Part shown: piece after piece, positions 1 to 64,000 of the stretch
Layout of the letters: the number at the start of each line of letters is the position of its first letter
How positions within the stretch are numbered: the stretch's first letter is position 1
Assembly (NCBI GenBank): GCA_963851265.1
Contig: CAWKNZ010000007.1
Location: forward strand, 224,001-288,000
DNA from: an uncultured Gemmatimonadales bacterium
Lineage (GTDB): Bacteria; Gemmatimonadota; Gemmatimonadetes; Gemmatimonadales; Gemmatimonadaceae
Direction: 5' to 3'
Length of the DNA stretch: 64,000 nt
The notes under the pieces: model-generated
Seen by the model: only the letters and a program-made list of their open reading frames with translations
Told to the model about the DNA's origin: nothing
Database searches by the model: none
Translations under genes and position numbers: made by a program

Positions 1-997
1 CGTCGCGTGCTTCGCGCTCCTCGCCGCCAACACGCTCAACATCGGTGCCGACCTGGCCGCGATGGCCGACGCGGCGGAGCTGCTCACCCGTGTGAACTCG
101 CACCTCTGGGTGGTGCTGTTCGCGGCCGGCATCGGGTGGGCGACCGTACGGCTGCGCTACGCCGTGGTCGCGAATGCGCTCAAGTGGCTCGCGCTCGTGC
201 TCTTCGCGTACGTGATCGCCGCCCTCGATCTGCGCCCGTCGTGGGGCGCGGTGCTCGGCGCGACGTTCCGCCCGTCCATCCCGCACAGCTCCGACGGGTG
301 GGCCACGCTCGTGGCGATTCTCGGGACGACCATCTCGCCGTACCTCTTCTTCTGGCAGGCGTCGCAGGAGGTCGAGGAGGAAAAGGCGCTCGGCCGCCAC
401 TCGCTCGTCTCGCGCCTCGGCGCGAGCGCGGACGCGATCGTCCGGCGGAAGGTGGACGTGGGCGTGGGCACGTTCTTCTCGAACGTCGCGATGTTCTTCA
501 TCATCCTCACGACCGCGCTCACGCTGCACCGCGCGGGAATCACCCACGTCGACACCAGTCGCCAGGTGGCCGCCGCCCTGCGCCCGCTCGCGGGCCGTTG
601 GGCCACCCTGCTGTATACGGTTGGGCTGATCGGCACCGGCGCGCTCGCGATTCCCACGCTGGCCGGGTCGGCCGCGTACGCGTTCGCCGAGCTGCTCGGC
701 TGGCGCGAGGGCATGGACGAGCACTTCCGCGGCGCGCCCGCGTTCTACGCGGTGATCCTCCTCGCCCTCGCGGCCGGCGTCGCGATGGACTACGCCAACG
801 TGAACGTGGTCGCGGCCCTGTACTGGTCGGCGGTGCTGAACGGGCTGCTCGCGCCATTCCTGCTGTTGGGCATCCTGGTCGCGGCCAGCGACCGCGCCCT
901 CATGCAGGGCCAGCCGAGCTCCCTGCTCGGCCGCGCCGTCGTCGGCCTCACGACCGTGGCGATGTTTGCCGCCGCCGTCGGTATGTTCGTCGCGTGA
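1..997 (+). CDS. NRAMP-family divalent metal (Mn2+/Fe2+) transporter, 5' end outside window
   Basis: Hydrophobic multi-TM ORF with ANTLNIGADL upstream of the 62 ATG and the motif GTTISPYLFFWQ typical of NRAMP-like proteins; frame open to the window edge. Confidence 0.85.
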   Translation, partial: VACFALLAANTLNIGADLAAMADAAELLTRVNSHLWVVLFAAGIGWATVRLRYAVVANALKWLALVLFAYVIAALDLRPSWGAVLGATFRPSIPHSSDGWATLVAILGTTISPYLFFWQASQEVEEEKALGRHSLVSRLGASADAIVRRKVDVGVGTFFSNVAMFFIILTTALTLHRAGITHVDTSRQVAAALRPLAGRWATLLYTVGLIGTGALAIPTLAGSAAYAFAELLGWREGMDEHFRGAPAFYAVILLALAAGVAMDYANVNVVAALYWSAVLNGLLAPFLLLGILVAASDRALMQGQPSSLLGRAVVGLTTVAMFAAAVGMFVA

Positions 998-2421
998 ATC
1001 GCCCGCACCGCCTCGCCCGCCTTGCGCGGGCGCGCACCTTCTGCCGCAGGGCGGCCGCGGCGGTCGCCCTGTCGCCGGCCGTGGTCCGCGGGCAGACGGC
1101 GCCTCCGCCCGACACGTCCGCCGGGAACCGCCCCGCCTCGGCTGGCTCCGCCCGGTGGACGCCGTTCCTGCTCGGCACACAGTTCAACCTCATCACCCAG
1201 CACCTCGCGCGCGTGCCGAGCGCGTACCGCGGGGCCAACAGCCTCGGGCCGGCGTCGTCGACCAAGACGAGCGACGCGTACGGCGTGTACGCCGGCATCG
1301 CCGCGTCGGCGCGGTTCACGGCCTACCTCGACGCGGAAATGATCCGCGGGTCGGGCGTGAACAAGGCGGTGGGACTGGCCGGCTACACCAACGGCGACGT
1401 GATCCGGCAGGGCACGGTCGACCTCGGGGCCGGGCCGTACGTCGCGCGCGCGTTCGTGCGCTACACGGTGCCGTTAGGCGGTCGCGCGCGCGACACGCTG
1501 CCGCGCGGCCAGGACCAGGTGCCCGGCGTGGTCGCGTCGCGCCGCGTGGAGGTCACCGCGGGGAAGCTCGCGGTGTCGGACCTGTTCGATCTGAACCGGT
1601 ACGCGAACACGACGCGCCTGCAGTTCATGAACTGGGGGCTGTTCCAGAACACGTCGTGGGACTTCGCCGCCGACACGCGCGGCTACACCAACGGCGTGGC
1701 CGTGGCGTGGGTGCGACCCGGTACGGTGCTCCGGGTCGGCAGCTTCCAGATGCCCCGCCGCGCCAACGGCAACGTCTTCGACGCCGACCTCGGCCGCGCG
1801 CGCGGCGACCAGGCCGAACTCACCCTGACCCCGACCGCGTTCGGCCTGGGCGCGCGGACGCCGACGGTGCGCGTGCTGGGCTACGTGAACCACGCCCGCA
1901 TGGGAGTCTACCGCGAGGCCATCGCCCAGGGCGCAGCGGCCGGCGCCGCACCGGACGTCGTCGCCACCGACGCGCCGGGGCGGCGCAAGCGCGGCTGGGG
2001 CGTCAACGCGGAGCTCCCGCTCGCGGACGGCGGCGAGACGGGCGCGTTCTTTCGCGCCGGCCGGAGCGACGGCGACGTCGAGAGCTTCGCGTTCACGGAG
2101 GTCGAGCAGCACCTGAGCGGCGGTGGACAGGCGAGCGGCGCCCGCTGGCGGCGGCCGGACGACCGGTTCGGGATCGGCGTCGTCCGGCACGGCCTCTCCG
2201 CGGACCACCAGGCCTACCTCGCCGCGGGCGGGTCGGGATTCCTGCTCGGGGACGGCCGCCTGCGCTACGGGCCCGAGACGATCGCCGAGGCGTACTACCG
2301 CGTGCAGCTGGGCGCGTACCTGCAGGTGAGCCCGGACGTGCAGCGCGTGGTCAACCCGGGCTACAACCGCGACCGCGGCCCCGCGACGGTCACCGGCGTA
2401 CGCGTGAACGCACGCTACTGA
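994..2421 (+). CDS. OprB-family 'carbohydrate porin', MnoP-like outer membrane channel
   Basis: GTG start overlaps the NRAMP stop (GTGA); signal-peptide-like N-terminus; GKLAVSDLFDLNRYAN...QFMNWGL, EAYY and NPGYNRDRGP motifs; C-terminal aromatic residue. Confidence 0.8.
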   Translation: MNRPHRLARLARARTFCRRAAAAVALSPAVVRGQTAPPPDTSAGNRPASAGSARWTPFLLGTQFNLITQHLARVPSAYRGANSLGPASSTKTSDAYGVYAGIAASARFTAYLDAEMIRGSGVNKAVGLAGYTNGDVIRQGTVDLGAGPYVARAFVRYTVPLGGRARDTLPRGQDQVPGVVASRRVEVTAGKLAVSDLFDLNRYANTTRLQFMNWGLFQNTSWDFAADTRGYTNGVAVAWVRPGTVLRVGSFQMPRRANGNVFDADLGRARGDQAELTLTPTAFGLGARTPTVRVLGYVNHARMGVYREAIAQGAAAGAAPDVVATDAPGRRKRGWGVNAELPLADGGETGAFFRAGRSDGDVESFAFTEVEQHLSGGGQASGARWRRPDDRFGIGVVRHGLSADHQAYLAAGGSGFLLGDGRLRYGPETIAEAYYRVQLGAYLQVSPDVQRVVNPGYNRDRGPATVTGVRVNARY

Positions 2422-4307
2422 CCGGCGGCGGGGGCGCCGACCGTCGCCGGCGCCAGGGCGCGCGGCGCCGGGCCGGCGCCGTCCTCGCCCTCGTGACCCG
2501 CCAGCGCGAACGCGGTCCCGACGAGCCCCAGGTGCGAGAACGCCTGCGGGAAGTTGCCCACCAGGCGACCCGACGCCGCGTCGTACTCCTCGCTCAGAAG
2601 GCCGACGTCGTTGCACAGCCCGAGCAAACGCCCGTACAGCGCGCGCGCCTCGGCGATCCGCCCGAGCAGCACGTAGTTCTGCGCCAGCCAGAAGCTGCAG
2701 GCGAGGAACGCGCCCTCGCCCCCGGGTAGCCCGTCGTCGGTCTTCCCGGTCTCGTAACGCCGCACGAAGCCGTGCGCGTCCAGCAGCCGCGCCTCGATGG
2801 CGGCCACCGTGCCGCGCACGCGCGGGTCCATGGGCGGGAGGAAGCCGACCAGCGGGATCATCAGCACGCTCGCGTCGAGCTGCCGGGAGTCGTACGCCTG
2901 CACGAAGCTGCCTAACGTCTGGTCGAACGCGCGGGCACACACCTCCTCGTGGATCCGCGCGGCCACCGCGCGCCACCGGTCCACCGGGCCTTCGAGCCCG
3001 TAGCGCTCGACCGCGCGCACCATGCGGTCGAACGCCACCCACGCCATCACCTTGGAGTGCGTGAAGTGCTGCCGCGAGCCGCGCACCTCCCACAGCCCCT
3101 CGTCGGGCTCGGCCCAGATCGTTTCGAGGTGGTTGGCGAGCGCGCGCGCCAGACTCCACGAATCCGCGCTGTCGGCCGACCCGCCGGCCCGCGCGGACGC
3201 GAGCGCGTCGATCACCTCGCCGAACACGTCGAGTTGCAGCTGGTCGTGCGCGGCGTTGCCGACGCGCACCGGCGCCGAGTTCTCGTATCCCGGAAGCCAC
3301 GGCACCTCCCACTCCAGCAGATGCCGCTCGCCGCGGATTCCGTACATGATCTGCACCTGGTTGGGACTCCCCGCCACCGCGCGGAGCAGCCAGTCGCGCC
3401 ACGACGCCGCCTCGTCGGTGTACCCGGCGTTCATGAGCGCGTTGAGCGTGAGCGTCGCGTCGCGCAGCCAGCAGTAGCGGTAGTCCCAGTTGCGCGGACC
3501 GCCGATCTCCTCGGGGAGCGACGTCGTCGGCGCGGCGACGATGCCCCCCGTGGGCGCGTAGGTCAGCGCCTTGAGGGTGAGCAGCGAGCGCACGACCGCC
3601 TCGCGATGTTCGCCGCGGTACGTGCAGCGCCCCGCCCAGTCGCGCCAGTACGCTTCCGTCTTGGCGAGCGCGAGCATCGGGTCGCTGGCTTCCGGCGGCG
3701 GGGCGTGCGACGCGCCGTAGCTCAGCGTGAACGGCACCGTCTCGCCCTCTGCCACGTCGAACTCGCCCACCGTGGTGAGGTCCTCGCCGCGTAACTCCAC
3801 CGGGGTGCGGAGGATGACCATGTCCGGGCCGGCGATCGCTCGCAGCGCCGTCGCCGGCGTGGGCTGCCCGGTGGCCGTCGCGTCGCGTTCCGCGTCCTGA
3901 TCCCCGTCGAGGCGGCTCACCCACGGGACCGCCATCCCGTATGCGAAGCGTACGACGAACTCGGTGCGCATCGCGACCCGCCCGCGCCGGCCGATGACGA
4001 TCCGCACGAGGTCGGGCTTCTGGTCGCGCACCGGCATGAAGTCGATCACCGTCACCGCGCCCTCGGCCGTCTCCCACTCGGTCTCGAGCACCATCGTATC
4101 GGCGCGGTAGCGCCGCCGCGCGCGCGCGTCCGCGGCGGTCGGCGCGAGCTTCCAGCGGCCATGCTCGGGCGCGCCGATCAGGCCCGCGAAGCACGCCGCG
4201 GAGTCGAAGCGCGGGAGACAGAGCCAGTCGACCGACCCGTCGCGCGAGACGAGGGCGGCGGTCTCGCAGTCGCCGATGAGGGCGTAGTCTTCGATCCGTG
4301 CGGGCAT
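2415..4307 (-). CDS. Glycoside hydrolase family 15 (glucoamylase/trehalase-like)
   Basis: IEDYALIGDCETAALV N-terminus; AAPTTSLPE, RNWDYRYCWLRD, LLSEEYD and GNFPQAFSH motifs. Confidence 0.93.
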   Translation of the reverse strand: MPARIEDYALIGDCETAALVSRDGSVDWLCLPRFDSAACFAGLIGAPEHGRWKLAPTAADARARRRYRADTMVLETEWETAEGAVTVIDFMPVRDQKPDLVRIVIGRRGRVAMRTEFVVRFAYGMAVPWVSRLDGDQDAERDATATGQPTPATALRAIAGPDMVILRTPVELRGEDLTTVGEFDVAEGETVPFTLSYGASHAPPPEASDPMLALAKTEAYWRDWAGRCTYRGEHREAVVRSLLTLKALTYAPTGGIVAAPTTSLPEEIGGPRNWDYRYCWLRDATLTLNALMNAGYTDEAASWRDWLLRAVAGSPNQVQIMYGIRGERHLLEWEVPWLPGYENSAPVRVGNAAHDQLQLDVFGEVIDALASARAGGSADSADSWSLARALANHLETIWAEPDEGLWEVRGSRQHFTHSKVMAWVAFDRMVRAVERYGLEGPVDRWRAVAARIHEEVCARAFDQTLGSFVQAYDSRQLDASVLMIPLVGFLPPMDPRVRGTVAAIEARLLDAHGFVRRYETGKTDDGLPGGEGAFLACSFWLAQNYVLLGRIAEARALYGRLLGLCNDVGLLSEEYDAASGRLVGNFPQAFSHLGLVGTAFALAGHEGEDGAGPAPRALAPATVGAPAAGQ

Positions 4308-4394
4308 GGAATGGGCAGGATGGTGGCGGAGAGCGCGTTAGCGCGTTCCGTACCACGCGCGGAGCGTCCGTCGCGCCGGACGCCGCCCGCCCGG

Positions 4395-5213
4395 TCAGAC
4401 GAGCGCCGGCAGCCCCGTCGCGAGCACGCCGAGGAGGAGCAGCGCGAGCCGCGGCACCCATGCCCGCGCGCCGCCGCGCGCGTCGTACGCGAACGATCGC
4501 AGCAGGGCGCCCGCGAGGTAGAGGAAGTTCCCCGCCGCGAACGGCAGCACCACCGGCGCCAACGCCGCCGCGCGCGCTCCGAACGTGAGCGTGACCGCCG
4601 CACCCGCCGCGGCCGCGAGCGCCGTCGCCGCGTTGTAGGCCAGCGCGCGGCGGGCCGGCACGCCCCCGTGCACGATCGCGCCGAACGTCCCGAACTCGCG
4701 CGGCACCTCGTGCAGCGCCACGGCGGCCGTCGTCAGCACGCCCGCGCGCACGTCGGCGAGGAACGTCGCCGCGACGAGCGCCCCGTCGACGAAATTGTGT
4801 ACCGCGTCGCCGGCCACGGCGAGCGCGACGAGCGAGCGGCCGGGCCGGCGCGCGTGTGGCGCGCCGGCCGTGGCGCCTGATGGCGCGACCGTCGCGTGCC
4901 CGGCGCCGTGGTGGTCGTGCGTGCCGTGCAGCGCGCGCTCGAGCCCGAAGAACACCGCCGCGCCCGCCGCCACGCCGACGAGCGCCGTCGCCGCCGTCGC
5001 GCCCTGCGCGTACGCCTCGGGAAGCAACTGGAACAGCGCGCCGCCAAGCAGCGCGCCGGCCGCCACCGCCGCGGCGTGGGGGGCCCAGCGGCGCACCACG
5101 CGCGCGTCCCACGCGAGCAGGGCGAGCGCCGCCAGCGGGACCGCGCTCACGAGCGCGACGGCCGCGAACGCGTCCCGCCAGACCGCGGCGGGGGCGGCGG
5201 ACGGCGCGTTCAC
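4395..5213 (-). CDS. ZIP-family zinc/metal transporter
   Basis: His-rich loop HGTHDHHGAGH; GDAVHNFVDG and ALHEVPRE metal-site motifs; GTG start at 5213 inferred. Confidence 0.88.
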   Translation of the reverse strand: MNAPSAAPAAVWRDAFAAVALVSAVPLAALALLAWDARVVRRWAPHAAAVAAGALLGGALFQLLPEAYAQGATAATALVGVAAGAAVFFGLERALHGTHDHHGAGHATVAPSGATAGAPHARRPGRSLVALAVAGDAVHNFVDGALVAATFLADVRAGVLTTAAVALHEVPREFGTFGAIVHGGVPARRALAYNAATALAAAAGAAVTLTFGARAAALAPVVLPFAAGNFLYLAGALLRSFAYDARGGARAWVPRLALLLLGVLATGLPALV

Positions 5214-5465
5214 GGCCGGGCGCGACGCGAGGCGGGGAGGCGAGCTGACATCGGCGCGAAGTGTAGCGCGACGCGGGATCCCCCCGGCCCCGCGCCGCAC
5301 ACGCTGGCGCGTGCGCCGGGTGCCGCGCGGGGTGACGCTGCCGCTACTCGGCGGGTCCTTCGGGGCACCAACTCGTCGCGCGGGCGCCTCGCAGGCCGCG
5401 CCGCGCCGACTCTCCGCCTCACCCCCCGTCGGGACGCGTCGCGCCCCCGGGGCCACGGAGTACGA

Positions 5466-8400
5466 ATGCGTTCATCCAGCTCGTCGCGCGACCTCGCGCG
5501 CCTTCCTCTCTTGGCCCTCCTCACGGCAGCACCGGCCGTCGCGATCGCGCCGGCCGTCGGCGTCGCGCAGCCGGCGGCGCGCGGCACGATCGTCGGCCGC
5601 GTGGTCGACCAGGCCAGCGGCCGCCCGATCGCGGACGCCCAGGTGGTCGTCGTCGGCACCCGCCTCGGCGCGCCGACCGGGCCCGACGGCACGTTCCGCA
5701 TCGTCGGCGCGCCGGCCGGGCCGGCGGTGCTCCGCGCGCTCCGCATCGGCTACCGCGCCGCGACGCAGAACGTGACCGTCCCGTCCGGCGCGTCCGTGAC
5801 CGCGGCGTTCTCGCTCGCCACCACGCCGAGCACGCTCGAACAGGTCGTCGTCACCGCCACGGGCGGCACCCAGCGGCAGCGCGAGCAGGGCAACGCCGTG
5901 TCGCAGATCACCACCGACAGCGTCGCGCTCGCGGCCGTGCCTAACGTGTCGGGGCTGGTCAACGGGCGCGCGGCCGGCGTCTCGGTCGTGGGCACGTCGG
6001 GCAGCACCGGGACGGCGGCCCGCATCCGCATCCGCGGCGCCAACTCGCTGTCGCTGTCCAACGACCCGCTGCTCATCATCGACGGCGTGCGCATCAACTC
6101 CGACCCGAGTTCGGCCGACCCGAACGCGGGCGTCGGCGGGCAGACGCCGTCGCGCCTCAACGACCTGATCCCCGAAGACATCGAGGACATCCAGGTGCTC
6201 AAGGGGCCGGCGGCCACGGGCCTCTACGGCACGCAGGCCGCCAACGGCGTCATCCAGATCACCACCCGGCGCGGCCGCGCGGGGCGCACGCAGTGGAACG
6301 GGTACGCCGAAGGCGGCGCGGTGAACGACCGCAACACGTACCCGGCCAACTGGGGCGCCAACGGGCTGTTCGCCGACGCCTCGGGCGCGCTCACGGTGCC
6401 GTACACCGTCAACCAGCGCTCGTGCGACCTGGTCACGCAGAGCTTCGGCGACTGCAAGCAGACGTCGGTGGTCAACTTCAACCCGCTCGTCGTCCACAGC
6501 CCGTTCCGGACCGGCGCGCGCGAGAAGGCCGGCGCCAACGTGAGCGGCGGGGGCGACCGGAGCACGTACTACCTGTCCGCCGACTACACGAGCGAGGATG
6601 GCGTCTACCGGACGAACTCGCTTCGCCAGGCGAGCGTCCGGGCGAACGTCACCGCCCACCCGGCGTCGACGCTCGACGTGCAGACGTCGGCCGGGTACGT
6701 GCGCTCGTCGCTCGCCCTCCCGCGCAACGACAACGACTACTTCGGCTACATCTCCAACGGGATCGCCGGGCTCGCGTTCGACAACGCGCAGCAGGGCTAC
6801 TACCCGATCGGGCCGAAGATCATCGACCAGCTCTCGGACGGGCAGGACATCAACCGGTTCACCGGGTCGGTCAACGCGACCTACCGCCCGGCGACGTGGC
6901 TGTCGGTGATCGGCGTCGCGGGCGTCGACAACGTGAACCGCTTCGACAACCAGACCTTCCCGGTGGGCGTGATCCCGCCCGGGTACTTCGGCGACAGCGC
7001 GGGCTTCCGCTCGTCGGGCCGGTTCACGACGAACACGTCGACGGCCAACGTCTCGGCCGTGGCGACGCGCCCGATCTCGTCGTCTCTCACGTCGACCACG
7101 ACGGCCGGCTTCCAGTACCAGCGCGACGACTCGCGCGGCACGACCGCCACCGCGTTAGGCCTCGCGGCCGGCACGAGCTCGCTCAACACCGGCGTGAGCC
7201 AGTACACCGTCGCCGAGCCCTTCGCGCGCAGCGCGCTCGTCGGGGGCCTCGTGCAGGAGCAGCTCGCCTTCAGCGACCGCCGCTTCCTCAGCCTCGGCCT
7301 CCGCGGCGACAAGAACAGCGCGTTCGGCAAGAACTTCGGGACGGTCTACTACCCGTCCGCCAACGCGTCGTGGGTGATCAGCGACGAGTCGTTCTTCCCC
7401 AAGCCGCAGGCGCTCACCTCGCTCCGCCTCCGCGCGGCGTACGGGCGGTCGGGGCTGCGCCCCGGCGTCACCGACGCGCTCCTGTACTACCGCGGCGTCA
7501 CGGCGCGCGTGAACGGGGCCGAGCAGTCGGGCATCACGATCGGCAACCTCGGCGACCCGAACCTCCGCCCCGAGCGGACCAACGAGTTCGAGACCGGCCT
7601 CGACCTGAGCGCGTTCAGCGGCCGCACGAACCTCGAAGTCACCTACTACAACAAGCGGTCGCAGGACGCCCTCGTCCTCGTCCCGAGCCCGCCGTCGGGC
7701 GGGTTCCCCGCCCAGTACCGCAACATCGGCGCGGTCGGCAACCGCGGGTTCGAGGCGCTGCTCACGCTGGTGCCGCTCCGCGCGGCGAACGTGGCGTGGA
7801 CGTCGACGTTCAACTTCAGCACCAACCGCAACCGCGTGCTCGCGTTAGGCCTCCCGGCCCCGGTCGTCTTCGGCGGCGGGTACCAGCGCTACCAGGTGGG
7901 TTACCCGGCCGGCGGCTACTGGGACCGCACGTTCACCTACGCCGACGCCAACAAGAACGGCGTCATCGAGCCGAGCGAGATCACGCTGTCCGACACCGCG
8001 CGGTACCTCGGCAGCGCGCTCCCGACGCGCAACCTCGGCTGGACCAACGACGTCACCGTCTTCAAGTGGCTGCGCCTCTCGGCGCTCGTCGACTACAAGG
8101 GCGGGTTCAAGCAGTACAACAGCACCGAGTCGTTCCGCTGCGAGTCGGGCGTCGACGTCTGCCAGGGCATCTTCGACCCCTCGTCGTCGCTCGACCGGCA
8201 GGCGCGGTCCGTCGCGGCCAACGTCTACAACAACCAGAGCGGGTGGATCGAGAACGGCGACTTCGTGAAGCTCCGCGAGGTCTCGCTCACGGCCACGCTG
8301 CCCGACCTGTTCGCGCGGCGCGTCCGCGCGCGCGGCCTCAGCGTCACCGTCGCCGGCCGCAACCTGCACACCTGGACCAACTACAGCGGCGTCGACCCCG

Positions 8401-8528
8401 AGGTGAACTCGGTCGGCGCGCCGACCGGCCCGAACGGCCCCACGGGCGCGTCCAGCTTCTCGCAGAGCGATTTCCTGAGCCAGCCGCAGGTGCGGTACCT
8501 CACGGTCCGCGTCAATGTCAACTACTGA
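5466..8528 (+). CDS. SusC/RagA-family TonB-dependent outer membrane receptor
   Basis: Signal peptide, carboxypeptidase-regulatory-like N domain, RIRIRGANSLSLSNDPLLIIDG and DIEDIQVLKGPAATGLYGTQAANGVIQITT plug motifs, beta-barrel C-terminus. Confidence 0.93.
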   Translation: MRSSSSSRDLARLPLLALLTAAPAVAIAPAVGVAQPAARGTIVGRVVDQASGRPIADAQVVVVGTRLGAPTGPDGTFRIVGAPAGPAVLRALRIGYRAATQNVTVPSGASVTAAFSLATTPSTLEQVVVTATGGTQRQREQGNAVSQITTDSVALAAVPNVSGLVNGRAAGVSVVGTSGSTGTAARIRIRGANSLSLSNDPLLIIDGVRINSDPSSADPNAGVGGQTPSRLNDLIPEDIEDIQVLKGPAATGLYGTQAANGVIQITTRRGRAGRTQWNGYAEGGAVNDRNTYPANWGANGLFADASGALTVPYTVNQRSCDLVTQSFGDCKQTSVVNFNPLVVHSPFRTGAREKAGANVSGGGDRSTYYLSADYTSEDGVYRTNSLRQASVRANVTAHPASTLDVQTSAGYVRSSLALPRNDNDYFGYISNGIAGLAFDNAQQGYYPIGPKIIDQLSDGQDINRFTGSVNATYRPATWLSVIGVAGVDNVNRFDNQTFPVGVIPPGYFGDSAGFRSSGRFTTNTSTANVSAVATRPISSSLTSTTTAGFQYQRDDSRGTTATALGLAAGTSSLNTGVSQYTVAEPFARSALVGGLVQEQLAFSDRRFLSLGLRGDKNSAFGKNFGTVYYPSANASWVISDESFFPKPQALTSLRLRAAYGRSGLRPGVTDALLYYRGVTARVNGAEQSGITIGNLGDPNLRPERTNEFETGLDLSAFSGRTNLEVTYYNKRSQDALVLVPSPPSGGFPAQYRNIGAVGNRGFEALLTLVPLRAANVAWTSTFNFSTNRNRVLALGLPAPVVFGGGYQRYQVGYPAGGYWDRTFTYADANKNGVIEPSEITLSDTARYLGSALPTRNLGWTNDVTVFKWLRLSALVDYKGGFKQYNSTESFRCESGVDVCQGIFDPSSSLDRQARSVAANVYNNQSGWIENGDFVKLREVSLTATLPDLFARRVRARGLSVTVAGRNLHTWTNYSGVDPEVNSVGAPTGPNGPTGASSFSQSDFLSQPQVRYLTVRVNVNY

Positions 8529-8547
8529 GTCCCGCACCAGCCCCCCG

Positions 8548-9936
8548 ATGCCGCACCCCGCCCCCGCGCGCCGCGCGCTGCGCCGCCTCGCCGCGGCCGG
8601 CGTTGCGTTCGGCACGGCCGCCGCCGCGGCCTGCCACACCGACGTGAACGACCCCGGGATCGTCTCGCCAACGGCGCTCCAGAGCGCCACCGCACTGCCG
8701 ACCGCCATCGCGGGCGCGGCCGGCGACTTCGCCGTCGCGTACGGCGGCAACAACGCGACCGGGGACGAGGGCGTGATCCTGCTCGGCGGCCTGCGCGGCG
8801 ACGAGTGGCGCAACTCCGACCTGTTCAGCACGCGCCTGGAAGTCGACCGCGGTACGATCACGATCAACAACGCTTCGGTCGGCGCGGTCTATCGCAACCT
8901 CAACACCGCGCGCCGCAGCGCCGAGACGGCGGTCGCCACGTTCGTCGGCGCCGCACCGGCCGACTACCGCCGCGGCCTCGCGCTGAGCTACGACGCGTAC
9001 GCGTACGTGCTGCTCGCCGAGAACTTCTGCTCGGGCATCCCGTTCACCGAGTTGGCGTCTAACGGATCGAGCTTCGCGTTCGGCCAGCCGCTGACCACGC
9101 AGCAGGTGTTCCAGATCGCCGCGGCGCGCTTCGACACGGCCGTGACGATTGCGGAGGCGGCGGCGGCGAGCAAGAGCGCCGCCACGCAAGCGAGCGCGCT
9201 GCAGGTCGCCTACCTCGCGCGCGTCGGACGCGCGCGGGCGCTCGTCGGGCTCGGCCAGTACGCTGCGGCCGCGGCCAGCGTCGCCCCGGTGCCGTCGGAC
9301 TTCGTGTACAACGTCGAATACTCCGCGAACACCAACCGCGAGAACAACGGCGTCTATGCGTTCAACACCGTGAACGCGCGCTGGTCGGTGGCCAACGTCG
9401 AAGGCGTGAACGGGCTGCCGTTCATCTCGGACAGCGATCTGCGCGTCCCCGTCGTGGATGCCGGCGCGACCGGGGTCGATAACGTCACGGAACTCTACCT
9501 GTTCGCCAAATACTCGGATTTCGCGTCGCCGATCCCGCTCGCGACGGGCGTCGAGGCGCGGCTGATCGAGGCCGAGGCGTCGCTCAACGCGCAGGGCGGC
9601 GGCGGTGCCGCCGATGCGCTGGCGACGCTCAACCTGCTCCGCGCCGGGGTCGGCCTCGCGCCGCTCACCCTCCAGCCGGACAAGGCGGCGCAGGCACGGC
9701 AGCTGATGTCGGAGCGCGCGTTCTGGCTGTACTCGACTGCGCACCGACTCGGCGACATGCGCCGCCTGATCCGCGCGTCGGCGCTCGGCGGGTACAACGT
9801 CCCGTTCGCGAACGTCTTCCCGGTCGGGCCGTACCCGAAGGGCGGTGCGCCCTACGGGACCGACGCCAACCTGCCGATTCCGGTCGACGAACTGAACAAC
9901 CCGAACTTCAAGCAGTGCATCGACCGTACGACGTGA
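8548..9936 (+). CDS. SusD/RagB-like lipoprotein
   Basis: Lipobox (AAAAC); directly follows SusC; EARLIEAEA and ERAFWLYSTAHRLGDMRR SusD-like C-terminal motifs. Confidence 0.85.
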   Translation: MPHPAPARRALRRLAAAGVAFGTAAAAACHTDVNDPGIVSPTALQSATALPTAIAGAAGDFAVAYGGNNATGDEGVILLGGLRGDEWRNSDLFSTRLEVDRGTITINNASVGAVYRNLNTARRSAETAVATFVGAAPADYRRGLALSYDAYAYVLLAENFCSGIPFTELASNGSSFAFGQPLTTQQVFQIAAARFDTAVTIAEAAAASKSAATQASALQVAYLARVGRARALVGLGQYAAAAASVAPVPSDFVYNVEYSANTNRENNGVYAFNTVNARWSVANVEGVNGLPFISDSDLRVPVVDAGATGVDNVTELYLFAKYSDFASPIPLATGVEARLIEAEASLNAQGGGGAADALATLNLLRAGVGLAPLTLQPDKAAQARQLMSERAFWLYSTAHRLGDMRRLIRASALGGYNVPFANVFPVGPYPKGGAPYGTDANLPIPVDELNNPNFKQCIDRTT

Positions 9937-10050
9937 GCATCTGAGAGGCGCTAGGGAGCGGACGTCGCGCCGGGTCGTGATCGGCGAGGCGTTGGCGGAC
10001 CGCTCCCGCCGCCTCCCCGATCCGGCGCCTACCGTCGCCTACCCGGCGGG

Positions 10051-12093
10051 TCAGATCTCCACCACGTTGCCGATCTCGACGCTTCGCTCCGGCGGCAGCC
10101 GGAAGTAGTCCGACGCGGTCGCCGACACGCGCGCGAGCCCCGCGAAGAGGTGCTCGCGCCACAACACCATCCCCTCGCCCTTGGCGGGGCGGATCCGGTC
10201 GCGGTTCACGAAGTACGTCGTCTTGCCGGGCGTGACCACCAGGTCGGGCGCCTGGCGCGCGAGGGCCTCCCGCACGACGTCGCCCTCCAGCGTGTGCGCG
10301 AGGTTCGCGTCCTCCATGAAGCCGAACCGCAGCTCCGCCTGGTAGAAGCCCTCGCCGAGCGAGTGGATCGCGATCCGCTGCGCAGGTGCCACGCACGGCA
10401 CTTGGAGCGTCTTGACCGTCGCGAGCACGGTGTGCTCGTGCGCCACCTTGTTGTGCTTGAGGTTGTGCATCAGCGAGATCGGTGCGCCCGACGGCGTACC
10501 GCTCAGGAACACGCCGGTCCCGGGCACGCGTGTGACCTCACCGGCGCGCACCCGCTCGATCACGTGTGCCACGGTGTCGCTGACGGCCACGGTCCGCGCG
10601 AACACCAGGCGACGCCCCGTCTTCCAGGTCGAGAGCACCGTGAACACGGCGGCCGCGACGCCGAGCGGCAGCCAGCCGCCCTCGAGCACCTTCACGAGGT
10701 TCGCGCCGAGGAACGCGCAGTCGATGATCAGGAAGCCCGCGACGAGTGGAAGCACGCGCCACGCCGGCCACCCCCACCGTTCGCGCGCGACCGTGTAGAA
10801 GATCACCGACGTGATGGCCATCGTGCTCGTGACGGCGATCCCGTACGCGGCGGCGAGCGCGTCCGACGACCGGAAGCCAACGATCAGCGCCACGCACGCC
10901 GCGAGCAGCGCCCAGTTCACGGCCGGCACGTACACCTGCCCGAACTCGTGCTCCGACGTGTGCCGCACCGTGAGGCGCGGCGAGAAGCCGAGTTGGATGG
11001 CCTGCAGCGTGAGCGAGAACGCCCCCGAGATCACCGCCTGCGACGCGATCACGGTGGCGAACGTGCTCAGAATGACGAGTGGGATCAGCGCCCACCCGGC
11101 CGCGAGCCCGAAAAACGGGTGGTCGGCGACGGCCGGCTCGCGCAGCAGTAGCGCCCCCTGCCCGGCGTAGTTGATGAGAAGGGCGGGGTAGACCAGCGCG
11201 AACCAGGCCAGCCGGATCGGCCGCCGCCCGAAGTGCCCCATGTCGGCGTAGAGCGCCTCGCCGCCCGTCACGACGAGCACGACGCTCCCGAGCACGAGGA
11301 ATCCACCGATCCCGTGTTGGGCGAAGAACCGGAGCCCGTGCAACGGGTTGATCGCCGCGAGCACGCTCGGCTCGCGCACGATCTGGACGCCGCCCATGAA
11401 CGCGATCACGGCGAACCAGACGATCATCACCGGGCCGAACACCTTTCCGACGCGGGCCGTGCCGCCCTTCTGGAACATGAAGAGCGCGATGATGATCGCC
11501 ACGGCGAGTGGGAGCACGAACGGCTTCGCGCGCGGCGTTGCGACCTGCAGCCCTTCGACCGCGCTCAGCACCGAGATCGCCGGCGTGATGATGCCGTCGC
11601 CGTACAGGAGCGCCGCGCCGAACACGCCCAGCGCTACGAGAAATTTGCGCTCGCTCCGTCCGGTCGGGCGGATCGGCGTCGCCAGGGCGGTCAGGGCGAG
11701 GATGCCCCCCTCGCCGTGGTTGTCGGCGCGCATCACGAAGATCAGGTACTTGATCGATACCACGAGCGTGAGCGCCCAGAAGACGAGCGAGAGCACGCCG
11801 AGCACGTTGGCGGGGGTCGCCGGCACGCCGTGCTCGCCGTGGAAGCACTCGCTGAGCGCATACAGCGGACTCGTGCCGATGTCGCCGTAGACGACGCCGG
11901 CCGCCCCGAGCGCGAGGAGTGCGAGGTACCGCCCGGTCGCGGGCGGGCCGCCGTGTCGCGGTTCGTCCGCGCTCTCGCTGTGCCGCGCGGCATCGGCCGC
12001 GGCGGCCGTGGCGAGTCCTGCACCGCCGGGCGCGGTGGTGGGGGCGGCGGCTTCGACGGCCGCGCGTGGGGTCAGGGGCGGGGCGGCGGGCAT
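10051..12093 (-). CDS. kup: KUP/HAK/KT potassium uptake protein
   Basis: GVVYGDIGTSPLYA, ADNHGEGG, GDGIITPAISVLSAVEG and TGGEALYADMGHF motifs; start could alternatively be the GTG at 12111. Confidence 0.95.
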   Translation of the reverse strand: MPAAPPLTPRAAVEAAAPTTAPGGAGLATAAAADAARHSESADEPRHGGPPATGRYLALLALGAAGVVYGDIGTSPLYALSECFHGEHGVPATPANVLGVLSLVFWALTLVVSIKYLIFVMRADNHGEGGILALTALATPIRPTGRSERKFLVALGVFGAALLYGDGIITPAISVLSAVEGLQVATPRAKPFVLPLAVAIIIALFMFQKGGTARVGKVFGPVMIVWFAVIAFMGGVQIVREPSVLAAINPLHGLRFFAQHGIGGFLVLGSVVLVVTGGEALYADMGHFGRRPIRLAWFALVYPALLINYAGQGALLLREPAVADHPFFGLAAGWALIPLVILSTFATVIASQAVISGAFSLTLQAIQLGFSPRLTVRHTSEHEFGQVYVPAVNWALLAACVALIVGFRSSDALAAAYGIAVTSTMAITSVIFYTVARERWGWPAWRVLPLVAGFLIIDCAFLGANLVKVLEGGWLPLGVAAAVFTVLSTWKTGRRLVFARTVAVSDTVAHVIERVRAGEVTRVPGTGVFLSGTPSGAPISLMHNLKHNKVAHEHTVLATVKTLQVPCVAPAQRIAIHSLGEGFYQAELRFGFMEDANLAHTLEGDVVREALARQAPDLVVTPGKTTYFVNRDRIRPAKGEGMVLWREHLFAGLARVSATASDYFRLPPERSVEIGNVVEI

Positions 12094-12137
12094 GCGGCGC
12101 CGACTGTGCACGCCTTGCGCCGTGCTTGCTACACGTG

Positions 12138-12173
12138 AAAACCCCGGCCTCGCGTCGACGCGAGGCCGGGGTT
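12138..12173 (-). terminator. Intrinsic terminator-like hairpin
   Basis: Perfect 34-bp palindrome AACCCCGGCCTCGCGTCGACGCGAGGCCGGGGTT (12140-12173) ending in a run of four T on the minus strand. Confidence 0.65.
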
Positions 12174-12237
12174 CCCCGGGCGGGGCGCTCGCGGGCCCGC
12201 GAGCCCGGAGCGCCGACCCGGCCCGCGTCGGAGCCTA

Positions 12238-13145
12238 GACGGTGTTATGAACCGGCGGCGAACAGCTTGGCCGCGCGGGCGAGGAGGATACAGGCGAACG
12301 CGAGCACGTGCAGGCCCGCGAGCGTCGTCGGCAGGCGTTCGTAGTCCTTCGCGAGCCGGCGGAAGCGGCGCATCCAGCTAATCGAGCGCTCGACCACCCA
12401 GCGGCGTGGGAGCAGCACGAAGCCGCGCTTCGCCTCAGGCAGTTTCACCACCTCCACCGCGATCCCCGCGGCCGCCGCGTCGGTCCGCACCGCGTCCCCA
12501 CTGTACCCCTGATCCACGTACGCGAGGGCGACCGTGCCGCCGGTGACGGCCTGCACCTCCGCGGCGAGCGCGGCCACCTCGGCGCGTTCGTCGACGTCGG
12601 CCGGCGTGACGCGCAGGGCCAGCAAGTGGCCTAACGTATCGACCGCGAGGTGTAGTTTGCTGCCCTTCTTGCGCTTGTGCCCGCTGTAGCCGGCCCGGGG
12701 CCCGCTCTCGGGCGTGCTCTGGAGGACGGTGCCATCGAGGATCACCGCCGTGGGCTGCGGGCCGCGGCCCGCTCCGTCCTTCGCCTCGACGTCCGCCAGC
12801 CGGAGCACCACCCGGAGGTCGTGCACCATGGCCTCGAACACGCCCGCCCGGAGCCAGCGCTGCGTCTGCTGATACACCGTGTACCACGGTGGGAGGTCGT
12901 GGGGCAGGTAGCGCCACGCGCCCCCCACGCGCACGAGATAGCGCAAGCCGTTGAATACCTCGCGCAGGCTGTGCTCGCGCTGCGCGGCGTCCTCACGCAT
13001 CAGCGTCAGGTACGGGGCGACGAACGCCCACTCTTCTTCCGACACGTCGCTCGGGTACGCCCGCCGGGCCGGCACGTCGGCCGTGAACTGCAGCTGCATG
13101 GCCGTAAGTACCACGGCCGGAAGCACATAGGTTCATGACACCGTC
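12238..13145 (-). mobile_element. Complete IS5-family insertion sequence (~908 bp)
   Basis: 16-bp terminal inverted repeats GACGGTGTTATGAACC (12238-12253) and GGTTCATGACACCGTC (13130-13145) with 1 mismatch; both ends sit in CTAG (TA or CTAG duplication); contains a DDE transposase. Confidence 0.92.
12245..13099 (-). CDS. IS5-family transposase
   Basis: YPSDVSEEEW, WRYLPHDLPPW, KGSKLHLAVDTLG, YVDQGY and RRWVVERSISWMRRFRRLAKDYE motifs; stop codon lies inside the left IR. Confidence 0.93.
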   Translation of the reverse strand: MQLQFTADVPARRAYPSDVSEEEWAFVAPYLTLMREDAAQREHSLREVFNGLRYLVRVGGAWRYLPHDLPPWYTVYQQTQRWLRAGVFEAMVHDLRVVLRLADVEAKDGAGRGPQPTAVILDGTVLQSTPESGPRAGYSGHKRKKGSKLHLAVDTLGHLLALRVTPADVDERAEVAALAAEVQAVTGGTVALAYVDQGYSGDAVRTDAAAAGIAVEVVKLPEAKRGFVLLPRRWVVERSISWMRRFRRLAKDYERLPTTLAGLHVLAFACILLARAAKLFAAGS

Positions 13146-13390
13146 TAGCGGTGCAACGAGGGCGTCAGCCGCGAGAGCACGGCTCGCGCGGCGTCGCGGT
13201 CGCCATCGCTCACGACGTCGCGTTCGCGGGCCGCGCGGAACGAGGCGAGCACCTCGTCGCACAGCTCACGCAGGTGCACGCGGCGGCGGCGGTTGGCAGG
13301 CACCGAGCGGGGACCCGCTTCGGCGGAGGTAACGGCGGCGGGACGCGGAGCGATCGTCATCGGGTCATCGGCATCGCGAGAGGTGATCAT
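13145..13390 (-). CDS. Small hypothetical protein (71-81 aa)
   Basis: ATG-started ORF filling the gap between IS and hydrolase; protein-like amphipathic segment RVHLRELCDEVLASFRAA; its TAG stop forms the IS target. Confidence 0.55.
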   Translation of the reverse strand: MITSRDADDPMTIAPRPAAVTSAEAGPRSVPANRRRRVHLRELCDEVLASFRAARERDVVSDGDRDAARAVLSRLTPSLHR

Positions 13391-13543
13391 GTGGCGGGAT
13401 CGAGCCCCACCCGCACGCCGGCAAAGGCAGAACGCGGGCCACGAGCGCGTTCCGCGCGCCGCTCGCGCCGGAGGAGTCCCGGCCGGACGCGCACGCCGCC
13501 ATCATTCGCGCGCCGTTGCTGTTCCGCGCTCTCATCCCGACCG

Positions 13544-15526
13544 ATGCCACGTTCGATTCCCACCGCCGCGCTCGCCGCCGCGCTCACTGCCTTCTGCGCC
13601 ACCGCGACCGTCGCCTGCGCGCAACCCGCGCCGCCGCCCGGCGCCTCGCCCACGGTGCCGCGTTCGCTCTTCCCGGAGTCCGACTCGGCGTTCGTCCGCG
13701 CCAACTACGTGAAGCGCGAGTACCGGGTCCCCATGCGGGACGGCGTGAAGCTGTTCACGATCGTGTACGCGCCGAAGGACGCGGGTGCGACAACGCGGTA
13801 TCCGATGGTCATGCAGCGCACGTGCTACTCGGTCGCGCCGTACGGACCCGACGCGTACGCGCCGACCATCGGCCCCGACCCGTTCATGCTCCGCGACAAG
13901 TACATCTTCGTCTACCAGGACGTGCGGGGCCGGTACGAGAGCGAGGGCGAATTCGTCAACGTGCGCCCGTTCGTCAGCGACTCCGAGAAGGCGCGCAATC
14001 CGAAGGCGGTCGACGAGGCGAGCGACACGTACGACACGATCGACTGGCTGCTCAAGAACGTGTCGGGCCACAACGGCAAGGTCGGGCAGTGGGGGATCAG
14101 CTACCCCGGCTTCTACACGTCGATGGGCGCCCTCTCGCGCCACCCCGCGCTCGTCGCGTCGAGCCCGCAGGCGCCCGTGACCGACTTCTTCTTCGAGGAC
14201 TTCCACCACAACGGCGTGTTGACGCAGGGCTACTTCTACGCCTACCCGTTGTTCGGCATCCCGACCGGCGGGCCGCGCGCCGACAACTGGTGGATGCCGC
14301 GCATGGTCCAGGAGGGGCACGACGACGACTACGACTTTCAGTTAGGCCTCGGCCCGCTCCGCACGACCACCGACCGGTACTACCGCGAGAACGTGTTCTG
14401 GCAGGAGATCATCCGGCACCCCGACTACGATGCCTTCTGGCAGGCGCGCGCGGTGCCGCCGCACCTCACCGGCATCAAGCACGCGGTGATGACCGTCGGC
14501 GGCTGGTTCGACGCCGAGGACCTGTACGGCCCGCTCGCGGTCTACAAGACGATCGAGCGCAACAGCCCGGGCACGTACAACACGATCGTCGAGGGCCCGT
14601 TCCGGCACGGCGGGTGGGCGCGGCAGGGCGTCGAGCACACGATCCACGGCGACCTCTACTTCGGCGACTCGCTCGAGACCAAGTTCCAGCGCGACGTCGA
14701 GGCGGTGTTCTTCCGCCACTGGCTCAAGGGCCCGGCCGATGGCAAGACGGGACTGCCCGACGCTCTGATGTTCGACACCGGCCGCAAGCAGTGGCGCGGC
14801 TTCGACGCGTGGCCGGCGAGGACCGCGCGGCCGCGCAGTTACTACTTCACGGCCGCGGGCGGGCTGACGACCGCCCCCCCGAGCGTGCCGGCGGGCGCGC
14901 CGGCGTTCCGCTCGTACGTGAGCGACCCCGCGCGCCCCGTTCCGAGCCGCTGTCTCGCGCCGACGATCCAGGGGCTCACGATGTACCAGTACATGAGCGA
15001 CGACCAACGGTGTTTCGACGACCGCAAGGACGTGCTCACCTTCGTCACCGACACGCTCCGCGAGGACGTGACGTTGGGCGGCGAGATCACCGCGCGGCTC
15101 CGGGTCGCGACCACGGGCCGAGACGCCGACTACGTGGTCAAGCTCGTCGACGTCTACCCCATGAGCGAGCCCGATCACCCGTACATGCCGTACAAGAACG
15201 TCCACCTCGCGGGCTACCAACAACTCGTGCGCGGCGAGATCATGCGCGCGCGCTACCGCAAGGGCTTCGCGCGCCCCATGCCGATGACGCCCGGCGCGGT
15301 CGAGGACGTGACGTTCCGCCTCCAGGACGTGCTGCACACGTTCAGGAAGGGGCACCGTCTGATGGTGCAGGTGCAGAGCTCGTGGTTCCCCGCGTTCGAC
15401 CGCAACCCGCAGACATACGTGCCCAACATCTACGAGGCACGCGCGTCCGACTTCGTGGCCGCCACGCAGCGCGTCTACACGGGCGGCGCCGACGCGAGCC
15501 GCCTCGACGTACAGGTGCTGCCGTGA
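13544..15526 (+). CDS. CocE/NonD-family serine hydrolase (alpha-amino acid ester hydrolase / X-Pro dipeptidyl-peptidase-like), exported
   Basis: Signal peptide; MRDGVKLFT, QDVRGRYESEG, nucleophile elbow GISYPG and HTFRKGHRLMVQVQSSWFP. Confidence 0.92.
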   Translation: MPRSIPTAALAAALTAFCATATVACAQPAPPPGASPTVPRSLFPESDSAFVRANYVKREYRVPMRDGVKLFTIVYAPKDAGATTRYPMVMQRTCYSVAPYGPDAYAPTIGPDPFMLRDKYIFVYQDVRGRYESEGEFVNVRPFVSDSEKARNPKAVDEASDTYDTIDWLLKNVSGHNGKVGQWGISYPGFYTSMGALSRHPALVASSPQAPVTDFFFEDFHHNGVLTQGYFYAYPLFGIPTGGPRADNWWMPRMVQEGHDDDYDFQLGLGPLRTTTDRYYRENVFWQEIIRHPDYDAFWQARAVPPHLTGIKHAVMTVGGWFDAEDLYGPLAVYKTIERNSPGTYNTIVEGPFRHGGWARQGVEHTIHGDLYFGDSLETKFQRDVEAVFFRHWLKGPADGKTGLPDALMFDTGRKQWRGFDAWPARTARPRSYYFTAAGGLTTAPPSVPAGAPAFRSYVSDPARPVPSRCLAPTIQGLTMYQYMSDDQRCFDDRKDVLTFVTDTLREDVTLGGEITARLRVATTGRDADYVVKLVDVYPMSEPDHPYMPYKNVHLAGYQQLVRGEIMRARYRKGFARPMPMTPGAVEDVTFRLQDVLHTFRKGHRLMVQVQSSWFPAFDRNPQTYVPNIYEARASDFVAATQRVYTGGADASRLDVQVLP

Positions 15527-15575
15527 GCCACGGCGGGCGCCGGGGCGCGCGGTCGCCCCGGCGCCCGCCCCAGGC

Positions 15576-18089
15576 CTACCGCGGCAGCCGCGCCAGCGCG
15601 TACTGCACGGCGAGGTCGCTCGTGCTCCATAGCTGCACGTCCCCGGCCGTGCCGTAGCGCACGGCCGCGGGTCGGCCCCCGCGGAAGTCGTAGCTCCACA
15701 GTTCGGAGCGGAACCCCGACGCGGCCACGGCGCCCAACACGCGACCGATCGCGTCGCGGAGTGCGCCGGCCGTCGCGCCGCCCGGCTCCGCCGCGACACG
15801 GCGCGCGGCGCCGAGGACGAACAGGTTCGCCTCGCGCCCCCACACCACGCGCGGGCCGTGGTAAGGGTCCTGCACGAACGCCTCCCACACCGCCGGCGGC
15901 GCGTACGCGTCGTTCGCCACCACCGGCCCGACGCGGTCGACGAACAACCCGACGGGGTACGGCCGCACGAACAGCGCGACGTCGCGGGCCGTGCGCGCCG
16001 CGTCCGCCGGATCGCGCCCGACGACGGTCGCCTCGGCGTCGCCGAGAAACAGGCGCGTGGCCGGGTCGGTGTTCGCGATCCCGATCGGGCGGCCGGCCGC
16101 GTCGAGCGAGACCGCGTCGAAGGTGAGCGAGTCGCGGTCGGCGCCCGTGCGCGCGAGCAGGGCGGCCCAGTACGCCCGCTCGTCCGCCGGCATCGCCGCG
16201 AGCCGCGCGGTGACGGCCTCGCGGACCTCGGCCGGCGCGAGCCGGACGACGAAGTGCCGTTCGGCGCCGCGCCAGGCGTCCACGGCGCGCGCGAGCGCGG
16301 ACGGGTCGCGCGCGTAGCTGCCTAATGGAGTGCCCGCGGCCAGCTCGGGGGCGGCGGCGAGGAGCGGCGCGAGCGGCACGCCCGCCCCCGGCAGCGCGGC
16401 GAGGATGCGCCCGATGGACTCGAGCGCGTGCGGCGCCCAGATCGCGTTCACGTCGTACGCGTACTTGCCGTTGGCGTAGCCGACGCGGCTGTCGCGCCAG
16501 CTGAGGCCCGTGTACTGCCCGGGCGCCCGCGCTGGGAAGTCGACGAGGTGCGCGACGCTCGGCTCGGCGGCGTAGGGGGCCGTGCGCCGCGCGACGCGGG
16601 CCAGTTCGCGCAGGAGCTGCGCAAGCCGCGTGGCGCCCGGCCGCACGCCCACGGGAAGCTCCGACGCCGAATCGGCGGGGGCGAGGAGGAACGCGCGTTT
16701 GCGCGCCGCCGGGATCTGCGGGTCGGTGAGCCAGCGCGCGACGAGGATGGGCACCTGGAAGTCGGTGTCGACCATCACGTAGTTCTCGCGCGTGCGGCGC
16801 GCGTCGGCGAGGACGCGGCGCGCGCGGCGCAGCAGCGTGTCGGCCGCGGACGCGTCGCCGGCACGCGTCGCGCGCCCGCTCAGCTCGACCAGTCGTGCGT
16901 ACTCGACCGCCGCCTCGCGCACCGCCTGCTCTCCGACCGCCTCCTCGTGGCTGACGGCGCCCTCGGGGGAGAGCCCGCGGAGCACGCTGCCCACCACCAC
17001 CTCGACCGATGCGTCGCGCCAGATGGGCTGCATCATGAGTGCGGTCATCAGCTGGTCGCGCCCGAAGTACGTCGCGTACGTTGGCAGGCCGGCCATGAAC
17101 TCTCGACGCGAGGCCAGCAACTCCACGCCGCGCACCTGTCGCTCGAGCACGCGCGCCTGAAGCCGCGCCGAATCCGTCGCGCCGGGCTGCGCCGCGGCGC
17201 GCTGCGCGGCGGCGACGAAGCCGAGGAAGTCGGGCGTGAAGATTTCGTTGCGCGTCAGCGGCGAGAGCGTGCGCCCCGTCGTGGTGACGGTGACGGTCAG
17301 CCGCAGTGGCGTGCGGGGATCGCGCGCGCGAAACACGAAAGTGTCGCCGTCGAGTTCCGCCGCGACGGCGCGCGCGTCGGCGCGGAACTCGAGCGCGAGC
17401 GTGTCGCGCCCGTCGAGTGACGGCTGCACCACGCGCGCGACCGCGGCGCGCGTGCCGGACGCCGTGGGAGGGTCGAGCGTGACGCGCGGCTGCACGCGTG
17501 CGCGGAGGGTCGCGAGGTCGCGCGCGCCGAGCAGCGCGAGGTGGTCGTGCTGGACCGACGGCGGGAGCGTGGCGATCGCGGCGAGGAGGCTGTCGAACTC
17601 CGCGACCCGGGCGGGCGTGCCCCCGAACGGGGCGAGGTGTTGCTTGTGATCCTGGAACTCCCGCTCGACCCGCATCGAGTTGAGGACGAACAGACCCAGG
17701 CGGATGGTCGGCGTGCGCGCGTCGACGTCGTACGTGAAGGCGCGACTGCCGGCGCGCCCGGTGCGCGGTGTACGCGACACCGTCGCTCCGGGTCCCGCCC
17801 AGACCAACGGGGCGGGTCGGCCCGCGGTGTCGCGCGCGGTGAAGCCCACGCTTTCGTTCTCGGCGTCGGCCAGCAGGTGCACCACGCGCCCCACGCGGCC
17901 GTCGAGGTAGAGCTGGACGGTGTTGGATGCCGCGTCGCGGAAGAGACGCGTCTGATACCCGGCGTATGCCGCACTGTCGTCGAGCCCCGCTTCGGGGAAC
18001 GCGAGGACGGGGCGGATCGCGTGCGGGGGCGACGGCGGCGGACGGTGAAGGGCGGCGGCGAGCAGCCCGGCCGCGACAATCGGAAGCAT
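15576..18089 (-). CDS. Exported (alpha/alpha)6-barrel glycoside-hydrolase-like protein (glycogen-debranching C-terminal-like)
   Basis: Signal-peptide-like start MLPIVAAGLLAAAL; AGLPTYATYFGRD, SHEE and WRDS motifs typical of six-hairpin glycosidases; divergent from SusC. Confidence 0.6.
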   Translation of the reverse strand: MLPIVAAGLLAAALHRPPPSPPHAIRPVLAFPEAGLDDSAAYAGYQTRLFRDAASNTVQLYLDGRVGRVVHLLADAENESVGFTARDTAGRPAPLVWAGPGATVSRTPRTGRAGSRAFTYDVDARTPTIRLGLFVLNSMRVEREFQDHKQHLAPFGGTPARVAEFDSLLAAIATLPPSVQHDHLALLGARDLATLRARVQPRVTLDPPTASGTRAAVARVVQPSLDGRDTLALEFRADARAVAAELDGDTFVFRARDPRTPLRLTVTVTTTGRTLSPLTRNEIFTPDFLGFVAAAQRAAAQPGATDSARLQARVLERQVRGVELLASRREFMAGLPTYATYFGRDQLMTALMMQPIWRDASVEVVVGSVLRGLSPEGAVSHEEAVGEQAVREAAVEYARLVELSGRATRAGDASAADTLLRRARRVLADARRTRENYVMVDTDFQVPILVARWLTDPQIPAARKRAFLLAPADSASELPVGVRPGATRLAQLLRELARVARRTAPYAAEPSVAHLVDFPARAPGQYTGLSWRDSRVGYANGKYAYDVNAIWAPHALESIGRILAALPGAGVPLAPLLAAAPELAAGTPLGSYARDPSALARAVDAWRGAERHFVVRLAPAEVREAVTARLAAMPADERAYWAALLARTGADRDSLTFDAVSLDAAGRPIGIANTDPATRLFLGDAEATVVGRDPADAARTARDVALFVRPYPVGLFVDRVGPVVANDAYAPPAVWEAFVQDPYHGPRVVWGREANLFVLGAARRVAAEPGGATAGALRDAIGRVLGAVAASGFRSELWSYDFRGGRPAAVRYGTAGDVQLWSTSDLAVQYALARLPR

Positions 18090-18285
18090 GGGGCGGGAAC
18101 GAACAGGAAAGGACGGGCATGAACGCGCGGGTCGCGCACATGCTATGTGCGGAACCGTGCGCGCAGAACCTTGTGTGCAGAACGATCGGTGTGGGACTGT
18201 CGGCGCACGACGGTGTGGGCGCCCGCGGCAGTTCGTTCGACTAACGATCAAATGCGGCGCTGGGCCGCGGCGCCCCTTCCGGCGC

Positions 18286-18336
18286 TTGACATCCCGCGTC
18301 CGCCCGGCAAGTTCCCGGCTAGTTGAACCTGTTCAA
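18286..18336 (+). promoter_or_regulatory. Putative promoter and palindromic operator upstream of the second susC
   Basis: Perfect -35 TTGACA (18286-18291), weak -10 (CAAGTT), then the inverted repeat TTGAAC-CT-GTTCAA (18323-18336). Confidence 0.55.
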
Positions 18337-18553
18337 GCGGGTTCGGGTGTGATCCCCGCGCCCGTTCCTCCGCTTCCGGCAGGTTCGTCCGTGATCCCCG
18401 TGTTTCCGACCGGCTCGAGCCGCCGCGCGTACGCCGCGCGCCCGAGGCCCGGTCGGACACGGGCGCATCACTGTACGTGTACGCCTCCCCAGCTCCTCGC
18501 CCGCGCCGGGCGGGAGCGCCGTTCTACTTCGCAGCTCCTAGGAGGGCTGACGT

Positions 18554-21500
18554 ATGGCAGTAGTTCGCGGCTTGTTCGGCGCAACCGTGGTCGGTGGTCT
18601 GATTTGGGCGACGCCCGCCCTCGCGCAGACCGGCACGATCACCGGCCGAGTCGTCGATTCGACCACGCAGCAGCCGCTGACCGGGGCGACCATCCGCCTC
18701 GACGGCACGCAGCGCGGGGCGCAGACTCGAGAAGACGGTACGTTCACGCTCACGGCGGTACCGGTTGGCCGGCAGCAACTGCGCGTTTCCCGCATCGGGT
18801 ACGCGGCCCAGCTGACGCCGATCACGGTGAGCGCTGGCGGCAATACCGTGCCGCCCGTCAGGTTGCGCCAGCTCGCCGCGACCCTCGCCCCCGTCGTCGC
18901 CGTGGGCTACGGCACGCAGCGCCGCGAGGCGGTGACCTCGTCGGTCTCGACCGTCAACACGTCGGAGGCTCGCGTCGGCGTGCAGCCGAACGTCAACGAC
19001 CTCATTCAGGGTCGCGCGGCCGGCGTGCAGGTCACGAGCAACAGCGGCGCGCCCGGAGCCGGCGCGCAGATCCGCATCCGCGGCGGCACCTCGATCTCGA
19101 CGAGCGACGAGCCGCTGTACGTGATCGACGGCATCCCGATCCTGAACAACCAGACGCTCCCTAACGGTTCGAGCAGCGACGGGAACTCGGGCGCGCTCGC
19201 GCGCAGCCCGCTCAACACGATCAACCCGGAAGACATCGCCGACATCTCGATCCTGAAGGACGCGTCGGCGACCGCGATCTACGGGAGCCGCGCGGCGAAC
19301 GGCGTCATCCTCATCACCACCAAGCGCGGCGTCGCCGGCTCGGCGACGGTGGAGTACGACGGGTACTACGCCGCGGGCACGCAGGCCCGGTCGTACGACC
19401 TGCTCTCGGGCGACCAGTACCGCTCGTTCGTCGCCTCGCAGGTCTCGGCCGGCAAGCTGCCGGCGAGTGCGAGTGCGGCGCTCGGCACCGCGAACACCGA
19501 CTGGCAGAGCGCGGTGCGCCGCACGGCCAATATCCAGAACCACAACGTCGCGTTCTCGGGCGGCTCGCAAGCGACGCAGTACCGCGCGTCGATCAACTAT
19601 TTCGACCAGCCGAGCATCATCCAGGGGAGCGCGCTCACGCGCCTCTCGGGGCGCCTCAACGGCAGCACGCGGCTGCTCGCCGACAAGCTGAACATCAACC
19701 TGAATCTGAACGCCTCGCAGGAAGGCGACCGCTTCCTCGTGGCGGAGAACACCGGCGGCTTCCTCGGCGGCGTGTTCCTCAATTCGGTGGTGTACAACCC
19801 GACCTACCCGGTGACGGTCACGACCCCGGTGAACGCGGGGTCGAACTACTTCGAGGTCGGGCCGGGCGCGCAGAACAACCGTAATCCGGTCGCGCTCGCC
19901 AACCAGCTGCAGGACCGCGGCACCGTCAATCGCGTGATCGGCAACCTGCAGACGACGTACGCGCTGCTGTCGAGCCTCACGGCGGCGGTGAACGTGGGCG
20001 TCGACCGCTCGAACGGCACGCGCGGCACGTTCTATCCCAACTCGAACCCGCTCGGCGCGCTCACCGGCGGCCAGGGCGAGCAGCAGAACCTGAATCTGCT
20101 GACGTCCACGATCAACTCGTACCTCACGTACGACAAGCAGTTCAACTCCGGGCCGTTCGGCGCGCAGACGTTCAACATCGTCGGCGGCTACGAGTACCAG
20201 AAGTCGAACATCTCGTACTTCGGTGCGATCACGCAGGGCTTCGTCACCGACGTCAACGGGTTCAACAACCTGGGCGGCGGCGGCGTCACCCCGGTGCCGC
20301 CGTTCTCGAGCGACACGAACCGCGTGACGGTCTCGTACTTCGCGCGCGCCAACTACGGCATCAAGGACCGGTACTTCTTCACGGCGCTCGTGCGCCGCGA
20401 CGGCGCCTCGGTGTTCGGCGCGAACAACAAGTACGCGACCTTCCCCGGCGGCTCGCTGTCGTGGCTCGCGAGCAACGAGCCGTGGTTCAAGAACAACGGC
20501 GTGTTCTCGAACCTCAAGTTCCGCACGAGCTACGGCGCCACCGGCAACCAGGCGATCAGCCCCTACCAGGCGCTGTCCCTGCTCAGCACCGACCCGGGCT
20601 CGCGGTACATCTTCGGCGGGACCACGACGACCGGCGTGCTGCCGTATCAGAACGCCAACCCGAACCTGAAGTGGCAGACGACCGTTCAGGTGGACGGCGG
20701 CATCGACTACGGCCTCTTCGGCAACCGCGTCACCGGCTCGCTCGACTACTACAACAAGATCACGCGCGACCTGCTGCTCGCCGTGACCGTGCCGCAGCCC
20801 GCGGTCGTCACGACGCAGCTGCAGAACATCGGGAAGGTCAAGAACGCGGGCTTCGAGGGCAGCATCGACGGGCAGGTCATCAACGCCCCGGGCAAGTCGC
20901 TCAGCCTCGGCCTCGTCTTCACGGCCGACCGCAACCGCGTCGTGAGCCTCGGCAACAGCGTGAGTCAGATCTTCACCGGCACCGCCAGCGGGCGCGGCCA
21001 GTCGTCGGTGAACACGCAGCTCATCACGGTGGGCCAGCCCCTCGGCACGTTCTACGGGCCGGTGTTCGCCGGGACCAACGCGGCGGGCGCCGAGCTGTTC
21101 AACCACTACGACGCGAACGGGAACGTCGTCGGGAAGGTGACCGGCGACCAGCTGAACGGCGGCACGGACAACCGCTTCCTCGGCAACGCGAACCCGAAGT
21201 TCACGGCCGGATTCCGCGGCCAGGGGAACCTCGGCCGGGCGTACATCAACTTCCTCGTGCGCGGCCAGTCGGGGAACAAGGTGTTCAACAACACCGCGCT
21301 CGTGTACGCGACGAAGGCGAACGCCACGCAGAACCAGAACTTCCTCGCCTCCGCGCTCAACGACAACGTCGACATCAGCCAGTCCAACCGCTACTCGTCG
21401 CGCTTCATCGAGGACGGCTCGTTCATCCGCCTGCAGAACGTGACGGTCGGCTACGACCTCAACGTGCGCAACGTGTTCAAGCGGCTGAGCAGCGCCCGGC

Positions 21501-21655
21501 TGTACGTCTCGGGCGACAACCTGCTGCTCGGGACGCACTACAGCGGCCTCGACCCGGAAGTGTTCACGAGCGCCGGCATCGCGTCGCGCGGCATCGACTA
21601 CCTCGCGTACCCGCGCGCGCGCACCTTCACGTTCGGCACGCGGCTGGGCCTCTGA
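18554..21655 (+). CDS. SusC/RagA-family TonB-dependent receptor
   Basis: RBS GGAGGG; signal peptide; VAVGYGTQRR, IRIRGGTSISTSDEPLYVIDG and ILKDASATAIYGSRAANGVILITTKRG motifs; ends YPRARTFTFGTRLGL. Confidence 0.95.
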   Translation: MAVVRGLFGATVVGGLIWATPALAQTGTITGRVVDSTTQQPLTGATIRLDGTQRGAQTREDGTFTLTAVPVGRQQLRVSRIGYAAQLTPITVSAGGNTVPPVRLRQLAATLAPVVAVGYGTQRREAVTSSVSTVNTSEARVGVQPNVNDLIQGRAAGVQVTSNSGAPGAGAQIRIRGGTSISTSDEPLYVIDGIPILNNQTLPNGSSSDGNSGALARSPLNTINPEDIADISILKDASATAIYGSRAANGVILITTKRGVAGSATVEYDGYYAAGTQARSYDLLSGDQYRSFVASQVSAGKLPASASAALGTANTDWQSAVRRTANIQNHNVAFSGGSQATQYRASINYFDQPSIIQGSALTRLSGRLNGSTRLLADKLNINLNLNASQEGDRFLVAENTGGFLGGVFLNSVVYNPTYPVTVTTPVNAGSNYFEVGPGAQNNRNPVALANQLQDRGTVNRVIGNLQTTYALLSSLTAAVNVGVDRSNGTRGTFYPNSNPLGALTGGQGEQQNLNLLTSTINSYLTYDKQFNSGPFGAQTFNIVGGYEYQKSNISYFGAITQGFVTDVNGFNNLGGGGVTPVPPFSSDTNRVTVSYFARANYGIKDRYFFTALVRRDGASVFGANNKYATFPGGSLSWLASNEPWFKNNGVFSNLKFRTSYGATGNQAISPYQALSLLSTDPGSRYIFGGTTTTGVLPYQNANPNLKWQTTVQVDGGIDYGLFGNRVTGSLDYYNKITRDLLLAVTVPQPAVVTTQLQNIGKVKNAGFEGSIDGQVINAPGKSLSLGLVFTADRNRVVSLGNSVSQIFTGTASGRGQSSVNTQLITVGQPLGTFYGPVFAGTNAAGAELFNHYDANGNVVGKVTGDQLNGGTDNRFLGNANPKFTAGFRGQGNLGRAYINFLVRGQSGNKVFNNTALVYATKANATQNQNFLASALNDNVDISQSNRYSSRFIEDGSFIRLQNVTVGYDLNVRNVFKRLSSARLYVSGDNLLLGTHYSGLDPEVFTSAGIASRGIDYLAYPRARTFTFGTRLGL

Positions 21656-21708
21656 GTATGATTCGCTTTCTCAATCGACGCTCCGTCCCGACCCCTTCCT
21701 TGCCGGCC

Positions 21709-23256
21709 ATGCAGACGCACCGTGCGCCCAACGCGCGCCGCCCCCGGGCGATCGTCGCCGCGCTGTTCCTCGCGCCGTCGCTCGCCGGGATCGGCGCCTG
21801 TCACGACCTCACCGAACAGCCGGCCAGCAGCTTCCAGCCGTCGCAGTTCTTCCAGAACGACGCGCAGGTGCAGGCCGCACTCGCGGGCGTGTACTCGGGA
21901 CTTCGCGCGACGCAGCAGAACTACTTCTACGTCACGCAGGTCAGCTCGGACGAGACGATCGTGCCGACCCGCGGCACCGACTGGCTCGACGGCGGGCAGT
22001 GGGTCGAACTCTGGCAGCACACGTACGGGCCGAGCTCGGGCGCGGGCAACCAGAACATCAACAACGCGTACAACGACATCTCGAGCGCGATCGCGAAGGC
22101 GAACGCGGTGATCCCGCTCCTGCCCGCGAACTCGGCGTCGACTCCGGCCGCGATCGCCGAGATCCGGGTGCTGCGCGCGTGGTCGTACTTCATGCTGCAG
22201 GACCTGTTCGGCGGCGTACCGCTCGTGACCGCGCCGGGCCTGGCGTCACAGCCGCGCGCCTCCCGCGATTCCGTCGCGCGCTTCATCGAGGCCGAGTTGA
22301 TCGCCTCCCGTCCGGCGCTGCCGGCCACGCGCGACGCGTCGGCCCAGGGCCGCGTGACCCAGGGAGCGGTCGACGCCATCCTCGCCAGCCTGTACCTGAA
22401 CTGGCCGATCTTCACGGGCACGCCGACCGCGAGCGGCATCACGCCGGGCCAGCCGCGGTACGCCGACGTCATCACGGTCACCGACCGGCTGATGAATTCG
22501 GGCGTGTACACGCTCGCGACCAACTGGCAGAGCAACTTCAACGCGGGCAACCAGCAGTCGACCGAGAACATCTTCGTCGTGCGCAACAAGGCGCAGTCGG
22601 GACTCGGCCTCGACCTGGTCAGCCGCGCGGTGCACTACAATTCGTTCTCGGGCCCGGGCGGCTACAACGGCTTCTCGACGATCGCGGACACGTACAACCA
22701 GTTCGACCCGACGGACTCGCGCCGCAGCATGTTCCTCGTCGGAAACCAGCTCACGCTCGACAGCAAGAAGCAGGCGACGCTGCGTGACGGAACGACGCCG
22801 CTGAACTTCACGCCGACGATCACCAGCATCAACGCGGCGGCGGAAAACGAAGGCATCCGGATGTACAAGTTCCAGTTCGATCCGGCGCACTTCAACGACC
22901 AGATGGGGAGCGATTTCACCATCTTCCGCCTCGGCGGCGTGATGCTCGATCGCGCGGAGGCGCTGTGGCAGCTCGGCCGCACGCCCGAGGCGCTCGCGCT
23001 CCTCAACCAGCTGCGCGCGCGCGTGTACTCGCCGCCGCAGCCGCTGACCGGCGCGATCAGCGCGAACGTCATGCTACACGAGCGGCTCAACGAGCTGATG
23101 TACGAGGCCAAGCGGCGTCAGGACATGATCCGCCTGGGCACGTACGACAACAGCCGCCAGTTCAAGACGCAGACGGCGGGCTTCCACGCGCTGTTCCCCA
23201 TCCCGACGGCCCAGATCCAGTCGAACCCGCTGCTGAAGCAGAATCCGGGGTACTGA
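21709..23256 (+). CDS. SusD/RagB nutrient-binding lipoprotein
   Basis: Lipobox GIGAC; PTRGTDWLDGG, LRAWSYF..DLFGGVPL, HERLNELMYEAKRRQDMIR and NPLLKQNPGY motifs; start may be 21658. Confidence 0.93.
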   Translation: MQTHRAPNARRPRAIVAALFLAPSLAGIGACHDLTEQPASSFQPSQFFQNDAQVQAALAGVYSGLRATQQNYFYVTQVSSDETIVPTRGTDWLDGGQWVELWQHTYGPSSGAGNQNINNAYNDISSAIAKANAVIPLLPANSASTPAAIAEIRVLRAWSYFMLQDLFGGVPLVTAPGLASQPRASRDSVARFIEAELIASRPALPATRDASAQGRVTQGAVDAILASLYLNWPIFTGTPTASGITPGQPRYADVITVTDRLMNSGVYTLATNWQSNFNAGNQQSTENIFVVRNKAQSGLGLDLVSRAVHYNSFSGPGGYNGFSTIADTYNQFDPTDSRRSMFLVGNQLTLDSKKQATLRDGTTPLNFTPTITSINAAAENEGIRMYKFQFDPAHFNDQMGSDFTIFRLGGVMLDRAEALWQLGRTPEALALLNQLRARVYSPPQPLTGAISANVMLHERLNELMYEAKRRQDMIRLGTYDNSRQFKTQTAGFHALFPIPTAQIQSNPLLKQNPGY

Positions 23257-23296
23257 TCGGGAGTGTTCGACGGCCGCCTCGGCGGCCGTACGCTGG

Positions 23297-23327
23297 AGCC
23301 TACTCCCGACTCGGGGGTAGGCTTTGT
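23297..23327 (+). terminator. Intrinsic terminator/attenuator after susD
   Basis: AGCCTACTCCCGA-C-TCGGGGGTAGGCT hairpin followed by TTGT. Confidence 0.55.
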
Positions 23328-23402
23328 CGTTGGTGAACCCCGTCGTTCCCCGCCGCCGTCCCGCACGCGCCCCCCTCCCCGCTGTTCCGTCCCACCGACC
23401 GG

Positions 23403-26400
23403 ATGTTCTCGACACGTCGTCTCGCCCGGCTCTCGCGCCGTGCCGCGGCCGCGCTCACTCTGGGCGGCGCGGCGCTGCACGCGGGCGCGTGCACCGGCGC
23501 ACGCGGGGCGACCGATCGCGGCACCGCCGCGACCGCCCGCACGGCCACGGCGCCCGCGACCGGGACGACGCTGTTCACGCGCATGCCGTCGAGCTTCACC
23601 GGAGTCGACTTCGTCAACCGCGTCACGGACACGCAGGAGCAGAACCCGTTCACGTACCGTAGCCAGTACCACGGCGGCGGCGTCGCGTTAGGCGATCTCA
23701 CCGGCGACGGGCTGCCCGAGATCGTGCTCACGTCGAACCAGGGCGGCACGCGCCTGTTCGTGAACGAGGGACATTTCCGCTTCCGCGACGTGACCGACGA
23801 AGCCGGGGTGCGCGGGAACGGGGCGTGGACGACCGGCGTCACCATCGCCGACGTCAACGGCGACGGCAGGCTCGACATCTACGTCTGCCACGCCGGGACT
23901 GACGCGTCGAAGCGGGCGAACGAGCTCTGGATCAACCAGGGCGTGGACGCGCACGGCGTGCCGCATTTCAAGGACGAGGCCGCGTCGTACGGCGTCGCCG
24001 ACCGCGGGTACGGCGAGCAGGCCGTGTTCTTCGACTACGACCGCGACGGCCGGCTCGATCTGCTGGTCGTGCGCAACTCGCCCAAGCCGGTCAAGAGCTT
24101 CGGGCTCCGCAACACGCGCGCCGTGCGCGACTCGTTAGGCGGCGCACGGTTGTACCACAACGACGGCGGCGCGGACCACCCGCACTTCACCGACGTGAGC
24201 GCGAAGGCGGGCATCTTCGGCCCCGAGAACGCGTACGGGCTCGGCGTCGTCGCAGCGGACGTGAACCGCGACGGCTGGCCCGACCTGTACGTCTCGCACG
24301 ACTACTACGAACGCGACTACCTGTACCTGAACAACGGCGACGGCACGTTCACCGAGGCGCAGGACAGGGCCATGACGGTGGACAGCTACTTCTCGATGGG
24401 GCTCGACGTCGCCGACCTCGACAACGACGGGTGGCCGGAGGTCTACACGACCGACATGCTGCCCGAGGGCGACGAGCGCCTCAAGACCGTCACGGCGTAC
24501 GAGGGGTGGGACGTCTACCAGGCCAAGGTGCGGATCGGCTACGGCTACCAGCTGATGCGCAACATGCTGCAGCACAACAACGGCGTCGGTCCGGCCGGTG
24601 CGGGGGCGGCCGGGCTCACGTTCGGCGACGTCGGCCAGATGGCGGGCGTGGCGCGCACCGACTGGAGCTGGGGCGCGCTCGTCGTCGACCTGGACCTCGA
24701 CGGGCTGAAGGACGTCTACGTGACCAACGGGGTGGCCAAGGACCAGACGAATCAGGACTTCATCGCCTACGCCGCCGACCAGGAAACGATGAAGGCGGTG
24801 ACCGCGAGCGGCAAGGTCGACTACATGATGCTCGTGGGCGCGATGCCGTCGGTGCCGGTCCCGAACTACGCGTTCCAGAACGTGACCGGCACGCGCGGGG
24901 ACGGCGGGCTCGCGTTCACGAACCGGGCGGCGGCGTGGGGGCTCGACACGCCGAGCTTCTCGAACGGGGCGGCGTACGCGGACCTCGACGGCGACGGCGC
25001 GCCCGACCTCGTCGTGAACAACGTCAACCAGGAAGCGTTCGTCTACCGCAACAACGCGCGCGCGCTGCTGCCCGAGAACCACTACCTGCAGGTGCGCCTC
25101 GACGGGGAGGGCGCGAACCGCTTCGGCGTCGGCGCGCGCGTCACGCTGCGGAGCGGCGCGCAGCAGTTCTACCAGGAACTCTCGCCGACCCGCGGCTACG
25201 AATCGAGTAGCGACTACCTCCTCACCTTCGGCGTGGGACCGCGCGCCGCGGTGGACTCCGTCACGGTCGAGTGGCCGGATGGGCGGTCGAACGTGCTGCG
25301 GGCCGTGGCGACGAACCAGCGGGTGACCGTCCGGCACGCGGACGCCGGGCCGGGTGCGCCAATCGTCCCGCCGGCGGTCGCGGCGGCCACCGCGGCGCGC
25401 CTCGCCGGCGCGCACGCGCTCGTCGCCGACGTGACCGACCAGGCGCGCCTGGGCTTCGTGCATCGCGAGAACGACTTCGTCGACTTCGACCGCGACCGGC
25501 TCATCCCGAAGATGCTCTCGACCGAGGGCCCCGCGCTCGCCGTCGCGGACGTGAACGGCGATGGACTCGACGACCTGTACTTCGGCGGCGCCAAGGACCA
25601 GCCGGGCGAGCTGCTGATCCAGCAGCCGAACGGCACGTTCGTGAAGAGCAACCCGGGGCTGTTCGAGCAGGACGCCGTGTCGGAGGACGTCGGCGCGGTG
25701 TTCTTCGACGCGAACGGCGACGGCCGGCCCGATCTCTACGTCGTGAGCGGCGGCAACGAGTTCGGCGAGAACGCGCCGGCGCTGCAGGATCGGCTCTACC
25801 TGAACGACGGCGCGGGCCACTTCCACAAGGCGCCGTACGGAAGCCTGCCGGCAGAGACGGAGGCCGGCTCGCGCGCGGTCGCGGCCGACTACGACGGGAA
25901 CGGCACGCAGGACCTGTTCGTCGGCGGCCGCGTCGTGCCGTGGAAGTACGGCGTCGCCCCGCGCAGCCTGCTGCTGCAGAATGACGGGCACGCGGCCACT
26001 TCACCGACGTCACCGACGGCTCGCGCCGGAGCTGGCGCACGTCGGCATGGTCACCGACGCCGCGTGGCGGGACGTGGACGGCGACGGGCGCCCGGACCTG
26101 GTGGTGGTGGGCGAGTGGATGCCGATCACGATCTTCCACAACGAGGGGGGCGGGCGGCTGCGGAAGTGGGTCGTGCCCGGACTGGCGAAGAGCCACGGGT
26201 GGTGGAACCGGATCGTCGCGGGCGACTTCACGGGCCACGGGCGCGTCGACTTCGTCGTCGGCAACCTCGGCCTCAACACGCGCCTGCGCGCGAGCGAGGC
26301 GGAGCCCGCGCAGATGTACGTGAAGGATTTCGACGGGAACGGGATCGTCGAGCAGATCGTGACGCAGTACAACGGTGGCGTCAGCTACCCGATCACGCTG

Positions 26401-26958
26401 CGCGACGACCTGATCAAGGCGCTGCCGTTCCTCAAGGCGCGCTACCCCGGGTACAAGCAGTACGCCAAGCAGCGGATCACCGACGTCTTCACGCCGAAGG
26501 AGTTGGAAGGCGCGACGGTGCAGACGGCTTACACGTTCGCGACGTCGCTCGTGCGCAACGACGGCGGGGGCCGCTTCACGGTGGTGCCGCTCCCGGCCGA
26601 GGCGCAGATCGCGCCGGTGTACGGCATGCTCGCGCGCGACCTCGACGGCGACGGCAAGGTCGACCTCATGCTGGCGGGCAACTTCGACGGCGTGAAGCCC
26701 GAGATCGGGCGCATGGCGGCGAGCTACGGGCTCGTGCTGCGCGGCGACGGGCAGGGCCACTTCGCACCGCTGCGCCCGGCCGAGAGCGGGCTGTTCGTGC
26801 CCGGACAGACGCGCGAGATCGCGGCCGCGCGTACGCGCGCGGGTGCGCTGCTCGTGATCGCGCGCAACAACGACCGGCCGATGCTCTTCCGGCCGACCGG
26901 CGGCCGGTCGTCGGCCGTCGTGGCGAGTGTTCGACCTCCGCACCCCGACCGGCGATGA
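23403..26958 (+). pseudogene. FG-GAP/VCBS-repeat, ASPIC/UnbV (CRTAC1-like) lipoprotein, frameshifted near 25990-26020
   Basis: Many DxxxDGxxD repeats and an ASPIC/UnbV segment. Homology to the paralogue at 28349 moves from the 23403 frame to the 25981 frame. The shift may be a real lesion or a sequencing error. Confidence 0.85.
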
Positions 26959-28349
26959 CAGTCCCGACGCCCCGCACCACTCCGATGCTCCGCGGCGCGA
27001 CCGCGGGCGTACTGCTCGTGCTCTCGCTCGCCGGCGGCTGCGGACGCGCCGACGCGCGTACGCACGCGAGCGACGCGGAGATGCTGAGTCACGCCATGGC
27101 CCAGCTGACCAACACCATCGTCTACGACATCTTCAGCCCGCCGCAGGCGAGCCGCGCGTACGCGTACGCGAGCATCGCGGCGTACGAGGCGTTGCGGCCG
27201 GGCCACCCGGAGTACCGCACGTTCGCCGGGCAGCTCAACGGACTCGACACGCTGCCGCGCCCGCAGGCCGGCAAGACGTACTCGTTCCCGCTCGCCGGCG
27301 TGCACGCGTTCCTCATCGTGGGCCGGCAGCTGACGTTCTCGCGCGCCCGCATGGATTCGGTGCGCGCCGCGTCGGACGAGGAGTTCCGCGCGTCGGGGAT
27401 GCCCGCCGACGTGTACGCGCGCTCGGTGGCGTACGGTGATACCGTCGCGGCGCGCATCCTCGCGTGGGCCGGCAGCGACCGCTACCTGCAGACGCGAGGC
27501 GCGCCGAAGTTCACGGTGACCAACGCGCCGGGCCGGTGGGTGCCGACGCCGCCGGCGTACATGGACGCGATCGAGCCCAACTGGGCGCGGCTGCGGCCGT
27601 TCGTGCTCGACTCCGCGAGCGAGTTCCGCCCCGCGCCGCCGGTCGCGTTCGACACGGCCAAGCCGAGCCCGTACATGCGCCAGGTGCGCGAGGTGTACGA
27701 CGTCGGGCGCGCGCTCACGGCCGAGCAGAAGGCGCTGACCGCGTTCTGGGACTGCAACCCGTACGTGATGCACGTTCAGGGGCACTCGATGTTCGCGACG
27801 AAGAAGATCACCCCGGGCGGACACTGGATGGGGATCGCCTACACGGCGGCCCGCAGCGCGCACGCCGACGCGATGCAGACGGCGGAGGCGTACGCGCGCA
27901 CCGCGATCGCCCTCGCCGACGGCTTCATTTCGAACTGGGACGAAAAATTCCGGAGCAACATGGTGCGCCCGGAGACGGTGATCGACACCTACGTGGACCC
28001 CGCGTGGGAGCCGTTCCTGCAGACGCCGCCGTTCCCGGAGTACACGAGCGGCCACAGCGTGATCTCGACGGCCGCCGCGGCGGTGCTCACCGATGAGTTC
28101 GGGCCGCACTTCGCGTTCGTCGACTCGACCGAAGTGCCCTACGGGCTCCCGGTCCGCCGGTTCACGTCGTTCGACGCGGCGGCGCGCGAGGCGGCGATCA
28201 GCCGGCTGTACGGCGGGATCCACTTCCGGCAGGCGACCGAGGAGGGGAGCATCCAGGGCGCGAAGGTGGGGGCGCTCGTGATCGCGCGGGTGCAGACGCG
28301 CATGCAGCCGCAGGCGAAGGCGCCGGTCGTGGCGCAGGCCGGGCGGTAG
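26955..28349 (+). CDS. Vanadium-dependent haloperoxidase / PAP2-superfamily lipoprotein
   Basis: ATGA overlap with the upstream gene; lipobox LAGGC; KFRSNMVRP, PPFPEYTSGHS and SRLYGGIHF vanadate/phosphate-binding motifs. Confidence 0.87.
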   Translation: MTVPTPRTTPMLRGATAGVLLVLSLAGGCGRADARTHASDAEMLSHAMAQLTNTIVYDIFSPPQASRAYAYASIAAYEALRPGHPEYRTFAGQLNGLDTLPRPQAGKTYSFPLAGVHAFLIVGRQLTFSRARMDSVRAASDEEFRASGMPADVYARSVAYGDTVAARILAWAGSDRYLQTRGAPKFTVTNAPGRWVPTPPAYMDAIEPNWARLRPFVLDSASEFRPAPPVAFDTAKPSPYMRQVREVYDVGRALTAEQKALTAFWDCNPYVMHVQGHSMFATKKITPGGHWMGIAYTAARSAHADAMQTAEAYARTAIALADGFISNWDEKFRSNMVRPETVIDTYVDPAWEPFLQTPPFPEYTSGHSVISTAAAAVLTDEFGPHFAFVDSTEVPYGLPVRRFTSFDAAAREAAISRLYGGIHFRQATEEGSIQGAKVGALVIARVQTRMQPQAKAPVVAQAGR

Positions 28350-31300
28350 TGGGGCGGCGGAGCGGGCCGGCTGCGCTCGCCGCGACGCTCGGGCTCCTGC
28401 TGCTGCCGTTCGCGGCGTGCTCGCGTGCGCCGGCGGCCCCGCCCCGGCCGGCTGGGCCGCCGCTGTTCGAAGCGCTCGCACCGCGGACGACGGGCGTCAC
28501 GTTCGCCAACGCGCTGCCCGAGCGGCCCGATTTCAACATCGTCAACTACGTCTACTACTACAACGGCGGCGGCGTGGCGGCCGGCGACGTGAACGGCGAC
28601 GGGCTCCCCGACCTGTACTTCACGTCGAACCTCGGGAAAAACAGGCTCTACATCAACAAGGGCAACTACCAGTTCGAGGACGTGACCGACCGCGCCGGCG
28701 TGGCCGACTCGGTGGGGTGGAAGACGGGCGTGACGATGGCCGACGTGAACGGAGACGGGAAGCTCGACATCTACGTCTCGGGCGTCGACTACCTCGGCGT
28801 GCACGGGCGCAACGTGCTGTACATCAACAACGGCGACGGCACGTTCACCGACCGCACGAAGGAGTACGGCCTCGACTACGCCGGGTACTCCACGCAGGCG
28901 ACGTTCTTCGATTACGACGGCGACGGGAACCTCGACATGTTCCTCGTCACGCACCTCACCGACAGCGAGCGCAAGATCGGTGGCGGGTTCACCGGCGACC
29001 CGCGCGTGCCGCGGTCCGGCGGGGTGCTGTTTCACAACGACGGACGGCGCGGCACGACGCCCCACTTCACCGACGTCACGGCCAGAGCCGGCATGACGTC
29101 GCGGAACGGCTACGGGTTGGGCGTCGTCGTGAGCGATTTCAACGGCGACGGCTGCCCCGACCTCTACGAGTCGATCGACTTCCAGGGCGACGACCGGCTC
29201 TGGATGAACAACTGCGACGGCACGTTCCGCGACGCGATCCGCACGGCCACGCGCCACACGAGCCGGTTCTCGATGGGCGTCGACGCCGCCGACTTCACGA
29301 ACACGGGGCGCCCGAGCGTGTTCGTCGCCGACATGTTCCCGGAGCGCGAGGACGTGCTCAAGACGTCCGCGAGCACCGAGACGTGGACGCTCTTCAACCT
29401 GTTCCTCAAGGCCGGCTACCACCCGCAGTACTCGCGCAACACGCTGCAGCTCAACCGCGGGACGCTCCCCGACTCCGGGGCGCACGCGAGCGCTGGCGGG
29501 ACGCCGCGCTTCAGCGACGTCGCCTACCTGGCCGGGGTCAACGCGAGCGACTGGAGCTGGTCCGCGCTGTTCGCCGACCTCGACAACGACGGGCGCAAGG
29601 ACCTGTTCGTGACGAACGGGATCTATCGCCGCCTCAACGACCTGGACTACATCAATTACGTCGGCAACGACGCGGTGCAGGCGTCGCTCGCGAACGGCGT
29701 GACGAAGGACAACCTCTCGCTGCTGCAACACATGCCGCAGATCGCGCTGCCGAACCACGCGTTCCGCAACGTGGGCGGAGAGGGCGGGCGCGACGTCGCG
29801 TTCACCGACATGGCCGCGGCCTGGGGGCTCGGCGAGCCGGGCTTCTCGAATGGGGCGGTGTACGTCGATCTGAACAACAGTGGTGCGCTCGACCTCGTCG
29901 TGAACCGGGTGGCGGCACCGGCCGCGATCTACCGAAATCGCTCGCGCGAGCGAAACGGCAACGCGTATCTCACCGTCGCGCTGCGTGGGGACGGGCGCAA
30001 CACCGGCGGGATCGGCGCGAAGGTGTGGGCGACGGCCAACGGCACCACGCAGCTGCTGGAGGCGATGCCCACGCGCGGCTTCCTGTCCTCGGTCGACCCG
30101 CGACTGCACTTCGGCTTCGGCCGCGCGACGACGGCCGATTCGCTCGTGGTCGTGTGGCCCGACCGGCGGTTCCAGGTACTGCGGACCGTCGCGCTCAACC
30201 GACAGCTCACGCTCTCGCAGGCCGACGCGGCGGGCCGATTCGACTACGGCCGCGCGTCACCGCGGCGGGCGCCGCCGCTGCTCACGGACGTCACCGCGAG
30301 CCACGCGATCGATTTCAAGCACGAGGAGAACGACGTCAGCGACTTCGACCGCGAGCCGCTGATGACGCACCAGCTATCGACCGAGGGGCCCGCGCTCGCG
30401 GTGGCCGACGTCGACGGCGACGGGCTGGAGGATGTGTTCGTCGGTGGGGCGAAGTGGCAGCCGAGCCGGCTGTTCCTGCAACAGCGCGACGGGTCGTTCC
30501 GCGCGAGCACGCAGCCGGCGATCGCGGCCGACAGCGTGAGCGAGGACGTGGACGCGGTGTTCGTCGACGCGAACGGAGACGGACACCCGGACCTCGTCGT
30601 CGCGGCGGCCGGCAACGAGTTCTTCGGCGACGCCGACGCGCTGCGCCCGCGGCTGTACCTGAACGACGGGGCGGGCCATTTCGCGCGCGCGCCCGACGCG
30701 TTCCCGGGGGTGTTCGAGAACGCGTCGTGCGTGGTCTCGGGCGACTTCGACGGCGACGGCCGGCCTGACCTCTTCCTGGGTGCGCGCGTGGTGTCGCGCC
30801 AGTACGGCCTCAGCCCGAAGAGCCACCTGCTGCGCAACGACGGGCGCGGGCATTTCGTCGACGTGACCGCGCGGGTCGCCCCGGGGCTCGCCGAGGCCGG
30901 GATGGTGACCTCGGCGACGTGGGTCGACTACGACCACGACGGCAAGCTCGATCTCGTCGTGGTCGGCGAGTTCACGCCCGTGCGGGTCTTCCACAACGAG
31001 GGCGGAAAGCTCGTCGACCGCACTAAGGAGGCGGGCCTGAAGGGCACGGAGGGGTGGTGGACCCACGTGCAGGCGGTCGACCTCGCCGGCACCGGCCGCA
31101 AGGACCTCGTGTTAGGCAACCTCGGCCTCAACTCGTACCTGCGCGCCAGCGCCGAGGAGCCCGCGCGCATGTACGTCGGCGACTTCGGGCACAACGGGAC
31201 GCTTGAGCAGGTGCTGACCTTCTACAAGCATGGCGTGAGCTATCCGGTCGCGGGGCGCGACGAGATCGTGAAGCTCGTGCCGTCGCTGCGGAGCCGGTAC

Positions 31301-31843
31301 CCGTCGTACGCGAAGTTCGGTGCCAGCCGCGTCGAGGACATCTTCCCGGACAGCGATCTCGGCGCGGCCCGCGTGCTCGAAGCGCACACATTCTCGAGCG
31401 CGATCGCGCACAACAACGGCGACGGCACGTTCACGCTGCGCGCCCTCCCGGCGGAGGCGCAGTTCTCGCCGATCTTCGCGTCGCTCGCCGCCGATTTCGA
31501 CGACGACGGGCACACGGACCTCCTGCTCGCCGGCAACTTCTTCGGATTCCAACCGCTGCTCGGGCGCTCGGACGCGAGTTTCGGCACGCTGCTGCGCGGC
31601 GTCGGTGGCGGCGCGCTGGCGCCTACGCCGGCCGAGCGCGCCGGGATGCTACTCGACGGGCAGGTTCGCCACATGGCCGCGCTGCGCGGCGCGCGCGGGG
31701 AACGGCTGATCGTCGTGGCGCGCGACGACGCCCGCCTGCAGGTACTCCGCGTGGGTGACGCGGCTCCTGGGCGCGCCGCCGCGCACGGCACGCTGATCGC
31801 TTCGCGTGCGGGGCGGGCCGGCCCGTCCCCGGCGCGCCCCTGA
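28349..31843 (+). CDS. FG-GAP/VCBS-repeat, ASPIC/UnbV (CRTAC1-like) lipoprotein
   Basis: Lipobox FAAC; YYYNGGGVAAGDVNGDGLPDLYF, repeated FG-GAP units, TRGFLSSVDPRLHFGFG. Confidence 0.92.
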   Translation: MGRRSGPAALAATLGLLLLPFAACSRAPAAPPRPAGPPLFEALAPRTTGVTFANALPERPDFNIVNYVYYYNGGGVAAGDVNGDGLPDLYFTSNLGKNRLYINKGNYQFEDVTDRAGVADSVGWKTGVTMADVNGDGKLDIYVSGVDYLGVHGRNVLYINNGDGTFTDRTKEYGLDYAGYSTQATFFDYDGDGNLDMFLVTHLTDSERKIGGGFTGDPRVPRSGGVLFHNDGRRGTTPHFTDVTARAGMTSRNGYGLGVVVSDFNGDGCPDLYESIDFQGDDRLWMNNCDGTFRDAIRTATRHTSRFSMGVDAADFTNTGRPSVFVADMFPEREDVLKTSASTETWTLFNLFLKAGYHPQYSRNTLQLNRGTLPDSGAHASAGGTPRFSDVAYLAGVNASDWSWSALFADLDNDGRKDLFVTNGIYRRLNDLDYINYVGNDAVQASLANGVTKDNLSLLQHMPQIALPNHAFRNVGGEGGRDVAFTDMAAAWGLGEPGFSNGAVYVDLNNSGALDLVVNRVAAPAAIYRNRSRERNGNAYLTVALRGDGRNTGGIGAKVWATANGTTQLLEAMPTRGFLSSVDPRLHFGFGRATTADSLVVVWPDRRFQVLRTVALNRQLTLSQADAAGRFDYGRASPRRAPPLLTDVTASHAIDFKHEENDVSDFDREPLMTHQLSTEGPALAVADVDGDGLEDVFVGGAKWQPSRLFLQQRDGSFRASTQPAIAADSVSEDVDAVFVDANGDGHPDLVVAAAGNEFFGDADALRPRLYLNDGAGHFARAPDAFPGVFENASCVVSGDFDGDGRPDLFLGARVVSRQYGLSPKSHLLRNDGRGHFVDVTARVAPGLAEAGMVTSATWVDYDHDGKLDLVVVGEFTPVRVFHNEGGKLVDRTKEAGLKGTEGWWTHVQAVDLAGTGRKDLVLGNLGLNSYLRASAEEPARMYVGDFGHNGTLEQVLTFYKHGVSYPVAGRDEIVKLVPSLRSRYPSYAKFGASRVEDIFPDSDLGAARVLEAHTFSSAIAHNNGDGTFTLRALPAEAQFSPIFASLAADFDDDGHTDLLLAGNFFGFQPLLGRSDASFGTLLRGVGGGALAPTPAERAGMLLDGQVRHMAALRGARGERLIVVARDDARLQVLRVGDAAPGRAAAHGTLIASRAGRAGPSPARP

Positions 31844-31908
31844 CGATCGCACGGTGCCGACCGAGGGCCGGTCACCGCGTCCTCTGACTGCGTCCCACCA
31901 CCTGGTTC

Positions 31909-33360
31909 ATGCGATTCTCGACCCTCGCCCTCGCGACGCTCGCCGTTCTCGGTGCCTTCGCCGCGCCCCGCGCACACGCGCAGCCCGCGCCCGACCCGGC
32001 GGCGCACGCCGCGCCGGCGCCCCAGGCGACCCCGGGATCCACCGCGGCGCTGACCGGCGCCGCGGTGCCGTCGGTCGCGCATCCCGCCTGGTCGCGCAAC
32101 GCGAACATCTACGAGGTGAACGTCCGGCAGTACACGCCGGAGGGAACGCTCGCCGCCATCCGCCCGCACCTGGCGCGTCTGCAGCACCTCGGCGTCGACA
32201 TCCTGTGGTTCATGCCCGTGCAACCGATCGGCAAGAAGAACCGCAAGGGGCGACTCGGCTCGTACTACTCCATCGCCGACTACCGCGCGATCAACCCCGA
32301 GTTCGGGACGACCGCCGACTTTCGCGCACTCGTCGCGGACGCGCACCGGCTCGGGATGAAGGTGCTGCTCGACTGGGTGCCCAACCACACGGCGTTCGAT
32401 CATCCGTGGATCACGCAGCACCCCGACTGGTACGTGCACCGCGCGGACGGCTCGATCATGAATGCCCGCGACAACGAGAACCACGAGACCGACTGGACCG
32501 ACGTCGCGGAGTTGAATTACGACAACGCCGACCTCCGGCGCGCGATGCTCGCGGACATGCGGTACTGGCTCGACTCCGCGGGGGTGGACGGGTTTCGCTG
32601 CGACGTGGCGGGCGGGGTGCCCGACGATTTCTGGGCGCACGCGCGCGCGACGTTGGGCGCGGCGCACCCGGGCCTATTCATGCTCGCCGAGGCCGAGTCG
32701 CCGTCGATGCACGCGTCGTTCGACATGACGTACGGCTGGCAGCTCTACGACCTGCTCGTGGCGGTGTCGCAGGGGAAGCAGTCGCCGGCCGCGATTGACC
32801 GGTACCTCGCCGCCCAGGACAGCACGTACCCGGCCGACGCGTACCGGATGTACTTCACCGTCAACCACGACAAGAACAGCTGGGACGGGACCGAGTTCGA
32901 GCGGATGGGGCCGAACAACACGCCGAGCTACATCCTGAGCGCGACCCTGCGGAACTCGATGCCACTGCTGTACACGGGGCAGGAGGTCAGCAACCCGAAG
33001 CGGCTGCGTTTCTTCGAGCGGGACACGGTGGACTGGCGCGGGCCGTCGCGCGCGGCGTTCTACCGCGCGGTGTTCGCGCTGAAGCACGCGCAGCCGGCGC
33101 TGGCCAACGGGGCGGCCGGCGGGGTGCAGCAGAAGCTCGCGACGGACGACACGGCGCACGTGTACGCGTTCACGCGCACGCGGGGGGCGAATACGGTGCT
33201 CGTGGCGGTGAATTATGGAGACGCCGCCGTGCGGGTGCCGTACCGCGGGCTGGCGCGGGGCGGGGCGTATACGGACTGGTTCGCCGGGACGCGAGTGAGG
33301 TTAGGCGAGCGCGGGGTCCTCGCGGTGCCGGCGCACGGGTATCGGGTGTTGGTGCGGTAG
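31909..33360 (+). CDS. Exported GH13 alpha-amylase-family hydrolase
   Basis: Signal peptide; DWVPNH, DGFRCDVA, LAEAE and NHD conserved regions. Confidence 0.93.
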   Translation: MRFSTLALATLAVLGAFAAPRAHAQPAPDPAAHAAPAPQATPGSTAALTGAAVPSVAHPAWSRNANIYEVNVRQYTPEGTLAAIRPHLARLQHLGVDILWFMPVQPIGKKNRKGRLGSYYSIADYRAINPEFGTTADFRALVADAHRLGMKVLLDWVPNHTAFDHPWITQHPDWYVHRADGSIMNARDNENHETDWTDVAELNYDNADLRRAMLADMRYWLDSAGVDGFRCDVAGGVPDDFWAHARATLGAAHPGLFMLAEAESPSMHASFDMTYGWQLYDLLVAVSQGKQSPAAIDRYLAAQDSTYPADAYRMYFTVNHDKNSWDGTEFERMGPNNTPSYILSATLRNSMPLLYTGQEVSNPKRLRFFERDTVDWRGPSRAAFYRAVFALKHAQPALANGAAGGVQQKLATDDTAHVYAFTRTRGANTVLVAVNYGDAAVRVPYRGLARGGAYTDWFAGTRVRLGERGVLAVPAHGYRVLVR

Positions 33361-33414
33361 CAAGGCTGGGCGGACGCTGTGGAGCGTCAAGCCTGACGCC
33401 AACGCCGGGACCGG

Positions 33415-33462
33415 TGGACCCCCGCTTCCGCGGGGGCGAACCCCCGCTTACGCGGGGGCGAC
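33415..33462. repeat. Two tandem REP-like palindromic units
   Basis: CCCCCGCTT(C/A)CGCGGGGGCGA repeated with 22-bp period between convergent genes; a related copy lies at 42842-42873. Confidence 0.75.
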
Positions 33463-33504
33463 AGCGCCAGAGATCGCCGCGCCCCCCGGTCGCGCCACGC
33501 CGCG

Positions 33505-34905
33505 TTACACCGCCCCCGCCGTATCCAGCTGCCCTCTCCCCGGCGCCAACTTCACGAACAGCGTCGCCACCGCCGCACAGATCAGCAGCGCCCCCGCGAG
33601 CCGGATCACGTTGTCCGGCGTGCCGCCGAGCAGCGAGTGATAGATCAGCGGCAGCGTGAAGATCTGCACCATCATCGGGATCACGATGAACATGTTGAAG
33701 ATCCCCATGTACACTCCCACCCGCTCCTGCGGGATGCTGCCGGCGAGCATGACGTACGGGTTGCCCATGATGCTGGCCCACGCGAGCCCGATGCCGATCA
33801 TCGGGACGAAGAGCAGGCCGCGGTCGGTGATGCCGGGGAGGGCCCACATCGCGAGGCCGGCGAGCGTGAGGCAGGTCGCGTGCGTGATCTTCGGCCCGAG
33901 GCGCCGCGTGAACGGGACCATCGCGAACGCGGCCGCGAAGGCGACGGCGTTGTAGAAGCCGCCGAGCTGGCCGTAGAAGAGGTTCGCGTCGCGGAAGGCG
34001 GGCGTGGTCGCGTCGTGCGTGTGGAACACCGTCGCCGCGATCGAGAGGACCACGTACTGCCAGTAGCAGAACATCGCGTACCACTGGAACAGCTTCATCA
34101 CCGCGAGCTGCCGCATCGTCGTCGGCATCTCGCGCACGGCGGCGCCGACCTCGGTGAACGCGGCGCCGAGCCCGCGCGGCATCGCCTCGATGCGCGCGCG
34201 CTCGTCGGCCGACAGCGGCAGCTCGGGCGTCGTGCGCACCGTCCAGAGGATCGACGCGAGCGAGAACACCGAGCCGATGAGGAACGCGCCGACCGTGACG
34301 TACGGGATGCCGCGCGCGTTGGTCGCGTCGCTGTTCATCCCGAGCCGCACGGCGAGGCCGGCGAGCAGCGACGGCGTCACGTAGGACAGCGTCTGGCCGA
34401 GCCCCGTGAAGGCGCTCTGCGTGAGGAAGCCGATCGAGTGCTGCGTGGGGTCGAGCCGGTCGGAGACGAAGGCGCGGTACGGCTCCATCGTCACGTTGTT
34501 GCCGGCGTCGAGGATCCAGAGCAGCCCCGCCGCCGCCCAGATGGCCGGGCTGAACGGCATGAGCAGCAGGGCGATGCTGCAGAGGACCGCGCCGACCAGG
34601 AAGTACGGCGTACGCCGCCCGCGCGAGCTGAGCGTGCGGTCGCTCATCGCGCCGATGATCGGCTGCACGAGCAGGCCGGTCATGGGCCCGGCGAGCCAGA
34701 GGAAGGGCAGGCTCGCCTCGTCCGCGCCGAGGTAGCGGTAGATGGGGCTCATGTTGGCCTGCTGCAGTCCGAAGCTGTACTGGATTCCGAAGAACCCGAA
34801 GTTCATGCTCAGGATCTGCGCGAACGAGAGCTGCGGGCGTCGCGCGGCGCGCACGCCGGGGGCGGCGCGGGCGGCGCTCGGGAGCGCGGCGGTGGTCGTC
34901 GCCAT
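33505..34905 (-). CDS. MFS sugar transporter (maltose/sucrose SLC45/MalT-like)
   Basis: MNFGFFGIQYSFGLQ, LVQPIIGAMSDRT, GRRTPYFL, MEPYRA and GVYMGIFNMFIVIP motifs. Confidence 0.92.
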   Translation of the reverse strand: MATTTAALPSAARAAPGVRAARRPQLSFAQILSMNFGFFGIQYSFGLQQANMSPIYRYLGADEASLPFLWLAGPMTGLLVQPIIGAMSDRTLSSRGRRTPYFLVGAVLCSIALLLMPFSPAIWAAAGLLWILDAGNNVTMEPYRAFVSDRLDPTQHSIGFLTQSAFTGLGQTLSYVTPSLLAGLAVRLGMNSDATNARGIPYVTVGAFLIGSVFSLASILWTVRTTPELPLSADERARIEAMPRGLGAAFTEVGAAVREMPTTMRQLAVMKLFQWYAMFCYWQYVVLSIAATVFHTHDATTPAFRDANLFYGQLGGFYNAVAFAAAFAMVPFTRRLGPKITHATCLTLAGLAMWALPGITDRGLLFVPMIGIGLAWASIMGNPYVMLAGSIPQERVGVYMGIFNMFIVIPMMVQIFTLPLIYHSLLGGTPDNVIRLAGALLICAAVATLFVKLAPGRGQLDTAGAV

Positions 34906-35048
34906 GGCGGGCGGTGAGGGCGGAGAGGGCGGGTCGGGGCGAGCGTTCGCGCGAACCCGCGCGTGAAGCCTGCGCGTATAATGGGGGGCGTGCACGCATT
35001 CTGCCCGCGGCGGGCGCGCCGTCGACACCAAGTCGCCACACATCTCTC

Positions 35049-36203
35049 GTGACCGCACCCGCCTCGTCTCTCGCCGCCGACCCCGCGGTCGCGCTACTCC
35101 GCGCGCTGAGCGGCCCCGCCGGCATTCACGCGTCGCTCTCCGACACGGCGAACTACCGCGCCGTGTTCGCGCGCGACGGTGTGATGGCGGGCATCGCGGG
35201 GCTGCTGCTCGGCGACGCGACGGTCACCGCGGGCCTCGTCCGCACGCTCGAACAGCTGCGCGACCTGCAAGGCGCCGAGGGGCAGATCGCGTCCAACTAC
35301 GAGGTGCGTGACGGCGCGCCGCCCCACGTGAGCTTCGGCACCGTCGTGCCGCGCGTCGACTCGGCGACGTGGTACCTCGTGGGCGTCGCGCTCGCGGCGC
35401 GCGAGGGCGCGGTCGACCCGGCGGCGTTCGCGGCGTCGGTGCGCGCGACGGTGCGGCTGCTCGACGCGCTCGAGTACAACGGGCGCGACCTCGTCTACGT
35501 GCCGGCCGGCGGGAACTGGGCCGACGAGTACCTCACCGAGGGCTACATCCTCTACGACCAGGTGCTGCGCGCGTGGGGGCTGCGGTTGTTAGGCACGACG
35601 TACGGCGAGCCGGCGTGGGGCGAGAAGGCCGAGCGAGTCGGCGCGCGAATCGCGGAGCGGTTCTGGCCCGACGCCGACGCCGGCCGACGGTACCCGCTCG
35701 CGTCGTACACGCCGATCGCCGTGCGCGACGTGTTCGACCTCGCGGCCGCCGCGCTGCTCGGCGTCGCGGGCGTGGCCGGGGCGGAGGCGGTGACGGCGCG
35801 CGCGCTCGACTACGCGGTGGACGCGTTCCTCGCCCGCGACGTGCTCCCGCCCGCGTTCAGCCCGGTGATCGAGGAGGGCGACGCGGACTGGCCGGCGCTC
35901 CGCCGGTACCACCTCTACGCGTTCCGCAACCGCCCGCACGAGTATCACAACGGCGGCGTGTGGCCGATCTGGCTCGGCTGGCTCGCGCTCGCGCTCGCGC
36001 GCACGGGGCGGCCCCGCGACCTCGCGCGCCTGCGCGCGCTCGTCGCCGACCGGGTCGCGGCACACCCCGCGTACGCGTTCGACGAGTACCTGCACGGCGT
36101 GACGTCCACGCCCGGAGGCACGACGCGGATGGCGTACAGCGCGACGGGGTTCGTCTTCCTGCAACTCGCCGATACGAGCGCCGCGGCGCGGGTGCTCGCG
36201 TGA
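35049..36203 (+). CDS. GH100-like (alkaline/neutral invertase-related) six-hairpin glycosidase
   Basis: NYRAVFARDG, GQIASN, GGNWADEY and PHEYHNGGVWP motifs; GTG start inferred. Confidence 0.7.
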   Translation: MTAPASSLAADPAVALLRALSGPAGIHASLSDTANYRAVFARDGVMAGIAGLLLGDATVTAGLVRTLEQLRDLQGAEGQIASNYEVRDGAPPHVSFGTVVPRVDSATWYLVGVALAAREGAVDPAAFAASVRATVRLLDALEYNGRDLVYVPAGGNWADEYLTEGYILYDQVLRAWGLRLLGTTYGEPAWGEKAERVGARIAERFWPDADAGRRYPLASYTPIAVRDVFDLAAAALLGVAGVAGAEAVTARALDYAVDAFLARDVLPPAFSPVIEEGDADWPALRRYHLYAFRNRPHEYHNGGVWPIWLGWLALALARTGRPRDLARLRALVADRVAAHPAYAFDEYLHGVTSTPGGTTRMAYSATGFVFLQLADTSAAARVLA

Positions 36204-36823
36204 GCGCGCCGACGCCGGACGCGGGTCGCGTGCTCGTGGGCATGCTCGCGGAGTACGGGGTGCGCGAGCGCGAGCGCACCGTGGTGGGCGTCGCGGGCGA
36301 GTCCGGCAGCGGCAAGTCGACGACGGCGTCGGCGCTCGCCCGCGAGCTGACCGCGGACGGGCTGCGCGCCGAGGTGCTGTTTCAGGACGACTACTTCGTC
36401 CGGCCGCCGCGCACCAACCACGAGCACCGCGTGGCCGACATCTCGAGCGTGGGGCCGCAGGAGGTGGACATGGCGCGGATCGAGCGCGACGTCGCGGAGT
36501 TTCGCGCCGGGCGCGACGGGGTCGTGGTGCCGGCGGTCGACTACCCCGCCAACGTCTTCCGCACGCGGGTCGTGGATTTCGGCACGGCGCGCGTGCTCGT
36601 CGTCGAGGGGACGTACGTGCTGATGCTCCCAGGGCTGGACGTGCGCGTGTTTCTCGACGCGACGTACGCCGATACCCGGGCGCGGCGCGTGGCGCGGGCG
36701 CGCGACGTGGACTCGCCGTTCGTGGAGCAGGTGCTGCGGATCGAGCACGAGCTCATCGCGCCGCAGGCGGCCGTGGCCGACGTGGTTATAGATCGGGAGT
36801 TTCGCGTGCGGCGCGGACTGTGA
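36200..36823 (+). CDS. Uridine kinase / phosphoribulokinase-family P-loop kinase
   Basis: GTGA overlap; VVGVAGESGSGKST, QDDYF and VVEGTY motifs. Confidence 0.8.
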   Translation: MSAPTPDAGRVLVGMLAEYGVRERERTVVGVAGESGSGKSTTASALARELTADGLRAEVLFQDDYFVRPPRTNHEHRVADISSVGPQEVDMARIERDVAEFRAGRDGVVVPAVDYPANVFRTRVVDFGTARVLVVEGTYVLMLPGLDVRVFLDATYADTRARRVARARDVDSPFVEQVLRIEHELIAPQAAVADVVIDREFRVRRGL

Positions 36824-36981
36824 GGTGACGGCCCGCGCGCGGCGCGCGATCTACCTTCCCGTCTGATCGGGATCGCCCGATCGCCACGCCACGAACGACC
36901 CGCACGACCGGCATTCCCCGTCGCCCCACGCGGCAGGTCGCGCCCCGCGCGCCGCGACGGCCACGTCACGTACCCCACGAC

Positions 36982-38700
36982 ATGCTTCGATCATCATTTC
37001 GCGGCGCCCTCGGCCTCGCCGCCGTCCTCGCGCTCGCGACGGCGGGCTGCCGTCCGGCCGCGCTCGCGACCGCGCCGACGCCGGCCCTCGCCGCGTACGA
37101 CCCCGCGCGCGACCTCGGCCCGCTGTTTCAGGACGTGGAGACGGCGGGGATCTTCCCCGACTCGAAGACGTTCGTCGACGCGCGCGCCCTCGCGACCCCG
37201 GGCGACATCGCGGCGCGCTACGCCGCCGAGCGGGGGCGGCCCGGGTTCGACCTGCGGGCGTTCGTCGCGCGCGAGTTCGCGCTGCCGCAGAGCGCCGGCG
37301 CCGTCGCGCCGGACAGCGCGGCGACGATGGAAGCGCACATCCGCGCGCTGTGGCCCGCGCTCACGCGCCCGGCCGACGTGCCCGACCCGCGCTCCTCGCT
37401 CATCGCGCTGCCCAACCCGTACGTGGTGCCCGGCGGACGCTTCCGCGAGGTGTACTACTGGGACTCGTATTTCACGATGCTCGGCCTCGTGGAGAGCGGG
37501 CGCACGGACCTGATGCGCGACATGCTCGACAACTTCGCGTACGAGGTCCGCACGTTAGGCCACATTCCGAACGGCAACCGCACCTACTACCTGGGCCGCA
37601 GCCAGCCGCCGTTCTTCGCGGCGATGGTCGGGCTGTATGCGCAGGCGACCGACACGGGGCAGGCGCTCCGCTACCTCGACGCGCTCGAAGCCGAGCACGC
37701 GTTCTGGATGGACGGGGCCGACCGCCTCGCGCCCGGGACGGCGCACCGACGCCTGGTGCGGCTGCGCGACGGACGCCTGCTCAACCGGTACTGGGACGAC
37801 GTGCCGGCGCCGCGGCCCGAGTCGTTTCGTGAGGATTTCCAGCTCGGGCAGACCGTGCCGGCGGAGCGACGCGAGGCGTTCTACCGCAACGCGCGCGCGG
37901 GTGCGGAGAGTGGCTGGGACTATTCGAGTCGCTGGATGCGCGACCCGCACGACCTGCGGACGCTCGAGGTGATCGACCTCGTCCCGGTGGACCTCAACAG
38001 CGTGCTCTACCATGCCGAGCGGACGATCGCCGCGCTGCGGCGGTTCCGGGGGCGGGCGGGGGACGCGGGGGTCGCGGCGCGGTACGCGGAGGTGGCGGAG
38101 ACGCGGCGGCGCGCGCTCGTGTCGGCCGCGTACGACCCGGCGACCGGGTTCTTCTACGACGTGCGCTGGCGCACGGGCGAGCGGGTGACGGACCGGCCGA
38201 CGCTCGCGGCGGCCGCGCCGCTCTACTTCGGCCTCGCGACCCCGGAGCAGGGGCGCGCGGTGGCCGACCGGCTCGGGCGGGACTTCCTGAGGTCGGGCGG
38301 GTTCGTGACGACCCTCGTCGCGTCGGGGCAGCAGTGGGACGCGCCTAACGGGTGGCCGCCGCTGCAGTGGCTGGCGATGGAGGGGGTGCGGCGGTACGGC
38401 CGCGCGGGGCTCGCCGACACGGCGCGCGGGCGGTGGCTCGCGCTCAACCGGCGGACGTACGCGGCGACGAAGAAGATGACGGAGAAGTACGACGTCGTCG
38501 ACGCGGCGCGGCGGGCCGGCGGGGGCGAATACCCGACCCAGGACGGGTTCGGGTGGACGAACGGGGTCGCGCTGGCGCTCGCCGCGCAGGAGCGGGCGGC
38601 GGGAGGTGCGCGGGCGGACGGTGCCCCGGCGGACGGCGGCGACGTGCGCACGCCCGCGCCCGGGCCGGCGCGGGCCAACCCGGCGCCGTCGCATCGGTAG
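36982..38700 (+). CDS. treA: alpha,alpha-trehalase (GH37), lipoprotein
   Basis: Lipobox TAGC; FPDSKTFVD, PGGRFREVYYWDSYF, RSQPP, GAESGWDYSSRW, QQWDAPNGWPPLQW and QDGFGWTNG. Confidence 0.93.
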   Translation: MLRSSFRGALGLAAVLALATAGCRPAALATAPTPALAAYDPARDLGPLFQDVETAGIFPDSKTFVDARALATPGDIAARYAAERGRPGFDLRAFVAREFALPQSAGAVAPDSAATMEAHIRALWPALTRPADVPDPRSSLIALPNPYVVPGGRFREVYYWDSYFTMLGLVESGRTDLMRDMLDNFAYEVRTLGHIPNGNRTYYLGRSQPPFFAAMVGLYAQATDTGQALRYLDALEAEHAFWMDGADRLAPGTAHRRLVRLRDGRLLNRYWDDVPAPRPESFREDFQLGQTVPAERREAFYRNARAGAESGWDYSSRWMRDPHDLRTLEVIDLVPVDLNSVLYHAERTIAALRRFRGRAGDAGVAARYAEVAETRRRALVSAAYDPATGFFYDVRWRTGERVTDRPTLAAAAPLYFGLATPEQGRAVADRLGRDFLRSGGFVTTLVASGQQWDAPNGWPPLQWLAMEGVRRYGRAGLADTARGRWLALNRRTYAATKKMTEKYDVVDAARRAGGGEYPTQDGFGWTNGVALALAAQERAAGGARADGAPADGGDVRTPAPGPARANPAPSHR

Positions 38701-38836
38701 CCGTGGCCCTCGGCAGGTTGTCCGGCGCGGATTCTTCACAAGCCCTGGTACGTCGTACAGTTTCCGCGCACCGCGACACGCACGGCTCCGGCGCTCCGCG
38801 ATCGCACCTCCCCAATCCCGCCCCGAGGTACCCGGC

Positions 38837-40246
38837 ATGGCCCGACCACGGCTGAACCTCCGGCAGCTGTTCAACATGAGCGTCGGATTCCTCGGCATCC
38901 AGTTCGGGTGGGGGCTCCAGCTCGCGAACATGTCGGCCGTGTACGAGCGGCTCGGGGCGAAGACGGACCAGATTCCGGGGCTGTGGCTCGCCGCGCCGCT
39001 CACCGGACTGCTCGTGCAGCCGGTCATCGGCGCGCTGAGCGACCGCACGTGGGGTCCGCTCGGGCGGCGGCGTCCGTACTTCCTCGCCGGCGCGGTGCTC
39101 GCGTCGATCGGGCTGTTTCTGATGCCGACGTCCGGGAGCATCTGGATGGCGGCGGGGCTGCTCTGGGTACTCGACGCGTCGATCAACATCTCGATGGAGC
39201 CGTTCCGCGCGTTCGTGGCCGACAAGCTGGACGCGTCGCAGCGGACGGCGGGCTTCGTCATGCAGTCCTTCATGATCGGCATCGGCGCGAGCCTCGCCAA
39301 CGCGCTGCCCTACGTGTTAGGCCGGTTCGGGGTCGCCGGGAGCACGGCGAGCGGGATCCCGCTGTCCGTGAAGTACGCGTTCCAGGCCGGCGCCGTGGTC
39401 TACCTGCTCGCGGTGATCTGGACGGTGGTCACGACCGGCGAAGACCCGCCCGCGGACATGGCCGCCTTCGAGCGCGAGCGGCAGCAGCGGCGCGGCGTCG
39501 GGCCGCTCGTCGCGGAGATCGCGGAGGCCGTGCGCGAGATGCCGGCGACGATGAAGCAGCTCGCCCTCGTGCAGTTCATCACGTGGATGGGGCTGTTCTG
39601 CATGTGGCTCTACTTCGTGCCCGCGGTGGCGCGGCACGTCTTCGGCGCCACCGACCCCGCCTCGCAGCTGTACGAGGACGGCGCGAAGTGGGGCGGGCTG
39701 GTGTTCGCGTTCTACTCGATCACCTGCTTCGCGGTGGCATTCGCGTTGCCCAAGCTCGCCGCCGCGACCAGTCGCAAGGCGGTGCACGCCGGGGCGCTCG
39801 TGTGCGGCGCGCTCGGGCTGCTGAGCGTCGGCGTGATCCACTCGCCCAACCTGCTGATCCTCTCGATGGTGGGCGTGGGGGTGGCCTGGGCGTCGATCCT
39901 CTCGATGCCGTACGCGATTCTCGCGTCGGCGCTGCCGCCGGCCCGGCTCGGGGTGTACATGGGCGTGTTCAACTTCTTCATCGTGCTGCCCGAGATCGTG
40001 GCGGCGCTGTTCTTCGGGCGGCTGTCGCGCGCGCTGTTCGGCGACGGCAACCCGAGCGCGCCGTTGTACTTCGTGATCATCGGCGGTGGGTGCATGCTCG
40101 CCGCCGCCGCGTGCGTGGCGCTCGTGCAGGACGTGGGCGAGCGCGAGCCGGCCGGCGCGGCCGTGCTCGCCGCCGACGCGCACGAAGCGTTGCTGGTGCA
40201 GGGGTCGGTGCAGCCCGTGCCGAGCACGGGCGCGTCGCCCCGGTAG
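38837..40246 (+). CDS. MFS sugar transporter (paralogue of 33505-34905)
   Basis: MSVGFLGIQFGWGLQ, SDRTWGPLGRRRPYF, MEPFRA and GVYMGVFNFFIVLP motifs. Confidence 0.92.
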   Translation: MARPRLNLRQLFNMSVGFLGIQFGWGLQLANMSAVYERLGAKTDQIPGLWLAAPLTGLLVQPVIGALSDRTWGPLGRRRPYFLAGAVLASIGLFLMPTSGSIWMAAGLLWVLDASINISMEPFRAFVADKLDASQRTAGFVMQSFMIGIGASLANALPYVLGRFGVAGSTASGIPLSVKYAFQAGAVVYLLAVIWTVVTTGEDPPADMAAFERERQQRRGVGPLVAEIAEAVREMPATMKQLALVQFITWMGLFCMWLYFVPAVARHVFGATDPASQLYEDGAKWGGLVFAFYSITCFAVAFALPKLAAATSRKAVHAGALVCGALGLLSVGVIHSPNLLILSMVGVGVAWASILSMPYAILASALPPARLGVYMGVFNFFIVLPEIVAALFFGRLSRALFGDGNPSAPLYFVIIGGGCMLAAAACVALVQDVGEREPAGAAVLAADAHEALLVQGSVQPVPSTGASPR

Positions 40247-40333
40247 ACCCGTGGGCCCGGCCCGGGAGGGCCGGTCGGGTGCTGGTCCGGGACTTTCGTT
40301 AGGCTCGCCGCTCACTCTTCCGCTTCCGCCGCG

Positions 40334-41605
40334 ATGAAACGCACGCTCGCAGTCATTCTCGGGGGCGGCGCCGGGACGCGCCTCTTCCCGCTCACCCGCA
40401 ACCGCGCCAAGCCGGCCGTCCCGCTCGCGGGCAAGTACCGGCTGGTCGACGTGCCGATCTCGAACTGCATCAACTCGGGGCTCGAGCGCATCTTCGTCGT
40501 CACGCAGTACAACTCGGCCAGCCTCAACAAGCACGTCGCACGGGCATACCAGTTCGACCGGTACCGCGGCGGCTTCGTGACGATCCTCGCCGCCGAGCAG
40601 ACGGCGAAGTCGGAAAAGTGGTACCAGGGAACCGCCGACGCGGTGCGGCAGTCGATCCAGCACATGCGCAGCTACCCGCACGAGCGCGTGATCATCCTGA
40701 GCGGCGACCAGCTGTACTCGATGGACTACCGCGCGATGACCGAGCACCACGAGCAGACGGGCGCGGACATCACGATCGGCGTGACGCCGGTGGTCGCGGT
40801 CGACGCGCCCGGATTCGGCATCCTCAAGACCGACGACGCGCACCGGATCACCGAGTTCTACGAGAAGCCGAAGCTCGACCAGCTCGCCGACAAGAGCAGC
40901 CCGGTCACGGCGGAGCTCGAAGCGGAGGGGCGCATCTACCTCGCGTCGATGGGCATCTACGTGTTCGACGCGAAGCTGCTGGCGCGCGTGCTCGACGAGC
41001 ACGAGGAGGAGCACGACTTCGGCAAGGAGGTGATCCCGCGGGCGATCAAGAGCGGGCTCAACGTCGTCGCGTACCCGTTCACCGGGTACTGGAACGACAT
41101 CGGGACGGTGCGCTCCTTCTTCGACACGAACATCATGCTCGGCAAGGCGCAGCCCGAATTCAACCTGTACGACGCGCGGATGCCGCTGTACACGAACGCG
41201 CGCGTGCTCCCGCCGGCCAAGGTCACGCGCTCGCGCATCGAGGACACGCTGCTGAGCGAAGGCAGCGTCATCATCGACAGCGACATCGCCGACTCGGTGA
41301 TCGGGATCCGCTCGTACGTGGCGGCGCGGGCGCGCATCCGGCGGACGGTGATGATGGGCGCGGACTACTATCCGTGGGCCGACGCGGACGACCCGAGCCG
41401 CGTGCAGGGGCCGGCGCATCCCGGGATCGGTGAAGACTCCGAAATCGAGAACGCGATCATCGACAAGAACGTGTCGATCGGGCGCGGCTGCCGCCTGACG
41501 AATGCGGCCGGGGTGGAGGAGGGGGAAGGTCCGGGGTTCTACATCCGAGACGGGATCATCGTGTTCGTGAAGGGGGCGGAGATCGCGGACGGAACGGTGG
41601 TGTGA
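40334..41605 (+). CDS. glgC: Glucose-1-phosphate adenylyltransferase
   Basis: ILGGGAGTRLFPLT..RAKPAVP, WYQGTADAV, LSGDQLY, FYEKP and HDFGKEVIP motifs. Confidence 0.96.
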   Translation: MKRTLAVILGGGAGTRLFPLTRNRAKPAVPLAGKYRLVDVPISNCINSGLERIFVVTQYNSASLNKHVARAYQFDRYRGGFVTILAAEQTAKSEKWYQGTADAVRQSIQHMRSYPHERVIILSGDQLYSMDYRAMTEHHEQTGADITIGVTPVVAVDAPGFGILKTDDAHRITEFYEKPKLDQLADKSSPVTAELEAEGRIYLASMGIYVFDAKLLARVLDEHEEEHDFGKEVIPRAIKSGLNVVAYPFTGYWNDIGTVRSFFDTNIMLGKAQPEFNLYDARMPLYTNARVLPPAKVTRSRIEDTLLSEGSVIIDSDIADSVIGIRSYVAARARIRRTVMMGADYYPWADADDPSRVQGPAHPGIGEDSEIENAIIDKNVSIGRGCRLTNAAGVEEGEGPGFYIRDGIIVFVKGAEIADGTVV

Positions 41606-41606
41606 G

Positions 41607-42833
41607 ATGCGCATCGCGCTCCTCACCAACGAGTACCCGCCCAACGTCTACGGCGGTGCGGGCGTGCACGTCGACTATCTGTCGCGCGAGCTCGCCCGCG
41701 CCGAGGGCGGCGCGAACCAGGTCGACGTGCACTGCTTCGGCGACCAGCACGAGGACCGCGGCAACCTGCGCGTGCGCGGCGTCGCGCCGGTCACGCTGCC
41801 GGTGCAGGACCCGCGGCACGCGCGGCTGCTCGACGCATTCGGCCGCGACCTCGCGATGGCGGGGGCAGTAGTCGCGGCCGAGGTGGTGCACTGCCATACC
41901 TGGTATGCCGCGCTCGCCGGCCTCGTCGCGAAGCCGCTCGCGGGCGCGAAGCTCGTGCTCACGACGCACTCGCTCGAGCCGCACCGGCCGTGGAAGGTCG
42001 AGCAGTTGGGGAGCGCGTACCACGCGTCGGTCTGGGTGGAGCGCACCGCGTACCAGAACGCCGACGGCGTGATCGCCGTGTCGGAGGCGATGAAGGCCGA
42101 CGTGCAGGAACTGTACGGCGTCGCGCCGGAGCGGGTGCGCGTGATTCACAACGGCATCGACCCCGACGAGTACCGCCCGAGTCCGTCGGCCGAGACGCTG
42201 CGGCGCGTGGGCGTGAACCCGGACGTGCCGTTCGTCCTGTTCGTCGGGCGGATCACGCGGCAGAAGGGGATCCTCCACCTCGTGCGGGCGATCCGGCAGT
42301 TCCAGGTCGGGCCCGACGGGCTGCAGGTCGTGCTCTGCGCGGGCGCGCCCGACACCCCCGAGATCGCGGCCGAGATGACGGCGCTGGTGGCGGAGGTGCA
42401 GCGGGACGCCGCGGCCGAGATCGTCTGGATTCCGGCGATGCTGCCCAAGCCCGACGTGATCGCGCTCTACAGCGAGGCCGCGGTGTTCGTGTGCCCGTCG
42501 GTGTACGAGCCGTTCGGGATCATCAACCTCGAAGCCATGGCGTGCGAGACGCCGGTGGTCGCGTCGGCGGTCGGCGGGATCCCGGAGATCGTCGTGCCGG
42601 GTGAGACCGGCCTGCTCGTGCCGTTCGAGGCCGCGGGCGGGGAGTCGCCGGAGCCGCGCGACCCCGAGGCGTTCTCGGCCGCGCTCGCGGCCGCGGTCAA
42701 CGAGTTGATGGCCGATCCCGCCCGCCGGACCGCGATGGGGCGGGCGGCGCGCGAGCGCGTGCTCGCGCAGTTCAGCTGGCGGCGGATCGCCGAGATCACG
42801 CTCGCGTTCTACCGAGAGCTGGTGCAGCGTTAG
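41607..42833 (+). CDS. glgA: GT4 'glycogen synthase' of the GlgA/GlgM (maltose-1-phosphate synthase) type
   Basis: LLTNEYPPNVYGGAGVHV, HCHTWY, TTHSLEPHRPWKVEQLG, FVGRITRQKG and YEPFGIINLEAMAC motifs. Confidence 0.9.
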   Translation: MRIALLTNEYPPNVYGGAGVHVDYLSRELARAEGGANQVDVHCFGDQHEDRGNLRVRGVAPVTLPVQDPRHARLLDAFGRDLAMAGAVVAAEVVHCHTWYAALAGLVAKPLAGAKLVLTTHSLEPHRPWKVEQLGSAYHASVWVERTAYQNADGVIAVSEAMKADVQELYGVAPERVRVIHNGIDPDEYRPSPSAETLRRVGVNPDVPFVLFVGRITRQKGILHLVRAIRQFQVGPDGLQVVLCAGAPDTPEIAAEMTALVAEVQRDAAAEIVWIPAMLPKPDVIALYSEAAVFVCPSVYEPFGIINLEAMACETPVVASAVGGIPEIVVPGETGLLVPFEAAGGESPEPRDPEAFSAALAAAVNELMADPARRTAMGRAARERVLAQFSWRRIAEITLAFYRELVQR

Positions 42834-42841
42834 GCGATTCG

Positions 42842-42873
42842 GCCGTCGCCCCCGCGAAGGCGGGGGCGACGGC
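42842..42873. repeat. REP-like perfect hairpin between convergent genes (possible bidirectional terminator)
   Basis: GCCGTCGCCCCCGC-GAAG-GCGGGGGCGACGGC, a 14-bp stem; same family as 33415-33462. Confidence 0.7.
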
Positions 42874-42905
42874 TCCGGGTCCTACCGCACCAGCTGCCGC
42901 GCCAC

Positions 42906-43187
42906 TTACCGCGTGGCGGCCGCCGGGTCGCGGTGCGGCGGGGCGCCCGCCCCCGCTGCGGCGGCGCGCAGCTCCGCGCGCGCGCCGCGGCGGGCGAGGA
43001 GCAGGAACAGCGCGCCCACGACGAGCATCACGAGGCCCCACCAGAGATTGATGTTGAGCCCGCCGGCCTTGGCGTACTGCTCCACGTTGCTCGCCGTGAC
43101 CACGCCGTAGCCGACCAGCAGCACGCCGAGGATCACGAACAGGCCGCCGATCGGGAGGCGGAGGTCCAGACTGCCTGCTGCACTCAT
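42906..43187 (-). CDS. Small 2-TM membrane protein downstream of SSS transporter
   Basis: LDLRLPIGGLF..G and NINLWWG; RBS GGAG upstream; two hydrophobic helices. Confidence 0.8.
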   Translation of the reverse strand: MSAAGSLDLRLPIGGLFVILGVLLVGYGVVTASNVEQYAKAGGLNINLWWGLVMLVVGALFLLLARRGARAELRAAAAGAGAPPHRDPAAATR

Positions 43188-43199
43188 CAGAGGTGCTCC

Positions 43200-44951
43200 T
43201 TACCGGAAGACGAGGTTGAGCACGACCGTGAGCGCGAGGACCGCGCCGGCGAACGTGGCGGGACGCTGCGCCCACGTGAGCGCGCCGTCCTTCGGGCGTT
43301 CGGTGAGCGCGTAGACGAGACCGCCCAACTCCGACTCCGCCCGCGGGCGCGTGACCATGCTGACGACCGTCGTGACCACGATGCACGTCACGAACGCCGC
43401 GATCGCCGTCCAGAACGTCTGCGCGAGTTCGCTCGGGTAGGTGTGGAGCACGCCGAAGTAGCCGCCCTTGAGACCGGGGGTCGATCCGACCGGGAGCGTG
43501 AGGCCGTGGTGCACCGCCGCGCCGATCGTCCCCGAGAGCAGGCCCCAGAACGCGCCGTCGGGCGTCGTGCGCCGCCAGAACATGCCGAGTGCGAACGTCG
43601 CGAACAGCGGCGCGTTGACGAAGGCGAAGACGAGTTGCAGCAGGTCCATGATGTTGTTGAACGCGCTCGCCACGTAGGCGGCCGCGATCGAGAGCAGCAC
43701 GCCGACGACCGTGGCCGCGCGGCCCATCCACAGGTAGTGCTCGTCCGTCGCGTTCTTGCGGATGTGGCTCTGGTAGAGGTCGTACGTCCACACCGTGTTG
43801 AACGCGGTGACGTTACCGGCCATGCCCGACATGAACGACGCGAGCAGCGCGGTCAGCCCGAGCCCCAGCATTCCGGCCGGGAAGAGCTTGATGAGCAGCA
43901 TCGGCGTGGCGAGGTCGTAGTCGAGCACCACGTGACCCGCGGCGTCGATGAGCGGCGCGCCGGCGGCCGTCAGCTTGGCCGGGATCGTCCCCGCGCCCTG
44001 CCCGCCGCCGAGGGCGAGCGCGATCATGCCGGGGATGATCACGAGGAACGGGAAGAACATCTTCGGCACCGCCGCGATGAGCGGCGTGCGGCGCGCGGCG
44101 GTCATCGAGTCGGCGGCCATGGCGCGCTGGACGACGAGGAAGTCGGTGCACCAGTAGCCGAACGACAGTACGAACCCGAGCCCCGCGACGAGGCCGAACG
44201 CTTCGACGCCGATGGGGTTCGTCGACGCGTGGGTCATCCCCTGCCAGACGTGGGTGAACGCGCCGGGCGCGTACCCGCGCGCCGCGGCCTGCACGGTGAG
44301 CCGCGCCGTGAGTCCGTCCCAGCCGCCCACCGACCGGAGTCCGAGCCAGACGAGGGGGGCGAAGCCGAACGCGATCATGAAGAACTGCAGCACCTCGTTG
44401 TAGATCGCACTCGTGAGACCGCCGGCGAACACGTAGGCGAGCACGATGGCGGCCGACACCCACACGCTCGTGTCGAAGCTCCACCCGAGCAGCAGGTTGA
44501 AGAGCTTGCCCATCGCGTACATCGAGATTCCCGACGAGAGGATCGTCATGATGGCGAACGTGCCCGCGTTCAGCGTGCGCGTCTTCTCGTCGAAGCGCAA
44601 CTTGAGGTACTCGGGCACCGAACGGGCGCGCGAGCCGTAGTAGAACGGCATCATGAACAGCGCGACGAACACCATCGCCGGGATCGCGCCGATCCAGTAG
44701 AAGTGCGCCGTCGCGATGCCGTACTTGGCGCCGGACGCGCCCATCCCGATCACTTCCTGCGCGCCGAGGTTGGCGGAGAGGAAGGCGAGGCCGGTCACCC
44801 AGGGGGGAAGCGACCGGCCGGAGATGAGGAAGTCCGTGCTCGTCCTCGCCGAGCGACGCAGGGCGAAGCCGATGCCGAGCACGACGGCGAAGTACGCCGC
44901 CATGATGACGTAGTCGATGAACGTGAGGTTCGCGATCGGGGCGTGGTTCAC
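43200..44951 (-). CDS. Sodium:solute symporter (SSS family, probably sugar)
   Basis: DFLISGRSLP, SANLGAQE, SVPEYLKLRF, GGLTSAIYNE and YWCTDFLVVQRA motifs; GTG start inferred. Confidence 0.92.
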   Translation of the reverse strand: MNHAPIANLTFIDYVIMAAYFAVVLGIGFALRRSARTSTDFLISGRSLPPWVTGLAFLSANLGAQEVIGMGASGAKYGIATAHFYWIGAIPAMVFVALFMMPFYYGSRARSVPEYLKLRFDEKTRTLNAGTFAIMTILSSGISMYAMGKLFNLLLGWSFDTSVWVSAAIVLAYVFAGGLTSAIYNEVLQFFMIAFGFAPLVWLGLRSVGGWDGLTARLTVQAAARGYAPGAFTHVWQGMTHASTNPIGVEAFGLVAGLGFVLSFGYWCTDFLVVQRAMAADSMTAARRTPLIAAVPKMFFPFLVIIPGMIALALGGGQGAGTIPAKLTAAGAPLIDAAGHVVLDYDLATPMLLIKLFPAGMLGLGLTALLASFMSGMAGNVTAFNTVWTYDLYQSHIRKNATDEHYLWMGRAATVVGVLLSIAAAYVASAFNNIMDLLQLVFAFVNAPLFATFALGMFWRRTTPDGAFWGLLSGTIGAAVHHGLTLPVGSTPGLKGGYFGVLHTYPSELAQTFWTAIAAFVTCIVVTTVVSMVTRPRAESELGGLVYALTERPKDGALTWAQRPATFAGAVLALTVVLNLVFR

Positions 44952-45117
44952 GAGGGCTCCGAAACGGTGCGGCGGCGGGGGCGGCCGCGGGGTGGAGGCG
45001 GGGCTGCTGCAGAGGTCGCGCCGGGGGCGCGGTGCCCGGCAACATAATGGTCGCGCACCGCGGAAGCGGTCGGTCCGTGACGCCTTGTGCGCCGGCGATC
45101 TTCGCCGGCGCACCCGC

Positions 45118-46278
45118 TCAGCGCTCGAACATCCCCTTACGCACGGCAGCGCCGCCGCGGACGTGCCACACGCCGCGCGCCATCACGTCGCGCACCGCGC
45201 CGTCAGGGTCGAGCACGACGAGGTCCGCGTCGCCCCCGACCGCGACGGCGCCCTTCCGGGGCAGGCGCAGCAGCGCCGCCACGTTGGACGTGAACGGCGC
45301 GAGCGCGCTGCCTAACGGAACGCCCCGGGCGAGCAGCGCGCGGAGCACGCCGGCGATCGCGCCAACGTCGCCGACGCCCATGCGCGTCATCTGTCCCTGC
45401 GCGTCGAACACGGGCAGGCTGCCGCCGCCGTCCGAGCTGACCGTGACGCGCTCGGGCGGCGCGCCGCTCGCCCAGTAGCGGACGAGGGCCTCGTCGGCCG
45501 AGTACTCGTCGCCGTGCGGGGCCGGGAAGGCCGTGAGGTCGACCGTGCAGCCCCGCCGCGCGAGCGCGACGGCCTCCTCGAACAGCGCGCGGCGCCGGTT
45601 GACGTGCGTCGGGTTGAACACGCGCGCGGGGATCTCGCTGCGGTCGAGCGCCTCGCGCACGAGCGCGAGCCCGCGCGGACCGTCACCGAGGTGCAGGTGC
45701 ACGACGCCGGCCTTCCGCGTCATCAGTCCCGCCACGTGCGCCTCGGCGGCGAGCTTCACCAGTTCGTCGTACGTCGGCTGGCTGGAGCGGTGATCGCTCA
45801 GCGCGACCTCGCCGACGCCGATGATCCGATCCACGTTCACCATGTCGCCCCGCACGCTCCCCGTGACAGTAGCGGGCGGCACGTGGTAGCCGCCGGTGTG
45901 GCACCACGCCGACAGCCCGTCGTCGACGAGCGCACGGGCGGTGGCGACGAGGCCGATCGGGCCGCGCGTGTAGTCGTCGGTCCCGAGCACGCCCACCGCG
46001 GTGGTCACGCCGCCGAGCGTGAAGAGCGAGAGCGGGATCGGGGGTACGCGGGTCTGCGGACCGGCCTCGCCGCCGCCGCCGGTCAGGTGCACGTGGGCGT
46101 CGATGAACCCGGGGACGAGCCGCGCGCCGTGCAGATCGACCTCCTCGGCGCCGAGCTCGGCGGGGAGCGTCGCGAGGTCCGCGCCCATCCAGACGACGCG
46201 CTCGGCGGCGACGAGCACGTGATGCCGGCCGAGCGAGGCGGGGGCGTAGACGTCCGCATTGCGGAGCAGCGTCAGCAT
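45118..46278 (-). CDS. iadA: Isoaspartyl dipeptidase (beta-aspartyl peptidase)
   Basis: PGFIDAHVHLTGGGGEAG, GVLGTD, GEVALSDHRSSQPT, HLHLGDG, PTHVNR and SSDGGGSLP motifs. Confidence 0.94.
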   Translation of the reverse strand: MLTLLRNADVYAPASLGRHHVLVAAERVVWMGADLATLPAELGAEEVDLHGARLVPGFIDAHVHLTGGGGEAGPQTRVPPIPLSLFTLGGVTTAVGVLGTDDYTRGPIGLVATARALVDDGLSAWCHTGGYHVPPATVTGSVRGDMVNVDRIIGVGEVALSDHRSSQPTYDELVKLAAEAHVAGLMTRKAGVVHLHLGDGPRGLALVREALDRSEIPARVFNPTHVNRRRALFEEAVALARRGCTVDLTAFPAPHGDEYSADEALVRYWASGAPPERVTVSSDGGGSLPVFDAQGQMTRMGVGDVGAIAGVLRALLARGVPLGSALAPFTSNVAALLRLPRKGAVAVGGDADLVVLDPDGAVRDVMARGVWHVRGGAAVRKGMFER

Positions 46279-46339
46279 GTGGACATGGTAGCGGGGCCAC
46301 CCGTCCAGGGGTTCCCCGGCGCGCTAGCGTTCGACCCGT

Positions 46340-47263
46340 ATGCCCGCCCATCGCTTCTCCAAGGCCGCCGCCCGCGGCTGGCTCGTCCCAATTGGGGGCG
46401 GCCTCGCCGATCCGGCCATCTTCGAGCGGTTCGTCGAACTGTGCGGCGGGTCGGGCGCGCGTCTCGTCGTGGTCCCCGTCGCGTCGAGCCTGCCGCGGAC
46501 CGGGCACGAGTACGCAGACGCGCTCCGACGCCACGGCGCGAGCGCGGTCGCGGTGCTCGACGTGCGCACGCGGTCCGACAGCGAGAACCCCGACGCGCTC
46601 GCCGCGGTAGAGCGCGCCGACGGCGTCTTCTTCACCGGTGGCGACCAGGTGCGCCTTGCGGAGGTGCTCGGCGGGACGCCGATCGCCCGCGTGCTGCGGC
46701 GGCGGTGGGCGGAGAGCGAGTTGCCAGTGGCCGGCACGAGTGCGGGCGCGTCGTACCTGAGCGAACGGATGATCGCACGGGGCTGGTCGGGCCCGCGCCC
46801 GCGCGCTGGGATGGTCACGCTCATCACGGGACTGGGGCTCGCGACCGACCTCGTGATCGATCAGCACTTCCGCGAGCGGCGGCGCCTGGGACGGCTGCTG
46901 ACGGCCGTCGCGCTCGAGCCCGAATGCCTGGGCGTCGGCGTGGACGAGAACACGGCCGCGTTCATCGCGCCCGACGGCGAAGCGACCGTGGTCGGGGCGG
47001 GCGGCATCACCGTCATCGATGCCGCCGACGCGACACCGCTCGCGCCGACGGGCCCGCGCCTCCCCGCGGCAGTGCCGTTCGAGACGAACCGCCGCCGCCG
47101 GCCGGCGCGCCCCGTCCCGAGCCCGCGTGTGGACGTGCGCACGCTCCGCCAGCGCATCGTGCCGGCCGGCGAGCGCGTGCTGCTCGGGGCCGCGTGGCCC
47201 GCGCCCGTGCCGGACGACCGCGACGCGCATATCCGCGCGGTGCGCGCCGCGCGCGCCGTGTAG
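46340..47263 (+). CDS. cphB: Cyanophycinase
   Basis: LVPIGG, FFTGGDQVRL, catalytic GTSAGA, IDQHF and GVDENT; immediately upstream of cphA. Confidence 0.9.
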   Translation: MPAHRFSKAAARGWLVPIGGGLADPAIFERFVELCGGSGARLVVVPVASSLPRTGHEYADALRRHGASAVAVLDVRTRSDSENPDALAAVERADGVFFTGGDQVRLAEVLGGTPIARVLRRRWAESELPVAGTSAGASYLSERMIARGWSGPRPRAGMVTLITGLGLATDLVIDQHFRERRRLGRLLTAVALEPECLGVGVDENTAAFIAPDGEATVVGAGGITVIDAADATPLAPTGPRLPAAVPFETNRRRRPARPVPSPRVDVRTLRQRIVPAGERVLLGAAWPAPVPDDRDAHIRAVRAARAV

Positions 47264-47294
47264 GATCACCACCCTCCGTCGCGCTCCTGCCGCC

Positions 47295-50192
47295 ATGCGC
47301 ATCCTCGAGCAGTCCGTCTACGTGGGCCCCAACCACTACGCCCACTTCCCCGTGATCCGCCTCGCGCTCGACCTCGGCGTGTTCGAGGCGTGGCCGTCGG
47401 CGCGACTCGGGCCCGCGTTCACCGACGCGCTGCTCGCGGCGATCCCCACGCTCGCCGAGCACGGCTGCTCGTACGGCGTGCCGGGCGGGTTCGTGCGGCG
47501 GCTGACGGAGGACGAGGGCACGTGGATGGGGCACGTGCTCGAGCACGTCGCGATCGAGTTGCAGAACATCGCGGGGGAGCGGGTGTCGTTCGGGAAGACG
47601 CGCTCGATCGCGGGGCAGGTGGGCGTGTACGACGTCGTGTACGAGTACGAGCAGCGCGACGTCGGCACCGAGGCCGGACAGCTCGCGCTCGACCTGCTGC
47701 ACGCGCTCGCGGTGCCGTTGCTGCCCGACGCCGAGCGCCCGCCCGAGGCCGCCGCGGCGGCGACGTTCGACTGGACGGAGCGGCGCGACGCGTTCATCCG
47801 CTACGCGCAGCGCCGCGCGCTGGGCCCGAGCACGGCGGCGATCGTCCACGCGGCCGAGCGGCGCGGGATTCCGTGGATCCGGCTCAACGCGCAATCGCTC
47901 GTGCAGCTGGGGTATGGGCGCAACCAGCAGCGCATCCAGGCGACGGTGACGGGGCGCACGCCGCACATCGCCGTCGAGATCGCGAGCGACAAGGAGGAGA
48001 CCAACACGCTGCTGGCGAACCTCGGGCTGCCGGTGCCGCGGCAGGCGCTGGTGTACGACGCGGACGAGGCGGCGGACGAGGCCGCGCGGATCGGATACCC
48101 GGTCGTGGTGAAGCCGTACAACGGCAACCACGGGCGGGGCGTGTCGGTTGGGCTGACGACGGCCGACGGCGTGCGCGGGGCATTCGCGCTCGCTGCCGAG
48201 CACTCGACTGCGGTGCTCGTCGAGACGTTCATCGCCGGGGACGACCACCGCATGCTCGTGGTCGACGGCGCGCTCGTCGCGGTGAGCAAGCGCGTGCCGG
48301 GGCACGTCGTCGGCGACGGCGCGCACACCGTGGCCGAACTCGTGGCGGCCGTGAACGCCGACCCGCGCCGCGGGATCGGGCACGAGAAGGTGCTGACGCA
48401 GCTGCGGCTCGACGAGCAGGCGTTAGGCCTGCTCGCCGCGCGCGGGTGGACCCCCGAGACGGTGCCGCCCGCGGGCGAGCCGGTGATGCTGCGGCGCACG
48501 GCCAACCTTTCGACGGGCGGGACCGCGGAGGACGTCACGGACGTGGTGCACCCCGACAACGCGGAGATGGCCGTGCGCGCCATTCAGGCCGTGGGGCTGG
48601 ACGTGGGGGGAGTCGACTTCCTCACGCCCGACATCACGTGCTCCTACAAGGACGCCGGCGGCGCGATCTGCGAGGTGAACGCGGCGCCGGGTTTCCGGAT
48701 GCACATGGCGCCGAGCGCGGGCAAGCCGCGCGACGTGGCGGCGCGCGTGATCGACATGCTGTTTCCGCCCGCGCGCCCCGCGACGATCCCGATCGCGGCC
48801 GTGACGGGGACCAACGGCAAGACCACGACGGCGCGCATGCTCGCGCACATCCACAAGCTCGCCGGGCGGCGCGTTGGGCTCACGACCACGGACGGCGTCT
48901 ACATCGACGGGCAGCGCACCGTCGAGGGCGACATGACCGGGCCGACGTCGGCGCGCATCGTGCTCGGCGACCCGTCGGTGGACGTCGCGGTGCTGGAGAC
49001 GGCGCGCGGCGGCCTGCTGCGCTCGGGGATGGCGATGCGACGCGTCGACGTCGGCGCCGTGCTCAACGTGCAGCCCGACCACCTGGGCCAGCGCGGCGTC
49101 GAGACACTCGAGCAGCTGGCGCTCGTGAAGCGCACCGTGGTCGAGATCGCGACCGACACCGCGGTGCTCAACGCCGACGACCCGCTCACGGTGCGCATGG
49201 CGGCGCACACCGACGCCACGCACGTGTGCTACGTGACGATGGACGCGGGGAACGTGCTCGTCGGCGAGCACATCCGCGCCGGCGGCCGCGCCGTCGCGCT
49301 CGAAACGGGCGTGAACGGGCAGATGATCACGATCTACGATCACGGCGCGCACATCCCGCTCCTGTGGACGCACCTGATTCCCGCGGCGCTCGACGGGCGC
49401 GCGACGTTCAACGTGCAGAACGCGATGTTCGCCGCGGCGATGGCGTTCGCGATGGGCGTGCGGCTCGAGGACATCCGCCACGGGCTGCGCACGTTCGACA
49501 GCACGTTCTTCCAGGCGCCGGGGCGGCTCAACGTGTACGACGGACACCCGTTTCGCGTGCTGTTCGACTACGCGCACAACGCCAACGCCGTGGCGGCGCT
49601 CGTCGACACGGCGCGACGGCTGGACGTGGCGGGACGGCGGATTTTCGTGTTCTCCGCGCCCGGGGATCGCCGGGACGAGGACATCCGTGCGACCGCGCGC
49701 GCGGCGGCGGCGGGACGCTTCGACGTGTACATCTGCCGGCGCGACGACAACCCGCGCGGGCGCGCCAGTGACGAGGTGCCGCGCATGCTGGCCGACGCCC
49801 TCGTCGACGCGGGCGTCCCGCGCGAGCGGGTCGCGATCATCGTCTCGGAAGTGGCCGCGATCGATGCGGCGCTCGGGATGGCGCGCAAGGGCGACCTCGT
49901 GATGATCTGTGCCGACGTGCTCGACCGCGGGTGGCAGCAGATCGTCGACTACGGCGCGCGCGACCGGGGCAACGGCGCGGCGGCCGGGACGGCCTCGGCG
50001 GAGGGCATGCCGCCCGCGCCCGCCGTGACGGCCCCGCGCGCCGCGCCGCACGACGTCGCGCCCGCGGACGAGGCGGCACCGCCCGTTCCGAACGCGCTGG
50101 CGGTCGGGCCGCCAAACGGCGACGGCGCGACCACGCGCTACCGGCGCGACGCGCGCGGCGTGATCGTCGCGCGTGACGAGTCCGACGACTAA
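47295..50192 (+). CDS. cphA: Cyanophycin synthetase CphA1
   Basis: N domain with C...HVLEH, ATP-grasp (VVKPYNGNHGRGV, ANLSTGGT, EVNAAPG) and Mur-ligase domain (VTGTNGKTTT, LETARGG, DYAHN). Confidence 0.96.
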   Translation: MRILEQSVYVGPNHYAHFPVIRLALDLGVFEAWPSARLGPAFTDALLAAIPTLAEHGCSYGVPGGFVRRLTEDEGTWMGHVLEHVAIELQNIAGERVSFGKTRSIAGQVGVYDVVYEYEQRDVGTEAGQLALDLLHALAVPLLPDAERPPEAAAAATFDWTERRDAFIRYAQRRALGPSTAAIVHAAERRGIPWIRLNAQSLVQLGYGRNQQRIQATVTGRTPHIAVEIASDKEETNTLLANLGLPVPRQALVYDADEAADEAARIGYPVVVKPYNGNHGRGVSVGLTTADGVRGAFALAAEHSTAVLVETFIAGDDHRMLVVDGALVAVSKRVPGHVVGDGAHTVAELVAAVNADPRRGIGHEKVLTQLRLDEQALGLLAARGWTPETVPPAGEPVMLRRTANLSTGGTAEDVTDVVHPDNAEMAVRAIQAVGLDVGGVDFLTPDITCSYKDAGGAICEVNAAPGFRMHMAPSAGKPRDVAARVIDMLFPPARPATIPIAAVTGTNGKTTTARMLAHIHKLAGRRVGLTTTDGVYIDGQRTVEGDMTGPTSARIVLGDPSVDVAVLETARGGLLRSGMAMRRVDVGAVLNVQPDHLGQRGVETLEQLALVKRTVVEIATDTAVLNADDPLTVRMAAHTDATHVCYVTMDAGNVLVGEHIRAGGRAVALETGVNGQMITIYDHGAHIPLLWTHLIPAALDGRATFNVQNAMFAAAMAFAMGVRLEDIRHGLRTFDSTFFQAPGRLNVYDGHPFRVLFDYAHNANAVAALVDTARRLDVAGRRIFVFSAPGDRRDEDIRATARAAAAGRFDVYICRRDDNPRGRASDEVPRMLADALVDAGVPRERVAIIVSEVAAIDAALGMARKGDLVMICADVLDRGWQQIVDYGARDRGNGAAAGTASAEGMPPAPAVTAPRAAPHDVAPADEAAPPVPNALAVGPPNGDGATTRYRRDARGVIVARDESDD

Positions 50193-52062
50193 CGATCGTG
50201 CGGACGCGACACGCCGAGGTGGCGTTCGGGCGCCCCTCGGTGAGCGCGTGACGCCGCCGCCCGTGCCACCCCAGGCGGAAGCTCGTCGCGTGCCCGGGCC
50301 GAGCGTGTACGCGTTCGAGCCCGGTGCGGTGATCGAGGCGACGTGGCCGGCGGGCACGCCCGTCGACGTACTCGAGCGTCACGGCGCGGCGTTCCAGCGC
50401 GAGGCGCACCGGCTGCGCGAGCGGCTGGGCTGGCCGGCATCGTCCGTGGTCGAGCGGGTGAGCGCGGGCGTCGCGGGTCCGCACCTCGCGTCGTTCCTGC
50501 CCGCGCCGCCCGACCAGCTCGACGCGGCGGTGGAAGCCGCCGAGCTCGCGTGGCAGGTCGCGTCGGGAACGCCGGCGCCAGCCGCGGCCGTCGAGGCGCT
50601 CGTCACGGCGGCCGCTCGCGCGCGCGACCCGCGACTGGTCGCCCTGCTCGACGCGGCCGACCGGCGTGGGCTCGTCGCGACCGTGGACGACGACGGCGTG
50701 AGCGTCGGGGCGGGGGCGCGCGGGCGCACGTGGCCGCGCGGCGGGCTCCCCGACCCCGAGCGGGTGGAGTGGGACGCGGTCGGCAACGTGCCGCTCGCGC
50801 TCGTGACGGGCTCCAATGGCAAGACGACGGTGACGCGCCTCGCGGCCGCGATGCTGCGCGCCGCCGGACACACCGTCGGCGCGTGCACGACCGACGGCGT
50901 GCGCGTCGACGCGCCCGACGCGGCAGCTGGCGCGGTGCACGCCGAGTTGGAAGCGGGTGACTGGGCCGGCCCCGGGGGCGCGCGCCGCGTGCTGCGAGAC
51001 GCGCGCGTGACCGCGGCGGTGCTCGAGACGGCGCGCGGCGGCCTGCTGCGGCGCGGCCTCGCGGTGCGCCTCGCGACCGCCGCCGTGGTGACCAACGTCG
51101 CCGCCGACCACCTCGGCGAGTACGGGATCGAGGACGTCGACGGGGTCGCGGAGGTGAAGCTGACGGTCGCGCGCGCGCTCCGCGACGCGCGCGCGACGCT
51201 CGTCGTCTCGGCCGACGATCCGGTGCTCGCGCGGCGCGCGGCTGCGCTCGCGCGCGGCGGACCGTTCGGCGTGTGCTGGACCGCCGCGGGTGCGGCGGGC
51301 GCGGCGCTCGCGGCCGAGCTCGCGGCCGCGCCCGGCACCCGCGCGCGCGCCTGCATCACGCGCGAACGCGACGGCGTCGAGGAGATCGCGTGGTACGACG
51401 GGGCGACGTGGGCGCCGCTCGCGCGCGTGGCGGACGTGCCGCTCGCCGCGGGCGGCGCGGCGCGGCACAACGTCGCCAACGCGCTGAGCGCCGCCGCGCT
51501 GGCCTTCGCGCTAGGCGTTCCCGCGGCCGCCGTGCGGCGCGGCCTCACGACGTTCGGGGCTGGCGCGCGCGACAACCCGGGCCGGCTCGAGCGCTTCGCG
51601 CTCGGAGGCGCGACTGTCGTGGTCGACTACGCGCACAACCCCGACGGGCTCGCCGCACTCCACGCGGCCACGCGCGCGCTCCCCGCCGCGCGCCGGCTGG
51701 TGCTCCTCGGTCAGGCGGGCGACCGCGACGACGCCGCGCTCGACGCGCTCGCGGCCGCCGCGTGGGGCGACGGCGCGGTCGCCCACGTGGTCCTCAAGGA
51801 GCTGCCGACGATGGCGCGCGGGCGGGCACCGGGCGAGGTGCGCGCCCGCTTGCGGTCGGCACTCGCCCGCGCCGGCGCCCCGGCGGCGGCGGTCGACGAC
51901 GCACGGTCCGAGGTCGACGGCGTGCGGACGGCGCTCGCGTGGGCGCGCCCGGGTGACGTGCTGCTCCTTCCGCTTCACGAGGAGCGCGAGCGTGTGGTAC
52001 GCTGGATCGCGCGACTCGCGGCGTCGGGTTGGCGCGCCGGGGATCCGGTTCCCGACGACTGA
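50173..52062 (+). CDS. CphA-related Mur-ligase-domain protein lacking the ATP-grasp domain
   Basis: VTGSNGKTT, CTTDGV, LETARGGLLRRGL, NVAADHLG, NPGRLE and DYAHNPDG motifs; short degenerate CphA-like N-terminus; start uncertain. Confidence 0.85.
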   Translation: MTSPTTNDRADATRRGGVRAPLGERVTPPPVPPQAEARRVPGPSVYAFEPGAVIEATWPAGTPVDVLERHGAAFQREAHRLRERLGWPASSVVERVSAGVAGPHLASFLPAPPDQLDAAVEAAELAWQVASGTPAPAAAVEALVTAAARARDPRLVALLDAADRRGLVATVDDDGVSVGAGARGRTWPRGGLPDPERVEWDAVGNVPLALVTGSNGKTTVTRLAAAMLRAAGHTVGACTTDGVRVDAPDAAAGAVHAELEAGDWAGPGGARRVLRDARVTAAVLETARGGLLRRGLAVRLATAAVVTNVAADHLGEYGIEDVDGVAEVKLTVARALRDARATLVVSADDPVLARRAAALARGGPFGVCWTAAGAAGAALAAELAAAPGTRARACITRERDGVEEIAWYDGATWAPLARVADVPLAAGGAARHNVANALSAAALAFALGVPAAAVRRGLTTFGAGARDNPGRLERFALGGATVVVDYAHNPDGLAALHAATRALPAARRLVLLGQAGDRDDAALDALAAAAWGDGAVAHVVLKELPTMARGRAPGEVRARLRSALARAGAPAAAVDDARSEVDGVRTALAWARPGDVLLLPLHEERERVVRWIARLAASGWRAGDPVPDD

Positions 52063-52121
52063 GGTCATCCAGCGCCCGGCCCACGCCGCGGTCGAACTCG
52101 CCGGCCGCCGTCGCCGGCTCG

Positions 52122-53075
52122 TCAGCGCGACGTGCGAAGCGCCGTCGCGGCAGCCGCGTCGGTCGTCTGGGTTGCCGACGTCGGGGCAGCGGCAGCCGGT
52201 GCGGCGGGCGCGGGCGCGTTCGGCACGGCGGTCGTCGCGTGCGCCGCTGCGGGCGCCTTCGGCCGGAGCACGACGTAGAGCCCGAGTCCGAGGGCGAGCA
52301 GGACGACGAGATTGATGGCGGCGACGACCGCGAACGGGATCGGGGGTTTCGGGTTCGCGGCGGCGAGCGCCGGCCGAGGCGCCGGCGAATCGTCGCGCCG
52401 CGTGGGGGGTGTCTGCCGGGACGTGCGCGGCGCGCGGCGGCGGGCAGCCGAGGCTGGGGCGGAGCGCGCGGCGCCCGCCGGCCTGGCGGCGAACACGCCC
52501 GTCGCGTCCGACGCCGCGCCGGACGGGGCCGGCAGGCCGGGCAGTGGGAAAGCCTCGGCGAACGGCAGGTGCGCCGGTGACGTCTCGAGATTCAACCGCC
52601 CGCCGGAGAGGTACAGACGCGTGAATCCTCCCGACGCTCCGTCGCCGCCGACGGTGAACTCCACGGCCTGCGGCGGGTCCGCGTCGGCGTCCAGGTCGAG
52701 CGTATCGGCCGTGGGCGATTCGGCGGTGATCGCCGTGGCGTCGCGCGGGGCGGTGCCGGACGCGGCGTTCGCGTCGTCGCCGGCGCGCTCGGCCACCCAC
52801 GCCGGAAACGAGTGCAGGCCGCCCAGGTACTCGGTGACGACGGCGTACCCGGTCGGCAGCGTCGCCGTCTCGAGTACGCGCGCCCTTTCGGCGTCGGCCA
52901 GGCGTGTCACGCTGCGGCTCAGCGCGTCGACGAAGGCGGGGCTCGCGTCCTCCACCACGTGGACCATCACCGAGCGCCCGGTCGTGACCTCCTGCGCGTC
53001 GTGCGTGCGGACGCCGTCGGCGCGCGCCACGACCGTGAGCAGGCGATAGCGGCGGTCAAAGTCGTGGCTGGACAT
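52122..53075 (-). CDS. Hypothetical membrane-anchored protein with Ser/Thr-kinase N-lobe-like start
   Basis: RYRLL...TGRSVMVHVV...YAVVTEY; low-complexity linker; single C-terminal TM helix. Confidence 0.6.
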   Translation of the reverse strand: MSSHDFDRRYRLLTVVARADGVRTHDAQEVTTGRSVMVHVVEDASPAFVDALSRSVTRLADAERARVLETATLPTGYAVVTEYLGGLHSFPAWVAERAGDDANAASGTAPRDATAITAESPTADTLDLDADADPPQAVEFTVGGDGASGGFTRLYLSGGRLNLETSPAHLPFAEAFPLPGLPAPSGAASDATGVFAARPAGAARSAPASAARRRAPRTSRQTPPTRRDDSPAPRPALAAANPKPPIPFAVVAAINLVVLLALGLGLYVVLRPKAPAAAHATTAVPNAPAPAAPAAAAPTSATQTTDAAAATALRTSR

Positions 53076-53389
53076 GGGCGGCGGGGCGAAAGCCGGAGCA
53101 GCGGGCGAACCGCGGGGTGTATTGTTCACCGGGGGCGGATCGCACGCAACGCGCCGCTCGACGCGCCCGGCTGCCCCCGCCCCGACATGGGAAACGCGAC
53201 GACGTCGTCCCGCCGTCCGCTGTCCGGGCGCGACGTCCCAACGCTGGCCCACGGTTCACACGCGAACCCGGCCGCGATCGAATCGACTGCGGGGTGCGCT
53301 CGGCTCTGACGCTGCACGCGTCTTGCCACTACGCACGGCGTCCACAACGCCCATCTCACCGCGCCCATCCGGCGCAGGAGCGCTCCCCC

Positions 53390-53779
53390 ATGCCCGTCCG
53401 TAGCCGCCTCGGCGGCGTGACTACCGTCCTCGCCCTCTCCGGCCTGGCACTCGCCGCCTGCGGGCGAGGCGACAACCAGGCGGCCGACCGCAACGGCGCC
53501 GACACGACGAGCGCCGACAAGGCCGCGCTCACCGCGGCACCGGTCGGCTCGATGAAGCCGCAGATGGACAGCGGACTCGCCGCGGGCAAGTCGCGCCTCG
53601 ACTCGCTGCACGCGGCCGGCGTGACGACGAAGAACGGCCTCGACAGTGTCGGGAGCAAGGTGCAGGCGACCACCGCCAACGAGCCGGCGCACGACACGTC
53701 GCGGATCAACAACCGCGCGACGCCCGGTGCGGGTCCGGCGGCTCCGGCGGGGACGGCCCCGGGCTCGGGTCGGCCGTAG
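53390..53779 (+). CDS. Small hypothetical lipoprotein
   Basis: RBS AGGAG; lipobox LAAC; low-complexity mature part. Confidence 0.75.
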   Translation: MPVRSRLGGVTTVLALSGLALAACGRGDNQAADRNGADTTSADKAALTAAPVGSMKPQMDSGLAAGKSRLDSLHAAGVTTKNGLDSVGSKVQATTANEPAHDTSRINNRATPGAGPAAPAGTAPGSGRP

Positions 53780-53880
53780 CGCGCGCCCCGACCCGGGTGG
53801 AGCCGCCGTGCGCGGCGGCCCGGCCGGGGGGAACGCGTCGCAGGACGCAGGTACGACCCACACAGCGAAGTAGAACGCAG

Positions 53881-53914
53881 CAGGCGACGGATCGGCCGAT
53901 CCGTCGCCTGTTTT
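53881..53914 (+). terminator. Intrinsic terminator
   Basis: Perfect 30-bp palindrome CAGGCGACGGATCGGCCGATCCGTCGCCTG followed by TTTT. Confidence 0.75.
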
Positions 53915-53965
53915 CGCGCCGGTTAACTTCTCGGGCTCGCCACCCGCCGCCCATTTCCGCGTCCC

Positions 53966-55249
53966 ATGCCGTCCGCGCCACCCCCTCGTTTTCGTTTACC
54001 GTCCGCAGCCGCACTCGCCCTCGTCGTCGGACTCACCGCAGGCGTCGCCGTCGCGTGCGCGCGTGAGGCCACGCAGCAGGGTGCCGCGACCGGCACCGCC
54101 CCGGTCGCTACCGCGGGAACCGTCGCCGCAACCGAATCCGGCCCCGCTGCGCGAGGCGATTCGACGGCGCGCACCGGCGTCCCGCTAGGGCGCGACAGCG
54201 CGACCGGTGACGCGAATACGATGGCGACGGCGCCGAGTACCGCGGCCGGGCCGACGCTGCCGATGAAGGGGATCCCGACGCCCAGCCCGGTCGTCGGCGC
54301 GAACAGCGCGGCCGCGCTCGCGGTCGTCCCGGTCGGGCCCAACGGTCCGCAGCTCGCCCCCGGGCGCGGCAAGCAGGACGCCGAGTCGTTCGGCGCGACG
54401 ATCCGCACCGGCACCAAGCAGCTCGCCGTGTGGCCCAAGGCCCCGTCGACGTTGTCCGGCTCGCTCCTGCCCAACAAGCGGATCGTGGCCTTCTACGGCA
54501 ACCCGCACTCGAAGAAGATGGGCGTGCTCGGCGAGTACCCGAGCGATCAGATGCTCGCCATGCTCGACCACGAGGTCGCGCGCTGGAAGGCGGCGGACCC
54601 CAAGACGCCGGTGCAGCCCGCGCTGCATCTGGTCACCGTCGTCGCGCAGGGCGCGCCCGGCGCCGACGGCGGCTGGCGCCGACGCGAGGACTCGGCGCAG
54701 ATCGAGAAGGTGTACCAGTGGGCCAAGAGCCGGAACGGCATCCTGTTCCTCGACATCCAGGCCGGGCACAGCACGCTGCAGGCCGAACTGCCGCGCCTGC
54801 TGCCCTGGCTGGCCCGACCGGACGTGCACCTCGGGATCGACCCCGAGTTCTACATGCACTACGACAAGGAGGGCGTGCGGCCGAGCGCGAAGATCGGCAC
54901 GATGATGGCGTCGGACGTGAACTACGTCGTGCGCACGCTCGACAAGCTCGTCGCCGACAAGGGCATCCCGCCGAAGGTGCTCGTCGTGCACCGCTTCACG
55001 AAGCGCATGGTGCCCGACGCGGAGAACATCCGCCCGACCTCGCGCGTGCAGGTCGTGATGCACATGGACGGCTGGGGCCCGCCGTGGCTCAAGTTCGATT
55101 CGTACCGCGACTATGTGGTGTCGCACCCGGTGCAGTACACCGGCTTCAAGCTGTTCTTCCACAACGACACTAAGAAGGGTGACGCGCTGCTCACGCCGAA
55201 GGAGCTGATCCAGCTGCGCCCGACGCTGTCGTACATCCAGTACCAGTAG
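53966..55249 (+). CDS. Hypothetical lipoprotein with a globular C-terminal domain
   Basis: Lipobox AVAC; Ala/Thr-rich linker; RIVAFYGNP, FLDIQ, HLGIDPEF, MDGWG and GFKLFF motifs. Confidence 0.8.
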   Translation: MPSAPPPRFRLPSAAALALVVGLTAGVAVACAREATQQGAATGTAPVATAGTVAATESGPAARGDSTARTGVPLGRDSATGDANTMATAPSTAAGPTLPMKGIPTPSPVVGANSAAALAVVPVGPNGPQLAPGRGKQDAESFGATIRTGTKQLAVWPKAPSTLSGSLLPNKRIVAFYGNPHSKKMGVLGEYPSDQMLAMLDHEVARWKAADPKTPVQPALHLVTVVAQGAPGADGGWRRREDSAQIEKVYQWAKSRNGILFLDIQAGHSTLQAELPRLLPWLARPDVHLGIDPEFYMHYDKEGVRPSAKIGTMMASDVNYVVRTLDKLVADKGIPPKVLVVHRFTKRMVPDAENIRPTSRVQVVMHMDGWGPPWLKFDSYRDYVVSHPVQYTGFKLFFHNDTKKGDALLTPKELIQLRPTLSYIQYQ

Positions 55250-55340
55250 CGCGGCGCGTGGGCGCGGGCCGGCCGGGCGTGGTCGACGTCACGGCGGCCC
55301 GCGCCGGCGGGGGCGCCGGCGGGCGCGTTAGGTTGCCGGC

Positions 55341-56366
55341 ATGACCGACGCCTCCCAGCTTCCCCGGTTTCCCTATCCGCGCGTCCTCGTCACCGGCGGC
55401 GCGGGGTTCATCGGCTCGGCCCTCATCTGGGCGCTCAACCGGCGCGGCATCGAGCGCATCGTCGTCGCCGACCGACTCGGCACCGACGGCAAGTGGCGGA
55501 ACCTCGCCCCGCTCGCCTTCGAGGACTACCTCGAGGCCGACGACCTGCTCCCGCGCCTAGAACGCCACGCGCTCGGCCGCTTCGACTGCGTGCTGCACAT
55601 GGGGGCGTGCTCCGCGACCACGGAGCCGGACGCCTCGTACCTCGCCCGCAACAACTTCGAGTTCACCAAGCAGCTCGGCGAGTGGGCGTTGGGCCGCGGC
55701 GCGCGGTTCGTCTACGCGTCGAGCGCGGCCACCTACGGCGACGGCGCGCAGGGGATGGACGACGTCGACGACGCGCCCGACGAGCTGCAGCGGCTCCGGC
55801 CCCTCAACGCCTACGGCTACAGCAAGCAGCTCTTCGACCTGTGGGCCGCGCGCCGCGGCGTGCTGGGGCGCATCGTGGGGTGCAAGTTCTTCAACGTCTT
55901 CGGGCCCAACGAGGACCACAAGGGCGAGATGCGCTCGCTCGTCCACAAGGCGTACGGCCAGGTGCGCGAGACGGGAAGCGTGCGGCTTTTCCGGTCCCAC
56001 CGCCCCGACTACCGCGACGGCGAACAGCGGCGCGACTTCCTCTACGTCAAGGACTGCGTCGAGATGACGCTCCACCTCGCCGCGCACCGCGACGCGGGCG
56101 GCGTCTACAACCTCGGCTCGGGCGTCGCGAACACGTGGCTCGACCTCGCGGGCGCCCTCTTCGCCGCGATGGGACGCCCGCCCGCGATCGAATTCGTCGA
56201 CATGCCCGAATCGATCCGCGACAAGTACCAGTACCACACGCGGGCCGACATCGGAAAGCTGCGCGCGACCGGGTACGACGCGCCGGTCACCCCGCTCGCC
56301 GACGCGGTGCGCGACTACGTCGCCGGCTACCTCGCCCACGACCGCCGGCTCGGCGACGACGTGTAG
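55341..56366 (+). CDS. hldD: ADP-L-glycero-D-manno-heptose 6-epimerase
   Basis: VTGGAGFIGS, HMGACSATTE, YASSAATYG, PLNAYGYSK, FNVFGPNEDHKG and KYQYHTRAD motifs. Confidence 0.93.
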   Translation: MTDASQLPRFPYPRVLVTGGAGFIGSALIWALNRRGIERIVVADRLGTDGKWRNLAPLAFEDYLEADDLLPRLERHALGRFDCVLHMGACSATTEPDASYLARNNFEFTKQLGEWALGRGARFVYASSAATYGDGAQGMDDVDDAPDELQRLRPLNAYGYSKQLFDLWAARRGVLGRIVGCKFFNVFGPNEDHKGEMRSLVHKAYGQVRETGSVRLFRSHRPDYRDGEQRRDFLYVKDCVEMTLHLAAHRDAGGVYNLGSGVANTWLDLAGALFAAMGRPPAIEFVDMPESIRDKYQYHTRADIGKLRATGYDAPVTPLADAVRDYVAGYLAHDRRLGDDV

Positions 56367-56387
56367 CCGCGCGGCCCGACGAACGGC

Positions 56388-57137
56388 CTAACGATCCGGC
56401 GTCGCGTCGAGAACCTCGGCGCGCTCGGCCGAGAGCGTCAGCTCCTCCGTCGCGCCAGCCGCGTGCGCCGCGTGCGCGCGCGACCGCGCGAGCTGCCCGC
56501 GCGCCGCGGCGAGCTTCGCGTCGAGCACGCGCACGCGGTCGTCGGCGCGCGCGACCTCGAACCCCGCGGCGAGCTTCCTCTGGTCGAGCGCCCGGAGTTC
56601 GGTGAGGTGGCGCGCGGCGTCGTTGCGGTCGGCCTCCAGCTGCACGACGTCGGCCGCCTGGGAGGCGACGAGCGCCTCGAGATCGTCACCGCCCGCGGCA
56701 CCGACGATGCGCTGGCCCACGACCGTCACGCCCGCGAGCTGCACCCGCAGCGCGGGGCCGACGCCCGCCGGCACCTCGACCACCACGACCGGCAGTCTCC
56801 GCCCCGCGACCCGCGCGCGCGACATCGACGCGGCGCCCGCGGCCGTTCCGGACTCGACGGCGCGCGTGATCCGCAGCTCCGCCGCGGCCGAACGCGGCGC
56901 AGCGGCGCGCGTGCCGGGCGCCGAACTCGTTAGGCGAAGGTCCATCGCCCACGCGCAAAACCCGGCGGCGGCGCGCGCCGAATCGCTCGCCTCCGTCTCG
57001 GTCACCGTGACGAACACCGCGCCCGCGGGCGCACCCGAGCCCGGCGCGCACGGCGCGGCGTCGCGCGCGGCCAGCGCCGGGACCGTGTCGCGCCGACCGA
57101 CGGCCGCGGCGAGAAGCAGGGAAGCCGCAATCCACAT
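56388..57137 (-). CDS. Exported hypothetical protein with Hcp-like segments and a coiled-coil insert
   Basis: Signal peptide; LRITRAVE, GRRLPVVVVEV, LRVQLAGVTV and TEELTLSAERAEV. Confidence 0.55.
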   Translation of the reverse strand: MWIAASLLLAAAVGRRDTVPALAARDAAPCAPGSGAPAGAVFVTVTETEASDSARAAAGFCAWAMDLRLTSSAPGTRAAAPRSAAAELRITRAVESGTAAGAASMSRARVAGRRLPVVVVEVPAGVGPALRVQLAGVTVVGQRIVGAAGGDDLEALVASQAADVVQLEADRNDAARHLTELRALDQRKLAAGFEVARADDRVRVLDAKLAAARGQLARSRAHAAHAAGATEELTLSAERAEVLDATPDR

Positions 57138-57177
57138 GACGCGTAAGCTACGCCGCCCTCGTCCGGCCGGCCCGGCC

Positions 57178-58197
57178 CTACTCCGCGCCCCGTCGCCAGC
57201 CTTCGATCAGCTGCCGCGAGATCGACATTCGGGACGGGATCGACACGCTCGAGTCGGCGAGCGCGGCGTCGAGTTCCGCGCGCGTGAACCACCGGGCGTC
57301 GCGCAGCTCGGTGCCGTCCACGCGCACCGCGCGGTCGCGCGCCCGTGCCGTGAACCCGAGCATGAGCGACTGCGGAAACGGCCAGGGCTGCGACGACACG
57401 TAGCGGACGTCGTCCACGCGCACGCCGGCCTCCTCGTACATCTCGCGCCGAACCGTGTCCTCAAGCGACTCGCCGGGCTCGACGAATCCCGCGAGGGTCG
57501 AGTACATCGCCGCCGGCCAGCTCGGCTGGTTGGCGAGTAGGCACGCCTCGTCGGCCGCGCCGGCGCCCTCCGGACGGTGCGTGATGAGCACGATGACCGC
57601 CGGGTCGGTGCGCGGAAAGTGGCGCGCCGTGCAGTTGGGGCACGCGCGCACGTGCCCGGCCTCCTCGACCGCGGTGGCCGAGCCGCACACGCCGCAGAAG
57701 CGGTGCCGGCCGTGCCACCAGATCATCGCTCGCGCGTAGGCGAGGAGCGCTCCGTCGTCCGCGGGCACCGCGAGTGCGGCAGGCCGCAACTCGCTCCACG
57801 CCGCACCGTCGCCGGCGCGGGCGAGCACGGCGTCGCCGTCGCTCGTCGGCACGTCGACCGCGATGTACGTCCGCCCTTCGCGCACTCCGAGGAGCACGGT
57901 CGTCCACGCGCCCGCGTCGCCGATCGCGTCGGCGAGCGGTCCGAACTCGGCTTCGGCGAGGGTGCGTGCGCGCGACCCGCCACCCGACGCGTCGGTCCCC
58001 GTCGGCGCCGTGACGAGTACCCGCCCTTCGCAGACGGGGACGACGCGCGCCGCGGGATCGGCGAACGCGGCCGCCACCCAGGCGGCGTCCGTGCGGCGTT
58101 CGGCGACGCGGTCGAGCGGAACGCCGCTCAGCGGATTGGGCGCGCGTTCGGCGCCGGCGGTGGTCGCGGGCGACGTGGTGGACGCGAAGGTCGACAT
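57178..58197 (-). CDS. nudC: NAD(+) diphosphatase
   Basis: HRFCGVCG..CPNC zinc ribbon, FPRTDPAVIV, Nudix box GFVEPGESLEDTVRREMYEEAG and SQPWPFPQS. Confidence 0.95.
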   Translation of the reverse strand: MSTFASTTSPATTAGAERAPNPLSGVPLDRVAERRTDAAWVAAAFADPAARVVPVCEGRVLVTAPTGTDASGGGSRARTLAEAEFGPLADAIGDAGAWTTVLLGVREGRTYIAVDVPTSDGDAVLARAGDGAAWSELRPAALAVPADDGALLAYARAMIWWHGRHRFCGVCGSATAVEEAGHVRACPNCTARHFPRTDPAVIVLITHRPEGAGAADEACLLANQPSWPAAMYSTLAGFVEPGESLEDTVRREMYEEAGVRVDDVRYVSSQPWPFPQSLMLGFTARARDRAVRVDGTELRDARWFTRAELDAALADSSVSIPSRMSISRQLIEGWRRGAE

Positions 58198-58323
58198 GCG
58201 GCGAGCTGGGAGACAGGCGAGGGGGCGCGTGGTGCGCTGCTCAACGTAGCCGTCGCGGTCGCGCGATCGGCCGCGCGGTAGGGACCACGAGGCCAGGCCC
58301 GCGGATCGCGCTCCCGAACTGCG

Positions 58324-59304
58324 CTACGCCCGCGGCAACGTCACCCGCAGCGCCCCGTTCACGTCGCCAACCGCCGCACCCTGCGCCTCGAGCAGCCGCC
58401 GCGCGAGCAGCGCGTCCGTGCCGCCCGAGGCCGGTGCGAGCGATGCCCACACCGCGCGCGCATCGCTGGCCGTCGTCAGCGTCAGTTCCGCACCGCTCTC
58501 GAGGGCGGTCGCCGCATCGCCCAGCAGCAACGCGAGTCCCGCCGTCAGCCGCGTTCGGTCGCCGACGGCGCGCGGGATGGCCGGCTCGAGCACCGCCCGC
58601 ACGCGCGCGCCGCGCACCCGCGCCTGCGCCTCGACCGCCGGCAGGACGGCGCGCACGACCTCGTCCATGCTCACCCACTCCCGGCGCGTCTCGAAGGCGC
58701 CACGGTCGACGTCGGCCAGTGCGCGCAGCCGGCGCATGGCCTCGGTCGCGCGGTCCGCCGCGTCGCGCGCATCGGCGAGCAATTCTTCTTGGTTCGGCGT
58801 CAGCTCACCGAACTGCGCGTCGAGCAGGATGTGCAGCGGAAGCCGCACGTCGTCGAGGCGCCGCGCGGCGAGCTCGCTAACCGCGGCCAACAGCGTGGCC
58901 TGCTCGATGAGCCGCGCCGCCATCGTGTTGGCCGCCTGCGCGCGTTCGGCCTCGCTCGCCGAGAGCGCCGTCCCGAGCCGGTCGACCGTTGCCTCGATTC
59001 GGTCGAGCTCGTCGACCGTACGCCCGGTCGCGGGCTCGCTCCGGGCTCCCGAAGCCGCGCGGCCCGCGAGGCGCTCGATGCGGGTTGCCAGGTAGCGCGT
59101 GTTGCGCCACGTCACGGCCACCGAGAGCACCGAGAGCGCGCCGGCGCCCCACACGAGTGTGAACGGGGCCTGCCGGTCGATCTCGCCGTAGTACGACAGC
59201 GCCACGACCAGCACGACCGCGAGGAGCGACGGGAGCAGCGCGAGGAAGAGCCGCTGCCCGACACGCAGCGTCGGGCGGGCGGCAAGCGACGACCGCGACC
59301 GCAC
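58324..59304 (-). CDS. Degenerate membrane histidine-kinase-like protein (KdpD C-terminal counterpart)
   Basis: 2 TM helices, HAMP-like segment (DELDRI), HisKA-like helices (HILLDAQFGELTPNQEELL) and a truncated HATPase-like fold. Confidence 0.7.
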   Translation of the reverse strand: MRSRSSLAARPTLRVGQRLFLALLPSLLAVVLVVALSYYGEIDRQAPFTLVWGAGALSVLSVAVTWRNTRYLATRIERLAGRAASGARSEPATGRTVDELDRIEATVDRLGTALSASEAERAQAANTMAARLIEQATLLAAVSELAARRLDDVRLPLHILLDAQFGELTPNQEELLADARDAADRATEAMRRLRALADVDRGAFETRREWVSMDEVVRAVLPAVEAQARVRGARVRAVLEPAIPRAVGDRTRLTAGLALLLGDAATALESGAELTLTTASDARAVWASLAPASGGTDALLARRLLEAQGAAVGDVNGALRVTLPRA

Positions 59305-59306
59305 GC

Positions 59307-60512
59307 TCAGGCCGCGTCTCCGCCCGGCCCGGGCACGGCCGGGAGGCGCCCGTCGACGTCGTCCTCGGGCGCGACGACGAGCACGTCGAGGCGGGACCCG
59401 CCGTCGAGCAGCCGCTCGACCACCGACCCGCGGCGCAGGCGGTACCAGCGCGAGCGCCGCGTCGCGCCCACCACGGCGAGCGTGACGCCGCGCTCCGCCG
59501 CGAACCGCGCGAGCGCCGCGGCGACGTCCTCTCCCTCGAGCTTCACCACCTCCGCGCCTAACGTCTGGGCGCGCTGGATGTTCTCGACGAGCCGCCGCTG
59601 CACGGCGGTGTCGATGCGGTCGGCCGACTCGGCGGCCGTCTGCACGTACACGCAGTACCAGTCGGAGTTGAGGCGCCCCGCGATGCGGCTCGCCTTGCGG
59701 AGCAGCACGCGCGAGAGCGGCGGGTCGCTCGACAGGCAGACCATCAGGCGATCGACGGCGCGGGGGGCGGCGCGAGGCGCGTCGGGCGCGCCCAGCCGCG
59801 CGATCCCCGCCTCGCGCCCGCGGTCCACGGCGCCGGCGACCTCGCGCAGGGCGAGTTCTCGCAGCGTCGAGAGGTTCTCGTCGGTGAAGAAGTGGGCGAG
59901 CGCCGCGTCGATCTTCTCCGCGCGGTAGATCTTCCCGTCGCGCAGCCGCTGGCGCAGGTCGTCGGCCGCGAGGTCGAGGTTGACCACCTGGTCGGCCTGC
60001 GCGACCACCCAGTCGGGCACCGTCTCGCGGACCGTGACGCCGAGTTCGCGCTCGACCACGTCGTTCAGCGACTCGAGGTGCTGCACGTTGACCGCCGAGA
60101 TCACGTTGATCCCCTCGTCGAGAAGGAAGATCACGTCCTGCCAGCGCTTCGCGTTCCGGCTGCCGGGCACGTTGGTGTGCGCGAGCTCGTCGACGAGGGT
60201 GACCTGCGGGCGGCGCGCGAGCACGCCGTCCACGTCCATCTCGTCGAGCGTGACGCCGCGGTACGCGATGCGTGCCCGCGGCACCACTTCCAGGTCCCCG
60301 AGCTGCGCGTCGGTATCGGCGCGCCCGTGCGTCTCGACGAAGCCGACGACGACGTCGACGTTGCGCCGCCTGAGGTCGTGGGCCTCCTGCAGCATGCGGT
60401 ACGTCTTCCCGACGCCCGCCGCCATGCCGACGTAGAGCTTCAGCTTCCCGCGCTCGCGACGCGTGACGAGGTCGAGGAACGACGGCGCGGCGTTGGGCGC
60501 GGGGGCGGTCAT
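59307..60512 (-). CDS. kdpD: KdpD N-terminal sensor domain + universal stress protein domain (split KdpD)
   Basis: GKLKLYVGMAAGVGKTYRML, ETHGR, LVDELAHTN, KRWQDV and NVQHLESLND, then a USP domain; no TM or kinase part. Confidence 0.9.
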   Translation of the reverse strand: MTAPAPNAAPSFLDLVTRRERGKLKLYVGMAAGVGKTYRMLQEAHDLRRRNVDVVVGFVETHGRADTDAQLGDLEVVPRARIAYRGVTLDEMDVDGVLARRPQVTLVDELAHTNVPGSRNAKRWQDVIFLLDEGINVISAVNVQHLESLNDVVERELGVTVRETVPDWVVAQADQVVNLDLAADDLRQRLRDGKIYRAEKIDAALAHFFTDENLSTLRELALREVAGAVDRGREAGIARLGAPDAPRAAPRAVDRLMVCLSSDPPLSRVLLRKASRIAGRLNSDWYCVYVQTAAESADRIDTAVQRRLVENIQRAQTLGAEVVKLEGEDVAAALARFAAERGVTLAVVGATRRSRWYRLRRGSVVERLLDGGSRLDVLVVAPEDDVDGRLPAVPGPGGDAA

Positions 60513-60573
60513 GGTCGCGAGGGCGGGGTCGCGAGGGCGTCGCGGGGTGTCGCGCGCGGAGCGGGTGCGCGCG

Positions 60574-61830
60574 TCAGAACGTGAGCGCCATCGACGTGAC
60601 CACGAATCCGTCCGCCTTGCGCGGATCGCCGCTCTTGCCGTTCGGGAACACGGCGTCGCGGTTGCGGAAGCCGCGCAGCTCGGTGCGGAAGAGCACGCGC
60701 GGCACCGGCGACACGTCGACGCCCACCGACGCGCCGTCGCCGCGGAACGCCGGGTTCGCGACCGAGGCAACCGCACCCGCGCCGTCCGTCGTCGCCAGTG
60801 GCACGTTCCGCGATCCGGTCGAGAGGATCACCTGGTCGGGGTCGGCGTAGCGCTCCACGCGCCCGACGAGCGCGACGTTCGACGTGATCTGGCCGCGGAG
60901 CACGGCGAGGAGCCCGTACCAGCTCGACGAGCCCGACGCGCCGTTCGGGCGGCGCTGCGTGCCGACGTCGGCCTCGCCCAACACGGTGATCGGCCCGCGG
61001 GTGACCTTCGCACCCACGCCGTTGAACGTGCGCAGCAGGTTGCCCGCCTCGTCGGTGAACAGGTTGTAGTAGCTCAGCGTGCTGTTGGCGTCGGGCGCGT
61101 AGTCGAGCCGCACCCCCGCGCCCTTGCCCGAGTTGTTCTCCGAGATGTTCTGCCACCCGTTCACCACGTCCATGCGCACCGTCAGCTTCGACGTCGCGGT
61201 GTAGGTGAATTTGACGCCCGCCGAGTAGTACGGTGAGTAGTCGGCGACGAGCGACCGCGTGTACGTCGGGTTGTCGCGCGAGATCCAGCTCTCCATCCCC
61301 ATGTTGGAGAAGAAGATGCCGCCGTCCACCCAGAGATTCTTCCCCAGCTTGTAGCCGGCCGTCGCTTCCTGCAGGTACTGCTGCACCGTCGGCCCGCTCA
61401 CCACGCCGTTGCGCGCCTCGCCGATGTAGTTGTCCTGCACGCTCGTGCCGAACTGCACGGCGAGGCGGCCGCGGTACCTGGGCGCGTCGAGCTTGGCTTC
61501 GACGTATGCGAGGTTGACGTTGAACTCGTTGTGCCGCGCGGGCTGGGTGGTGAACAGGGCGCCGCCCGCGAACGAGCGGTCGGTGGTCGGCGGGCGGCCG
61601 AAATCGTACGCGTAGTACCCGTCGAAGAAGCCGCCGAAGGTGACCTTGGGCGCCGTGTCGGGCGCGGCCGCCGCGCGCGCGCTCGTGTCGGCGGCCGGCG
61701 GCGCGGCCGTAGTCGCCTGCGCCCACAGCGCGGCCGGCGCGAGCGCGGCACCGAGGCACGCGGTGGTCGAGACCACCGCGCGGGGCGCCGCGCGGAACAC
61801 CGCGCGCGCGCGGGCAGAGAGAACGGACAT
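60574..61830 (-). CDS. Outer membrane beta-barrel porin (BBP2/OmpL-like) within the kdp operon
   Basis: Signal peptide; FGGFFDGYYAYDF, RHNEFNVNLA, YTRSLVADYSPYY and VNGWQNI; C-terminal Phe. Confidence 0.85.
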   Translation of the reverse strand: MSVLSARARAVFRAAPRAVVSTTACLGAALAPAALWAQATTAAPPAADTSARAAAAPDTAPKVTFGGFFDGYYAYDFGRPPTTDRSFAGGALFTTQPARHNEFNVNLAYVEAKLDAPRYRGRLAVQFGTSVQDNYIGEARNGVVSGPTVQQYLQEATAGYKLGKNLWVDGGIFFSNMGMESWISRDNPTYTRSLVADYSPYYSAGVKFTYTATSKLTVRMDVVNGWQNISENNSGKGAGVRLDYAPDANSTLSYYNLFTDEAGNLLRTFNGVGAKVTRGPITVLGEADVGTQRRPNGASGSSSWYGLLAVLRGQITSNVALVGRVERYADPDQVILSTGSRNVPLATTDGAGAVASVANPAFRGDGASVGVDVSPVPRVLFRTELRGFRNRDAVFPNGKSGDPRKADGFVVTSMALTF

Positions 61831-61835
61831 GGAAG

Positions 61836-62456
61836 TCAGCGAGAGGGAGCCGCCGCGGCCGGTGCGGCGGCGGTCGGGCGCGGGAACGCCGAGTCGACGG
61901 CGATGTTGAGCAGCAGCACGTTCACGCGCGGCTCGCCGAGGATACCGAACTGGCGTCCCTCGGTGTGCGCGTCGAGGAGGCGCTGCACGGCGTTGGGCGA
62001 TGCGCCGCGGGCGCGCGCGACGCGTGCCACCTGCAGCCGCGCGTTGGCCGGCGAGATGTGCGGGTCGAGCCCCGATCCGGAACTGGTCACCATGTCGGCG
62101 GGGATCCGCCCGCGCGTGGCGCCGTCTTCCTTGACGACCGCGTCGACGGCCTGCGCGACCAGCGTGTCGGCGAGCTTGCGGTCGGTCGGCCCCTTGTTGG
62201 TCCCGGACGACAGCGTGTCGTCGTACCCGTTGCCCGCCGCGGAGGGGCGCGGGTGGAAGTACTCGGCGCGCGCGAACGGCTGCCCGATGAGCGCGGAGCC
62301 GACCACTCGGCCGTTGACGCTGACGAGCGAGCCGTTGGCCTGCCGCGGGAAGAACACCTGCGCGAGCCCGGTCACGACGCCGGGGTAGACGACGCCCGTG
62401 AGCACGCAGAGCAGCAGCGTCAGCAGGATCGCGGGGCGGAACTGGTTCTTGAGCAT
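61836..62456 (-). CDS. kdpC: K+-transporting ATPase subunit C
   Basis: QANGSL, GSALIGQ, YFHPRPSA, VTSSGSGLDPHISP and GEPRVNVLLLN motifs. Confidence 0.96.
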   Translation of the reverse strand: MLKNQFRPAILLTLLLCVLTGVVYPGVVTGLAQVFFPRQANGSLVSVNGRVVGSALIGQPFARAEYFHPRPSAAGNGYDDTLSSGTNKGPTDRKLADTLVAQAVDAVVKEDGATRGRIPADMVTSSGSGLDPHISPANARLQVARVARARGASPNAVQRLLDAHTEGRQFGILGEPRVNVLLLNIAVDSAFPRPTAAAPAAAAPSR

Positions 62457-62465
62457 CGGAGTGTG

Positions 62466-64000
62466 TTAGACGAGGCGGAGCGCGACGAGCAGCACGTCGA
62501 TGAGCTTGATGCCGACGAACGGCACGATCAGCCCGCCAACGCCGTACACGAGCAGGTTGCGTCGCAGGATCGCCCCGGCCGACGCGGGGCGGTACGCCAC
62601 GCCGCGCAGCGCGAGCGGGATCAGCGCGACGATGATCAGGGCGTTGAAGATCACGCTGGCGAGGATCGCGCTCTCGGGCGAGTGCAGCCGCATGACGTTG
62701 AGCGACTCCAGCCCGCCGCGCGCGCCGTACACCGTGAGGAAGATCGCCGGGATGATCGCGAAGTACTTGGCCACGTCGTTCGCGATCGAGAACGTGGTCA
62801 GCGAGCCGCGGGTCATCAGCAGCTGCTTCCCGATCTCGACGATCTCGATGAGCTTGGTCGGGTTGGAGTCGAGGTCGACCATGTTCCCCGCCTCCTTGGC
62901 CGCCTGCGTCCCGCTGTTCATCGCCACCCCGACGTCGGCCTGCGCCAGCGCGGGCGCGTCGTTGGTGCCGTCGCCGGTCATCGCGACCAGCTTCCCGCCG
63001 CCCTGTTCGCGCCGGATGAGCGCCATCTTGTCCTCCGGCTTCGCCTCGGCGAGGAAGTCGTCCACGCCGGCCTCCTTCGCGATCGCGGCCGCCGTGAGCG
63101 GGTTGTCGCCCGTGATCATGACGGTGCGGATCCCCATCGCGCGCAGCCGGTCGAACCGCTCGCGCATGCCGCCCTTCACGATGTCCTTGAGGTAGATCAC
63201 GCCGAGGGCGCGCGCCGTGCCGTTCAGCCGCTCGGCGACGACGAGCGGCGTACCGCCCTCGCGCGCCACGCGTTCGACGGTGGCGCCCATCTCGGCGGGC
63301 GCACGTCCGCCGTGCTCCGCGAGCCAGCGTGCCACCGACTCGCCGGCGCCCTTGCGCACCTCGAAGCGCGCCGCGCCGTGGCCGACGTTGACGCCGCTCA
63401 TCCGCGTGCTCGCCGAGAAGGGCACGAACTCGGTCTCGCCCTGGCCGTCCGCGGCGCCGACCTCGCGCCCGCGCAGCCCGTACGCGTCCTTCGCGAGCAC
63501 CACGACGCTGCGCCCCTCGGGCGTCTCGTCGGCGAGTGAGGAGAGCTGTGCGCGGTCGGCGAGGTACGCCTCGTCGACGCCCGGCAGCGCGTAGAACGCC
63601 GCCGCCTGCCGGTTGCCTAACGTGATCGTCCCGGTCTTGTCGAGCAGGAGCGTGTTCACGTCCCCCGCCGCCTCGACCGCGCGCCCGCTCGTCGCGATGA
63701 CGTTCTGCTGGATCATGCGGTCCATCCCCGCGATGCCGATCGCCGACAGCAGCCCGCCGATCGTCGTCGGGATGAGGCAGACGAGCAGCGCGATGAGCAC
63801 CGGTACGCTCACCGGCGCGCCGGCGTACGCCGCGAACGGCTGCAGCGTCGCGACCGCGAGCACGAAGACGATCGTCAGCCCCGAGAGAAGGATGGTGAGC
63901 GCGATCTCGTTGGGCGTCTTCTGCCGGCTCGCGCCCTCGACGAGCGCGATCATCCGATCGATGAAGGTCTCGCCCGGGTTGGCCGCGATGCGCACGACGA
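62466..64000 (-). CDS. kdpB: K+-transporting ATPase subunit B (5' part outside window)
   Basis: [33 protein letters not shown] and [13 protein letters not shown] motifs. Confidence 0.97.

What the first reader, a model, noticed from the sequence alone, without database searches (positions are those of the whole stretch)
1473..63622. Dispersed, strongly over-represented motif (C)GTTAGGC / GCCTAAC(G) embedded in genes on both strands
Seen: by eye I found 23 perfect copies, about one per 2.8 kb. GTTAGGC starts at 1473, 7154, 7844, 14341, 23687, 24134, 31111, 33300, 35588, 37554, 39316, 40298, 42829, 48422 and 56929. GCCTAAC starts at 2910, 5939, 12629, 38343, 45310, 56386, 59556 and 63615. Eighteen extend to the octamer CGTTAGGC. 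These make up roughly two thirds of all TTAG/CTAA tetramers I spotted (about 35, manual count). Seventeen copies read TTA-GGC (Leu-Gly), using a codon that is otherwise almost absent at this GC content. The motif also reads as CCT-AAC (5939, 38343), CTA-ACG (56929), the stop CGT-TAG (42829, 56386) and intergenic DNA (40298), and one copy lies inside the IS transposase. Inference: it is a DNA-level signal kept despite codon bias. By analogy with known systems it could act like HIP1, DNA-uptake sequences, Chi/KOPS, a nucleoid-protein site, or a methylation/biased-repair footprint. I know no described function for it.
Basis: partly seen in the sequence, partly recalled or inferred. Interest (0 to 1): 0.85.

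Follow-up and report, generated by a model that had tools for sequence, protein, structure and literature searches.

The report
Genome-wide DNA word YGTTAGGC
This soil bacterium and about a third of its family keep one exact eight-letter DNA word, spelled like the core of integron recombination sites, written through ordinary genes every 2 to 3 kb against their own codon habits, so some unknown protein must read the DNA itself, most likely during DNA exchange between cells.

Summary
The window has 23 GTTAGGC (18 CGTTAGGC) against 2.7 (1.4) in shuffles. The 4.6-Mb, 73% GC genome has 1762, which is 71% of all its TTAG. The word is really YGTTAGGCR. It is enriched in every open reading frame, at stop codons and in spacers, on both strands alike. 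It shows no polarity around a dif-like site.

Copies are kept between species far better than other sequence: 18 of 24 and 13 of 22, against 28-29% for other in-frame 7-mers.

Forty-seven of 151 family genomes carry at least 400 copies, with at least 7 switches on a PilQ tree. The cultured Gemmatirosa kalamazoonensis KBS708 carries it on its megaplasmids.

The word equals the R box of this order's integron attC sites, yet neither intI nor any methyltransferase, RecC/AddAB, ComP, ComEA, PilQ or FtsK family searched tracks it.

Best reading (about 0.4): a signal like a DNA uptake sequence, spread by transfer-coupled drive, with an unknown reader.

Rivals: a chromosomal binding site, or a biased-repair footprint.

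This scan had already found the same word in other windows of this genome and in other genomes.

The parts
1473..1479 (+). CGTTAGGC copy read xCG-TTA-GGC in an OprB-family porin gene (1081-2418 +)
2910..2916 (-). CGTTAGGC copy read TTA-GGC in a GH15 glycosyl hydrolase gene (2418-4307 -)
5939..5945 (-). CGTTAGGC copy on the antisense strand of a TonB-dependent receptor gene (5511-8525 +), read there as CCT-AAC
7154..7160 (+). CGTTAGGC copy read TTA-GGC in the same TonB-dependent receptor gene. The motif is kept in G004
7844..7850 (+). CGTTAGGC copy read TTA-GGC in the same gene. G004 has GCTCGGC at this site
12629..12635 (-). CGTTAGGC copy read TTA-GGC inside an IS4/5-family DDE transposase gene (12248-13099 -)
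14341..14347 (+). AGTTAGGC copy read TTA-GGC in an S15 X-Pro dipeptidyl-peptidase gene (13655-15523 +). The motif is kept in G004
23687..23693 (+). CGTTAGGC copy read TTA-GGC in an FG-GAP/ASPIC protein gene (23403-28346 +). G004 and G001 both have GCTCGGC here
24134..24140 (+). CGTTAGGC copy read TTA-GGC in the same gene. Kept in G001; G004 has CCTGGGC
31111..31117 (+). TGTTAGGC copy read TTA-GGC in a second FG-GAP/ASPIC gene (28349-31840 +). Kept in G004 and G001
33300..33306 (+). GGTTAGGC copy read TTA-GGC in an alpha-amylase-family gene (31909-33357 +). G004 and G001 have CGTTAGGC
35588..35594 (+). TGTTAGGC copy read TTA-GGC in gene 35049-36200 (+). Kept in G004 and G001
37554..37560 (+). 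CGTTAGGC copy read TTA-GGC in a trehalase gene (36982-38697 +). G004 has GCTCGGG and G001 has TTTAGGC
38343..38349 (-). CGTTAGGC copy on the antisense strand of the trehalase gene, read as CCT-AAC. Kept in G004; G001 has GTTGGGC
39316..39322 (+). TGTTAGGC copy read TTA-GGC in an MFS transporter gene (38837-40243 +). Kept in G004
40298..40304 (+). CGTTAGGC copy in the spacer between the MFS gene and a glucose-1-phosphate nucleotidyltransferase-like gene (40334-41602 +)
42829..42835 (+). CGTTAGGC copy that supplies the stop codon (CGT-TAG) of a GT4 glycosyltransferase gene (41607-42830 +)
45310..45316 (-). CGTTAGGC copy read TTA-GGC in an amidohydrolase gene (45121-46278 -). Kept in G004 and G001
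48422..48428 (+). CGTTAGGC copy read TTA-GGC in a cyanophycin synthetase-like gene (47295-50189 +). Kept in G004 and G001
56386..56392 (-). CGTTAGGC copy that supplies the stop codon (CGT-TAG) of gene 56391-57137 (-)
56929..56935 (+). CGTTAGGC copy on the antisense strand of gene 56391-57137 (-), read there as CTA-ACG
59556..59562 (-). CGTTAGGC copy read TTA-GGC in gene 59310-60512 (-). G004 has GATGGGC, i.e. Met-Gly
63615..63621 (-). CGTTAGGC copy read ACG-TTA-GGC in a gene that runs off the window (62469 to beyond 64000, -). Kept in G004

Best explanation
YGTTAGGCR is read as double-stranded DNA by an unidentified sequence-specific protein. It has spread through resident DNA by a transfer-coupled bias of the kind known for DNA uptake sequences. 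New copies arise by ordinary point substitutions, for example CTC/CTG-GGC to TTA-GGC. DNA carrying the word is then favoured when DNA passes between cells and recombines. The step could be uptake by competent cells or, less likely, packaging or translocation. The result is that copies accumulate wherever coding allows and are then held in place. Shown here: the DNA-level, strand-symmetric, frame-independent enrichment; the strong conservation; the shortage of close pairs; the lineage restriction.
For: 1. The signal is at DNA level and symmetric between strands. All four open frames are enriched (TTA-GGC 1001 vs 75 expected, CCT-AAC 203 vs 38, GTT-AGG 23 vs 2.8, CTA-ACG 73 vs 35). Occupancy of compatible peptide sites is similar on the sense (9.2%) and antisense (13.8%) strands. 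Of 425 TAA stops, 120 are GCC-TAA-C; of 727 TAG stops, 83 are GT-TAG-GC. The 277 strictly intergenic copies keep the flanks (-1: C 204, T 45; +7: G 141, A 74, T only 14). In spacers between co-directional genes there is no orientation with transcription (106 to 113).
2. Copies are held in place. In-frame copies are kept in 18 of 24 cases (G004) and 13 of 22 (G001). Other A/T-ending codons are kept 12-13% of the time, the optimal-codon equivalent GCTCGGC 48% and 42%, and all other in-frame 7-mers 29% and 28%. Neisserial DUS are likewise reported as much better conserved than their surroundings (PMC2397512, section 8 read).
3. Spacing is close to exponential (CV 1.07) but short gaps are scarce: 78 gaps under 300 bp against 191 expected. 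For DUS, one copy suffices and two closely spaced copies add nothing (PMC2397512, section 7 read).
4. Density (0.38 per kb here; 1.25-1.45 per kb in G012 samples) is in the range tabulated for USS/DUS genomes (PMC2817400 outline).
5. Density rises with local GC, from 0.24 to 0.51 per kb, the opposite of what composition alone would give. It is highest in convergent spacers (92 copies in 62.8 kb) and lowest in divergent ones (59 in 173 kb). This fits accumulation where constraint is weakest.
6. The trait is restricted to some lineages and changeable: 47 of 151 family genomes have at least 400 copies and 95 have under 100. A PilQ tree needs at least 7 changes. The motif-poor G006 has no other hyper-abundant word in 400 kb.
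7. An uptake route exists: ComEC in 31 of 31 genomes, ComEA-type HHH_3 in 39 of 40, PilQ-like secretin in 41 of 41.
Against: Nothing here shows competence or biased uptake. No transformation in this phylum turned up in my literature searches. The uptake genes found are universal in the family and do not track the word. The only known DUS receptor family, ComP_DUS, gave no hit in G000 (0 of 8 candidates), and weak pilin hits elsewhere do not correlate. The word has switched on or off at least 7 times within one family, which is more volatile than DUS in Neisseriaceae. The word is short (8-9 bp). Inverted pairs acting as terminators are nearly absent: one perfect hairpin at C2:116027. The exact match to the integron R box is not explained by the uptake idea alone. 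Conservation and spacing are equally expected of a chromosomal binding site under selection. A small sample showed no lower density in genes without orthologues: 0.30 per kb against 0.22-0.32 per kb.
Confidence: 0.4

Rival explanations
1. The word is a binding site for an abundant chromosomal protein that works inside the cell. This could be a nucleoid-organising factor or a monomer of the tyrosine-recombinase (Xer/IntI) family, which naturally read 7-11 bp asymmetric arms. Ordinary selection on each site keeps the copies.
For: The word is sharp and asymmetric, and it equals the R box that IntI binds as double-stranded DNA in attI (PMC12901181, passages read). Conservation is strong. Close pairs are scarce and the density in promoter-bearing divergent spacers is a quarter of that in convergent ones. 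The word is also dense on the two megaplasmids of G. kalamazoonensis (101 copies in 150 kb). One 45-kb stretch around parA/parB/mnmG/mnmE has no copy (P about 3e-8), and its orthologues in G001 and G004 hold only 2 and 1.
Against: No candidate protein tracks the word. Integron integrase is over cut-off in 18 of 31 genomes and, if anything, intact less often in rich genomes (3 of 10 against 13 of 21, p=0.14). Rich G008 and G018 show only generic Xer-level hits. FtsK is single-copy everywhere found, with no second TraB-like copy that tracks the word. The dif-like site's XerD arm does not contain the word. The parB-region desert is absent in G012, which has 1.25 copies per kb around parB. Thousands of individually selected sites at rare codons would be a heavy load for a function that two thirds of the family do without.
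Confidence: 0.25
2. The word is a footprint of biased repair or gene conversion and has no function of its own. A sequence-specific nickase, glycosylase or modification-linked repair system resolves mismatches at near-cognate sites towards YGTTAGGC. This would resemble how Vsr enriches CCWGG in E. coli (recalled), or how highly iterated palindromes go with methyltransferases in cyanobacteria (recalled).
For: The trait is volatile, with at least 7 switches in the family, as expected of an accessory, mobile enzyme. The word is very sharp, and most one-off variants are not enriched. The one-step neighbour CGTTGGGC is 2.2-fold enriched and TTG-GGC is above expectation (485 vs 304), as an intermediate would be. 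Density rises with GC, which could reflect recombination-associated conversion.
Against: No enzyme was found. G000 has no PF01555 and no PF00145 hit, and only frameshifted PF02384 fragments. G008 has no PF02384. None of the five genomes has a C5 methyltransferase. A Vsr-type T:G to C:G repair cannot create the T-T-A core from a GC-rich background. Non-motif orthologues usually differ at 2-3 positions (GCTCGGC, CCTGGGC). Other methyltransferase families, Vsr itself and modification chemistry were not searched.
Confidence: 0.17
3. The copies are working integron integrase targets (secondary or attG-type sites) seeded through the chromosome. They would serve as landing pads for gene cassettes or as raw material for making new cassettes.
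For: The 8-mer is identical to the R' end of attC sites in this order. Arrays in the motif-poor genomes G021 and G019 read GCCTAAC, about 83 nt, then YCGTTAGGC, at a spacing of about 550 bp. G000's own cassettes do the same. The core GTTRRRY and the crossover between G and TT are textbook (PMC8876359 and PMC12901181, passages read). Integration into genomic attG sites is reported (Loot 2024, seen only as a citation in PMC12901181).
Against: Dispersed copies lack an attC partner. Of 109 RYYYAAC-N35-130-GTTAGGC candidates, the attC-like hairpins I saw among the 25 best-folding ones printed lie in the C10/C6 integron region. The logo shows no L box. intI does not track the word. Of 11 insertions or deletions between G000 and G001/G004, only 1 has the word near a boundary. 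Most copies sit inside genes, where a cassette would be destructive. No route by which IntI would write the word emerged.
Confidence: 0.07
4. The word is a polar recombination or segregation signal (Chi- or KOPS-like), or an RNA/translation-level signal built on the rare TTA codon.
For: Within genes, 79% of copies (1016 of 1284) lie on the sense strand, and 17 of 23 window copies read TTA-GGC. tRNA-Leu(UAA) is present.
Against: The sense bias disappears once peptide availability is counted. Antisense frames, stop codons and spacers are enriched too. Spacer copies ignore the direction of transcription. Once gene strand is accounted for, no region prefers one absolute strand (22 regions, Q=12.8, p=0.94; spacer copies 243 to 235). 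On either side of the dif-like site at C2:1368948, spacer copies split 31 leading to 32 lagging (sums are mine). RecC was not found in 5 of 5 genomes, and AddAB-like nuclease domains only in G000 and G006, not in the densest genome, G012.
Confidence: 0.03

Closest known systems
DNA uptake sequences: DUS of Neisseriaceae (read by the minor pilin ComP) and USS of Pasteurellaceae
   Same: One exact short word occurs at about 0.4-1.4 per kb. It lies on both strands without replichore polarity, in genes, at gene ends and in spacers, in whichever frames coding allows. Copies are conserved far above background, close pairs add nothing, and the trait is limited to some lineages (PMC2397512 sections 7-8; PMC2817400 abstract).
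   Different: The word is shorter (8-9 bp against 9-12). It is written with the rarest codons rather than preferred ones. No ComP-family receptor was found. Paired copies forming terminators are almost absent. The trait is gained or lost many times within one family. The phylum has no competence or uptake sequence reported in what I searched. Uptake itself is untested.
Integron recombination sites: R box of attC/attI, core site GTTRRRY and inverse core RYYYAAC
   Same: The spelling is identical, including the flanking C. This order's attC sites run GCCTAAC(G)...(C)GTTAGGC. The consensus and crossover point are as in PMC8876359 and PMC12901181 (passages read).
   Different: Dispersed copies are single, lack the L boxes and hairpin partner, are not next to intI or in arrays, sit inside conserved genes as substitutions rather than insertions, and do not follow the presence of intI.
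HIP1, the highly iterated palindrome GCGATCGC of cyanobacteria (recalled, not read here)
   Same: It is an 8-bp word hyper-abundant inside genes, with unknown function, patchy across lineages, and thought to be maintained at DNA level.
   Different: HIP1 is a palindrome and has been linked to cognate methyltransferases. This word is asymmetric, and no intact methyltransferase of the three families searched was found in G000.
Chi (RecBCD/AddAB) and KOPS (FtsK) oriented octamers
   Same: They are asymmetric over-represented 8-mers read by a translocating enzyme.
   Different: Those are co-oriented with replication. This word shows no such polarity. RecC was not found, AddAB-like domains do not track the word, and FtsK is an ordinary single copy wherever found (39 of 41 genomes).

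Membership tests
DNA uptake sequences (DUS/USS) | One exact short word hyper-abundant genome-wide, far above composition and codon nulls | tested here: met
   1762 copies against about 59 in genes under a synonymous-codon shuffle. Among the top 8-mers by O/E
DNA uptake sequences (DUS/USS) | Both strands used equally, no replication polarity, present in all permissive frames and in spacers | tested here: met
   885 + to 877 - (summed). Occupancy 9.2% sense and 13.8% antisense. No regional strand bias (p=0.94)
DNA uptake sequences (DUS/USS) | Copies conserved at orthologous positions well above flanking sequence | tested here: met
   18 of 24 and 13 of 22 kept, against 28-29% for other in-frame 7-mers
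DNA uptake sequences (DUS/USS) | Competent cells preferentially take up DNA carrying the word | not testable with these tools
   This needs an uptake or transformation assay. ComEC, ComEA-like and PilQ-like genes are present but universal in the family
DNA uptake sequences (DUS/USS) | A dedicated receptor (ComP-type minor pilin in Neisseriaceae) | tested here: not met
   PF16732: 0 of 8 first-look candidates pass in G000. One hit over cut-off in 31 genomes, in the motif-poor G014
Integron attC/attI site | Core site GTTRRRY (R') with crossover at G|TT | tested here: met
   GTTAGGC fits GTTRRRY. The crossover itself is not testable here
Integron attC/attI site | Imperfect palindrome R''-L''...L'-R' that folds as a hairpin, in arrays beside intI | tested here: not met
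   There is no conserved flank beyond -1 and +7. attC-like hairpins seen only in the C10/C6 integron. intI does not track the word
Chi / KOPS oriented octamers | Strand orientation follows the direction of replication and flips at ori and dif | tested here: not met
   No bias after controlling for gene strand. Spacer copies 31 leading to 32 lagging around the dif-like site
Chi / KOPS oriented octamers | A cognate reader (RecBCD/AddAB or an FtsK variant) co-occurs with the word | tested here: not met
   RecC 0 of 5 genomes. PDDEXK_1 only in G000 and G006. FtsK single-copy in rich and poor alike
Methylation-linked iterated words (HIP1-like) / Vsr-type repair footprint | A cognate DNA methyltransferase (and mismatch endonuclease) present where the word is abundant | tested here: inconclusive
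   PF01555 and PF00145 gave no hit in G000, and PF02384 only as frameshifted pieces. G008 has no PF02384. Other methyltransferase families, Vsr and actual modification were not tested

The most novel reading that the evidence does not exclude
A DNA-transfer apparatus in these Gemmatimonadaceae has become tuned to the R box of integron attC sites. Cells therefore preferentially import integron cassette arrays, which carry the word every 550 bp or so, from environmental DNA. The same bias, acting on their own DNA over time, has stamped the integron core through housekeeping genes. A chromosome seeded with about 1,400-6,000 perfect R boxes would in turn offer integron integrases ready secondary sites and raw material for new cassettes. 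That bears on the unsolved origin of gene cassettes.
Probability: 0.12. Interest if true: 0.95.

Novelty: new variant of a known kind. Interest (0 to 1): 0.82.

Why it matters
Sequence-tagged DNA exchange is known from only two proteobacterial families. A third, independent case would widen the phenomenon: it lies in an abundant soil phylum, uses a different word and has no ComP-type receptor. It would also give a handle on gene flow in soil Gemmatimonadota.

The exact identity of the word with the integron R box links two fields that have not met, uptake or self tags and integron recombination. It makes one concrete question testable: does anything other than IntI read GTTAGGC?

A cultured strain with a complete genome, Gemmatirosa kalamazoonensis KBS708, carries the word. 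The family also offers several rich/poor sister lineages, for example G061/G151 against G114.

On the practical side, the word dominates rare-codon statistics in these genomes: 78% of TTA codons (1001 of 1282) precede GGC and 28% of TAA stops lie in the word. It could mislead codon-usage, gene-calling and horizontal-transfer analyses.

Tried and rejected
1. Artefact of sequencing or assembly: rejected. All five genomes of the genus carry the word, in assemblies of 1 to 960 contigs. So do 47 of 151 family genomes and a finished isolate's megaplasmids.
2. Translation or RNA signal: rejected.
3. Chi/KOPS polarity: rejected.
4. Footprints of insertion or excision: rejected. Orthologues differ by substitutions, not indels.
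5. Pairing with 16S rRNA: the rRNA blocks hold no copy.
6. A replication-origin exclusion zone: the 45-kb desert around parAB is shared by G001 and G004 orthologues but absent in G012, so it is not general.
7. A different word in motif-poor relatives: none found in 400 kb of G006, where the top O/E is about 5.
8. Reader hunt by phyletic pattern: intI, ComP_DUS, ComEC, ComEA/HHH_3, PilQ, FtsK, RecC, PDDEXK_1 and three methyltransferase families all fail to track the word. A whole-proteome subtraction between rich and poor sister genomes could not be done, because only G000 can be laid in the script box.
9. Cassette insertion at dispersed copies: 1 of 11 indels has the word near a boundary.
10. 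Core against accessory gene density: no clear difference in a small sample.
11. A plasmid search with ParA to find named relatives led nowhere. A recalled accession worked instead.
12. Literature: searching GTTAGGC alone returned 2,205 papers; all 25 listed used it as a primer or incidental string. No paper held both GTTAGGC and GTTRRRY. The supplements of the papers cited were not opened.


Full report
**Observation.** Dinucleotide-preserving shuffles give a mean of 2.66 and a largest value of 5. Eighteen copies extend to CGTTAGGC, against 1.39 expected. The window is 68-76% GC. It lies in a 4.6-Mb, 12-contig genome of 73% GC.

Genome-wide there are 1762 GTTAGGC and 1396 CGTTAGGC, counting both strands. 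Together they hold 71% of all 2470 TTAG tetramers. With a low-order Markov expectation, CGTTAGGC and its overlapping words head the list of over-represented 8-mers (O/E about 28). The preceding base is C in 1396 copies, T in 243, G in 69 and A in 54. Most single-mismatch variants are not enriched. The exceptions are CGTTGGGC, CGTTAGAC and CGTTAGTC at about 2.1-2.3-fold, CGTTAGGA at 1.75-fold, and CGTTATGC and CGTTAGGT near 1.

**Gene calls and frames.** I called genes with a simple codon-likelihood caller of my own (3659 genes, 87% coding), so class counts are approximate.

Genome-wide the copies fall as follows:
- 993 read xxG-TTA-GGC on the sense strand.
- 198 lie antisense and read CCT-AAC.
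- 70 lie antisense and read CTA-ACG.
- 23 read GTT-AGG.
- 81 place TAG as the stop codon.
- 397 are outside called genes.

The host genes are ordinary: a porin, glycosyl hydrolases, TonB-dependent receptors, trehalase, cyanophycin synthetase-like and an IS4/5 transposase.

**It is a DNA-level word, not a codon or peptide effect.** Shuffling synonymous codons across the genome, which keeps every protein and the global codon usage, leaves 34 sense and 25 antisense copies in genes. The observed numbers are 1016 and 268.

Every frame without a stop is enriched: TTA-GGC 1001 against 75 expected, CCT-AAC 203 against 38, GTT-AGG 23 against 2.8, and CTA-ACG 73 against 35.

Counting only peptide sites that could spell the word synonymously, occupancy is 9.2% for X-Leu-Gly on the sense strand. 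It is 13.8% for X-Pro-Asn on the antisense strand, 3.8% for xGC-CTA-ACx and 0.7% for Val-Arg. The 4:1 sense bias therefore reflects how common Leu-Gly is. It is not a strand preference.

Stop codons show the same thing: 120 of 425 TAA stops are GCC-TAA-C and 83 of 727 TAG stops are GT-TAG-GC.

The 277 copies well clear of any called gene keep the same flanks. The base at -1 is C in 204 and T in 45. The base at +7 is G in 141, A in 74, C in 48 and T in only 14. The recognised word is therefore about YGTTAGGCR.

Spacer copies ignore the direction of transcription: 106 sense to 113 antisense in co-directional spacers. They are densest in convergent spacers (92 in 62.8 kb) and sparsest in divergent ones (59 in 173 kb). 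A tRNA-Leu(UAA) exists, so TTA can be decoded.

**No replication polarity.** Totals are 885 on + and 877 on - (summed). GC skew is too weak to be useful.

Once gene strand is accounted for, none of 22 regions of 300 kb prefers an absolute strand (sum of z-squared 12.8, p=0.94). Spacer copies split 243 to 235 with no regional heterogeneity (p=0.47).

A dif-like site (…CTTATAA-TATATG-TTATGTAAACC) lies at C2:1368948, where gene orientation flips. On its two sides, spacer copies sum to 31 on the leading strand and 32 on the lagging strand (my sums). Chi- or KOPS-like function is therefore not supported.

RecC was found in none of five genomes. AddAB-type nuclease domains were found only in G000 and in the motif-poor G006, and not in the densest genome, G012.

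**Spacing.** Gaps between copies are close to exponential (mean 2592 bp, CV 1.07), but short gaps are scarce. Seventy-eight are under 300 bp against 191 expected.

Density rises with local GC, from 0.24 per kb in the lowest-GC windows to 0.51 per kb in the highest. This is the reverse of what an AT-containing word would do by composition alone.

**Conservation.** I aligned 98 (G004) and 87 (G001) orthologous genes from the window and a second region. Nucleotide identity was 82-83% and third-position identity 71%.

| Sequence class | Kept in G004 | Kept in G001 |
|---|---|---|
| In-frame GTTAGGC | 18 of 24 | 13 of 22 |
| Other A/T-ending codons | 12% | 13% |
| Rare Leu codons TTG, CTT, CTA | 4-10% | 4-9% |
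| Optimal-codon equivalent GCTCGGC | 48% | 42% |
| All other in-frame 7-mers | 29% | 28% |

All values are; Fisher tests are. Where the word is missing, the orthologue has GCTCGGC, GCTGGGC, CCTCGGC, GTTGGGC, GATGGGC and the like. These are substitutions at one to three or more positions, never indels.

Against the different genus G012 I used 128 gene pairs at about 60% amino-acid identity. Among sites that are Leu-Gly in both genomes, G012 has the word at 8 of 16 G000-word sites and at 35 of 172 others (p=0.012). Leu-Gly itself is no better conserved at word sites (16 of 33) than elsewhere (172 of 375). The word therefore does not mark special residues.

**Distribution among relatives.** Among 31 relatives, all five genomes of the genus are rich (727-2415 copies of the 8-mer). 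G012 has 6360. G008, G017, G018 and G030 (the last from another family) have 345-605. Most others have fewer than 60, which is below the reversed-word control.

Among 151 genomes of the family, spanning 68 genera, 47 have at least 400 copies, 9 have 100-399 and 95 have fewer than 100. These are my counts from the table. Three genomes flagged unpublished (G011, G047, G093) are among the rows, but no claim depends on them.

The trait usually holds within a genus, but not always. G114 has 66 copies while its congeners G061 and G151 have about 4000.

On a quick maximum-likelihood tree of the PilQ domain from 38 genomes, the rich/poor label needs at least 7 changes. Six of these are forced by well-supported branches. 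The mean for shuffled labels is 12.9. This is a single-gene tree with midpoint rooting only.

In 400 kb of the motif-poor G006 there is no other hyper-abundant word (top O/E about 5). In 260 kb of G012 the same word reaches 1.45 per kb (O/E 46), with CGTTAGGT as a minor variant. In the G012 stretches sampled, 36% of all Leu codons before GGC are TTA.

The cultured Gemmatirosa kalamazoonensis KBS708 carries the word on both of its roughly 1-Mb plasmids. There are 101 GTTAGGC in the 150 kb sampled, and 79 copies of the 8-mer against 0 of the reversed control.

**The integron connection.** In motif-poor genomes the few copies cluster in one-orientation arrays with a spacing of about 550 bp. On reading them, these are classical integron cassette arrays. 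Their attC sites run GCCTAAC, about 83 nt of imperfect palindrome, then YCGTTAGGC. Some lie next to intI.

G000 has its own integron. It comprises a split intI at C6:3005-6044, attC sites at C6:925 and at C10:193-211 kb, cassettes with toxin-antitoxin genes, and IS110-family insertions.

The literature gives R' as GTTRRRY and R'' as RYYYAAC, with the crossover after the first G. It also reports IntI1 binding the double-stranded R box of attI (PMC8876359 and PMC12901181, passages read).

The genome-wide word is thus spelled exactly like this order's attC R box, flanking C included. An 8-of-8 match to a pre-existing, functionally defined site is unlikely to be chance.

The dispersed copies are nevertheless not attC sites:
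- They have no partner arm or L box.
- Integron integrase does not track them. It is over cut-off in 18 of 31 genomes and looks intact in 3 of 10 rich genomes against 13 of 21 poor ones (p=0.14).
- Of 11 indels between the three species, only one has the word near a boundary.

None of the families I could test follows the rich/poor pattern.
- ComP_DUS gave no hit in G000 and only scattered weak pilin hits elsewhere.
- ComEC was found in 31 of 31 genomes.
- ComEA-type HHH_3 was found in 39 of 40, with similar copy numbers in rich and poor genomes.
- A PilQ-like secretin was found in 41 of 41.
- FtsK is single-copy in 38 of the 39 genomes where it was found (39 of 41; G162 has two matches).
- G000 has no PF01555 or PF00145 hit and only frameshifted PF02384 pieces, and G008 has no PF02384.

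A full proteome subtraction between sister genomes is the obvious next step. I could not do it because only G000 can be loaded whole.

**Interpretation.** Some points are settled. The word is real and genome-wide. It is read at the DNA level without regard to strand, frame or transcription. It is created by substitutions and then held far more tightly than synonymous sites. It is switched on in some lineages only.

This anatomy matches DNA uptake sequences point by point, including conservation and the uselessness of close pairs (PMC2397512 sections 7 and 8; PMC2817400 abstract). A complete uptake route is encoded. My best explanation is therefore a transfer-coupled molecular drive of the DUS/USS type with an unidentified reader (confidence about 0.4).

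That reading leaves several things open. Uptake is untested. The known receptor family is absent. The trait is more volatile than DUS. The identity with the integron R box needs its own explanation.

The rivals are as follows:
- A chromosomal binding protein, perhaps of the Xer/IntI kind (0.25).
- A biased repair or modification footprint from an accessory enzyme I did not find (0.17).
- Genuine IntI secondary sites (0.07).
- Polar or RNA-level signals (0.03).

The boldest reading still allowed is that the transfer apparatus is tuned to integron cassettes, and that the chromosome has been stamped with their core as a by-product.

**Earlier notes of this scan.** Several earlier reports on other windows of this genome and on other Gemmatimonadaceae genomes describe the same word, reach the DUS-like reading, and note the integron match. 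I took the integron lead from them and checked it myself.

I do not know which of my other tests the earlier reports also ran. Those tests were:
- the orthologous-site conservation test;
- the dif-anchored polarity test;
- the spacing deficit;
- the GC trend;
- the 151-genome survey with the tree;
- the negative phyletic tests;
- the cultured strain.

**Literature.** I found no description of this word, of uptake sequences or of natural transformation in Gemmatimonadota in the library. One search returned 2,205 papers, and all 25 listed used the heptamer as a primer or incidental string.

Noticed in passing
G000:C1:182876-227962 (outside the window): This is the longest stretch without the word: 45,086 bp at normal GC (0.738), with P about 3e-8. 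It holds mnmG/gidA, parA, parB and mnmE, which are origin-proximal genes. Orthologous genes in G001 and G004 hold only 2 and 1 copies, but G012 has 1.25 copies per kb around its parB. The cause may be an old replacement of this block or a genus-specific exclusion; it is unexplained.
   Followed up: partly
G000:C2:1368948 (outside the window): The only good dif-like site in the genome (…CTTATAA-TATATG-TTATGTAAACC). It lies where gene orientation flips from mostly + to mostly -, so it probably marks the terminus.
   Followed up: partly
G000:C6:1-6300 and C10:193000-215025: G000's own chromosomal integron. The intI is split into two pieces about 2 kb apart. There are attC sites of 96-119 nt and cassettes with BrnT, PIN/DUF433 and DUF4926/DUF6883 toxin-antitoxin pairs. 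Two copies of an IS110-family element sit among the cassettes. The two contig ends may join.
   Followed up: partly
G000:C2:116027: A perfect 30-nt hairpin made of two inverted copies of the word (GCCTAACG…CGTTAGGC with a 4-nt loop) in a spacer. It is the only terminator-like pair of this kind that I saw.
   Followed up: no
G000:C7:771474-772495 and C9:923-1858: N6-adenine methyltransferase (PF02384) homology is broken over several frames at two loci. These look like decayed restriction-modification genes. No PF01555 or PF00145 gene was found in the genome.
   Followed up: no
G061, G151 versus G114 (same genus in the tool's table): Two species have about 4000 copies of the 8-mer and a congener has 66. 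This is a sharp natural contrast for finding the gene behind the word. G045 against G052 plus the window's genus, and G007 against G085, are similar contrasts on the PilQ tree.
   Followed up: partly
window 18572-31840: A SusC/SusD-like pair (TonB-dependent receptor plus SusD family) is followed by two very large FG-GAP/ASPIC repeat proteins (1648 and 1164 aa). The first ends in a PAP2 phosphatase domain.
   Followed up: no
genome-wide codon pairs (G000): CTG is strongly avoided before any G-starting codon (10-21% of Leu against 34% overall). This general codon-pair bias is independent of the word. It is weaker in G006.
   Followed up: partly
NZ_CP007129.1 and NZ_CP007130.1 (Gemmatirosa kalamazoonensis KBS708 plasmids 1 and 2): The two roughly 1-Mb plasmids of this cultured strain carry the word at 0.5-0.8 per kb. 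It accounts for 86-90% of their TTAG/CTAA tetramers in the 150 kb sampled.
   Followed up: partly
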